Assembly (NCBI RefSeq): GCF_026571515.1
Contig: NW_026855127.1
Span: forward strand, 372,001 to 436,000
Origin: Ruditapes philippinarum
Lineage: Eukaryota
Direction of reading: 5' to 3'
DNA: 64,000 nt
Positions 1-64,000 of the stretch are shown here, one piece after another. The notes beneath the pieces were generated by a model, which saw only the letters and a list, made by a program, of their open reading frames with translations, was not told the DNA's origin and did no database searches. The translations under genes and the position numbers were made by a program. Each line of letters begins with the position of its first letter. Position 1 is the first letter of the stretch.

Positions 1-876
1 GTCAAAAATAAAACCAAGAACAAATTGTTAAGCACAGACAGTAGATATACATGTATATTTTTAAACACTTTAAAATGTTTATGAGGAAAAATTGACAATT
101 ATATCAGTAGTAAACCTTTGATTGCATTTATCAATACATTTGTTTATATCTGTATGTATTTCTAGTTATTTAATGCATTTAACCATAAAGTGTATAATCT
201 CAAGAATAAGTTATGTATTTATCTTCTTATCTGTGTGACCATACCATGTGATGTCTTGTAATAAGTGTGACAATGACTCAAAGTCTATTGACGTACAATA
301 CCTTTATAATTATTCATATTTTCACGATATCTGCAACATAGGAAAATGAATAAAAAGCCAGCAATTCTTTAACAACATAAACACATTTATTTATCTCATA
401 TCAAACAACGCCCTGATTTTGTCCAAAACAAATTTTTTAAACAGCATGGAAATATAGGTATGTAATGTGTCATTTAATAAACTGTCATAATAAACAAAAA
501 ATAACACTTAAAGATACGAAATATACAAAAAATACAGTTTTATAATTCTTAAATGATATAAAAACTAAAACAAAAATATTGACAAAAATGCACAATCACG
601 AATGAATAAACTAACGAAAACTAATGTTTGAAATATTTTTGTCCAAATCAATTACAGTATTTGCAATGAATCGAAACGCATTTTCTTTGGTGATTTGGTA
701 AACTATTAATCAGTGATTATAAAACAAATACCTACACCGAATTCGAAACTGTACTTTGTAGAAAAGAGCGATTTGTCTTGAACGTCTGCCTCATTATATG
801 TGAACAATCTCCAACAGTGTCCTACTAGGTTATTAGACAGTATGAATGCATTGGCCTGAGAAATCTATGTAATCGT

Positions 877-888
877 AGTGACGTCACT
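877..888. promoter_or_regulatory. CRE-like palindrome AGTGACGTCACT downstream of gene copy 1 (also 9971-9982)
   Basis: Full TGACGTCA consensus at the paralogous position in units A and B; GTGACGTCAC at 24646-24655 near copy 3. Confidence 0.3.
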
Positions 889-1249
889 CAAAGTGTTTTA
901 AAAGAAAAGATTTAGATACCAGTTGAATATGTTCCTGTTATTCCCTTGAGATAGCCTCGTTGTTCGTGGAGTTTTTGTCTGTTGCTTCATTTTGTTTCGG
1001 ATCTATTGTAATAAAAATAGTCAGTTATATTACGTGCATTGACCGTATCTGCCGATTCTCATTATGTTAACTGTTTCTTATTGTTGAACCTGTTTCTGCA
1101 AATATTGATAAATTGTATATTCTCAAAGTTGTTCACAATAATAAACTGGAACCCACACGTTTGTGACGTGACAAAAGTTAACGCCATAGATAGACACAGT
1201 CACTGTCACTCACACAATAATAAAATATTTTTAACAAGTTACATATTAA

Positions 1250-1474
1250 TTACATCCTCCTTGGAAACCGCACGTCCATCTTGAAGTTCACTGATACATT
1301 CCCAATTCTTCCGTCGGCTTTTCCGGTCTCAGTTTGTAGGTTTACACATCTTGCTTGGAGGTGGCTCCAACAATCCATACCTGCCACTGAACAATCAGCA
1401 AATATGTTACTAATAGAACCTTCAACAACGAAACGCCAGTTTACGCAATTCAAAGTTGGTAAAACAATAGCCAT
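1250..1474 (-). CDS. Small 74-aa protein of unrecognised family, copy 1 (MAIVLP...FPRRM)
   Basis: ATG in strong context (AAAGATATGG), TAA stop, TATATAA ~127 bp upstream. Same length, start and stop in three paralogous copies (65-76% aa identity) with no indels or stops, while the flanks carry many indels. Confidence 0.75.
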   Translation of the reverse strand: MAIVLPTLNCVNWRFVVEGSISNIFADCSVAGMDCWSHLQARCVNLQTETGKADGRIGNVSVNFKMDVRFPRRM

Positions 1475-1600
1475 ATCTTTCCTTTGATCAGTAATATCTT
1501 CTCTTACGAAGTCGTCTAAACCGGCTTGATCTTCTTAATTGTCTTCGAGTGCAAGGACTTATTGACAATTCTGTTTGTCTTGTTGTTGTTTCTTTTTGCC

Positions 1601-1608
1601 TTATATAG
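1601..1608 (-). promoter_or_regulatory. TATA box (CTATATAA) of gene copy 1
   Basis: Same motif at the equivalent position in all three copies. Confidence 0.65.
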
Positions 1609-1683
1609 TAATGTTATCTCTGCAGGAGACCAGTATTGACTAAACGTGTGATAGTTTCATAGGAGTCAGTTTACTAAATGTGA

Positions 1684-2587
1684 CAAGCTCAGCGATTTTT
1701 GGCCCGAATGTGATATCTGGGCGAAAATGAGTTATGACTAGTTTGTGGTAGAACAACATCTGCTGAATAGCTGGCAACATTTTTTTTTTAAATACTTGAT
1801 ATTTTATGAAATATTCTAATTTGTATGACATCACCATAACAACAAAAAATAACAATTTAAACTTTTATTGGTATATATAAGGTAGAAATAATTCCACAGT
1901 TATACACAATAAACAAAACATAAAGTTATCATTCATCTTGGTGTAATAAATGTAATATCTTGATATAAAAACTATCATATGTTTTCAATAATCGGTTGCC
2001 ATGGCAACAAAAAAATCATCAAATGCAATATTTTTGCATTTAACATGATTAATTCATCACCAAATTAATGCATATATTATTTTAAAAGACAACACTATTT
2101 AAGACTTTTCAAAAGCAATTAAGATGAAACTGTTTAGCAAAAAGTCATTTTAATTAGGTTATATTTCATTACATTTCAATATCATTTTTTTTCAGCAAAA
2201 TTTGCATTCAAATGGAACGCCGTCGATCATTTCATTCTGAACACAGACAATATGGAATAGACGTTGGCATTTTTCACATTCAATAAACTCCTCAGTGTAC
2301 TGAGATTCGCAGGTATAACAAATACCTGCCTTGATTTCAACGGCGTCATCGCTGTCAGACTCTAGCTGCTTTTGAAGAGACGCCTGTGCTTTTTGTTTAC
2401 GCTTCTGCATCAAAGCTCGTTGCCACTCTAATCGTATTTTCTTCTTAAGCTTCATTTGTACATCTCGTTGGATTTTCTTTTTCAAACGCTCTTCTTTTCT
2501 CTTTTGCTTTTCTCTTTCCTCTAGCTCTTTCTCTCTTTTTTTTCTTAACGCATCTTCCTATAGGCTACCCCAGTAATTGCTTTTAGG
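1684..2587 (-). mobile_element. 3' remnant of a DNA transposon (pogo/Tc1-mariner-like) inserted in the promoter of gene copy 1
   Basis: Absent from the paralogous positions in units B and D, where it replaces ~220 bp (10788-11005). Carries a degenerate transposase-type C-terminus. Confidence 0.6.
2192..2587 (-). pseudogene. Truncated transposase C-terminus: K/E-rich coiled coil plus PHD-type Cys4-His-Cys3 finger
   Basis: CYTC...CEKC...FHIVC...CKFC*, preceded in frame by EDALRKKREKELEEREKQKRKEERL and, after a frameshift, an AITG-like motif. This tail architecture is typical of pogo-like DDE transposases; no DDE core is present. Confidence 0.6.
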
Positions 2588-5500
2588 AATTATGGTTGGG
2601 TTTTTCTGGGTTTTTTTTAAATATTACTTTATCTAGCTATTGCTAAAAGTATACGTGTCACCTGTTGACTCCCAGCACATTTAACTTCTGTGTGCATACG
2701 GTCACAAGGTCCAAATTATTCTAAAAAGGTTTAAACAGGTTATATGACCCATTATAAACAGTTGTAAGAGTTTATGACAAGAGCAGCTAACTGTGTTTGA
2801 AGTCGAATTTCATTGGCCAATCATTAAGTTTTGAATCATCTCTAAAAATTGTTAGTTTGGTTAGAGGATAGTTATAGAAAAGGTCATTTGGACGAGTAAC
2901 ACCTATTTGTCAATGATTCCTTTTTAACCAGAATGAGCTTCTTGAGAACACTTTTTGTATTACTTGTAGCGGTTGTATCACCTGAAGTGAGAAATAATGT
3001 GTCATATGGTAGGCTATACAAGATAGTAAATAATTAATATAATTGTAACCAAAATGCAAGAGACACAGAAAGAGGTTCAGTTATATGGCAAATGAGTAAC
3101 GTTTCGGAAACAGCAAATGACACAAAAAAAATGAATATATATATTTATATATGTGTGTATTCGTATATACACTGTATCAGCATTTTTAAGGCTTACAGGG
3201 CTTTTAATAAGTCCGATATACAAACATTTATAATTCCTTGTCAAGGCATTAAAAATAAAGATGATCAATTTATTTTATATAGTAAACTTATGGGGAGGGA
3301 GTGTTGTTGTGTGCATATGTGCGTGTGTGTGTTTTGAGTAATGTTTTTGTTTGTTTTGTTTTTTTATGTTTTGTCCAACAATATTTTGTGCACGTAGTCG
3401 CATCTAAATTGTAGCTCATTTTACCTCCCCATGTTTGTTTTGAAGAAAGTTAGACCCCCTAAAGACAACCCTGATATTCTGGAGTGTTTTGAAGGATGCC
3501 TAAATAATAGCACACCGTGTGTGGCTTGAACATGAATTTTAACCTTTGTTTTAGACCAACACTGATTAAGAAGGAAGGGATGAAAAGATAAAAGGGTTGC
3601 TTAAGGAAATGCTAGTTTCCAGTCAGTATAAATCAATTGTATATATTATCATACTTGGGGACCTTTCTCCGATATCAATGGAATGGCAATAAATGCCTCA
3701 TTGATTACCGCCGTATAAACACGCAGATCGCTACTTTATTTCCCATTTGAATTTGTTGTACCTTTTTTAAAGGAATATTCATCTTAAAGCCATATATTAG
3801 TAGGAACGTTCGTACTATTCTCATAAAGCCTGCGGTAGGGCAATCCTTGCGCCAAACCATCTGGTTGCTTCGTATTCGTTGGGTGCTTCTCATGAAACAG
3901 GACCTGCGTTTAAATATATTCTCTCATTTTTCTGGCTCTTGTTGCGAGAGAGATATATGTCAGATAAATATTTCCTCATATTTCACTATCTTTATTTGAT
4001 TTTGAAATAAATGAAATTGTGTTAGAAAAGGTTCCAATTTTCTGTCGGAATTACAGTGCTCGATACCTGATTGAAAGATCCTCGAAGTTACTCAGGCAAA
4101 TTAATGACAAAAATATAAGAATGATTTTATGAACTCAAATCACGCTGAAATGACATTTTATTACAGTCCCAGCATGAATTTCTGTATAAATTCTATATAT
4201 CTGGACACCAACTGAATCACCGAGTAGTTTTAAAACAAGTCATGTAACTTGAACAAACCCTGGAAGTTACAATAACAGATATTATGGATATTGTATGATT
4301 GAAACAAGTCTAAGTCATTTATTTGACATGTTCTTTAACGTTTCCAGAGTTCACTTTGACAACAATTGTGAAATCGTAACGATCTGACCTGACCCACGTG
4401 GGTCAAGTTAGGAAACCACCATTTTATTCTTTACAAGGAGACAAGTTTTGTTCCTGTGATTGCCTAGTGTATTTGTTTTGAGGATATTTACAGAATAATC
4501 AATGAAAAACACAAAACGAAGACATGAACATTTTGCCGGTGTCTCCCTTTAAAGCTTGGGTTACGTTCATCGAACGCCGCACTTGTTGATCTTGTTTAAT
4601 ATAGTTTGACTCCAGATGAACCAAAATATTTTAAGAAATTCAAAATTTACAAAAATCTTCTAAAAATGTGAGGTTAGTGAAAAAAAAAGTTTCAAGTTAT
4701 AATGTACTTGTTGTGTGCGAGTAATGACTGATTTTGCCACCGTATTTATACTGCGTAAGTAACGCAGTAAGGGCTATTTTAGCATAATTTGACCTGTTTG
4801 GTAATTTACTTGGATTGTGAGTGACATTTGAAATTTGTAAATTACTTTCTTTGTTCACGTCACAATATTAACTTTTGAATTCCCTTTCAAACCTAATGAA
4901 AATTAGAATTTACATGGAGGCATGCAGCTTTAAATAATACTGTAAAGTGTCTAGAATACAAAACACGAAGGGACATCTGAGGTTTGTGTGACAGGATAAC
5001 CCCACCAAAGAGATATATCGTGCTATAACCGTGTGTTTTGATGTTCTTTTCCATTTGTAAAATAGGCAAAATTAAAAACACGTTCCTTGTTGTCACAATA
5101 TGAGACCAAAGAAAAATGTAACCGATGAACGATCACTGAATGTGTTTCCTTTATATGTCGTCACACAGAGTACCCCCCCCCCCCCCCCCCCAAAAAAAAA
5201 AAAAATAACCAACAACAAAAAACAATCATTCAAAAGTATGCTCTGGAGTGCGGTTGCCTTATACCTGCAGTACAGTTACCGCACCGTGTATGTATGTGTA
5301 TACGATTTAACTCTGACACATTTTCAACAGAAAGGTCCCCAAACTATGATACAATTAGAATAAAAAAGTTTGAGGTTTTAACCGCACCTTTGTAGCCGTT
5401 TGTTTTCATTCTTATGAAATGTATGGTCAATAAAGATATCGTATATGTATGTATTATTGTAACAATATATACTGAAAAAAGACCAATACTGAGTACAAAA

Positions 5501-6069
5501 GTAAAGTAACGGAACTCGATAATACAGATAGTTCATGTGGTACTAAAAGGTTACATATTTATCACATAAGATATCACAAGTTGTAATGTAATAGCACGTG
5601 GGGTAAGTATTTTCGTGTGAGTTTGATTTTTATTTTTTAGGTACAGCTCATGTTATTCAGTGCACGGCTCTGCACCTATTTCGCGAAATCAAAGATATAA
5701 GTTCACTTAGTATGTATGTACATAATGTTTGCTTCGAAAGTTCACAAGTACAAACAAGAAGTATCTTTAAAAAAGATACTCGGTCGAGGTAAATCAGTTC
5801 TTACTTGCATAGATTATTTCGGGATTTCGTATATTTATTTCAAGAAATGCAAGCTCAGTTCGTGCTTAACAATTGCAGTAAATACTTGATATTTTAGAAT
5901 GGCAAGAAATATCCTTTGCATTTTATTTTAGAATGGCCAACGAGATTGACTAATTTTTGACGGCTTTCGTCCAAAAGCAAAAATAGTTGTTATGAAATGG
6001 GACAAAAAGATATTCTATTACATACAGTATTATGTTTGCTATAATGCATTTTTGTCATTAAGATCTAAG

Positions 6070-6232
6070 GATAGCTGGCTGTGTGGGTTCAAACCCCTTA
6101 AAGGGCAACAGCAAGAAACTTTACAGTGATTTAGTACTTTTTGGTCCCATGAATGAATTCGAGAGTGTTTCAATTAGAATACAAGATCCAACAGGATCGA
6201 ACTACAATAAATTCTATATAAACTAAACTAAG
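6070..6232 (+). mobile_element. Degenerate tRNA-derived (CORE-type) SINE fragment
   Basis: GGTTCAAACCC B-box, GCAAGAAACTTTACA core and AAACT-repeat tail; related to the SINE at 28900-29093. Confidence 0.55.
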
Positions 6233-9168
6233 TAATTCAAAGGATATTCCCGGCAAAAAATTATTGTTTTAATGTATAAATAGCCGCAGTTGTTTTGTTT
6301 TGTTTTTGTTGTTGTTGTTGTTGTTGTTGTTGTTTTGTGGGTTTTATTTACCTACTGTTTATTTTTATAAAACTGCATGCAAGGTTTGCTTTAGCTAGTG
6401 TATTTTACTTTGAAATGGATCTTCGTTATTTTTCCTAGGAGTCAAATTTATGAAAATATACCATGGCAATTTTTCAACTGAAAACTTATTAATAAAATTT
6501 TTGAAAAAGCCTATGAAATTTTATTCTAAGACAGGTTTAGAAAGTATTGGTTTTAAATTGAAAGTTCGCATTTTTTCATCATGGCAAATTACTAATGAGT
6601 GTAGGACTTAAAAATCGCTATTTACTGAAATTGAATTTATGCAAATGGCGAATGCAATATGATGGGAAAAAATTGTCGAAAGCCAATTAAACAAGTTTAC
6701 AAAGTAACAAAACTTATTCTTTTACTTTTTGTACATAATTTTAGTTTCTTATCTTAGATTACAAATATTTTCAAATATATCCTACTTAAGGTACCCCCCC
6801 CCCCCCCATTTATTATGTCAGTATTCGAATAGGCTAGAATTACTGTCAACTGCATTGGAATTGTTGGTCATGGGTTCAAACTCCATTATATCATCTTTTG
6901 TTCTTCTTTCTTTTTTTTCTTTTAATATTATTTATATATCTCTAAGATCTTTAAATAAAAAAGAAAAAAATGTCTAATTTTTATGATTACATAATTAATA
7001 TAAATGTAGGTATTATTGGCCAAATAATGCATAACTAAAAATACAGCTCGTTCTCTCTTTTATGCATATAAGATGTTTCTAAAAAAATCTGTATGGTTTA
7101 CTCTAGTCCCTGGTCTGTCATTAAGCACTAAAGTTAAAACTTCAATTATTTAGCGAAGAAGAGGTCATCACATTGTAAGAGGTCTTCCAAAAGATCATTG
7201 AGTGCGATGTGTTGTTTTCAAAATTTGAAATGCACTGTAACAAACACTGTATATCTTTATTGCAAAAAGTACAGTTTTATTTTCTTTTTCGGATGCTGTG
7301 AAATAAATTATGATGTCGTCGCAAGACACCCCTACCAAACTTGCAAGACTTCAAAAACTTCTCTATGGTGACCTATGTCTAAAATACCAGGACAATGCCA
7401 AAAGATTTACATGTGTACAAAATGATATAAAAAAACGAAAAGATTTACTTTTCTCTCTGTTCTCCACGATTTCCCGCTATTTCGGATTTTTATATATAAT
7501 CTTTTAATTAAGATATATACGTGAAAAAAAATGTAAATCTACTCTATAAAAGTTTTTTATATATAATACGTATTCCCTTATCTAGTATGTTCTGAATATT
7601 GATTTATTTAAGATAAACCTTAAAGTTCGCAAAAGGATAATTATTCTATAGGACTCGTCTTTCGTTCTCATCCTTTTTTCATTATGTAAATTTTTTTTGT
7701 TTGTTTGTTGTTTGTTTATTTGTTTGTACGTTATAGTTTTTTTTGGGAATGTTTAACCTAAAGGATTGGTTTTACATCGATGTTATTGTTATAATATAAT
7801 ATTGTTGACATATTATGGTAAGGTAAAAAGTGTAAAATCAGTATTTGTAGATACTGAAGACACATTATGCCTGAAAAATAACTAAATGTTTCCTTCTAAA
7901 GAAAGGGAAGGCATTAGTTTTATTACCTTTGAAAATTTTTTAGAGCATGTTAGATGCTTACCGCCTGAATAAAAGAAGCGCTGAATGTGAAATAATTTGT
8001 CATAAAAGTAGCAAAATGTAAACAAAGTATTATTATTTTCATTGCGAAATACCAAATCAGTATAACTTTACTACTAGTAATAGCAAAAAAGCAATAGAAG
8101 ATTGAGATGGTTCTGGTATTTAACCAATGAGTAACTTTAAAAGCTATAAAGCAGTATCTTCTTTGGAAATGTTTTTATAAAATGCACAAAAGGTAAAATA
8201 ATGTTGTTTCCATAACCTTATGGTAAATTGTCGGAAGATTTGTAACAAGTATGTCTCTTCAATGTAACACGCATGGATTTTGTACGTAATCAGAATAAAA
8301 TATTTCGGAACAAAATATAATACCACTATCTTAACTAGGGTATTAACTGTTTAGCAATTATTTCGCGCATGTACCACAGCTGTTAGTGTTGGAATTTTTC
8401 TTCTATATAGGTACATGTTTGTTGGAATTATTATTTGTCAAAAATGAAACCAAAAAAAATTTGTTAAGCACAGACAGTAGATATACATGTAAAATTTTAA
8501 ACACTTTAAAATGTTTATGAGGGAAAATTGACAATTATATCAGTAGTGAAAAATTTGATTGCATTTATCAATACATTTTGTATATATCTGTATATGTTTT
8601 TAAAGTTATTCAATGCATTTAACCATAGAGTGTATAATCTAAAGAATAAGTTATGTATTTTATAAGTCTTATCTGTGTGACCATACCATGCGATTCTATT
8701 GTTGTAATAAGTGTGACAATGACTCAAAGTCTTTGGACGTATTATACCTTTATAATTATTCATACTTTCACGATATCTGCAACATAGGAAAATGAATAAA
8801 AAGCCGGCAATTCTTTAACAACATAAACACATTTATTTATCTCATATCAAACAACGACGGAATATAAAGCCCTGATTTTGTCCAAAACAATAACTTTTAA
8901 ACAGCATGGAAATATAGGTATGTAATGTGTCATTTAATTAATTGTCATAATAATAAAAAAAACTTAAAGATAAGAAATATACAAAAAATACAGTTTTATA
9001 ATTCTTAAATGATATAAAGACCAAAACAAAATTATTGACAAAAATGTACGAATCACGAATGAATAAAACTAATGAAAACTAATGTTTGAAACTATTTTTG
9101 TCCAAATCAATTACAGTATTTGCAATGAATCGAAACGCATTTTCTTTGGTGATTTCGTAAACTATTAA

Positions 9169-9521
9169 AGATCCTGTATGTTTTGTAATTGAGATTGCAT
9201 ACCACTCTTCATTGAATTATATATGTATGTAATTATGCAAATTTGTCAATTTTCAAACATGGAAGAATATGTAAAATATGTATTGCAAATATTTGTACAT
9301 ATTTAAGGTAATCATTAAATTATATGCATTCATTTCTTATTGGAAAGATTGACTTAGAATTTATAGAAAACTAAATTCTAATTACCTCCCTTTATTTACA
9401 TGAAATATTAAATTCGGTAATATCTTTATAGATGTTTTTTGAAACTTACAATATCGATAAATCTTAATTTGAGCATCATAATTTGTATATAAAACCATAA
9501 AAATAATGCGTTACAGGATCT
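9169..9521. mobile_element. Non-autonomous DNA transposon, Kolobok-like MITE
   Basis: TIR AGATCCTGTA/TACAGGATCT, TTAA on both sides (9165-9168, 9522-9525); empty site with a single TTAA at ~706 in unit A. Confidence 0.88.
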
Positions 9522-10369
9522 TTAAACAGTGTGATTAACCAATTTCGCCGCTCTGGACCAATTTTATCCTGGAATAGCTTACATAATAATGAACACTTAT
9601 CTATATGTAAAGTCTCAAGTTAACATATAATGAACTTCTTCTACACCGATAATTCAAGATTTTACAACATTACAAAGTTCATTTGAATAACAATTATGTA
9701 AAAATCATACCACATCGTAATCACACTATTAATAAATGATATTCATTTAGAATATGAAATTTAAGAAGTATAAAATTTGCTTAATTATTTATCTAAACTC
9801 TGCTGAATAAACCAAACTGAACTTTTCCAACATCAAATTCGGCCCTGTACTTTGTAGAATCGAGCGATTTGTCTTGAAATTCTGCCTCATAATATTTGAA
9901 CAATCTACAACAAATGGTCCTACTAGGTTATTAGACAGTATGAATGCATTGGCTAAATCTATGTAATCGTAGTGACGTCACTCAAAGTGTTTAAAAAGAA
10001 AAGATTCAAATACCAGTTGAACATGTTTCTGTTAATCCCTGAAGAAAGCCTCGTTGTTCTTGGAGTTTTTCTCTGTCGCTTGATTTTTTATTGTTTTTTT
10101 TTTTTGTTTATTGTAATAAAAAAGTCAATTGTATTAAGTGCATTGACCGTGTCTGCCGATTCTCATTTTTTAACTATTTCTTATTGTTGAACCTGTTTAC
10201 TATCTGCAAATATTGATGAATTGTATATTCTCAAAGTTGTTCACAATAATAAACTGGAACACACACATATGTGGCATAACAAAAGTGAACGCCATGAATA
10301 TACAATTTTTCACGACACAGTTACTGTCACTCACACAATTATAAAATCTGTTAACAAATTACATATAAA

Positions 10370-10594
10370 TTACATTTTCCTTGGAAACCATACGTCATTG
10401 TTGATGCTCACTGATACATTTCCAATTCTTCCGTCGGCTTTTCCGGTCCCAGTTTGTAAGTTTATACATCTGTCTTCAAGGTCGCTCCAAGAATCCATAC
10501 CTGCAACTGAACAATCGGCAAATATGCTACTAATAGAACCTTCATGAACGAAACGCCAGTTTACGCCAGTCATAGTTGGTAGAACAACAGCCAT
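10370..10594 (-). CDS. Small 74-aa protein of unrecognised family, copy 2 (MAVVLP...FPRKM)
   Basis: Paralog of copy 1: 56/74 aa identical, 29 nt substitutions in 225, no indels. TATA ~108 bp upstream. Confidence 0.78.
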   Translation of the reverse strand: MAVVLPTMTGVNWRFVHEGSISSIFADCSVAGMDSWSDLEDRCINLQTGTGKADGRIGNVSVSINNDVWFPRKM

Positions 10595-10701
10595 ATCTTT
10601 CCTTTGATCAGTATTATCTTCTCTTACGCAGTCGTCTTAACAAGACAAGTACATGGACTTATTGACAATTCTGTTTTGTATTGTTGTTGTTTCTTTTTGC
10701 C

Positions 10702-10709
10702 TTATATAG
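10702..10709 (-). promoter_or_regulatory. TATA box of gene copy 2
   Basis: CTATATAAGGC on the minus strand upstream of the ORF, conserved position. Confidence 0.65.
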
Positions 10710-11225
10710 TAAAATTATCACAGCAGGAGGCCAGTATTGTTCACTAAACGTGTGATAGTTTCATAGGAGTCAGTTTACTGAATGTGAAATAATCAATTTC
10801 ATCAATATAATTTTAAGAGTAGATTATATTTATTTTTTCTTTTCTTTTCTTTTTCAGGATTGTCGAGCTAACATTTTGTACGAATCCTTATGTTTTCTTG
10901 TTTTCGAAGTATACACGTACTGACAGGATTTTCTTCCTACTGGCCTTGGGCAATACGCTTTTGTATTTAGAATGATTCCTTTGACTGGTCGCCTGAATAT
11001 CTAATGGGAATTATGGTGGGGTTTTTCTTTCTTTTTTAAGTATTACTATGTCTAGCTATTGCTAAAAGTATGCGTTTCACCCGTTGACTCCCAGCACATT
11101 TAACGTCTGTGTGCATACGGTCACAAGATCCAAATTATTATAAAAAGGTTTTAACAGATGACCCATTATAAACAGTTGTAAGCGTTTATTACCAGAGCAG
11201 CTAAATGTTTTTGAAGTCGAATTTC

Positions 11226-11235
11226 ATTGGCCAAT
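11226..11235. promoter_or_regulatory. Palindromic double CCAAT box ATTGGCCAAT (also 2812-2821 and 25597-25606)
   Basis: Invariant 10-bp palindrome in all three gene-bearing units; ~520 bp upstream of the TATA in copies 2 and 3. Confidence 0.4.
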
Positions 11236-11556
11236 CATAACGCTTTAAATCATCTCTAAAAATGGTGTTAGTTTGGTTAGAGTGTAGTTATTTAACAGGT
11301 CATTTGGAAGAGTAAAGCCATTTGTCAATGATTGCTTTTTTCAACCAGAATAAGCTTCTTGAGCACACTATTTGTATTACCTATAGTGGTTGTATCACCT
11401 GTGAGAAATAATGTGTCATATGGTAGCCAATACAAAATAGTAAATGATTATTATAATTGTAGCCAAAATGCAAGAGACACAGAAAATGGTTATATGGCAA
11501 ATGAGTAACGTTTCGGAAAGAGTAAATGACACTTAAAATATTTTGAAAATATTATA

Positions 11557-12195
11557 TGTTATTTTGGTTTTGGAGTGATATATGTGGATATATTACCTGT
11601 TAAGATTTTATATCACCCGAGCCGTTAGGCGAGGGTGATATTTGATCTTGGCAGGTAATATATCCACATATATCACTCCAAAACCAAAATAATAATTTTA
11701 TTACCCTTCCCCTGCCGAGTTTAGACGATTTTTTAAAAAAATCATTGCTGTTTCAAATGAAATGTCGAAATAAGATTCCCTTTAGGGTACCTCTTCGTCA
11801 CAACATGACGTCACATAAATACATGCCGTATTGTTCCCGTACTTAACGAATGTAAACAAGAAAAAAGGAGTAGTCTATTGAACGCACTTGTTTGTAATTA
11901 ATATCAAGCTTTCTCAATGTCATATTTGTTTTTATACTGATGGTAATATGTATCATTACTCTACTTTGGTAAATATTTATCATTTGACAGTAAAAAGTGC
12001 TTTTAAATCGGAATTTACACCGCGTAAAATCGAACCGTACGCGCATCACCTCAGCGCATGTTGTTTACAACGTTGGGTACCAAACGGGGAAATTTAGTGT
12101 GTATATTACCCGTCTGGCTCGGTTATATCAATTTCTTTCGGGTGATCAATATCCAATCAAAAAGGCGGAAAAAATCTGGAAGGGTAATAAATAAT
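11557..12195. mobile_element. Hairpin-headed non-autonomous element (tentatively Crypton-like)
   Basis: Perfect 41-bp outer arms (11559-11599/11652-11692) around CCCGAGCCGTTAGGCGAGGG; second inverted pair TTTATTACCCTTCC (11697)/GGAAGGGTAATAAA (12178); absent at the paralogous site ~3140. Confidence 0.75.
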
Positions 12196-12834
12196 TATAT
12201 ATATATCTGCACTCGTATATACACTGTATTAGCATTTTTAAGGCTTAGAGGGTTTTCAGTCCGATATACAAACATTTATAATTCCTTGTCAAGACATTAA
12301 AGATAAAGATTTTAAATTAATTTAATATAGTAAACTTATGGGGATGCAGTGCTGTTGTGTGCGTCTGTGCGTGTGTGTGTTTTATGTGAAGTTTTTGTTT
12401 GTGTTTTGTATTTTTTCGACAATATTTTGTGCACGTAGTCGCATCTAATTTGTAGCTCATTTTACCTCGCCATGTTTGTTTTGATGTAAAGTTACCCCCT
12501 CAAGACAACCCTGACATTGTTTTGAAGGATGCCTAGCACACCGTGGTTGGCTTGTACATGAATTTAAACCTTTGTTTTAGACCAACACTGGTTTAGAAGG
12601 ATGGGATGAAAAGATAAAAGAGTTGCCTTAGGAAATTCTAGTTTCCTGTAACTTCAATACTTATGTATAAATCAATAGTTAATGTAATACATGAATATAA
12701 ACTGAAAATAACAATGTTTTAATACTGCACCTATATGATAACAATTTTTATCCATAAAGTGACATTGTTTTTCATTTAACAAAGACATGCTTTTATATTT
12801 GCATCACCTTCTGCTTTTATTATACAAAATTTGT

Positions 12835-13012
12835 TTTAGTTTGATTGCAGAGACATTCATTAGCTTATAGACAAACTCTCAAATCATTTGCTGGAACTAA
12901 CCAGTACTGAGCAATGAGTGTAAAGTTTCTCGTCCAAGAAAACGATGTCTTGTGCCTGAGCGACATCGTTAGATAACTAATTTGACACGTTAACCACTCG
13001 GATATGCCGCCT
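12835..13012 (-). mobile_element. Degenerate CORE-type tRNA SINE (paralogous copy also at 18895-19075)
   Basis: Same family as 28900-29093; duplicated with the segmental unit. Confidence 0.6.
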
Positions 13013-16000
13013 TTAGATGTTGATGACGTCACCAGGTAGTTAACACTTCATGCAGTTGTCAGATATTAGTTTTAAAATGTCTTCATTTTTATACATGATT
13101 CAAAATGATGTAATCGTTCGAGTAAAGACAACAAAGTCATTGGTGATTAAGTGCCGACTAGCTACACATGTTATATAGATAAACAAACTAAAACCAAAGT
13201 GAGATTAAACATGGGCGGCGTCAGAATATAAAGAAAACTTAAATTCCTGAAACAACTTTGATAATACTTCTTATCATAATAATTTTCTTTGAATCACCCA
13301 AATAAAACAGTTAATGTCTTATATCTTAAGATGGTCAGAACAAAAATTTTCATCACACAGCCTACAAAACACAAACATTGATAATATTGGAAACAAATAA
13401 GGAATTATTTTGTAGGAAGTATTTTCTTGAACACCATTTTTTGTCTCAAAGAAGCAAGATTAAAGTGGGAAAAAATTGTATAGAACCTCAGGATTTCGGT
13501 CTTTTCCGTATTAAATTGGTAAGGAAATCTACCCTTTCCACCAAGGACATCTGAAAAGGAAACGGCTATTTCCGCTTTACATCGGCAAAAAGGCATCGAA
13601 CTCAATAGTCGATGAACTTAGATTCATTCACGTACAAGTATATCGAAATCGGTGAAGCGGTATACGTAACAAAACGGTCACGAAGCATGATCACACGCTG
13701 CAAAATAAAATCATTATCCACAGTTTATAAAACTCATATTTGCCTTTTCTTTAGAATGAAAAAAGTCTTTTCTTGGGCATAATGTGCTTTTAAATCAATA
13801 ATTGAAAATTATTTTTTTCACAACCTTTGCTGCTTTTAAAGATGAAAAAAATTTCTCACGGATATTTTTGTCCAGAGCGTGACATTCGTAAAAAAGCATG
13901 TAGCTAAAAATCAAATAATATTTCGTCCTCGAAAATATAATAAGATTCTTCATTAAAACTGATTGAATGGGAATCATAGTCATCATCTTTATTAACAAAG
14001 TAATGACAAACCAGAAACATCATTAGGAACTCCGAAATTTTTCATAGATTTCAACGTACCTGCTATGGAAATGTCTTTTTACATTTGTTATTTCTAGATG
14101 ATATGACATGTTATTTATCAAAGAAACTGAATACTAGATTGAAGGTGCGAAATTAATTCGCACTATTTATAAGGAAATTACACATCCTAAAATAGCAACA
14201 TCATCGCGTAAATCACGTTCTACAGAAATGTGAAAATAACATAGGAATAGTTATGCCAAATATGTGCGTAATTTTTTGAGGAAATAAGCAACACATTTAT
14301 AGTAAACGGACAAATATAATATTATAGTATATTAAATTTAATTGACTTGCAAAAACGGCTGCTGCGACATTAAATACTTTTACCATCATTACCAATATTT
14401 CAATTTTAATGGTTGCCTTTCAAAAACATTAATGCAAATAGCGACATGTTTACCATATTGAAGGCTATTTTTTGATTTGTCAATGATAACTTAATTAAAC
14501 TTCTTTAATACTTTATCAAATTGTTTTTCATTTTAGACATTTGTCGAGCGACTTTGTCATAAAAATACTGAAAAGAAGCAGATAAAAAGTGATTCAGGCA
14601 TTATGTATGAGGTAATCAACGTTAATCGGTACTTCTCGAACTAGTCGTTACCTCATAAAAGTCACGTACTTGTTTGGAAAAGCCCATTTAGTCTTTGCTG
14701 TCTGATTTACTTTCAACCACATTATTAACTATGTATTTTGACATGTTCATATTCTAGTTTGTTCTCCAATATTTTTTTCACTTCAATAATTTGTTTAACA
14801 CGTCACAACTTTGCTTTTTTTCGCGTGACTTATTTGTTTTTCACGTCATTTATTGGATTTTTTAAATACTGTGTGCAAACTCTGATGAACAGCCCTATGT
14901 AGGGACAAACCTCTTTATCGGTAATTAGTTCTTCAAAAAGTAAACTTTCAGAATAAATTTTACCTCAGAAGAACCATAACTCTCAGCAACAACCATTAGC
15001 TTTGTGTTTTAGAGGTTGTTGCTATGGAGACGTTTGTACTGCTGCTTTAAATAAGTCCTCTTAGTATTATAAAATACACACATGAGGGTATACAAATTTA
15101 CAATATAAATTCATACGATACATCCCATCATATTACACTCATAGCCTATTCACTAATTATTGTTTCGAAAGGAACATCCAAAACACTTACGTAAAATTAC
15201 AACAATATGACATGTTTGTACTAAATAACCTTAGAAAATATTCACGGAATAGTCCCTTTTGTTCCGGAAGGAGCATCCAAAATACTTACGACAGAACACA
15301 TCAATATGACATGTTTGTACTAAATAACCTTCAAAGTATTTCCTAGAAGCGCATGTCTTTTAAAGATGAGCCATCCTTAAATAGCTATATATAATAACGA
15401 TGTTCTCACCAGCCCTTATATGGATAGCCACTGTGTATATTTGAAAATGAATGGAGAAAAGCACCTTACGTACGATCACAGTTGCCATTAAAACAACGTA
15501 TTTTAGCATTTTAATGTACTGATTCATATTTTCACTTTGCTATTTATTTTTAGATATGTTAAGAAATAATTCTTTGTACACGATACCGAACCCAAGTGAC
15601 TAATGGACAATGTAAAAAGGCGAGAAAATGCTAATATTAGCACCGATTCACTGCATGCACTTTATCCAAAAGTAAGTATCTAAATGAGCAGTCCGATTAT
15701 GATCAGATTAATCATAACACTATCAGCATGTGTAAGAAAATTATTTTAGGAAATAAAACGGGGTGGGGAATGAAACTTCAATTCATTAAGGCATCCGTCC
15801 CCGCACCGTTCGATAGTAAGTCAGTAAAAAAAATGAAAGTTTCACTAAAATCATAAAATGGGTCAAAAACGAATGGACACCAAATCGAAAGAAAGCAAGA
15901 CCGTTTAAAATGTTAAGTGTGGTATGGGTTGACTACAGAAGCGTCCTGATGTCAATTTGTAATGTTCTATAACAAAGAACTCCTGCGTAGGAGATAAAAC

Positions 16001-16937
16001 AAATCCTAATTAGGAGTTTATTACTCCTACATAAGTTTTTATTACTCCTTTGTGAGACAGAATATTATTAATTTGCAACGCTTTTCATTCAAATAATATT
16101 TTCATGAAACAAGAAATGAAAGGAAAGGAAAGGAAAGGAAAAGAATGGAAAGGAAAATAAAAATAAAATGTCTTAAATATCATGACACGTGCTTAACAGC
16201 TTTAGGTCATACGTCAAGGGTCAGTTAACAAGATACAGTTGGAAAATATATGTTTTAATGCTATAGGACAATGTTGAGTGAAGGTGAATAACCACTCAGA
16301 GTAAAGGAAAGGAAAAGGAAATAAAAAATGAAAACAAAAGAATAGATAAATACAGAATCCCTAAAGAAAGCCCAACACGGCAAAATTGAAAATGTTGCAG
16401 GCTCGGTTTGATTGAGCCTGTTCATGGACAGTACTGGAAAGTGCAAGTTACCGTCCACGCCCCCTAGCACCGGCTTAAGCAGAATTCAACATTTAAACGT
16501 GAAATAGTAAAATTTTGAATTTAGAAAATGAAAACTAATAGGGAAATGAAAATAAAAATGTCTTAAATATTTGACACGTGCTTACAAGGCCCAGGAACTA
16601 CGTCAAGGGTCAGTTTACAAGATTTAGCGTTAAATCTTAATTGAAAAAAATGTTTTATTGTGATACAACGTTGTTGTGTGGAAATGAATAATCTTTCCGA
16701 GGATTGGCAAGAAAACTTTTTATGGTTATCGCCCTTGAAACATAATAGGCTTACCTCTTTCATATAATAATAATTCACTCTTCTCACAACACAGACATTT
16801 TTTCCGAAAATTTCATTTTGAAAAAAAAATCATAAAACTATTTTCTTATGCAAGAAGTCTCCTAAAAGGGGAAGAAATTTTATGAAATGAATAAACAAAA
16901 AAATCAATACAAATGCTGCGTACCGAATTTTCAAGTT

Positions 16938-17040
16938 TTTAGTAGTGAAATTTTAACAATTAAGAACCAAAAAGGAAGCGACCGGTAGGGAGAGACCGTG
17001 GGTTCTTAATTGTTAAAATGTTCACTTATTCAATACTAAA
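16938..17040. repeat. Hairpin (19-bp perfect stem ATTTTAACAATTAAGAACC) with GCGACCGGTAGGGAG loop
   Basis: Inverted repeat read directly; only the left half survives in unit C (~22350-22390). Confidence 0.7.
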
Positions 17041-17870
17041 TGACTTAGTGTTTAACTTCATTTGACACCCCTCTATAGAAAGTTGTTTACAATACAATGG
17101 TAGGGGTTGAGGGAGCACTTCATCTGTCAGTTAACTCATTCAATATAGAAATAGGGAATGTAAGTCAGGTGACACAATTATTTACATCGTGTACCGCTGA
17201 ATTTCTGCAATTTTGCAATTTCAGAAAAATATTGTACGTGAATATTTTTTTTGATATCAGCATGAGCACTTCTCTGTATAATGTTGTCGCCGAAGGTTTG
17301 AGGACATTTCAGTTTGAAATATACTGAAATAACTCTTAATTAAACAGTGTGAACAGAGGAATGAACTTTACCTGTGTGCATTTATTGAGAACGTTGAAAT
17401 GACGATCGTCATCCAATTGTGATGTGTACATGTAAGTTCAAATTGACCATAATGTTTGGGTTTGTCAATATTTTCTCAATGGAATTAGAATACAAAACGA
17501 CAATGCAATAAAAAGTGGCAGTAAATGTTGACCGAGTTCTCGCTTAGAATTTTACCAATGTCACTTCGTCCAAATTAGGCGGGGCTACTATATTTAGTTT
17601 ATATTTGCGCATGTCGTCCCAAACTCTTAATTATTAAATATTCGACTAAATAAGTAAGTGACAAAAATTCGCGGTCTACATGATTAAGAAAGGCATATAT
17701 TTTTTAAAAAAACTTGAACGATCACATTGGTCCCCAAATGATGTTAATCACTAAGGACATTTTGAAGGCCTTGAAAACATATGACACATACAATATGCAC
17801 AGCAAAACAAAACTTGGTTGATCTCCAAACTTATTATATACTTCCAATAACTATTTTTCAAAATTCTGTC

Positions 17871-20800
17871 AAATAAAATGTATATGAGGGAAAATTGACA
17901 ATTATACCTCCTAATTTACAAAGTACATTTTCTAGTTGTGAAACATTACATTTCATTTATCATTTTATTTTTGTTAAGTATTTAAAGTAATTTAAGGCAT
18001 TTTACTATATATGTATAATATAAATACTAAATTATGTAATTAATAAGTCTTATCTGTGTGACCAAACCATGTCTATGTTGTAATAAGTGTGACAATGACT
18101 CAAGTCTATGGACGTATGATAATATTTTTACAATATTTGCACCATATCTGCACAATAGAAAAATTAATAAAAAGCCAACAATTGTCTCAACAACATAAAC
18201 ACATTTATTTATCTTATATCAAACAACGACGGAATATATAGCCCTGATTTTGTCCAAAACAATAACTTTTAAACAGCATGGAAATATAGGTATGTAATGT
18301 GTCATTTTATAAATTGTCATAATACGGTAAACAAAAAACACATAAAGATAAGAAATATACAAAAATAAAAACTTTTTTTTTTGCTGTTGCTGTTGTTGTT
18401 TTTGTTTATTTGTTGCCATTTTTTGTGTTTCCTTTAAATGTCTGTGTGTGCGTGTGTGTTTGTTTTTGGTGGTTTTTTTGTGGGTTTTTTTTCGACAATA
18501 TTTTGTGACCATAGCTACATCTAAACGGTAGCTCACTTAACCTTCCCATGTTTGTTTTGAAGAAAGTTAGACCTCCCTAAAGGCATTCAAATAACAATCC
18601 CGACATTCTCATGTATTTAAAAGGATGCCTACATAAGTGCACACCTTGGATCGCTAATACATGAATTAAAACATTTGTTTAAGACCAACACTGGTTAAGA
18701 AGGAAGGGAAATGCTAGTTTCCGGTAATTTCAGTACATATGTTTATGTTACACTTTAATATGAACTGAAAATAACAATGTTATAATACTGCACCTATGTG
18801 ATAACAAATGTTATCCATTAAGTGACATTGTTTGTCATTTAACGAGGACATGCTTTTATATTTGCATCACCTTCTGCTTTTATTTTACAAACTTTGTTTT
18901 AGTTTGATTGCGGAGGCATTCATAAGGTTATGGACAAACTCTCGAATCTTTTGCTGGAACCAACCAGTTCTGAGCAATGAGTGTAAAGTTTCTCGTTCAA
19001 GAAAACGACGGCTTGTGCCTGAGCGACATCGTCAGATAACTAATTTGACACGTTAACCTCTCAGATATGCCCCCTTTAGATGTTGATGATGTCACCAGGT
19101 AGTTAGCACTTCATGCAGTTGTCAGATATTAGTTAAAATCATACTTTTTAAAATGTCTTCATTTTTATACATGACTCTAAATGATGTTATAGTTCGAGTA
19201 AAGACAACAAAGTCATTGGTTATTAGGTGCCGACTAGCTGCACATGTTATATAGATTACCAAACTAAAACCAAAGTGAGATTATATATGGGCGGCGTCAG
19301 AATATTAAGAAAACTCAAATTTCTGGAACAACTTTGATAATACTTCTTATCATAATAATTTTCTTTTATTCACCCAAATAACACAGTTAATCTCTTATAT
19401 CTTAAGATGGTCAGAACACAGCCTTCAAAACACAAACATTGATATTATTGAAAACAAATAAGGAATTATTTTGTAGGAAGTATTTACTTGAAGGCCATTT
19501 TTGTCTCAAAGAAGCAATATTAAAGTGGGAAAAAATTGTATAGAACCTTAGCATTTCGGTCTTTTCCGTATTAAATTGGTAAAGGAATCTACCCTTTGCG
19601 CAATGTACATCTGAAAGGAATCGACTATTTCCGCCACATATCGGTAAAAAAGGCATCGAACGGGCTTTTAAATCAATAATTGAAAATTACTTTTTACACA
19701 CCTTTGCTGCTTTTAAAGATGAAAATATTTTCTTACGGAAATTTTTGTTCAGAGCGTGACATTCGTAAAAAAGCATGTTGGTAAAAAAACAAATAATTTT
19801 TCGTCCTGGTAAATATAATAAGATTCTTCATTAAAACTGATTGAATGGGAATCACAGTCATCGTCTTTATTAACAAAGTAATGACAAACCAGAAACAGCA
19901 TTAGGAACTCCGAAATTGTTAAAAGACTTCAACGAACCTGCTTGGGAAATGTCTTTTTACATTTGTTATTTCTAAATGAAATGACATGCTATTTAACTAA
20001 GAAACTAAATACGAATTGAAGGTGCAGAATAAATTCGCACCATTTATAAGGAAATTACACACCCTAAAATAGAAACATCATTGCGTAAATCACGTTCTAC
20101 AGGAATGTGAAAATAACATAGCAATAGTTATGCAAATATGTGCATAATCTATTGAGGAAATGAGCAACGCAGTTATAGTAAGTTGACATTTATAGTTTGT
20201 AGTTAATTCAATTGAAAGAAACGGACTTGTAAATGCGGCTGCTGGGACATTAAGTATTTAAAGTTTCAATACAAATATTTCAAGGAAAGTGGTGCCTTTC
20301 AATGTGATTTATGCGAATAGCGACATGGTTACCATATTGAGGGTGATTTTTTTATTATAAATAATAACTAGTACAACTTCTTTTATACTTTATCAATTAG
20401 ACATTTTTCGAGCAACAATGTCTTATGATACTGAAAAGAAACAGATAAAATGTGATTCATTTAGTATTGGTTAACCAACATTAACTGGGCACATTTTGAA
20501 ATGGACGTTACCTTAACAAAATTCACTGAATCACATTCGATTTTTGGATAAGCCAGTTTAGCCTTTGCTGCCTGATTAAAATTTCAACCCGGTTATTATC
20601 TTTATAATAGACATGTTCATATACAAGTTTGTTCTTCATGTCACTAATTTGTTTTTCACGTCTCTTATTTAATTTTTCAAATACAGTGCAAACTCTTTTG
20701 AAAGGCCCTTTATCGGTTACCAGTTTTTCCAAAAGTAAAACTTCAGAATAAATTTCAATTTTTAAGAACCATAACTCATAGCAACGACTAAAAGCCTTGT

Positions 20801-23220
20801 GTTTCAAAGGTTGTTGCCAATGAGATGTGTACTGCTGCTATAAAAACAGTCCGTTTAGTATAATAAAATACACACATGAGGGTTTACAACTTTGCAAAAT
20901 AAATTTATACGATACAACCACTCATATTACACTTATAAAAATGTTCAAGGAATAGTCCCTCTTGCTCCGGAAGGAGCTTCCAAAATACTTACGTAAGAAC
21001 ACGACATGAATGTGACATGTTTGTACCAAATAACCTTCAAGGTATTTCCTTAAAGCGCATGTCTTTAAATCAAAATGTGTTATTCTTAGAATAGCTATAT
21101 GTGTACGATGTTCTCACCATCTCGTATATGGATAGCCACTGAGTAAATTTTAAAATAGTTTGGAAAAGCACCTAACGTACGCGCACAGTTGCCATTCGCA
21201 GGTGTTTTTTTTATCGTCACTTCACTATTTTTTTTTTTCGATATGTTCAGAAATAATTATAAGTACCTGCGGAACCTAAGTGACGTTTGGACAATGTGCA
21301 AGGCGAGAGAATGCTAATATAAGCACCGATTCACCGCGTGCGCTTTATCCAAAAGAAAAGTGGGCCAGCCTTCCTGGATTTTAAAAAAAAACGAGCAGTC
21401 CGATTATGACCAGATTAATCATAACAGTATTACCCTGTGTAAGAATTTTTTTAGGAATTAAAAAGGGATGGGGAAGTAAACTTCAAATGATCACTAGCCT
21501 GTTTTATGACATTATTTATAAATGCATCCGTGTCTGCACTGCTATTCAGTTAGTAAATATTTTTTAAAGTTGCCCTAAAATCATAAAATGAGGTAAAAAC
21601 GACTGTGTCCAAATTAAAAGAAAGCATGGCCATTATACATGTATGGGCTAACTACGAAAGCGTCATGGCGCCAATTTATAGTGTTCTATAAAAATAACTT
21701 CTACGTGAGAGATAACAAAAACCTAATGAGGAGTTTATTAATTACTCCTACGTAAGACTTAATTACTCCTTTGTAAGACTGAACATTATAAAGTAGCAAC
21801 GAAGGAAGGAATGGAAAGGAAAACGAAGAAAAATGAAATAAAAGAAAAAAAAAGAAAGGAAAGTAAAGAAAAGAAAGAACAGGAAAGGTAAGCAAAAGAG
21901 ACAAAAGGAAAGGGAAATGAAAATAAAATGTCTAAACTATTTTGACACGTGCTTAAAAGCCCCAGTTCATACCTAAATGGTCAGATTTTAAGGTTCAGTG
22001 TTAAATCTTAATTGAATAAAATGTTTTAAAGTTATATAACTTTGATTTGTGAAAATTAATAATCATTCAGAGGTTTGGCAAGAAAATTTTCTATGGTTAT
22101 CTCTTTTGAAACATAATAGGCTTACCTCTTTCTTATAAAAATATTTCCCACTTCTCGCGATTATTCTTTCCGACAATTTTATTTTGAAAAAGAAACCATG
22201 AAACTATTTCTTACGCAAGAAATCTCAGAGGTTTAGTTTTCAAAAGGAAAGTATTTAATGAAATATTTGAAGGAACAAAAAGAAATCAATACAAAAGCTG
22301 CGTACCGATTTTTTAATTTTTAGTGTTATGATTGTGTTAGTGTTGATTCAGTGACATTTTAACAATTAGCAACCCAAAGAAGCGACCAATAGATAACTTA
22401 TTTAGAGTTTAAAATTCATTTGACAACGCTGGAATGCCTCCAGCCTATAGAAGTTGTTTACAATACAATGGTAGAGGTTTAGGCACTTAATCTGTCAGTT
22501 AACTCATTTAATATATAAAAAGGAAACATACGTCAGGTGACACAATTTTTGCATCGTGTACCGCTGAATTTCTGCAATTTTGCAATTTCTGAAAAGTATT
22601 GGATGTGAATGATGTTTGTGATATCAGCATGAGCACTTCTCTGTATAATGTTGTCGCTGACGGTTTGAGGACATTTCAATTGATAGATACTGAAAAAAAA
22701 CTCTTAAACAATGTGTACAAATGAATGAACTTTGTGTGCATTTATTGAGAATCGTCATCGATTTTGTGATTTGTATATGTTAGTTCAAATTGACCATAAT
22801 ATTTGGGTTTGTCAATATTTTCTACATGGAATTAGAATACAAAACGCCAATGCAATAAAAAGTGGCAGTAAATGTTGACCGAGTTCTCGCTTAGAATTTT
22901 ACCAATGTCACTTCGTCCAAATTAGGCGGGGCTACTACATTTAGTTAATATTTGCGCTTGTCGTCCCAAACTCTTAATTATTAAATATTCGACTAAATAA
23001 GTAAGTGACAAAAAATCGCGGTCTGCATGATTAAGAAAGGCATATATTAAAAAAAATCTTGAGCGATCTCATTGGTCCCCAAATGATGTTAATCACTAAG
23101 GACATTTAAAGGCCCTGACAACATGTGACACATACAATATGCACAGCATAACAAAACTTGGTTGATCTCCAAACTTATTATATACTTCCAATGACTACTA
23201 GTATTTCTCAAAATTCAGTC
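17871..23220. repeat. Segmental repeat unit C (~5.3 kb, gene deleted)
   Basis: 17880-18370 matches the 3' flank (8515-8995), then jumps to sequence matching 12350 onward; 18440-23220 matches 12360-17870. Confidence 0.88.
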
Positions 23221-24723
23221 ATATAAAATGTATATGAGGGAAAATTGACAATTATACCTCCTAATTTACAAAGTATATTTTGTAGTTGTGAAACATTTGA
23301 TTTCATTTATGATTATATTTCTGTTAAGTATTTAAAGTAATTTATGTCATTTTACTATATAATGTATAATATAAATAATAAATTATGTAATTATCAAGTC
23401 TTATCTATGTGACCATACCATGTGATATATATTATTGTAATAAGTGTGACAATGACTCAAGTCTATGGACGTATGATACCCATCATTATTCATATTTTTA
23501 CAATATTTGCACCATATCTGCACCCTAGGAAAATGAATAATAAGCCAACAACTCTCTTAACAACATAAACAAATTTATTTATCTAATATCAAACAACGAC
23601 GAAATATATAGCCCTGATTTTGTCAAAAAATAATAACTGTAACAGCATGGAAATATACGTAAATATATAATATGTCATTTGGTAAATTGTCGTAATAAAC
23701 AAAGAACTTACAGATAAGAAATATATTTGTAATACACTTTTATAATTCTTAACTGATATAAATATCAAAACAAAAATATTGACAAAATGTAAAATCATTA
23801 ATGAATAAAACTAATGAAAACTAATGTTTGAAACTATTTTTGTCCAAATGAATTACAGTGTTTGCAATGAAACGTAACGCATTTCCTCTGGGGATTAGGT
23901 AAAACAATAAATCGGTGTAGTTAATCGACTGCGCCGCTCTTGAGTCTTGACCAATTTTATTTTGGAATTGCTTTCAATTGAACACTTACCTATATGTAAA
24001 GTCTCCTAGGTACATAAAATGAACTAAAACACCAAGTCCACATGAATAACAATGATGTAAAAGTCACATCACATTGCCAAAGAAATACTATTACTTAGAT
24101 TTTGATATGAATACTTTCCATCGTGTTCATAATATTTATTTAGAGTGCAAAATTAAAGTATATAGGTTAGCTTGATTTTTTTATATCTGAATACTGCGAA
24201 ATTAACTAAATTGAACTTTTCCAACATCGAATTCGGAACTGTTTTTTGTTGAGTCGAGCTATTTGTCTTGAACATCTGCCAAATAATATATGAACAATTT
24301 ACAACAAAGTGTCGTGTTAGGCAATACAAATACTTGGGAAATATATGTATGACGTCGCTGAAATCGTTTAATAAAAGAAAAGATTCAGATTGTGTGTTTT
24401 TCTTTGTTGTTTTTTTTTCTGCCATTTTTTTTTATTTTTTCGTTGTTTTTTTTTCTGTCGTTTCAGGTTGATCCGGATCCATTGAAATAAAAATAGATAG
24501 TTTTGACACATGAATGAAACGTATCTGCAGATTTTCATAATGACTATCATTTTATTGTTAAACCTGTTGTAAAACTATCTGCAAGTGATGATAAATTGTA
24601 CATTCTCAAAGTTGTTCACAAAAATAAACTTGAACACACGCGCATGTGACGTCACAAAACTTTACGTCATGGATATACATTTTTACATCACAGTTACTGT
24701 TACTCACATAATGAATAACACAA

Positions 24724-24948
24724 TTACATTTTCCTTGGAAACAGAAACTCATTGTTGAAGTTCACTGAGACATTTCCAATTTTTCCGTCGGGTTTTCCGG
24801 TCTCAGTTTGTAATTGAACACATCTCTCATGAAGATTGTTCCAGGAATCCATACCGGCGACTGAACCATCGGCAAATATGCAACTGGTGTCACCTTCATC
24901 ACAGAAACGCCTGTTAACGCCCGTCATACTTGGTAAAACCACAGCCAT
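24724..24948 (-). CDS. Small 74-aa protein of unrecognised family, copy 3 (MAVVLP...FPRKM)
   Basis: Paralog: 52/74 aa identical to copy 2, 48/74 to copy 1. TATA ~120 bp upstream; AATAAA (plus-strand tttatt 24551-24556) ~170 bp downstream of the stop. Confidence 0.8.
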   Translation of the reverse strand: MAVVLPSMTGVNRRFCDEGDTSCIFADGSVAGMDSWNNLHERCVQLQTETGKPDGKIGNVSVNFNNEFLFPRKM

Positions 24949-25067
24949 AGCTTTTGTTTGATCAGTTGTGTTTTCTCGTACGAAATCTTTTAAACCGTCT
25001 CAGTCTTTTCAACCGTCTCTGAGGACAAGGACTTGCTGACTTATCGGTTTTGTTTTGTTTTCTTGTC

Positions 25068-25075
25068 TTATATAG
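25068..25075 (-). promoter_or_regulatory. TATA box of gene copy 3
   Basis: CTATATAAGAC on the minus strand upstream of the ORF, conserved position. Confidence 0.65.
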
Positions 25076-25701
25076 TAAAAGTGTCACTGCAGGAGGCCAG
25101 TATTGTTCACTTATCATGTGATGGGTTCATAGGAGTCGGTTAGATAAATGTCAAAAATCAATATAGTATTAAGAGTTTCTTTTTTTTCTCACTGTTTTTT
25201 GAGGATTGTCAAGCTAACATTTTGTGCGAATCTTCGAGATTCTAGCACATTTGTTTTATTATTTCAGAAGTTAACAAGTACTGGCAGGATTTTCATCATC
25301 TTGAACTTGGGCAATACGCTTTGTATTAAAAAATGAGTCATTTGACAGGTTTTCCAGTGAAGTTACTAATGGGGATTATGCTGTTTTTTTTCTTTTATTT
25401 AATTGCAATATCGAGCTATTGCTAAAAGTATGCGTGTATCCCGGTGACTCCCAGCACATTGTCCTTTCTGTGTATACATGTAGATGGTCGCACTGTCAAA
25501 ATTATCATAAAGACGTTTCGCCAAGTTATATATCCTATTATGAAAAGTGTTAGCCTTTCTGACCAGAGTAACTACGCGTGTATGAGATCGAATTCCATTG
25601 GCCAATGGTCCATTGAGATTTACAAGTTTGGTTATGGATAAAAGCTAAATACAAATTATAAATTCGTTTTTTGAAAATTGATTTTTTTTTTCACATAATT
25701 A

Positions 25702-25940
25702 CGGTGTCCTATTTCGTCCACAAAATGTTGCTGGTAACACCTCTCTAAAGTTTAATTTCGCATGTTGTAAATTTAAGTGTAAATTTTTGTATGTAGATCT
25801 AGATAGTTCGTTACACCTTAACAATCGCGCAAGAGACAAGCGAAACTTACTACATGCGAAATGTTACACTAAATTTCGCCCTCAAGTGGCAATAATTATC
25901 GTGTGTTGCTAGCGAAATTTGTGGACGAAACAGAACATCG
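25702..25940. mobile_element. MITE with ~40-bp imperfect TIRs and TA target duplication (Tc1/mariner-type)
   Basis: TA-CGGTGTCCTATTTCGTCCACAAA...TTTGTGGACGAAACAGAACATCG-TA; internal inverted motifs. Confidence 0.7.
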
Positions 25941-26710
25941 TACGGAACAAACCAATACATATTTTACATGATTTTCTTTTGCTTAGACTATTGAATGTTA
26001 AAACTGGTACTTGCTACCAACTTGCATTAAAAACAATGTATTGATTGAACGTCGTTTAGTTTATATACACTAACATGTATCCGAGGAAAACATATAAGTA
26101 AGAAGGCGAGTTCTTCCCCTTTCTTGGGCTCCTAAACCACAAAAAGCAGTTTATTGACAATAAATGTAACTAATATGCATCTCTCGTGACATAAAGAACT
26201 GAGGAAGGAATACTATCATCCAGGATTTTAGCTCGCGCCTATTATTTAAAAGGCAAATTAAAGACTCAACTGAGGTTTTTGACATCACGGGGCTTCAAAT
26301 ATTTTTTAGATTAATTTTACTTTGATGTACATCTAGACTGCACATTTAAATCATTCGATCACTCCAATTTAGAATAATGATTTTAAAAAATTAACCAAAA
26401 ATGAAAAAAATTGAAACGCTTTTTACTCAAATCGGGCTAAATAGCACAAAAAAATCGATTTTCAATTTATTTTTAATTATAATTTGCATATCTTTCCGCC
26501 TTAAATGACCCAATCGCAACTACTCGGCCCTTTCCGTCAGTCTTCGGATAAGGTTATTATAGATAATAGCCGAGGCAGTTCCAAATGTTAAATGACCCAG
26601 ATGATCTATGTAAGAAATTCAAATTTTATACTTGTAGGCGTTTTACTTGCATGTTTTTTATTAAAGTGTGATAATGGATTAAAAAAATAAAAGATGCTTA
26701 CACTAATAGT

Positions 26711-26976
26711 AGGCGTGTCCGTTGCCAAATGGTTAAGGTCGATGACTTCACACCCTTGTTTTTTTATTCCGCTGTGGATTCGGACTTTGGATTCTTTCAT
26801 TTGAGGTAGATATCCAGCTTGCTTATGGAATGTCTGTGGTTCTCAGGTGCCCTTGTGCGAATTATTTCAGGTATAAACAGGCACTTGAGGTCTTCCTCCG
26901 CCAAGTTAAGCTGAAAAATCGCCATTCCATGTACTAGTAAACTATGTTGATGAGTCGTTAAACTCAACCATAAAAC
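26711..26976 (+). mobile_element. tRNA-derived SINE with Meta-type central domain (degenerate)
   Basis: A-box-like GTTGCCAAATGG, B-box-like GGATTCGGA, central TTCTTTCA..TGAGG..TATCCAGCT..GTGGTTCT..AGGTGCCC..GAGGTCTTCCTCC, and CGTTAAAC tail, resembling molluscan MetaSINEs as I recall them. Confidence 0.7.
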
Positions 26977-27244
26977 ATTTTTTGTATTACCTGGAGTAAT
27001 TGTATAACATGGAGTGAGAAAAAAAAGCGTGATATGGTAGCCAATATGTAGAAATGTTTGACTTCAATACAAAATAGTAAATACCGGTAATTATAACTGT
27101 AATTATTGCCCAAATGCAAGAGACACAGACAATGTTTCGATGGTTCAGCTATATAGTAAGTAAAGTGTCGGAAACTGTTAGTGACACTAAAAATATTTGA
27201 AAAAAAAGACATTATTTTTAAGGCTTAAAGGGTTTTTAATATGT

Positions 27245-28257
27245 ATTATTATAGGGTTAACGCACGTTTTTCCGTGTTATAACGTCTGCAGAGTCCCGAG
27301 GAACGGTTGGTGCCCGAGCCCGGTAGGGCGAGGGCTCCAACAGTTCCGAGGGACTCTGCAGACTTTATAACACGAAATAAACGTGCGTTGACGCTATTAT
27401 AGCATACAATTTTCAAACAGATTCGTGATGTATAGTTTATACAAAACACAATTACATTAAAGTCTTGTGCTTGGACGGTATTTATCCAATTCTATGTTTT
27501 ACGTATGCGTTTCATTTTTCCGGGGCCAACAACTTGGAAAATTCTCGGAACCGAACGAAATTTTGAATTTTAATTGATTTAACAAAGCTTGGCCTTTGGA
27601 GATTTATTATCTCAAGAAAAAAACGTTACATTACTCTACCCTCTACCCAAGACAAAACATGACCCTCAGAAATTCTTAGAATGATTCAGATTGACGGTAG
27701 AAAAAAGATCAGTGACATCAGAATCGGTTTTTTTTTCAAGCAAACAAGTTTATAAAAAAATCAGGCACTAAGCATTAGATCTATTCTCTCAAAGAAATAT
27801 AAAGAGCATTTATCAACATTAACATAAATAAAAAACATTTTCTCATATTAATTTTGTGTTAGATCTATCTAGTTTTGTAAGTTAATCGGAGTGTTAAACT
27901 GAATGACAGGTAGATTCTACTTTATTTGTTTACATTGACAACTGTCCGTTTCTTAGAAAGGGCGACAACCAAGATTAGCACCGATGTCTATACGCCGTTT
28001 TTCCGGCATAGTTAATTGAATATGCGACTGAGGCCCTCGAATCAATCAATTTCAATATGACAAGAGCGCATGACTCTTCGGCAAACAGGCCAAATCGTCA
28101 TTTTTTGTTTGTTTGTTTACTGGGCCCTGTATGTATTGCGCATAGGTGAAACCGGGCTATAACAAGAGCGCGTGACTATGTTAACACATGGTTTTGGTCC
28201 CGTTATAACATGGGCAAAAGAGGGGAAAATAGCCGATTTTATGCTAAAATAATAAAT
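27245..28257. mobile_element. Second hairpin-headed non-autonomous element (tentatively Crypton-like)
   Basis: ~147-bp hairpin 27251-27397 around CCCGAGCCCGGTAGGGCGAGGG; TATTATAGCATA (27395) pairs with terminal TATGCTA(A/T)AATA (28240); absent at the paralogous site ~3207. Confidence 0.75.
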
Positions 28258-28375
28258 AAGTTCGATGCTTAGACTTTTATATTTCCTTCTCAAGACATTA
28301 ACGATAAAATTATACATTTATTGTGTGCGTGCGATTATGTCGCATCTAAGTTGTTACTCATTTTACCTGCCCTAT

Positions 28376-28588
28376 AACCGCCTCCGTGGTCAAGGGGATA
28401 GAGTCGATGACTTATAATCCAGTTACCTCTCTGGCGTGGGTTCAATCCCCGGGAGATGCTTTAGTAGTTTAGCGCAGAGGAAGGTAGTTTAGTACTGGTG
28501 TAACTCTCCAGGAACGATAGTTAGGAAAATACCCGCCTATATGACTGTAATACTGTTGGGAAAAGGTGTAAAATGAAACAAACAAAAC
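28376..28588 (+). mobile_element. tRNA-derived SINE with target-site duplication
   Basis: A-box TGGTCAAGGGG, B-box GGTTCAATCCC, (AAAC)n tail; TSD CATTTTACCT(G/T)CCC on both sides; empty site at ~3417 and ~12458. Near-identical copies at 39737-39949 (+) and 41729-41940 (-). Confidence 0.88.
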
Positions 28589-28899
28589 ATTTTACCTTCC
28601 CATGTTTGTTTTGGAGTAAAGTAGACCTCCCTAAAGACAATTAAGGTAGCCTTGATATCCTCAAGTGTTTTGAAAGACCAACACTGTCTTAGAAAGAATG
28701 GCTGAAAAATAAAATATTTCCTTACGGAAAGGCAATTTTCCGCTTATTTCAAAACATATGTATGAACCAATGGTTTATGTAATACATATACATTTATATG
28801 AATTGAAAATACTGCACTTAAGTGACCTTGCTTTTCATTTAACGAGAACATGTTTTTTTATATTTTGCATTATCAAAAGGTCTCCACCTCCTGTTTTTG

Positions 28900-29093
28900 T
28901 TTCTTAGTTCGACTGTGAAGGAAGCTATTCGTTATAGACACACTCGAATCCGTTCCTGGAAGCAACCAGTATTAAGGAATGAGTGTAAAGTTTCTTGCCG
29001 AATGAAACGACGGTTTGCTACTGACGGGGTTCAAATCCACTCGGCTAGATTGTTAGATAACTAATCCGACGCGTTAACCTTGGCCATGCCTCC
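28900..29093 (-). mobile_element. CORE-type tRNA SINE (paralog at 40258-40448)
   Basis: Minus strand: GGCATGGCCAAGG A-box, GGATTTGAACCCC B-box, GGCAAGAAACTTTACACTCATT core. Confidence 0.7.
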
Positions 29094-31757
29094 ACACTCA
29101 CAGCCACACATACCTGCTATTTATGTGTCGATATTGTCACCACTTAGTTGAACCTATAGGCAGTTATATGTATCAAGTAAAAATATTCTATTTATAATTT
29201 CTTTATTTTGATATTTAACTCTAAATGATGTAATTGTTCGAGAAAACACGATGAGGTCATTGTTGATTAGATGTTGATTCGCTGCCCATTTTATACATTT
29301 ATAGATTAATTTACTTAAAGCATAGTTTGATTACAAATGGGCGGCGTCAGGAATAGAACAATAAATTCCAAAAGCAATTTTGATAATTTTGCTAATCATA
29401 ACAAATCTCATTTGAATCATTCAGAGAAAACTGTTTATCTCATATATCTAAAGATGGTCTGAACAAGAATGTTCATTACAAAACATTCATAAAAGTGAAT
29501 TGGTCTATAATAATGGAAGGTCTGTAGACGTACAATAATTATTATGTTGATATATAATTAGTAGACATAACAACATATGAATATTGTTGTAAGTTGTGAA
29601 ATACATCATCCGATATTACATATATTTATATAGCAGATAATTAATTATTCTAGAATAGAATGTTAATTTCCATCATATTAAATGTTAATAATTAATAAAT
29701 AAGAAATTTATCAGCATTTTTTTAGCAATATGTTATATAAGAAAATATATGGTACAGTTTTCATTGTTTTCATCCATATTTGAAACAACTCTGAAAATTT
29801 TGCCTATTGTAGACCTATATACTTTATCCAGTACTTACCTCTGATGGCAAGCATCTTATAATTATGCCTTTAATCAATTATCAAAAATTACCATAAACGC
29901 GTGTTTGCCGATTCTAAAGATGAAAAACAACAAAAATCTTTTGTTACGGATATTTTTGTTCAGAGCGTGACATTCGTATTTAAGCATCTTGATTAATAAA
30001 CAAACAATTATTTTTTCGTCTACGGAAACATAATTAAGATTCTTCATTAAAACTAACTGAATGAGAACCATAGTTATCATCTCTGTGAAGGCAAGGTGAT
30101 GACAAAAACAGAAACATCATTATGATGTTATCAATAGACTTCAACGAACCTTCTTGGGAACGTCCTTTTACATTTGTTATTTCTTAATGAATTGACATGC
30201 TGTTTAATGAAAGAAGACAAATACGGATCGAAGATGCGGAATACAATTATACAGTTTATACAGCCCCCCCCCCCCCCGAAACAGCAACCTCATCGTGTAT
30301 ATTCGGTAATATAGGAATGTAAAAATACGTAGGGATATTATCTGAAAAGTAATGACGAATATGTTCATAATCTATTGAGGAAATTAGCAACATTTTTACA
30401 AAAAAAAAACGTACAATATATTTTATAGTTAATTAAATTGAAAGATGGACATGCGAATACGGCTGTTAGGACATTAAGTGATAAACCCTCATTACAAATA
30501 TTTCAAGTAAAGCGGTTGCATTAGTCTGTTAAGACATTAAATATTTTAATCTTTATTACAAATATTTCAACGAAAGCGGTTGTTTTTCAGTATCATTTTG
30601 AATGGCTGGCCACCTGGTTACCATATTGTCAAATTGAATGCGACTTTATAAATTCCGTCGAAATCAACTTGTACAATTTCTTACATAATTCATTTAATCT
30701 TTTAAACTTGGCGATTAAAACTGCATTTGGACATGTTAATATACTACACTTTTTTCAATCTATTACTTTGTTTTTCACGTCACTAATTTGTTTTTCAGTG
30801 CAAACTCTGTTGGGCAAATAAGCTTTTAATCAGTAATCAGTTCTTCCGAAAGATAGACTTCAAAACAATTTTACTTCTGATGAGCCATTACTCTCAACAA
30901 CAACAAACGCTTTGTGTTTCCAAGGTGGTTGCTATGGAAAGGCTTGTATGGTTGCTTTAAAAACAGTCTTTTTAGCATAATAAAATACTCGCATGAGGGA
31001 AAATAACTTTGCAATATAAATTCAAGCGGTACAATACATTCATTATATTAAACTCATGGAATATTAACTGCCAATATATAACGAGTCAACCACTGATGAT
31101 TCGCCCAATAAAGACTCGGCCACTTTTTGACAATTCATCCCATTTTGATGACAACCCGCCCAACGTTAGTGACGATTTACCTCACCTTATATTAAACTCT
31201 TTTTTTAAATTCATTTGGATTTATAAAAATCAATTTCATTTCGAAAGGAGCATGCAAATACTTATGTAAGAACACATCAATATGACTTGTTTGTCAAAGT
31301 ATTTGCTACAAGCCCAGGTCTTTAAATAAAAATGTGTTATCGTTGACATACCTTTATATTAACGATGTTCTCACCAGCTCGTATATAGAAGGCTGCAGAG
31401 TATAAAAAGACACCTAATATACGATCCCAGTTGCCCTTTACACATGTTGATGATGACTTTGCTATTTCTTTTTCGATATGTACAGAAATAAGCATTCAAG
31501 TACACAATTTCGAAACCAAGTTTCTTACGAACAATGTGTGAGGAGGGAAAAGGCTTTTACAAAGCCGATCCCCTCCGTGCACTTTGTCCAAAAATTTATG
31601 AGCACGCAACCATGGGTTATGAACGGCATGCCCTATCATGATCAGATATTTGTCTCAGCTGTATCTTCCTGTGTAAGAAAATATTTTAAAAAATCTTCGA
31701 TTCATTTCTGGTAGTTTCTAATAAGCAAAGCAACATATAGATGATTAAACATATTAA

Positions 31758-32105
31758 AGGATTTTCCACGGAGGACCAAACGCCTAGCTATAAAATAAAA
31801 ATTTGAATTTCTTACAGAGATCAGCTGGGGCACTAAAAACAGAAAGATGTACAAAAGATATTAAGATATATATTCAAAACTAAATTGAAATAAATTGTAT
31901 TTTTTTTGTTTTGTATTGTGCAACACCTTTCCATTTTGGTCATGTCTTATAATTAGAATAATTATTTGGAAAAATACCGTGGGCAAATGATCTAAAATGT
32001 TGGACAACAAGCTTTTTGTCTAGACCTACATCAAACGGAACATAAATCTCGAAAAAATATTTTCAGTCCCGACATGTCAAAAAAAACAAACTCATTGGAG
32101 TCCCT
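31758..32105. mobile_element. Kolobok-like MITE (duplicate at 63433-63768)
   Basis: TTAA-AGGATTCTCCACTGAG...CTCAGTGGAGTCCT-TTAA, clearest in the 63.4-kb copy. Confidence 0.7.
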
Positions 32106-32639
32106 TTAATAGACAACAACTACAAGTTCACACTGTTGCTATATAACTTTGAAAATATCAAATTTAAAAATATTATCTTCTGCTCATGTTTTTTTTTATT
32201 TATGCTGCTAGTTTACGTTCCATGCTAGCAACATATTTGTTACTAAATAGATACTCATTTGTTCCGATATAAAAAATAACCATAAATATTTAAAATGAAA
32301 ACAGTGTGGTGATGAAAAATCAATATTTGAAACTTTAACGGGGCTCCACTGAGGGTTTTTTGTCACAACGGAGCTTTTGTACAATTTGATGGAAGTCTGA
32401 ACAAATGGCTTTATGTGAAATTCTAAACCATTCCCTTACCAAAATAATCCTTTTAACTGTGCGCTCATCACTCAAACCGGGTTAAGAATATCAAAAAAAC
32501 AAATAATTTTAATTCTGAGGAGTACATTTCTTTATTTTCCTTTGCAGATTTTTCCCTATTTTAAGTGCTATCTGTGAAAACTTTATAAGTTTCTAGTCAC
32601 CGATGCTTAATTATGATAAAAATGTGTTTCAGCAGCATG

Positions 32640-34085
32640 TTGTTTACTCTGATATTCTTCTAGATCTGTCCCTTTGAATCTTAATTAATTATCTATATAT
32701 GATATTCTATATTCATCAACACGGTCCCAGAACTCTTAATGAAATAGGTAGCTATTTAGACATATCAAAAGAAAAGCAAAAAATTTGAAGTTGTTGAGTG
32801 AATGATAATACTACTTTTATTAAAAATAAAATCTTTATGAAATAAGAAAATAAAAGAAAATTTATGTTCTCTGTCTCACTAATATGGATAAAAGAAAAGG
32901 TAAGGAAGGGAATGTAACGAAATGACATGAAAGAAAAGAAATGAAAGAGAAAGGAAAGGAGAGGAAAGAAACGAAAAGAAACGAAAGAAAAGAAAAGAAA
33001 AAAAGGAAAGGAAGTAAGGAAAGAAAGGAAAATTAAATTAAAATGTCAAAAATATCATTGACACGTGCTTAAAACTTTTAGATCATACGTCAAGGGTCAG
33101 TTAGCAAGATACAGTTGGAAAATATATGTTTTAACACTATAGAACAGTGTTGTGTGAAGGTGAATAATCATTCAGAGTTGTGGCAAACAAATTTTCTTTG
33201 GTTATCTCCCTTGAAATGTACTAACCATAATAATATTTCTAATTTTCTCACGACACAAACAATATTTTTTCTTTCCGACAATTTAATTTTCATTAGAAGT
33301 AACAAAAAAGAAATCAATACAAATGAAGCGTACCGAGATTTTGATCAATATTATATTGAGTTTGTTCTAATTTATTTTAGTTTGATTTTTTATTTTCTAA
33401 TTATTAAATGGTCAGCACACATATTGTTTACTCTGATTTACTTCTGTCGCTTTGAATCTTAGTTGGTTATCTATATATACTATATTCTATATTCATCAGC
33501 ACGGTCCCAGAACTCTTAATGAAATGGGTAGCTAATTGGTTATATCAAAAAGAAAGGCAAAAAATACGAAGTGGCTAGGTGACTGATAATATCATTTTAT
33601 TAAAGATAAAATCTTCTTGAAACAACAAAATAAAAGAAAATTAATCTTCCCTGCTTCACTTATATGGATAAAAGGAAAGGAAAGGAATGAAATGAAACGA
33701 AAGGAAAAGAAAGAAGAGGAAAGAAACGAAAAGAAATGAAAGGAAAGAAAAGAAAAGAAAAAGAAAGAAAAAGTAAGGAAAAGTAAGGAAGAAAAGGATA
33801 GGGAAATGAAAATTAAAATATCTAAACTGTTAGAAGCTTTAGGTCATAAGATACAGTCAGAAAATATTTAAAAAATTAACGCCTGAGGACATTGTTGAGT
33901 AAAGATGAATAATCATTCAAGATTTTGGCAAGAAATTTTTCTATGGTTATCTCCCTTGAAACATATTATAATAATATTTCTACTTTACTCACTTATTCTT
34001 TCCAACAATATCACAATGTCACAAAAAGTAACAAAAGGAAATCAATACAAATGCTGCGTACCGAGATCTTAATCAATATTTATTT
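32640..34085. repeat. Local tandem duplication (~780-bp period) containing (AAAGG/AAAGA)n purine tracts
   Basis: 32640-33380 is colinear with 33420-34085. Confidence 0.8.
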
Positions 34086-34280
34086 AGTTTGTACTAATCA
34101 ATTTTAGTTCGATTGTGTTGCTGTAAGCTTCTTAAAATACTCAAATCCGTTCCAGTTATCAATGAGTCCTATGTTTCTTGCTCACGGAAACAATAGCTTG
34201 CCCCTAACTTGGTTTGAACCCAGGTGACCAGCAATCCTTAGATTACTAGTCCGACGTGTTAATCACTCGGCCCCGCCTCT
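34085..34280 (-). mobile_element. CORE-type tRNA SINE (mirror copy 47387-47585 +)
   Basis: GGGGCCGAGTG A-box, GGTTCAAACC B-box, AAACT tail; possible TSD TAATCAATA. Confidence 0.7.
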
Positions 34281-34388
34281 CAATAATCAATAATTTAATT
34301 AAACAACTAAAGTTCAACCTCTGCAAAGCCTCAACCTTTGGGTTCTAGAAAGGTTTGACTTCTCTCGTTCTGGAAAGGTTTGACTTCT

Positions 34389-34883
34389 TCAGAAGCCTTG
34401 TTTTTTGGGAATAATTCTTGCTGTTCTTGATGTTGTTGAACAGGTATTTGCTCTACAATGATTCCTTCTGCAGGAATACCTTGTATTTATACTACTGCCA
34501 TAATTTTGAGATCTTCTATTTGGATAAAGAATTATATTAGGTCGAAGTGAATTATTACATAATGGCACTAATGGCACCCTGAAACAACAACATTGTGGTG
34601 TATTACAGACTCGGTCGGATTTAACTTCGTCATAAAACAGCATGCAAAGTTCGGCATCTTTTACGCAACCTAGGATCGCCTTTATCAGGGTTAAGTCTTC
34701 AATACTCACGCCAGCTTGGACAGCTTTATGCAGTATTGAGTCTTCAACACTTTAATGGACATTTTGCCTCATAAGTGGAACAATTTTATTCACGAGAATA
34801 GGCAAACATGTGTTAAGTAATGTTTCGATAATGGATTCAAAGCATATTAGAAGTTTATCACCTAAAGAAGTTATTTTACGCAT
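34389..34883 (-). pseudogene. Possible decayed LINE ORF1-like fragment (mirror 46786-47280)
   Basis: Near-open helical frame (MRKITSLGDKLLICFESIIETLLNTCLPILV...) and a frameshifted EDL-YG-N-R-IP stretch reminiscent of the EQYxRRxNxRIxGIPE ORF1 motif; stops present. Confidence 0.3.
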
Positions 34884-35004
34884 AACTTTTTATTCTATTG
34901 TGAATGTATTTATTTTGTATATTTCATAGTGATGATCTTGATGTGTTGCTATACCGTCAGTTGGTTCCATTGACTGTAAAGGCGAGGCTATCAGGTAAAT
35001 GGAC

Positions 35005-37227
35005 AGTAGACAGTAGCAGGAAAGCAGTAGGAAAAGTGAAGTGTAAATAAGCAGTAGCACAGCAGTAGGAAAATTATAAAACGTGAAATTGGCAGTAGCT
35101 GTAGCAAAGCAGTGGCAGTAGTTTTAGCAGTAGCACAGCAGTAGCAGTAGCAAAACAAGAAATGTCAAACGACACATATGCTCCCCCCTTTCTAGCCCTT
35201 GACTCACATTATTGGTAATTGTTTTTATTGAAACTTGCCATGAATGGGTACATGGAAGTGTTCAGTTATGGAAAAAAGAAAAATAATGAAGACTTTGTTA
35301 TAAACAGTTTTCAAGATAATGAGACATTTAAGGCCCCTGTGACCTTTGAACTAGTGACCAGAAATCAAAAGGGGTCATTTAATTGTTATGACCAATCAAT
35401 ATACGTAATATGAAGACTTTATGATAAATAGCTTTCAAGATAATGAGCGGCAAACATACTAACATTTAAGAACCCTGTGACCTTGACCTTAGACCTAGTG
35501 ACCCAAAATTCAATAAGGGTCACTTTCTAATTATGACCAATCAGTATGTAAAATATGAAGGCTTTGTGATAGTTTTCAAGATAATAAGAACAAACCATTC
35601 TGACATTTAAGGCACCTGTGCCTTTAATCTAGTGACCAAAAAAGCAATACAGATCATTTGTTGGAAATGAACAATCACTATGTGAAATATGAGGACTTTC
35701 TGATAAATATCTTTCAAGATGAGCTAAAACAATATTACCATCATTCAAAGACCCTGTTACCTTGACCTTTGACCTGGTGACCCAAAATCAACAGGGGCCA
35801 TCTACTAATTATGACCAATCAATACGTGAAGTATGTAGACTTTGTGATGAATACTTTTCAAGATAATCAGCGGAAACCATTCTGACATTTAAGGTCCCTC
35901 TGACCTTGACCTTTGACCTAGTGACCCAAAATCAATAGGGGTCATCTACTAGATATGACCAATCAATATGTGAAATGAAGACTTTGTGATGAATACTTTG
36001 CAAGATATTCAGCGGAAACCATTTTGACATTTAAGGCCCTGTGACCTTGACCTTTGATCTAGTGACCCAATAATCAAGAGGGATCATCTTCTAGTTATGA
36101 CCAATCAATTTGTGAAATATGAAGACTTTGCAATGAATTGTAATCAAGATAATGAGCGGAAACCATTCTGATATTTGAGGCCCCTGCACCCTTGACCTTT
36201 GACCTAATTACCCCAAAATCAACAGGTGTCATCTACTAGTTATGAACAATTAATTTGTGAATATGAAGACTTTGTGATGAATACTTTGCAAGATAATCAG
36301 CTGAAACCATTTTCACATTTAAGGCCCCTGTGACCTTGACCTTTGACCTAGTGACCCCAAAATCAGGAGGGATCATCTTTTAGTTATGACCAATCAATTT
36401 GTGAAATATGAAGACTTTGCAATGAATTGTAATCAAGATAATGAGCGGAAACCATTCTGATAGTTCATGCCCCTGCGACCTTGACCTTTGACCTTATAAC
36501 CCCAAAATAAACAGGTGTCATCTATTAGTTATGAACAATCAATTTGTGAATATGAAGACTTTGTGATGAATACTTTGCAAGAAAATCAGCGGGAAATCAT
36601 TCTGTCAATTAAGGCCCCTGTGACATTGACCTTTGACCTAGTAACCCCAACATTAATAGGGGTCATCTACTTGTTATGACCAATTAATATGTAAAATATG
36701 AATACTTTGTGATGAATATTTTGCAAGATAATCAGCGGAAACCATTTTGACATTAAAGGCCCCTGTGACCTTTACCTTTAATTTACTGACTCCAAAATCA
36801 ATAGGGGTCATCTTCTAGTTATGACCAATCACTATGTGAAATATGAAGACTCTGTTATAAATAATTTTCAATAAAATCAGCGGAAACTATGTGGTCTACC
36901 AACGGACAGACCGACGGACCGACAAACCGACATTAGCAAAACAATATAGCCCCTCTTCTTCGAAGGGGGGCATAATTATAAAACATGAAATTGGCAGTAG
37001 CAGAAGCAGTAGCAAAAATATATAATGTGAAATTGGCAGAAGCAGTAGCTCAACGGTAGCAGTAGTTTTAGCAGGCAGCAGCAAAACAGAAGCACAGGAG
37101 TAGCAGTAGCACAGCAGTAGCATTTGCACAGCTGTAGCATTAGCACATCAGTAGCAATAGCATAGTAGTAGCAGTAGCACAGCAGTAGTAGTAGCACAGC
37201 AGTAGCAGTAGCACAGCAGTAGCAGTA
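35005..37227. repeat. (GCAGTA/GCACA)n degenerate microsatellite split by the HINE insertion
   Basis: GCAGTA-rich tracts at 35005-35153 and 36990-37227; mirrored at 44444-44672 and 46517-46665. Confidence 0.85.
35154..36975 (+). mobile_element. HINE / Helentron-type non-autonomous element with 11 internal ~142-bp tandem repeats
   Basis: 5' AACAAGA...ATGCTCCCCC; core repeats with TGACCTTGACCTTTGACCTAGTGACCC; (GACG/GACC)n microsatellite; terminal hairpin CCCCTCTTCTTCGAAGGGGGG-CATAA; inserted in an A-run without TSD. Confidence 0.85.
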
Positions 37228-37844
37228 TGTCAACTGTGTCGTTAATCGAACTTTGTGGACATTTTTGTATTATTATGAGTAATAAATAGAGACGAAAATA
37301 TGTCTGCTTATTGTAGTGTCATCTTTACTGAAAGGTCCAGTCATTTTTAGTTATATTTTGACTTGCGTATTATTATAACTTTTTTATTTCCTTTAGATTT
37401 TCATATTTACTTTGATATATAACATATATACTTAATCATTCCAAACATGTCCTCACAGTTTCGTTTTACTTGCTGTGTCAGTGTCGCTATCATTGCCGCG
37501 TGTATATAGACTGGCAATCATTTCAGTGGAAAAAGTAACAACATCGCAAAATGGAACAAAAACTAGGTAAATAAGGGACTAGATGGTCTCGGACCACATA
37601 CCTTTTGCGTAAATATTCTGCTATTGATCCGCGATAAAGAAAATACACCTAAATACTTTTGATACAGTGTAAAAAGCAATATATATCCTCTTATGGTAAT
37701 GATGCTTTTCACATTGGAGACAAAATATAAATCAAATACCTCGAAGGACCTGTAAAATATAAGACGGGTATCCCGGCACAATTTGCCTTCAAGATTGATA
37801 CACCAATCCATCTCACAGTGCAGCCAGTACTATAATATAACAAA

Positions 37845-40800
37845 TATAGTTTGTAGTTAATTCAATTGAAAGATATGGACTTGCAAATGCGGCTGCTGGG
37901 ACATTAAGTATTTAAAGTTTCAATACAAGTATTTCAAGGAAAGTGGTTGCCTTGAAATGTGATTTATTCGAATAGCGACATGGTTACCAAAGTGAGGGTG
38001 ATTTTTTGATTTTTCAATAATAACTAGTACAACTTCTTTTATACTTTATCAATTTGACATTTTTCGAGAAACCATTTCATATAATACTGAAAAGAAACAG
38101 AAAAAAGTGATTCATTTAGTATGACGTTATCTCACAAAAGTCACTGAATCACATTCGATTTTTGGATAAGCCAGTTAAGCCTTTGATGCCTGTTTAACTT
38201 TCAACCTGGTTACTTAGTATTATCTTTGTATTTTGGAATGTTCATATACTATTTGTTCTTCATTTCAATTATTTGTTTTCCAAGTCACTTATTTGATTTT
38301 TCAAATACATTGCCAACTCTGTTGAACGGCCCTTTATCGGTTACCAGTTTTTCCAAAAGTAAACCTTCAGAATAAATTTCACTTTTAAAGAACCATAACT
38401 CATAGCAACAACCAAAATCCTTGTGTTTCAAATGTTGTTGCCAATGAGATGTGTACTGCTGCTATAAAAACAGTCCGCTTAATATAATAAAATACACACA
38501 TGGAGTATACAACTTTGCAAAATAAATTCATGCGATACAACCACTCATAAACTTAACATAAAATATTCAAGGAATAGTCCCTTTTGCTCCGGAAAGAGCT
38601 TCCAAAATACTTACGTAAGAACACGTCAATATGACATGTTTGTACCAAATAACCTTCAAAGTATTTCCTTAAAGCGCATGTCTTTAGATCAAAATGTGTT
38701 ATTCTTAGAATAACTATATATGTACGATGTTCACACCAGTCCGTATATGGATAGCCACTGAGTAAATTTTAAAATAGTTTGGAAAAGCACCTAACGTAAG
38801 CGCACAGTTGCCATTCGCAGGTTGTTTTTTTTTTTTTCATTCTTATTGTCACTTCGCTATTTATTTTTCGATATGTTCAGAAATAACTCTAAGTACCTGC
38901 CGAACCTAAGTGACGTGTGGACAATGTGAAAGACGAGAAAATGCTAATATAGGCACCGTTTCACCGCGTGCGCTTTATCCAAAAGAAAAGTGGGCCCGCA
39001 ATTCTGAATTTTAAAAAAAAAACGAGCAGTCCGATTATGACCAGATTAATCATAACTGTATTACCCTGTGTAAGAATTTTTTTTGGAAATAAAAAAGGGA
39101 TGGGGAAGTAAACTTCAAATGATCACTAGCCTGTTTTATGGCATTATTCATTAATGCATCCGTGTCTGCACTTTTTGCTATTCAGTTAGTAAATATTTTT
39201 AAAGTTGCCCTAAAATCATACAATGAGGTAGAAACGCCTGTGTCCAAATAAAAAGAAAGCATGGCCATTATGTATGGGCTGACTACGAAAGCGTCATGGT
39301 GCCAATTTATAAGGTTATATAAAAATAACTTCTACGTAAGAGATAAAAACCCTAATAAGAAGTTTTTTACTCTTACGTAAGACTTTATTACTCCTTTGTA
39401 AGCCTGAACATTATAAAGTCGCAACGCAGGAAGGAATGGAAAGGAAAGGGAAGAAAAATAAAATAAAAGAAAGGAAAAGAAAGGAAAGTCAAGAAAAGAA
39501 AGAACAGGAAAGGAAAGCTATAACAAGAGCGCGTGACTATGTTAACACATGGTTTTGGTCCCGTTATAACATGGGCAAAAGAGGGGAAAATAGCCGATTT
39601 TATGCTATAATAATAAATAAGTTCGATGCTTAGACTTTTATATTTCCTTCTCAAGACATTAACGATAAAATTATACATTTATTGTGTGCGTGCGATTATG
39701 TCGCATCTAAGTTGTTACTCATTTTACCTGCCCTATAACCGCCTCCGTGGTCAAGGGGATAGAGTCGATGACTTATAATCCAGTTACCTCTCTGGCGTGG
39801 GTTCAATCCCCGGGAGATGCTTTAGTAGTTTAGCGCAGAGGAAGGTAGTTTAGTACTGGTGTAACTCTCCAGGAACGATAGTTAGGAAAATACCCGCCTA
39901 TATGACTGTAATACTGTTGGGAAAAGGTGTAAAATGAAAACAAACAAAACATTTTACCTTCCCATGTTTGTTTTGGAGTAAAGTAGACCTCCCTGAAGAC
40001 ATGGTAGCCTTGGTATCCTCAAGTGTTTTGAAGACCAACACTGTCTTAGAAGGAATGGCTGAAAAATAAAATATTACTTTAGGAAATGCAATTTTCCGCT
40101 AATTTTAAAACATATGTATGAATCAATGGTTTATGTTATACATTTACATCTATATGAATTGAAAATACTGCACCTAAGTGACCTTGCTTTTCATTTAACG
40201 AGAACATGTTTTTTTATATTTTGCATTATCAAAGGTCGCCACCTCCTGTTTTTGTTTCTTAGTTCGCCTGTGAAGGAAGCTATTACTTTATAGACACTCA
40301 GATCCGTTCCTGGAAGCAACCAGTATTAAGGAATGAGTGTAAAGTTTCTTGCCGAATGAAACGACGGTTTGCTACTGACCGGGTTTAAACCCACTCGGCT
40401 AGATTGTTAGATTACTAATCCGACGCGTTAACCTTGGCCATGCCTCCACACTCACATCAACACATACCTGCTTTTTATGTGTTGATGTTGTCACCACATA
40501 GTTGAACCTTTAGGCAGTTATATCTATCAAGTAAAATTATTCTATTTATAATTTCTTTATTTTGATATTTAACTCTAAATGATGTAATTGTTCGAGTAAA
40601 CACGATGAGGTCATTGTTGATTAGATGTTGATTCGCTGCCCATGTTATACATTTATAGATTAATTAACTTAAAGCAGCGTTTGATTACAAATGGGTGGCG
40701 TCAGGAATAGAACAATTTATTCCCAAAACAATTTTGATAATTTTGCTAATCATAACAAATATCATTTGAATCATTCAGAGAAAACTGTTTATCTCATATA

Positions 40801-41326
40801 TCTAAAAATGGTCTGAACAAGAATGTTCATTACAAAACCTTCATAAACGTGAATTGGTCTATAATAATAGAAGGTCTGTAGTACAATGAATAATTATGTT
40901 GATATATAATTAGTAGACATAACAACATATGAATATTGTTGTAAGTTGTGAAATACATCATCCGATATTACATATATTTATATAGCAGATAATTAATTAT
41001 TCTAGAATAGAATATTAATTTTCATCATATTAAATGTTCATAATTAATAAATAAGAAATTTATCATCATTTTTTTTTTCGAGCAATATTTCATAAAAAAG
41101 ATATGATACATTTTTCATTGTTTCATCCATATTTGAAACAACTCTGAAAATTTTGCCTATTGTAGACCTATATACTTTATCCAGTACTTACCTCTGATGG
41201 CAAGCATCATAATCAATTATAAAAAATTACCATAAACGTGTGTTTGCCGATTCTAAAGATGAAAAACATCAAAAATCTTGTGTTACGGATATTTTTGTTC
41301 AAGGCGTGACATTCGTATTTAAGCAT
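37845..41326. repeat. Chimeric gene-less unit derivative E
   Basis: 37845-39516 matches 20190-21893; it is joined at ~39517 to sequence matching 28156-29987. Confidence 0.85.
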
Positions 41327-44300
41327 TTTACACTCATTCCTTAATACTGGTTGCTTCCAGGAACGGATTCGAGTGTGTCTATAACGAATAGCTTCCTTCA
41401 CAGTCGAACTAAGAAACAAAAACAGGAGGTGGAGACCTTTTGATAATGCAAAATATAAAAAAACATGTTCTCGTTAAATGAAAAGCAAGGTCACTTAAGT
41501 GCAGTATTTTCAATTCATATAAATGTATATGTATTACATAAACCATTGGTTCATACATATGTTTTGAAATAAGCGGAAAATTGCCTTTCCGTAAGGAAAT
41601 ATTTTATTTTTCAGCCATTCTTTCTAAGACAGTGTTGGTCTTTCAAAACACTTGAGGATATCAAGGCTACCTTAATTGTCTTTAGGGAGGTCTACTTTAC
41701 TCCAAAACAAACATGGGAAGGTAAAATGTTTTGTTTGTTTCATTTTACACCTTTTCCCAACAGTATTACAGTCATATAGGCGGGTATTTTCCTAACTATC
41801 GTTCCTGGAGAGTTACACCAGTACTAAACTACCTTCCTCTGCGCTAAACTACTAAAGCATCTCCCGGGGATTGAACCCACGCCAGAGAGGTAACTGGATT
41901 ATAAGTCATCGACTCTATCCCCTTGACCACGGAGGCGGTTATAGGGCAGGTAAAATGAGTAACAACTTAGATGCGACATAATCGCACGCACACAATAAAT
42001 GTATAATTTTATCGTTAATGTCTTGAGAAGGAAATATAAAAGTCTAAGCATCGAACTTATTTATTATTATAGCATAAAATCGGCTATTTTCCCCTCTTTT
42101 GCCCATGTTATAACGGGACCAAAACCATGTGTTAACATAGTCACGCGCTCTTGTTATAGCTTTCCTTTCCTGTTCTTTATTTTCTTGACTTTCCTTTCTT
42201 TTCCTTTCTTTTATTTTATTTTTCTTCCCTTTCCTTTCCATTCCTTCCTGCGTTGCGACTTTATAATGTTCAGGCTTACAAAGGAGTAATAAAGTCTTAC
42301 GTAAGAGTAAAAAACTTCTTATTAGGGTTTTTATCTCTTACGTAGAAGTTATTTTTATATAACCTTATAAATTGGCACCATGACGCTTTCGTAGTCAGCC
42401 CATACATAATGGCCATGCTTTCTTTTTATTTGGACACAGGCGTTTCTACCTCATTGTATGATTTTAGGGCAACTTTAAAAATATTTACGAACTGAATAGC
42501 AAAAAGTGCAGGCACGGATGCATTAATGAATAATGCCATAAAACAGGCTAGTGATCATTTGAAGTTTACTTCCCCATCCCTTTTTTATTTCCAAAAAAAA
42601 TTCTTACACAGGGTAATACAGTTATGATTAATCTGGTCATAATCGGACTGCTCGTTTTTTTTTTAAAATTCAGAATTGCGGGCCCACTTTTCTTTTGGAT
42701 AAAGCGCACGCGGTGAAACGGTGCCTATATTAGCATTTTCTCGTCTTTCACATTGTCCACACGTCACTTAGGTTCGGCAGGTACTTAGAATTATTTCTGA
42801 ACATATCGAAAAATAAATAGCGAAGTGACAATAAGAATGAAAAAAAAAACCTGCGAATGGCAACTGTGCGCTTACATTAGGTGCTTTTCCAAACTATTTT
42901 AAAATTTACTCAGTGGCTATCCATATACAGACTGGTGTGAACATCGTACATATATAGTTATTCTAAGAATAACACATTTTGATCTAAAGACATGCGCTTT
43001 AAGGAAATACTTTGAAGGTTATTTGGTACAAACATGTCATATTGACGTGTTCTTACGTAAGTATTTTGGAAGCTCTTTCCGGAGCAAAAGGGACTATTCC
43101 TTGAATATTTTATGTTAAGTTTATGAGTGGTTGTATCGCATGAATTTATTTTGCAAAGTTGTATACTCCATGTGTGTATTTTATTATATTAAGCGGACTG
43201 TTTTTATAGCAGCAGTACACATCTCATTGGCAACAACATTTGAAACACAAGGATTTTGGTTGTTGCTATGAGTTATGGTTCTTTAAAAGTGAAATTTATT
43301 CTGAAGGTTTACTTTTGGAAAAACTGGTAACCGATAAAGGGCCGTTCAACAGAGTTGGCAATGTATTTGAAAAATCAAATAAGTGACTTGGAAAACAAAT
43401 AATTGAAATGAAGAACAAATAGTATATGAACATTCCAAAATACAAAGATAATACTAAGTAACCAGGTTAAAGGTTAAACAGGCATCAAAGGCTTAACTGG
43501 CTTATCCAAAAATCGAATGTGATTCAGTGACTTTTGTGAGATAACGTCATACTAAATGAATCACTTTTTTCTGTTTCTTTTCAGTATTATATGAAATTGT
43601 TTCTCGAAAAATGTCAAATTGATAAAGTATAAAAGAAGTTGTACTAGTTATTATTGAAAAATCAAAAAATCACCCTCACTTTGGTATCCATGTCGCTATT
43701 CGCATAAATCACATTTCAAGGCAACCACTTTCCTTGAAATACTTGTATTGAAACTTTAAATACTTAATGTCCCAGCAGCCGCATTTGCAAGTCCATATCT
43801 TTCAATTGAATTAACTACAAACTATATTTGTTATATTATAGTACTGGCTGCACTGTGAGATGGATTGGTGTATCAATCTTGAAGGCAAATTGTGCCGGGA
43901 TACCCGTCTTATATTTTACAGGTCCTTCGAGGTATTTGATTTATATTTTGTCTCCAATGTGAAAAGCATCATTACCATAAGAGGATATATATTGCTTTTT
44001 ACACTGTATCAAAAGTATTTAGGTGTATTTTCTTTATCGCGGATCAATAGCAGAATATTTACGCAAAAGGTATGTGGTCCGAGACCATCTAGTCCCTTAT
44101 TTACCTAGTTTTTGTTCCATTTTGCGATGTTGTTACTTTTTCCACTGAAATGATTGCCAGTCTATATACACGCGGCAATGATAGCGACACTGACACGGCA
44201 AGTAAAACGAAACTGTGAGGACATGTTTGGAATGATTAAGTATATATGTTATATATCAAAGTAAATATGAAAATCTAAAGGAAATAAAAAAGTTATAATA

Positions 44301-44689
44301 ATAAGCAAGTCAAAATATAACTAAAAATGACTGGACCTTTCAGTAAAGATGACACTACAATAAGCAGACATATTTTCGTCTCTATTTATTACTCATAATA
44401 ATACAAAAATGTCCACAAAGTTCGATGAACGACACAGTTGACATACTGCTACTGCTGTGCTACTGCTGTGCTAGTACTACTGCTGTGCTACTGCTACTAC
44501 TATGCTATTGCTACTGATGTGCTAATGCTACAGCTGTGCAAATGCTACTGCTGTGCTACTGCTACTCCTGTGCTTCTGTTTTGCTGCTGCCTGCTAAAAC
44601 TACTGCTACCGTTGAGCTACTGCTTCTGCCAATTTCACATTATATATTTTTGCTACTGCTTCTGCTACTGCCAATTTCATGTTTTATAA

Positions 44690-46515
44690 TTATGCCCCCC
44701 TTCGAAGAAGAGGGGCTATATTGTTTTGCTAATGTCGGTTTGTCGGTCCGTCGGTCTGTCCGTTGGTAGACCACATAGTTTCCGCTGATTTTATTGAAAA
44801 TTATCTATAACAGAGTCTTCATATTTCACATAGTGATTGGTCATAACTAGAAGATGACCCCTATTGATTTTGGAGTCAGTAAATTAAAGGTAAAGGTCAC
44901 AGGGGCCTTTAATGTCAAAATGGTTTCCGCTGATTATCTTGCAAAATATTCATCACAAAGTATTCATATTTTACATATTAATTGGTCATAACAAGTAGAT
45001 GACCCCTATTAATGTTGGGGTTACTAGGTCAAAGGTCAATGTCACAGGGGCCTTAATTGACAGAATGATTTCCCGCTGATTTTCTTGCAAAGTATTCATC
45101 ACAAAGTCTTCATATTCACAAATTGATTGTTCATAACTAATAGATGACACCTGTTTATTTTGGGGTTATAAGGTCAAAGGTCAAGGTCGCAGGAGCATGA
45201 ACTATCAGAATGGTTTCCGCTCATTATCTTGATTACAATTCATTGCAAAGTCTTCATATTTCACAAATTGATTGGTCATAACTAAAAGATGATCCCTCCT
45301 GATTTTGGGGTCACTAGGTCAAAGGTCAAGGTCACAGGGGCCTTAAATGTGAAAATGGTTTCAGCTGATTATCTTGCAAAGTATTCATCACAAAGTCTTC
45401 ATATTCACAAATTAATTGTTCATAACTAGTAGATGACACCTGTTGATTTTGGGGTAATTAGGTCAAAGGTCAAGGGCGCAGGGGCCTCAAATATCAGAAT
45501 GGTTTCCGCTCATTATCTTGATTACAATTCATTGCAAAGTCTTCATATTTCACAAATTGATTGGTCATAACTAGAAGATGATCCCTCTTGATTATGGGGT
45601 CACTAGATCAAAGGTCAAGGTCACAGGGCCTTACATGTCAAAATGGTTTCCGCTGAATATCTTGCAAAGTATTCATCACAAAGTCTTCATTTCACATATT
45701 GATTGGTCATATCTAGTAGATGACCCCTATTGATTTTGGGTCACTAGGTCAAAGGTCAAGGTCACAGGGACCTTAAATGTCAGAATGGTTTCCGCTGATT
45801 ATCTTGAAAAGTATTCATCACAAAGTCTACATACTTCACGTATTGATTGGTCATAATTAGTAGATGACCCCTGTTGATTTTGGGTCACCAGGTCAAAGGT
45901 CAAGGTAACAGGGTCTTTGAATGGTAATATTGTTTTAGCTCATCTTGAAAGATATTTATCAGAAAGTCTTCATATTTCACATAGTGATTGGTCATTACCA
46001 ACAAATGATCTGTATTGCTTTTTTGGTCACTAGATTAAAGGACAATGTCACAGGTGCCTTAAATGTCAGAATGGTTTGTTCTTATTATCTTGAAAACTAT
46101 CACAAAGCCTTCATATTTTACATACTGATTGGTCATAACTAGAAAGTGACCCTTATTGATTTTTGGGTCACTAGGTCTAAGGTCAAGGTCACAGGGTTCT
46201 TAAATGTTAGTATGTTTTCCGCTCATTATCTTGAAAGCTATTTATCATAAAGTCTTCATATTACGTATATTGATTGGTCATAACAATTAAATGACCCCTT
46301 TTGATTTCTGGTCACTAGTTCAAAGGTCACAGGGGCCTTAAATGTCTCATTATCTTGAAAACTGTTTATAACAAAGTCTTCATTATTTTTCTTTTTTCCA
46401 TAACTGAACACTTCCATGTACCCATTCATGGCAAGTTTCAATAAAAACAATTACCAATAATGTGAGTCAAGGGCTAGAAAGGGGGGAGCATATGTGTCGT
46501 TTGACATTTCTTGTT
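44690..46515 (-). mobile_element. Mirror copy of the HINE element
   Basis: Reverse complement of 35154-36975 with a few SNPs and indels. Confidence 0.85.
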
Positions 46516-48221
46516 TTGCTACTGCTACTGCTGTGCTACTGCTAAAACTACTGCCACTGCTTTGCTACAGCTACTGCCAATTTCACGTTTTATAATTTTC
46601 CTACTGCTGTGCTACTGCTTATTTACACTTCACTTTTCCTACTGCTTTCCTGCTACTGTCTACTGTCCATTTACCTGATAGCCTCGCCTTTACAGTCAAT
46701 GGAACCAACTGACGGTATAGCAGCACATCAAGATCATCACTATGAAATATACAAAATAAATACATTCACTATAGAATAAAAAGTTATGCGTAAAATAACT
46801 TCTTTAGGTGATAAACTTCTAATATGCTTTGAATCCATTATCGAAACATTACTTAACACATGTTTGCCTATTCTCGTGAATAAAATTGTTCCACTTATGA
46901 GGCAAAATGTCCATTAAAGTGTTGAAGACTCAATACTGCATAAAGCTGTCCAAGCTGGCGTGAGTATTGAAGACTTAACCCTGATGAAGGCGATCCTAAG
47001 TTGCGTAAAAGATGCCGAACTTTGCATGCTGTTTCATGACGAAGTTAAATCCGACTGAGTATGTAATACCCCACAATGTTGTTGTTTTAGGGTGCCATAA
47101 GTGCCATTATGTAATAATTAATTTCGACCTAATATAATTCTTTATCCAAATAGAAGATCTCAAAGTTATGGCTGTAGTACAAATATAAGGTAATTCCTGC
47201 AGAAGGAATCATTGTAGAGCAAAGACCTGTTTAACAACATAAACAGCAAGAATTATTCCCAAAAAACAAGTTTTCTGAAGAAGTCAAACATTTTCAGAAC
47301 GAGAGAAGTCAAATCTTTATAGAACCCAAATGTTGATGCTTTGCAGAGGTTGAACTTTAGTTGTTTAATTAAATTATTGATTATTGAGAGGCGGGGCAGA
47401 GTGATTAACACGTCGGACTAGTAATCTAAGGATTTCTGGCCGCGTGGGCTCACACCAAGTCAGGGGCAAGCTATTTTTTCCTGGAGCAAGAAATGTAGGA
47501 CTCATTGATTACTGGAACGGATTTAAGTGTTTTAAGAACCTTACATCAACACAATCGAACTAAGATTTATTAGTACAAACTAAATAAATATTGATTAAGA
47601 TCTCGGTACGCAGCATTTGTATTGATTTCTTTTTGTTACTTTTTGTGACATTGTGATATTGTTGGAAAGAATAAGTGAGTAAAGTAGAAATATTATTATA
47701 ATATGTTTCAAGGGAGATAACCATAGAAAAATTTCTTGCCAAAATCCTGAATCAGTCCTACGCATAAACCCTTCCAGCCTGCTGAATCTCAGTAAGGGCT
47801 TATCAGCTAGTAAATCACTATTAACTGTATATCTCCCATTAACACGTCCACTGAGTTGAGAGTTTTGTCATTATTTATTGCCCCTCTGTATTCTTATCTA
47901 ATGGCCCCAACTTTGAAGGATCAAATTTCTATAGAAGATACACTCACTATCAATGTTTTTTTCTCCTTTCTTTTGTAAATGGGTCTGTGGCCCAATTGAA
48001 TTGTGAAACTTAGCAATTATTTGTAAATATACTTTATAACATAAATTATGATAATTATTTTTTAAATTAATAATAAATAAAGTTCAATAGTTAAGTGTCA
48101 CTGTTACTCATGTTACTGACTGAACCCCCCTCCCGGCTCGCTAAAAAACAAAAACAAAAAAACTGTTCATAGATGTTTTTACTGCAAAGTGCAAGACTCT
48201 TAACTAAAATGACCAGGTAAG

Positions 48222-50200
48222 TATAAGCTCGACTCGACTATACTAAGAATGTGGTGAGTTGTCCTACTCACCTCGGTTTGCAAGTCGACGTCAGCGTCCA
48301 TACTTTAAATTAATGTTTATGCGCCTATAACTTCTTTATTTCTTAAGGTATCAATTTCAAATATACATGTATATTCCTAATCATCATCCACATCATTTGA
48401 TAATGTGCAAAACTCTGAAACCAGTATTTCCAGAACTATATCCCATTGAACTTAAAATAATGTTATATTTTACTCTAACATCTTCATTTCATATTAAGTA
48501 TTGACTTTAAACTTCAAACATGTGTTCCTTATCATCAACTACATCATATGTGACAATGTTTTTTTACTCTAACACCAATTTTTCCAGGATTATCTCCCCA
48601 TGAATTTTTTTCCTCTCAAAAAATCTTTTTTATTTCTTAAGGTATCAACTTCTAACTTCAAATATATTTCCTTATCATGTGTGACAAGATTCATAACTGT
48701 AGCATGAATATTTCCAGGATTATATCCCATTAAACTTTTTTTAAAATAAAAATTGATATTTTATAACTTTAAACAATAACATGGCAAGCTTCATAACTCT
48801 AGCATCAATATTTTCAGTATCATTATCCCTTTATACTTAGAATTTTCCTTATTAAATTCGGACTTCAACAAGAGCTGTCACACAAGATTAGTGACGAATG
48901 CCCCCGAAAAAGTTTCTTAAGCATGCAGGACTGGTAGTATGAAAAGAAAAGAGGATGAACGTAACTAATTGCTTAATATTTTTCTTTGTATTATTGTACC
49001 TATAATCTCTTATTGTGATAGCGTATCAGTGTAACCCTGACCTTTGAAGAAGGAACATGGTTCCTGGATACGACAGAATGTTGTCATGAGATAGACATTT
49101 GTGCCAATTTATTTCAAAATCCCTCAATGCATGATAAAGTTACATACTGGACATGATTGTTGTGTAAGTGGGGACACACAAACGGACAGACGGACATAAC
49201 CCTTTGCTGCGATACATTGTCCTGATGTGGTAGGCATTTGTGCAAAAGTTATCATAAAAGTTTTCCATGCATGCCGGGCATGAATGTGTATCTTCAAACT
49301 CTTCTCGAATGAATGAATACCTTCAAACTATAAGTATGACCTTGACCTTGAAGGTAGGGATAGGGGTCTTAGTCGCGACATGTCGTCTTGATGTGGAAGA
49401 TATTTATGCCTAGTTATTTTGTAATACTTTGATGCATGACAGTCCGGACACGAATGTGTGTAACTATAAACTCTAATTTTGATATAGTGAACTTCAAAAT
49501 GGTAGTGTGACCTTGACCTTTGAGGTAGGGGCGTGATAAGTTGACGCGTAACACATCGTCTTGATGTGGAAGACATTTATCCCAAGTTATTTTAAAATTC
49601 TTCCATGCATGACAAAGTTACATTCCGGACACAAATGTGTGAACCTATAAACTTTTATTGTGATAAAGTGAAACTTCAAAATGTTAGTGTGACCTTGACC
49701 TCTGAGGTAGGGACGTAATTCTTGGATGCGACACATCGTCTTGATGTGGAAGACATTAATGCCTAGTTATTTAAATATCATTCCATGCATGACAAAGTTA
49801 TAGTCCGGACAGGAATGAAGTGGGGACGCACAGACAGACGGACGTCCAGACAGACAGAGGGACGGTGCGATTTTAATATGCCTCCCTTCGGCGGCATAAA
49901 AATGTTTTTTATCAACACCTATATGGGATTAGATTTATAACTCATTAGTCCTGTATTTCTAGAATTATCTCCATTTCATTTTTGAATTAGGGATTTATTG
50001 AAAATTAATATATTTCTAACAATTATCTTTGTTATTATAAATGACATCAACTCTAGACTTAAGATAATTTTCCTTTGTCATTACTCACATCATGCATGAC
50101 ATGGTTTATAACTCTAGTATCCTTATTTCAAGAGATATTTCCTCTTGGAACTTAGAATTTTACTTTAAAAACTTTATTTACTTTTTGCTTGTATCATTTA
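48222..50200 (-). mobile_element. Degenerate HINE-type element nested in the 2.94-kb transposon (right boundary uncertain)
   Basis: AGCTCGACT...GAGTT hairpin remnant, CGTC repeats and diverged tandem units (ATAACTCTAG...ATTATCCC) on both sides of a younger insert. Confidence 0.5.
48867..49900 (+). mobile_element. HINE / Helentron-type element with ~170-180-bp TGACCTTGACC repeats
   Basis: 5' AACAAGAGCTGTCAC...ATGCCCCC; (GACA/GACG)n; terminal hairpin ATGCCTCCCTTCGGCGGCAT-AA. Confidence 0.8.
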
Positions 50201-51139
50201 GGTACCTTTTTTATAAAAATTTTTTATAAAAAAATCACATTCATCTCTTTCCCTACTAGTTTGAATGATAAGCTTCAATAATGCTTTGAATCCATTATTA
50301 TCATTACTAAACATTATTTTGCTCCTTCTGAAAAAAAAGAAAAAGAATGTAAATCACTGAGGTATGATATGCCTTTAATATGAAAGTAATTTACAAAATC
50401 ATTTTCATTGTGAGTTGTAAGTGATTAAAAACCTTTTTTTTACTGTAATCCAATTTGTATTTGTCTTCTTTACACTAAAAAGTTAAATATTAGTTTTTCG
50501 TTACATCTAAAATGTTTTCTAGTCTTCCAGCTTAAACTATACATTCTTGAAACATGATAGGATCATAAAACATTCAATGGTGCTGCTATCAGTAATACAG
50601 TGACAATCCGTGTAATTATAATTAAATGCTCATCACTGGCCAGAGATAGGAAATTTTGGGGAAAACTGGAAATCTTGGGCTTGTGCGTAGGACTGGAATG
50701 ATTATTCATCTTTACTCAACAATGTCCTCAGGCGTTAATTTTTTTAATATTTTCTGACTGTATCTTATGACCTAAAGCTTCTAACAGTTTAGATATTTTA
50801 ATTTTCATTTCCCTATCCTTTTCTTCCTTACTTTTCCTTACTTTTTCTTTCTTTTTCTTTTCTTTTCTTTCCTTTCATTTCTTTTCGTTTCTTTCATCTT
50901 CTTTCTTTTCCTTTCTTTCTTTTCCTTTCGTTTCATTTCCTTCCTTTCCTTTCCTTTTATCCATATAAGTGAAGCAGGGAAGATTAATTTTCTTTTATTT
51001 TGTTGTTTCAAGAAGATTTTATCTTTAATAAAATGATATTATCAGTCACCTAGCCACTTCGTATTTCTTGCCTTTCTTTTTGATATAACCAATTAGCTAC
51101 CCATTTCATTAAGAGTTCTGGGACCGTGTTGATGAATAT

Positions 51140-51645
51140 GTAATGGTTATCATGAAATCATTTGTAATTTTCATCATGCTACTACTTTTAATTGTCATCA
51201 TGCTATCATTTGTTATTGCTATATGTTTCATTTGTAATTGCCATCATGTTTTCACTTGTTACTGTCTTCATGTTATCATTTGTAATTGCCATCATGATAT
51301 TATTTGTACTTGTCATATTGTTATCATTTGTATTAATCATGTTATCACTTGCGATTTTCATCATATTGTCATTTTTAATTGCTACCATGTTATCACTTGT
51401 TACTGTGATCATGTTTTTATTTGTTACTGTCTTCACATTATCATATGAATTGCAATCATGTTATTTTTGGCAATTGTCATATTGTTATCATTTGTAATTG
51501 TCATACTCTTAACGCTTGCAAATGTCATCATATAAGAATTTGTAATTGCCATAATATTATCACTTGTAACTGTAGTCATGTTTTCACTTGTAACTGTCTT
51601 CATATTATCATTTGTAAATGTCATCATGTTTTCATTTGTACTTGT
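51140..51645. repeat. 24-bp minisatellite (TCATTTGTAATTGTCATCATGTTA-like)
   Basis: 24-bp periodicity read directly; second array at 61630-62195. Confidence 0.9.
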
Positions 51646-52103
51646 ACATTTTTATGAGGTTGTAAAACAACTATTTCTGAGAAATATCAGATGGCAGTGG
51701 GGTCTGAATAAACAAAAAATGAAAATTTGCTAAAAAATATATTCAATTGGATATTCAATTCTTTGTATATTCTTTTATCAATTTAAAAGAATTGATCATT
51801 ATTCATTATATAAATTGGATTATTCATAAATCAAATTAGTAAAGTCACTAACATTCCGTCGTCACTATTCTTTCAATTTACTCAATATGTTAGTACACTA
51901 AGTTATATATTTAAGTAATTGTGTTCAAAAAAGGTAAAGCAGTCTCTTTGTAATTTTTTTTGTTGCATTAAAAAAGAAAACAAAACACTTTCGACCAGAT
52001 AACCTTTCATTACAGAAACGTAAATCAAGTTTGAGCGGCAACTGTTTTCTTTAATCCTGATATAAAACGCACCATAGAAATATAATGATGTTTGCAAAGA
52101 CAA

Positions 52104-52182
52104 ATGAGCCGCGCAAAGACAAAACCAACATAGTGCGTTTGCGACCAGCATGGACCCAGATCAGCCTGTGCATCCGCGTAGT
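52104..52182. mobile_element. Terminal fragment of a common bivalve MITE
   Basis: TGAGCCGCG...AAAACCAACATAGTG..TTTGCGACCAGCATGGA.CCAGA.CAGCCTG.GCATCCGCG resembles a recurrent clam MITE end as I recall it; the partner end is missing. Confidence 0.55.
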
Positions 52183-55100
52183 ATAATATATTGAATAGAA
52201 TAACTATTGTAAATTTTATTGTTAGCCTTATAAATTACAGGTATTTTGCAACATAGATTAAAAGAACTAACTTAGCATTTTAAATGTTGTTAAAGTTTCA
52301 ATGATTAATTAAGCAATTGAGTCTAAATGATAATGTATGAATGTCAAAGAATGACATGTTGGAGTGGGACATGTTGGAGTCTCAATTTTTTATTAAAAAT
52401 GTTTCAATTTCCTTCTAGAAGAAAACAGTCAATGACAAAATGCCATCTCGACTTCAATACAAAACAGAGAGATAAAGTGCTAAGAACCTTATATATTAAC
52501 CTAATCAAAAAAAGTTGCTTTTATCACTTGGAAAAGTGCTGAATAACCATAAAATGACATTGTGATTAGCAAAGAAAAACCACAATTTCATTAGATAATA
52601 GATAATGGTCGATTCCAGGAAGCCAAATAGATATAAAAATATCTCACAGCTAGCCGATGATTTAAGCATAAATGAGATTGAATGTGATTTATCATATTTG
52701 AAAATACAAATGACATCCATTGCAAAACAACCATTCATTCTTCAAAGTAGGTCATTGGGTAACAGTAAAAGTCATCTGATGTTAAATATTGATTGATTTC
52801 ATACATTAAAGCGTATAAGTGGTCAACATTTCAAAACCTGAAGCCAAAATGTTTTAAACAAATTTGTCATCATTGTGTCATCACAGGTTTAAATCAGCTG
52901 TATTTAAATCCAAAATTAAGGACCAAAGCTTTTGTGAGCTAAACAGATCAAGGAATCAGATCTAATAAAATTGTTATCGCGATGTTTCAAACGATGCTCA
53001 CGTTATTAACGTTCAGTAGTCGATTAGCAAATATACAATTATATGAAAGCTGACAATAATTATATGTATTCCATGCCGAAATAAAAATAATCCTAATATA
53101 AGCTTGTCAAAGAAAATAGGTAAAAAGCAGATTAACGGTCTATATTGTATGCGTTAGGATTTAATTTGTTAAAAGAAAGTACATAGGACGATGCCGCGTT
53201 GCCTTTTAAAAAACATATCACAGTCAGTGCTAGAAATATTTCTTTTTATTAACCTAAAAAGAATGATTTATTAACCTAAAAAAATGGAAATAAGTGATGA
53301 AATGCAAAATATGATTAAAGTGAGCTAAGAAAGACATCAATTTAATTTGATAATGGGCATTGTTTGGTACAAATAAAAAATGTATTCGAAGTCAAAATGT
53401 TATGAGCATGTGATAATGCGAGATGACTTCTTATAGCATCAATGGAATCGGGGTTATTTTTAATATTAACCCTCTTATTATAAACCTTATTGTGTAAACC
53501 AATGCAATATTTGCTTTACTTTTGTCAGCTTAGCATAATGTAATTAGATTCATTACAATATCAATCTGATTACATTTTTTAATTTGGCCTACATTCTCGC
53601 AAATGAAATCCTTCAAATGATATTTACTTGCATCTTGATTTTCGTTTCAGATAATAATACTGTCTAGAAAGCGAAAAAGAAGCCACTGGTTTTCGCATGA
53701 ATGTCGCCTTCAGGAAACAATCTTTCAAATGTTCTGATTATTTATGACAGTATGAAATATCAACAAAAGAGTAAACCATGTTCGTACAAACGGGTTTTTG
53801 CTTTTTTTAGTGTACAAAGTCTAGAAAGAGTTCGGGTGTCCTTTGAGAGAATCAGTCCTTAAAAAAATTAGAATCACAATCTTAAAGAAAAAGCATTGAC
53901 TCGATAATTGTCAATCTGTTCACGAGACAAAAGTAAGACTGCAAATGATATTTTTTCGGCTCGTAACACTGGCTTTTATGTTATCGTATACACAACAGAT
54001 GTAATTTGTGTGTCATTGTAAAGTTTTAAATGAAGCATAGCCTTTAAATGCTATAAATTATAACCAAAGGTTTGGTTACCATGGGAAACTAATTTCTACT
54101 GACAAATATGATTTATTTCACTATACACTTGAGACATTAAAGCTGCAAAACAATGATCAGACAATTCGTTATAACCTATATGAATATTGTAAGAAGCACC
54201 AAGGTATTTACAAAGATGAATCTGATTTTAGGAATTGTAATGCATTTTTTTGTCGTCACTGATAGCTCGTATAAATGTTAGGAAGCCGAATATCTTCCCT
54301 TAATGGAGGTCAAAATTTGCACCCCTATGTATCGATATGCTTCGAAATTTCCTCAATAGAAATAAACTGTTTAAAATGTTTTGGAATAATTCAGTAAGTC
54401 ACATACGATATGTTATGCCATAACATGTTTAAATGGTTGATAATTAACTTTTGTTGAACCAGACGTATAGAAATAAGGTCATGTACATTCTTTTAGAAAA
54501 ATCTATATAATTATAATCATATTATGGAAATAGTTATACAAGCAATTGTAAAAATCTATACTAGTAAACGTTATAATCTGCTAATTATTATAAAAGGTTG
54601 GTTAACCTTTGCCACCAATATACAGCCAGATCGGCATGAACATTTTCGTTTTTTTAACTTAAATTGATAGTGTGTTCTTTTGTTTTTATTTGCTGGAAAA
54701 GCAGTTAAAAATGTAATACACAGATTTGCTTGAGATATGACAGGGAGAGAAACAGAAGCGCTTTGCTGTTGTTTAATAATCCTGCAGCGATTGTAAAAAA
54801 TGTTGTCTTTATGTCAAATATTTTTTTATTTATATTTTATTAAATATGTAACTCATATATGTAAAACAAATACATTGCACTCTATGCTTTTTTGATGAAC
54901 ACTTACAAGATGTAATTATATAAACACATATTTTTCACTAAATATAAATAATTGCGATACTATCTTAGCAGTTAGCTGCTTGCTAACAACAACGGTTTCT
55001 ACCCGTGCGACCAGTTCAGGCAAAGATCAGCATGTAAATTCAAACCTTGTAGTTTTTGCCATTTTTTTGCTTTTCATTCTGTTAGTGTCTTGATGTTTTT

Positions 55101-55820
55101 CCCTAAAACGATGATTTATACAGACTGAAAGACGAATAAGTCATTTTAAGACATTTAGCTTCGTAAGGGTAAAACATATCTGTGTATTCATTAAAACTAT
55201 GCAGACCAAACAGCATATGGCTAATTAGAAAGTTTGTATGTTGATTGAGCTAATATGTGTATGTTTATATCCACACAACCGGCTTTCGAAATAATGAATA
55301 GCCATCGGGTTGAGCCCAAGTTTTGTCAACATTAACGATCGGCGCTCCCTAAATTTTATGAACTACAGTGATTCTAGACTAGACAAAGTATATGAAATTG
55401 TACGTTTTTCATATGTTGAAATATGTTTTATAAATAAGAAATGGAAAATGATCTAGTGCAATTGTATTTTTGTAATAATTTAGATGCAAATAACCCGTTA
55501 ACGTCTGACAAGTTTGAACAAACTGCATGTCTTTGCATACAAAAGCTAATTTTTTTTCCACGTCAAAATAATTACGTGTCAACGTTGTTCGAGAAGGCGA
55601 TAATAAAAACTTGAAATCTAGACATTCCCTTTCTAACCAATCATGCGTTACTTTAAGTAACGGAACGAGTTGATTTTGTTATCATGTTGAATGAATTAAA
55701 ATTACGATTTATAAAAAGGCTACTTAAATGTTCATCAAAATTTTAAACTTATAATGAAATACATGTACCTCATACACAATATTATAAACACTTCAGTCAT
55801 AATTTATCTTTATCAATATA

Positions 55821-56008
55821 NNNNNNNNNNNNNNNNNNNNNNNNNNNNNNNNNNNNNNNNNNNNNNNNNNNNNNNNNNNNNNNNNNNNNNNNNNNNNNNN
55901 NNNNNNNNNNNNNNNNNNNNNNNNNNNNNNNNNNNNNNNNNNNNNNNNNNNNNNNNNNNNNNNNNNNNNNNNNNNNNNNNNNNNNNNNNNNNNNNNNNNN
56001 NNNNNNNN
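55821..56008. other. Assembly gap (188 N)
   Basis: Run of N. Confidence 1.
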
Positions 56009-56691
56009 TTTTACAAGAAAAGTAGTTTAAGCAATTTCAATAGATCCTTTAGCCCTTTGCCGCTTGCTTCGTTTTTGAATGATGTATTTGTCTGGTTTTG
56101 AGTCTGGAACACATTTTTGTCTAATTATTTAAATATAAAAAAGGAAGAAGTATGGACAAGTTAAAACAATCCTTTACTGCTCAGCATCATTTCGTAAAAA
56201 GTAATAACTAGACTTTTGCATATTTAAGTTTACAGTTGACAAACTATATTCCAAAATACAGAAATTAAGAATATTTTGAGTTTTAAATGAAATAACTTAA
56301 TATGCAAAAGTGCGTTTGGAATTTTCAAAAAAACAAAAACATTCTGTTTATTTTTGGAATTTTCATGCATACAACTTTTTAGTTACTTTACATAGTGTTT
56401 TTTTAATATTATTATTTAAAATAGCATCTGGCGGGACAACTTTTTTTTTAATTAATGTTGCTATGCTAGGAAAAGCAAATTGTCTTGATTACGTCTCCTA
56501 ATTATATTGAAATTATTCCACCAGGAAATGAAGTAATTTGATAATTAGATTGGACAAGATTCCATGGAATATGACCCGGTTCTCGGTATATTGAGTTATT
56601 ATGATAAGTTGTCAAGTCTTCTCCTGATAATTGTTGCCAAGGCTTTACCTTTGCAATACTTCATGAGAACTTGGCTGATGTAGTTGACGAA

Positions 56692-56760
56692 TGTTGTTTA
56701 ATTGTTTGTTTGGTCTCAGCGCACCAACAAAGTATAGGTCATATGGTGCCGAAACAGGAA
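56692..56760 (-). mobile_element. SINE 3' tail fragment
   Basis: Minus strand CCATATGACCTATA...TTGGTGCG...(AAAC)n, similar to the SINE tails at 26.9 and 28.5 kb. Confidence 0.45.
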
Positions 56761-57084
56761 CGATGAGTTTGGCTAACCTCGGGTGTTACAAACTGCAAAG
56801 CAACATCAAGGGTTAAAAGCACCTCACTGGCTGGAGCTAACAGATGCATAGACTCCAAAAAACATACATATATAATTGATAAATCAGTTCATTACTTACT
56901 GACAATATACTAAACAAGAACTTTTGATATACATGTTTTGCATTAACCTAACAGTGCATTTTGAAATTAGATGAACTTGTCAAATTTTAATGATAATTTT
57001 AGGTTTTCTGTTCAGGAAAGCTATTAAGATATACACAAATCACTTTTCTTGGACCTGTTGATCCCAATACCGGTAAAAAAATAT

Positions 57085-57310
57085 AAAAACATGACCCAAA
57101 TTGTTTGTTTTTAAACGTATGTGTCCTTTATTTGAGTGAAATTTATAACAAAACAAGACCCAAACTGTTTCTTCTTAAGCTTATGTCCTTATACTGATTA
57201 AATTAATAACAAAACAAAGACCCACACTTTTTTAACTTTAACATATGTGTCCTTATTTTGGTAGAATTTATAACAAAACAAGATCAAAAATGTTTGTTTT
57301 AAACTTATAT
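57085..57310. repeat. ~62-bp tandem repeat, ~3.5 copies
   Basis: ATAACAAAACAAGA anchor recurs at ~57146, ~57206 and ~57270. Confidence 0.75.
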
Positions 57311-58836
57311 TTAAAGAGCTTACTTGATGCTGACAGAAATGGAAAGTAATTAAGGAATGTGACAATTTTCTCAAGATTGATCAATACGAATTAACAATAG
57401 TACAGACTTATTAATGACAAAGATTACCGTTTGACAAACCTTTTCCAACCAAACTTAGCTAATTTCGTTGTTTGCATTTCACTTAATTGATCCTCTGGTG
57501 TGTGAATATAAGAAAAACAGGAAGAAATTAAGACAAATATATGTTAACCATGTTAACATGAGACTATTTTATTCTGTCTTATAGCTTGAATTAATCACAT
57601 TATCACACCATATAGACAAATACAGCAATGATGCGGTTTACCACTCCGTTTGTAATCAACCGCAGTTGCAAAACCAAACGCAAATCAGAACTATATAAAT
57701 TCTAGTTGTTTCTCAATAGACATAACTTTAACAAAAGAATCAATGTCAAAAATGATAATTAAAAACATGTGTTTGTAAACATTTGTAATATCAGCATACA
57801 ATTTCTAATCTTGAGTAAATATAAGTTATGTTACAACATAATGAAAACGTGATAAAAATGTTGTGTGACATTTACACGCGCGTTAGAGCATGCTATTACA
57901 AGAATTTACGTCATATACAGTGAGTCATGTTAAAATGAACGCTACGTACTTAACACAAATATTAGGAAGTAATCTAGCAGATTGTATTACCTTATCATTG
58001 GCGACGATTATGATTTAAGGATTGGCCATTTGCTTTTCTCTATAGTCTTAGATCGGCTAGAAATTTCACAAAATGTCCTCAATTCACTGTTTTGCTTAGA
58101 CGAAACGTTCAATTTAAGATTATGATTTAATGATTAACTATGTAAATAAAAAAGTCTTGAAAGACATGTTATAATGATTACATTTTTTTCTGCACATTAT
58201 TATATCTCTATCAAATATTCCTTCGATTACATTTCAAACAAGCGTAGAACGTTAGAACTTCATGATTTCAAGCTTGCTTTAAAACGCATTATTCTACTAG
58301 ATAATATTTAAATAAGTGATATATTCCGTTTTACTTTAATTTATTAATATATCAATATCAAAAAGTAAAAACACTAGCAACAAACGTTTAACCAGCACAT
58401 TAAGTGTAAACTGAAATTTTAATTTTAGTTCCTATCACTGCAAAAGTAAGTGTTAGAATCATTCTTCTATTGTAAAATATTTCATTGAATAGAACCAAAA
58501 TGTTAGACAATGTGTTAACATAATCAACCCTTCCCCTTGCCATGAAAAATGCATGAAAGCGTATCATAAAATTTCTACTTATAAAATGTCAATCTTCATA
58601 AATAATTAATTTGTTTAAAACCAATAAAGTTTTTTTTGTAAATGTATTTAAATTGGTAACGTATTATTTTGCCTGTAACAAAAATTATTCGCCATCTATA
58701 CACCATGTTATTTTCTCTTTAAATCAACTCTGTTATCCTTTTTGGTATCTCTGTACAGAAATTAAAGTCGTATTTGATTAGAATCATTTAATTTAGAATT
58801 TGCTTTGATAATTTTGATTTAAAGTGACAGTTATAA

Positions 58837-58976
58837 AGGCGTCACAGGAATATACTGCTGAGATTTAAGGAGAACAAAATGAAGTCTTCACAAGGTATCA
58901 TGCAGAGGCGTCACAGGAATATACTGCTGAGATTTAAGGAGAACAAAATGAAGTCTTCACAAGGTATCATGCAGAG
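58837..58976. repeat. Perfect 69-bp tandem duplication
   Basis: 58837-58905 is identical to 58906-58974. Confidence 0.95.
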
Positions 58977-59021
58977 AGAAAATTGCCTTTGCCTTCCTTT
59001 TTAGTTTTTACTACTGCAAAA

Positions 59022-59170
59022 CTGCTGTTGCTGCTTCTGCTGCTGTTGTTGTTGTTGTTATCGCCGTCGTCGTTGTTGTTGTTGATGATGATGATGATGA
59101 TGATTATGCTGTTGTTATTGTTGTTGTTGCTGGTGGTGCTGCTGCTGTAGTTGTTGTTGTTGTTGTTGTT
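59022..59170. repeat. Compound trinucleotide microsatellite (GTT/GAT/GCT)n
   Basis: Read directly. Confidence 0.9.
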
Positions 59171-60634
59171 TTCTCTGCGATTATTAAATATGATTCAATG
59201 TTTACTTACTTCGTTACTGTTTGAATTATTGTTTAGATAGTAAAATGTCATGTCAATTTATGCTTTAGAAGAAAATTCCATTTACTAAGCTTTAATTTTG
59301 ATATAATACTATTTTATCATTTTGCGTTTAATTAAAAACAAATTGGTTTTTCTCTTTATTAAAAAATCATTGATTAAGTTACGTGGACAAAGTCAGAGAC
59401 ATAATCTTGGTTTACTTCATAAAGTGAAGATATAATTATATAACGTATATTTACTCAATATACGAGGAGTTTAAATGTCAGTGACAGATTATCCGTACCT
59501 AATGAAAATTGAAACCGCTCAGTATTGAAAATGTTTCATGCTTAGTTTGACTAAGCCAGTTTCGCCCTCATCTTCCTAGCACCGGCTAAACTCTTATTCA
59601 ATATTGAAAATAATTATGGTTGTTATTTATCATTTCTAACCACAGTTGCATTCATTACAAAAAGTTCGTTCAAACCTAAGGGTATAATAGATTTGTCAAT
59701 AAGTAGCGAGATAATTAGATTATGCTATGAGGATGAGAGCAATAAATCTTCCTAATTTAATTTTGTCTTTCAAGATAATGAAGTCTCTTTGGAAAAGATT
59801 TATATGTTTTCTATACTTTTTTGAGAAAACCATAAACTCAAAACCATCTCTGTCAACAGATAATGCAGTAGTTTTATAAAAATAAATATTATTGTATCAC
59901 TGTAGTAATATCTAAAATCATGTGTTGTCGTCATTATTGCATGAGTTTAGAAAAACTTGAAATGCGCGCCTTTGACTTATAGATTTAAATATACATTTGA
60001 CAGTTTTATTTTGTTAAAAAAGGAAATCCGATAGTAACTGTAGTATAATGGAAATTTTTAACATTTCCCTGTTTTATTACCATTCAACATAGACATATTA
60101 TGACATTTTTAGAGGAATCAAAGCGATGACAAAAAAGTTTGAATTTATCTTTGTTAAACAAACAACAGTGACAACAAACACGATATATCTATAATTTTAT
60201 AATTTTGAAGCCGAAACATGATGTAGTCGGATTAATCAACAATCACTTTTAAGTATAATGAATTTGTTAGTCTTTTTTGCATTTTCAAATACCAGTACCT
60301 GTACTTGATTCCTTGAATTGTTTTAAAAGCTTTACAAGTGATGTCATAGAATAAGAATTACATCTATTGTGAACGTTAAAATTGTTGTATTTTACGAGTA
60401 AATGTCAATGTAGCATTTTGAACCACTTAAATCTAAAACAATGGAAGCACGAAGTCAATACTGTGATAATTCGTGCCGAGACATGTCAGGAGTATGACGA
60501 TATAATAGTATTCTATTAAAGATAACGTGCGATTCTCTAATAAAACAATGTGTATGTCAACTATTTCTAACGCTGCAATTATGATGATTTGGAGCATACG
60601 TGATTAGCAGTAGAACAGCGTAAGCATAATAATA

Positions 60635-60829
60635 TGGTGGCTGATTTTTGTCATGTCGTACTTTCGCTCCGCAGGGCATCGGACGAAAAAGCAAAAATAC
60701 GACAAAGTCAACATTTTTTCATACTTTTGAATTACAGGGCTAAAGGCGAAAACACGATAAAACGGCAAAGTAACCACTGTCGTATATCGTATATTGCGGT
60801 CCGGGGAGCGAAAATACTTCATGGCACCA
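60635..60829. mobile_element. Short MITE with TA flanks
   Basis: TA-TGGTG...GTACTTTCGCTCC / GGAGCGAAAATAC...CACCA-TA imperfect inverted ends. Confidence 0.55.
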
Positions 60830-61629
60830 TATATTAATTTTTGTGAATTCTTTTAAATCTAAGCCACAGAAATAATTGTTGAGTTCTAGAATGAAAGATG
60901 TTTGAGAAAAAATGTTAATGAATATATGTTCTATCGTTCATTGATTTTTATTTCGTAACAATTGATGATTGAAATATCACTGCAATACATAAGCTTATTA
61001 TTAAATGTTTCAATGTATGTTTTATTATACTTATAACTAAAGTACTAATTATAAAACTTTATATTAACTTACTTAAGATCACCATTAAAAAAAAAACAAA
61101 AAAAACTTAATGTCGTATTGTGTTGTTCAGTTTAACGAAATACCTTTTTTGTTCAACAAAACGTGAATTATTTTATTTTTCTCATGTTACAAAGGTTGCT
61201 TTGTATATTATACTATTGAAATTGAGAAAGCTTTGATCATATATCATGTTTTATGTACAGTTACCTGGATGCGATTTATATTGCTATCATATTTAATGGC
61301 ATATTTATATTTCTGACGTTACATATTTTATTGAAGATACGAGATAGTTCAGGTAACATGATATTTTCATTGCATTGCTGTATGTTTTATTGATATATCA
61401 GAACATATTTTTTATTGGGAATTTATATGTTTTGTCCGATACCACTTCAAAATCTTTTCATTTGACTTTTAATTTAAACTGAATTCAACGAAACACAAAA
61501 TTAGACAGAAATCTTAACCAAAACAAAACATTATTTGTATGTTTGTTTCATAATTTTCAATAAACGTTTTTTTATTTGATGCGTATTGTTGAATTTGATA
61601 CAATTTCATGTCTTTTTTTTAAAGAAATT

Positions 61630-62195
61630 TGTAATTGTTATTTTGTTATCATCTTTAATTGTCACCATGTTATCATTTAAATTGTCATCTGTGATTGTCA
61701 AGATGGTATCACTTATTATTGTAAGCATGATATCATTTGTAATTAATGTTTGTAATTAACATCATGTGATCATTTGTTATTGTCATCCTGTTATCACTTA
61801 TAACTGTTTGATTATGTTATGATTTGTTATTGTCATTATGTCATCATTTGTAATTGTATCGTTTTATCATTTGTAATTATCATGATTTTTTTCACTTGTA
61901 ATTGGCATCATGTTATCACCTGTAAATGACGTCATGCTATCATTTGTTATAATTTTTATCATATTATCATGTGTAATGGACGTCATGTTATCATTTGTAA
62001 TTGTCATTATGTTTTCACTTCTAACTGTCTTTGTGTTATCATTTGTAATTGCCATCATGTTATTACTTGCAACTGTGATCATTTTTTCACTTGTAACTGT
62101 CTTTTTGTTATCATTTGTACTTGCCATCATGTTATTGTAATTGTTTTCATGCTATCATCTGTCAATGTCATCATGTTTTCATTTGTACTTGTACA
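61630..62195. repeat. 24-bp minisatellite, second array
   Basis: Same unit as 51140-51645 and shares its downstream flank. Confidence 0.9.
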
Positions 62196-62882
62196 TTTGT
62201 ATGAGGTTGTAAGACAACTATTTCTGACAAAATACAGTTGGAAGTGGAATCTGAACATAATTGAAAATGTGCTCAAAGAAAATAGCTATTGCCAATTGAA
62301 AAAATGACATGTACTTCTCAACAGTAAGTCAATTTCTATAATGTTATATATAATTGCTCATATATATTGCAGAAAAACAAACTTTAACATGTTATTGCCT
62401 ATAATACTTTTCTAATATCAAGTGAATCGTCATACGATTGTTTGTTTCTTTTTTTTAAGGAAAAGCATTAATCAATATTTTAGATAGATGTAAATACAAG
62501 TAAGTAAACCCAAATCAACCAACATTCCGTCGTCACTGATATTTCAATTTACTCAAGGTTTTATAAGCTTTAGTCATACATTTCAGTTATTTAGTTAAAA
62601 AAATGTAAAAGTAATTGTGAACATTGTGAATTTCTTCCCGCTCAAGCCGGTTCAAGCGGGCCTGACTGATGTTGCACTTTTCAAGTATCCCTCATATACA
62701 GACTCAATCAAACCGAGTCAGTATGCTATATTATTGTCATTTTGTTGTGATAGGTGCTTCCGAGGGATCACCCTTTTTCTAGATTTCAATAGGATTTTGA
62801 GAATAATATTGGCAATAAAGTATTAAATATTTTCTTCAGTCTTGCGAATTATAATGAAATAAAGGTTACAAAACTTTTTGTA

Positions 62883-64000
62883 AAATTCATTTGGATTTAT
62901 AGAAATCAATTTCATTTCGAAAGGAGCATGCAAATACTTATGTAAGAACACATCAATATGACTTGTTTGTCAAAGTATTTGCTACAAGCCCAGGTCTTTA
63001 AATAAAAATGTGTTATCGTTGACATACCTTTATATTAACGATGTTCTCACCAGCTCGTATATAGAAGGCTGCAGAGTATAAAAAGACACCTAATATACGA
63101 TCCCAGTTGCCCTTTACACATGTTGATGATGACTTTGCTATTTCTTTTTAGATTTGTACAGAAATAATCATTCAAGTACACAATGTCGAAACGAAGTTAC
63201 TTTCGAACAATGCGCGAGGAGCGAAAAAGCTTATATAAAGCCGATCCCCTCCATGCTCTTTGTCCAAAAATTTATGAGCACGCAACCCTGGGTTATGAAA
63301 CGGCATGCCCTATCATGATCAGATTTGTCTCAGCTGTATCTTCCTGTGAAAGAAAATATAAAAAGAAATCTTCGATTCATTTCTGGTAGTTTCTAATAAG
63401 CAAAGCAACATATAGATGATTAAACATATTAAAGGATTCTCCACTGAGGACAAAAGCCTATAAAATAAAAATTTGAATTTCCTAAAGAGATCAGCTGGGG
63501 CACTAAAACAGAAAGATATACAAAAGATATTAAGATATATACTCAAAACTAAATTGAAATTGTATTTTTTTGTTTTGTATTGTGCAACACCTTTCCATTT
63601 TGGTCATTTCTTATAATTAGAATAATTATTTTGGAAAAATACCGTGGGCAAATGATCTAAAATGTTGGACAAAAAGCTTTTTGTCTAGACCTACATCAAA
63701 CGGAACATAAATCTCGAAAAAATATTTTCAGTCCCGACATGTCAAAAAGACAAACTCAGTGGAGTCCTTTAATAGACAACAACTACAAGTTCACACTGTT
63801 GCTATATAACTTATCAAATTTAAAAATATTATCTTCTGCTCATGTTTTTTTTTTATTTATGCTGCTAGTTTACGTTCCATGCTAGCAACATATTTGTTAC
63901 TTAAAAGATACTCATTTGTTCCGATATAAAAAAATAACCATAAATATTTAAAATGAAATCAGTATGGTGATGAAAATTCAATATTTGAAACTTTGACGGG
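62883..64000 (+). repeat. Direct segmental duplication of 31207-32342 (runs off the window end)
   Basis: High identity by eye (~95% or more), including the Kolobok-like MITE. Confidence 0.95.

Follow-up and report, generated by a model that had tools for sequence, protein, structure and literature searches.

Results

Three small ORFs in a mosaic repeat array

The analyzed window is a 64,000-nt stretch of the Ruditapes philippinarum genome (contig NW_026855127.1, positions 372,001 to 436,000), and all positions below refer to it. On its minus strand lie three ORFs, copies A, B, and C, which are each exactly 225 nt long, as a sequence-only reading of this DNA had claimed, and each of which is embedded in a conserved block (Table 1). 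Copies A and B are spaced by 9,120 nt and copies B and C by 14,354 nt, and the repeat array is mosaic, with some units that do not carry the ORF block; the unit of ~9 to 11 kb given in the sequence-only reading thus needs correction. The block is absent from the unit at positions 17874 to 18444 and from the unit pieces to the left of the window. Because other mosaic units exist without the ORF, the proposal that the ORFs are the cargo of the amplified unit was not supported and is at most partly right. Searches of the 1.4-Gb genome at the protein, profile, and DNA levels yielded three copies in total, all in one array. With only three copies in a genome of this size the family is therefore not a transposon, and an origin from a transposable element, which had been named as a ground for refutation, is unsupported. 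A transposable element or viral gene was rejected, since there were no dispersed copies and viral contigs yielded no relative.

Table 1. Positions of the conserved blocks, ORFs, TATA boxes, and X1 contigs in the window
Feature	Position	Strand	Remarks
Conserved block A	731..1683	−	promoter, 5′ UTR, ORF, 3′ region
Conserved block B	9827..10787	−	83.5% to block A
Conserved block C	24221..25151	−	71% to block A
Copy A ORF	1250..1474	−	74 aa + TAA stop; pI 8.5
Copy B ORF	10370..10594	−	74 aa + TAA stop; pI 5.0
Copy C ORF	24724..24948	−	74 aa + TAA stop; pI 5.1
Copy A TATATAA	1601..1607	−	133 nt upstream of ATG; conserved in alignment
Copy B TATATAA	10702..10708	−	114 nt upstream of ATG
Copy C TATATAA	25068..25074	−	126 nt upstream of ATG
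Run X1 contig cover	9522..10602	−	colinear, depth 3-8; library RNA by guess

The deduced amino acid sequences of copies A, B, and C are 76, 65, and 70% identical to one another, which accounts for the previously stated divergence of 24 to 35%. The invariant blocks MAxVLP, VNxRF, EG, IFADxSVAGMDxW, RC, LQTxTGKxDGxIGNVSV, and FPR[KR]M were all present as had been described. The N-terminus MA[VI]VLP is invariant in the three copies; after Met it reads A-V-V-L in copies B and C and A-I-V-L in copy A. The Kyte-Doolittle maxima over 19 residues were just 0.4 to 1.1, and it is therefore apparent that the proteins have no transmembrane segment, in line with the earlier prediction.

Promoter region and start context

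The TATA box was conserved in all copies as previously noted; its distance from the initiation codon was measured as 114 to 133 nt, not 108 to 127. G residues at −3 and +4 were found in all three copies, and the reported upstream in-frame stop codons were located, the nearest being at codons −21 (A), −15 (B), and −18 (C). In-frame stop codons flank each ORF on both sides. The predicted 5′ UTRs of copies A and C contain no ATG, and that of copy B contains a single ATG, which lies 60 nt upstream in a different frame from the ORF. A motif scan for HSE, NF-κB, ISRE, MRE, ARE, AP-1, p53, and HRE elements found none that was common to the three promoters.

Maintenance of the reading frame

No indel event was observed in the ORF, compared with 15 in 505 aligned flank columns (5 on the 5′ side and 10 on the 3′ side), which bears out the earlier description of intact ORFs among indel-rich flanks. 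At this flank rate the ORF should contain ~6.7 indels; the Poisson probability that it has none is ~0.001. The indel-free stretch consists of the 225-nt ORF and 48 nt upstream of it. AT-rich flanks may gain indels more readily than the ORF, and the argument from indels would then be softened. The sense frame alone lacked stop codons in every copy; each of the five alternative frames was closed in at least one copy, with up to 7 stops. In a neutral simulation of substitutions only, in which ATG, stop codon, and open frame were required in every copy, all three copies stayed open with a probability of 0.017. The number of invariant residues was 45 compared with 39 ± 2.8 in the simulation (p = 0.017). 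The dN/dS values (NG86) were 0.62, 0.44, and 0.49, and the branch changes comprised 20 synonymous and 41 nonsynonymous substitutions, against an expected nonsynonymous share of 79% (binomial p = 0.022). In addition, the GC content of the ORFs was 42 to 43% against a background of ~31%. A frame maintained by selection across diverged copies, which is the generic mark of a coding gene, was thus found here, and the frame-specific openness, the absence of indels, and the dN/dS values below 1 support the view that this is a real family of small ORFs.

As judged from the sequences, selection on this family is weak, not strong. Variable columns accounted for 25% of the ORF and 29% of the flanks, and the changes between copies A and B were distributed over the three codon positions as 11, 9, and 9, with no excess at the third. 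For each of the three copies an intact 74-aa allele was present in independent JGI data, differing by 1 residue for copy A (P0004) and by 4 residues each for copies B (P0005) and C (P0001). The variants of copy B in run X1, at positions 10449, 10483, and 10500, each change the protein. All the allelic differences seen were nonsynonymous, and G32V, R14C, and R72M in copy B alter residues that are invariant among the paralogues.

Search for relatives and fold

The assertion that the proteins belong to no known family held against Pfam, NCBIfam, PDB, the ESM Atlas, and 1.84 billion proteins. There was no significant match in Pfam (best E-value 0.13, FlhE, 12.8 bits with a cut-off of 25), NCBIfam (best E-value 0.14), or PDB sequences (best E-value 0.46), and the best cosine in the ESM Atlas, 0.79, was within the chance range. 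When 1.84 billion representative proteins were searched with a profile, no homologue outside the family was revealed; only its own cluster was returned, along with P0002 and P0003, two repeat proteins of bacteria. These two resemble the family over short local stretches, for example K/R-ADGRIG-x-x-SV and VLP-x-x-V-x-x-W-R. Unlike the 74-aa family, P0002 and P0003 are large proteins whose scores are summed over 6 to 20 near-identical repeats; because the scores add up in this way and one repeat alone would not reach significance, these matches were judged spurious and the two proteins were rejected as relatives. A word-indexed protein search gave only the three JGI alleles. No match was obtained in metagenome contigs by protein or DNA pattern, in Rfam across the whole window, or in the full text of papers with the peptide strings. 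Structure prediction, which the sequence-only reading had proposed as a check, was carried out with AlphaFold2 on six sequences and gave no confident fold (pLDDT 38), with one predicted helix at residues 36 to 49 (pLDDT <50).

Read coverage of copy B

Read mapping covered copy B. In three true RNA-seq runs, from each of which 7 to 11 million reads were sampled, the depth over positions 9570 to 11140 was essentially zero, and the minus-strand transcripts that had been anticipated were absent for copy B from these runs. Contigs of run X1, a small library, cover copy B (Table 1); they end upstream of the ATG, just short of the TATA box on its downstream side. The depth in the unique DNA on either side of this stretch was 0, and X1 links position 9522 to position 9164, leaving out a repeat piece. 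The covered stretch is a probable unspliced transcript body of copy B, comprising the end of the 5′ UTR, the ORF, and a long 3′ region. If X1 is RNA, as we guess, its contigs, colinear across the ATG, the stop codon, and the 3′ region, agree with the intronless structure described earlier. Other small libraries from several studies, likewise not recorded as RNA, contained 29 to 50% of the words of this stretch.

Discussion

The three ORFs are probably paralogous orphan genes that form a species-restricted, weakly constrained small-protein family, silent in ordinary RNA-seq samples. Each gene would be self-contained, with a proximal promoter of ~100 nt including TATATAA, a 5′ UTR of ~85 to 105 nt, a first AUG well placed for initiation (G at −3 and +4), a single unbroken ORF of 74 codons, and an intronless 3′ region. 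The predicted product is an 8-kDa protein which, because it has no long hydrophobic stretch, is probably cytosolic or nuclear. An initiator Met that precedes Ala is normally removed, and by this general rule the Met of the 74-aa proteins is expected to be cleaved off. The family probably originated in old segmental tandem duplication; dS is 0.2 to 0.5, about equal to the flank divergence. Later selection would chiefly have preserved the frame and ~44 invariant residues, with the other residues turning over fast. The ORFs themselves, their number, the conserved frame, and the lack of homologues are demonstrated here. We infer transcription, translation, cell location, and conditional expression of the family from these features, transcription being probably off in ordinary tissue samples and limited to a stage, tissue, or stimulus. 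Tentatively, the products may act as conditionally induced small intracellular regulators or binding proteins, and not as enzymes or secreted peptides.

The most serious alternative is that non-coding DNA with a frame open by chance was spread by segmental duplication; the frame would have survived by luck, without a functional product, perhaps as a proto-gene that is either transcribed or silent. The nearly equal substitution density in ORF and flanks, dN/dS values of 0.44 to 0.62 with p of just ~0.02, polymorphisms that are all nonsynonymous, silence of the locus in three RNA-seq runs, and the failure to find either a homologue or a confident fold are all consistent with this alternative, and by our estimate ~1 ORF of at least 74 codons is expected per few kb at 31% GC. 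However, retention of ATG, stop codon, and frame (0.017) together with the absence of indels (~0.001) is jointly very unlikely by chance, even with several candidate ORFs. Openness limited to one frame, the higher GC content within the ORF, a conserved TATA box and start context at the right distance, and three likewise intact alleles in other data also speak against luck, and we regard a chance frame as unlikely. Less probable still is that a non-coding RNA or regulatory block is the selected unit and the ORF incidental. On this reading, conservation would be highest outside the ORF, in the promoter-proximal 100 nt and in ~75 nt of the 3′ region: variable columns numbered 6 of 36 in the TATA region and 6 of 36 and 10 of 45 in parts of the 3′ block, which are thus conserved as well as the ORF or better, and the possible X1 transcript, longer than 1.1 kb, would be mostly non-coding. 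Such a unit leaves unexplained the deficit of nonsynonymous changes and the coincidence of 225 + 48 nt without indels and a single frame devoid of stops, and Rfam has no match in the window.

A larger spliced gene of which the 74 codons form just one exon is very improbable. A putative donor, GTAAT, overlaps the conserved stop codon in all three copies (ATG|TAATT), and an acceptor-like TTTGCAG is conserved ~170 nt downstream. The X1 contigs, on the other hand, are unspliced over the stop codon (10255 to 10437) and over the 3′ block, and no run contains a splice joint there. The ATG is conserved behind in-frame stops 15 to 21 codons upstream, the largest ORF in the window is shorter than 130 aa, and the genome contains no other exon-like match.

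A further idea concerns IAP antagonists of the Reaper/Hid/Grim (RHG) type, in which an exposed Ala-Val/Ile-Val-Leu would dock in the groove of a type II BIR domain and release caspases. The present genes resemble RHG genes, which are likewise small and intronless, lie in clusters, are driven by TATA boxes, and stay silent in normal samples. The invariant MA[VI]VLP is compatible with such docking, and the genome contains at least 150 BIR matches, including grooves that we take to be XIAP-BIR2-like by comparison with the groove residues of XIAP. However, the published IAP-binding motif is A-[KTVI]-[PAE]-[FEISY] (PMC8620624), of which positions 1 and 2 fit and two of the four, positions 3 (Val) and 4 (Leu), do not. 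Pfam gave no match; as to a GH3/Trp-block helix, AlphaFold2 predicted the one low-confidence helix noted above; and RHG genes are so far known from insects only (PMC8620624). A complex prediction of residues 2 to 74 of copy C with a type II BIR (L010 ORF, 283-375) and Zn scored 0.04, a value that lends no support and counts as evidence in neither direction. No Pfam match to Smac/DIABLO was found in the clam genome by a search method that is uninformative on this point. We hold it highly improbable that these genes represent a molluscan-type counterpart of insect Reaper/Hid/Grim, in which transcriptionally induced, clustered microproteins would engage a diverged BIR groove through their conserved Ala-Val/Ile-Val-Leu N-terminus, within a hugely expanded IAP repertoire. 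If it were true, the 74-aa proteins would be the first non-insect, non-Smac IAP antagonists.

If the orphan genes are real, they add an unannotated family to this genome and show clearly how the frame of a small orphan gene can persist through long divergence when constraint is weak. Examples of this kind help to calibrate small-ORF annotation and studies of young-gene evolution. As it stands, this putative gene family is one among many lineage-restricted small ORFs; the locus would gain much in importance if a condition that induces it, or a partner that binds its product, such as a BIR protein, came to light.

Compared with Drosophila reaper, hid, grim, and sickle, the family is alike in its small proteins, clustered genes, Met-Ala followed by Val or Ile, silence outside specific conditions, and a genome rich in BIR proteins, whereas it differs in the Val and Leu at motif positions 3 and 4 and in having no sequence similarity. 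Taxonomically restricted small-protein genes in tandem arrays are commonly reported in invertebrate genomes. The 74-aa family resembles these tandem orphan genes in that its ORF is short and in a single exon, its paralogues lie in tandem, and no homologue is detectable; purifying selection is weak with quick residue turnover, expression is probably restricted, and such genes are easily overlooked in annotation. This grouping is descriptive and denotes a kind of gene, not homology.

Structure of the three copies and of the surrounding array

The sequence-only reading had described three minus-strand ORFs of identical length, and copies A, B and C were each exactly 225 nt long (see table). Their predicted products share 76% (A/B), 65% (A/C) and 70% (B/C) identity, and the 44 alignment columns invariant among them fall in the blocks that had been listed as invariant. 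The start context AAAG(A/C)T ATG G is common to all three copies, and, as had also been described, an in-frame stop is present upstream, the nearest lying 15-21 codons before each ATG. The predicted 5' UTR contains no ATG in A or C and one in B, located 60 nt before the start codon in another frame. The claimed TATA box was found upstream of every copy, but its distances need a small correction: TATATAA starts 133 (A), 114 (B) and 126 nt (C) upstream of the ATG. None of the common stress, immune and p53 motifs was conserved in all three upstream regions in a motif scan. The hydrophobic run at the N-terminus extends over only ~5 residues, and no membrane segment was detected in the products (Kyte-Doolittle 19-residue maxima, 0.4-1.1), in agreement with the earlier description.

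Coordinates of features in the window
Feature	Position	Strand	Remark
Block A	731-1683		Reference for identity
Copy A ORF	1250-1474	-	225 nt
Antisense ORF over A	1281-1487	+	68 aa
97-aa ORF	2192-2485	-	Inside 1683-2586
Block B	9827-10787		83.5% identity to A
Antisense ORF over B	10221-10547	+	108 aa
Copy B ORF	10370-10594	-	225 nt
TATA box of B	10702-10708
Block C	24221-25151		71% identity to A
Copy C ORF	24724-24948	-	225 nt
Large inverted repeat	33915-40343 / 47752-41327		Arms ~6.4 kb, 97.9% identity
Tandem array in each arm	35340-36887 / 44778-46329		145 nt (289-nt higher-order), ~10.8 copies
188-N run	55821-56008		Assembly gap or masked

Self-comparison of the window demonstrated that a three-way conserved block of ~950 nt around each ORF is embedded in a mosaic tandem duplication. 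Copies A and B are spaced 9,120 nt apart and copies B and C 14,354 nt, and an extra duplicated unit is present between B and C (12363-18359 versus 18444-23725). In the unit at 17874-18444, the segment that usually precedes the ORF block (17874-18365) is directly joined to the equivalent of 12363, and the unit lacks ~3.2 kb that would contain the ORF block. The 10 kb immediately left of the window (L020, G000:C3614:362001-372000) repeats window positions 3639-8436 at 73-88% identity, partly twice; thus, the array reaches past the window. No ORF copy was found in these 10 kb despite the further inter-ORF material. Because such units lack the ORF, the view of the ORFs as the cargo of the amplified unit is right only in part. 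Searches of the 1.4-Gb assembly with the peptide, a six-sequence profile and a 961-nt DNA block matched A, B and C only, and a repeat element was ruled out by these three places. No Rfam match was obtained in the 64-kb window. A ~900-nt stretch upstream of the promoter of A, absent from B, contains the 97-aa ORF, the C-terminus of which is PHD-finger-like (Pfam PHD, E = 1.2e-4, 22.5 bits, below the cut-off of 24); this ORF probably represents a piece of an inserted element.

Maintenance of the reading frame

The claim that no copy is interrupted by an indel or stop while the flanks carry many indels held: 0 indel events were counted in the ORF versus 15 in the flanks. The expectation for the ORF was ~6.7 (Poisson probability of zero, ~0.001), with the caveat that AT-rich flanks may be more prone to indels. 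The sense frame alone is stop-free in A, B and C, and the other five frames have up to 7 stops, none being open in all copies. In simulations using the observed substitutions per branch (21, 8 and 32) and the observed transition/transversion ratio, the ATG, stop and open frame were kept in all three copies in 1.7% of trials; 45 invariant residues were observed versus 39 +/- 2.8 in the frame-keeping trials (p = 0.017). The NG86 dN/dS values were 0.62 (A-B), 0.44 (A-C) and 0.49 (B-C), with dS of 0.21, 0.48 and 0.35, respectively. Branch changes comprised 20 synonymous and 41 nonsynonymous ones, for which 79% nonsynonymous was expected (binomial p = 0.022). The GC content of the ORFs is 42-43% versus a background of ~31%. 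Taken together, the absence of indels, the frame-specific openness, the simulation, dN/dS, the branch counts and the GC content argue that the sense frame is maintained by selection. This selection is weak, since the changes between A and B (11, 9 and 9 by codon position) show no third-position excess. The antisense frame is stop-free in A but contains one stop in B and two in C and is therefore not conserved; the antisense ORFs probably arise as a side effect of the sense frame.

An ORF kept by chance, or a proto-gene, is an unlikely explanation beside these results. It is still less probable that the block is functional but non-coding. Variable columns in the three-way alignment amount to 57/225 (25%) in the ORF, 54/187 (29%) in the 5' flank and 67/234 (29%) in the 3' flank, so that substitutions are just slightly rarer in the ORF, and conservation of the 100 nt preceding the TATA box matches that of the ORF itself. 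That the 74 codons are an exon of a larger gene is highly improbable; no ORF of at least 130 aa is present in the whole window.

Possible transcription at copy B and allelic variation

Four sequencing runs were mapped to 8000-12700, covering copy B only. In three RNA-seq runs (one polyA, one random-primed and one cDNA; raw reads, 7-11 million sampled each), the depth over 9570-11140 was essentially zero. All three runs covered the repeat-like pieces 8000-8156, 9099-9569 and 11454-12238 on both strands at a depth of 20-200; mismatches and loose ends were numerous, and the pieces are expressed high-copy elements. Contigs of X1, a small sequencing run dated 2015 whose library type is off record and is RNA by guess, tile 9522-10602 at a depth of 3-8 and are colinear with the genome over the ATG, stop and 3' block. 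Their depth is 0 in the flanking unique DNA (8157-9098 and 10669-11453), and the coverage edge at 10602 falls between the TATA box and the ATG. One contig joins 9522 to 9164, omitting the repeat piece 9165-9521; the ends TT..CT suggest an insertion polymorphism, not an intron. The X1 pattern, from a library presumed to be RNA, is as expected of an unspliced transcript of at least 1.1 kb, and random genomic DNA would hardly produce it. Several small libraries from other studies contained 29-50% of the words of the copy B stretch, and a fish-gut metatranscriptome (recorded as RNA) contained 10%. Transcription of the gene is probably conditional and absent from ordinary samples; any expression is certainly not constitutive.

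Among JGI proteins annotated as hypothetical, three of 74 aa, encoded on contigs of 1.5-2.1 kb, are closest to copies A (P0004; C10G), B (P0005; R14C, G32V, R72M and K73N) and C (P0001; C23S, G28C, Q45E and K56E), which indicates that all three copies are intact in independent data. Variants of ORF B in the X1 contigs at 10449, 10483 and 10500 translate to G49E, D38N and G32V, respectively. Every allelic difference seen alters the protein, a pattern that fits relaxed or diversifying evolution, of copy B above all.

Relationship to known proteins

The family had been called unassignable, and the searches agreed. The best matches were not significant in Pfam (FlhE, E = 0.13) and reached E = 0.14 in NCBIfam, E = 0.46 among PDB sequences and a cosine of 0.79, within the chance range, in the ESM Atlas. 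A HMMER profile search of 1.84 billion representative proteins returned, apart from the cluster of the family itself, only two repeat proteins from bacteria; these were rejected as relatives because their scores were summed over 6-20 near-identical repeats. No relative was found in viral contigs, no match to the family's protein or DNA patterns in metagenome contigs, and none to its peptide strings in a full-text search of the literature. AlphaFold2 models of six sequences (mean pLDDT 38) gave a tentative helix at 36-49 and were too poor for a fold search. From these searches, the 74-aa family belongs to no known family.

The N-terminus MA[VI]VLP could be read as an IAP-binding motif, making the family IAP antagonists, although we consider this scarcely credible. 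In its favor, at least 150 of 404 initial BIR candidates in the genome exceed the Pfam cut-off, a very large IAP expansion. A 458-aa open frame on another contig (L010, G000:C4347:208991-212185; ORF 1210-2586, minus strand) encodes two BIR domains and the beginning of a third; it has a BIR with groove residues resembling those of XIAP BIR2. When residues 2-74 of copy C were modelled as a complex with this BIR and Zn, the score was 0.04, which gave no support and was counted neither way. A search of the genome for Smac/DIABLO returned no match and carries no weight. Against the idea, the motif is published as A-[KTVI]-[PAE]-[FEISY], and the RHG genes, the Drosophila reaper/hid/grim-type antagonists, have not been found beyond insects (PMC8620624). 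The family's A-V-V-L and A-I-V-L match positions 1-2 of that motif but differ at positions 3-4.

A, B and C are thus regarded as genuine, forming a lineage-restricted family of three small-protein genes that have their own promoters and a frame under weak selection. The selection on the frame and the intact alleles favor the original claim of a real small-protein family, whereas the zero RNA-seq depth at copy B weighs against it; on balance, we judge it fairly probable that the three are coding genes. Tandem orphan small genes are a familiar kind, and A, B and C are one more case of it, not a new kind of system.
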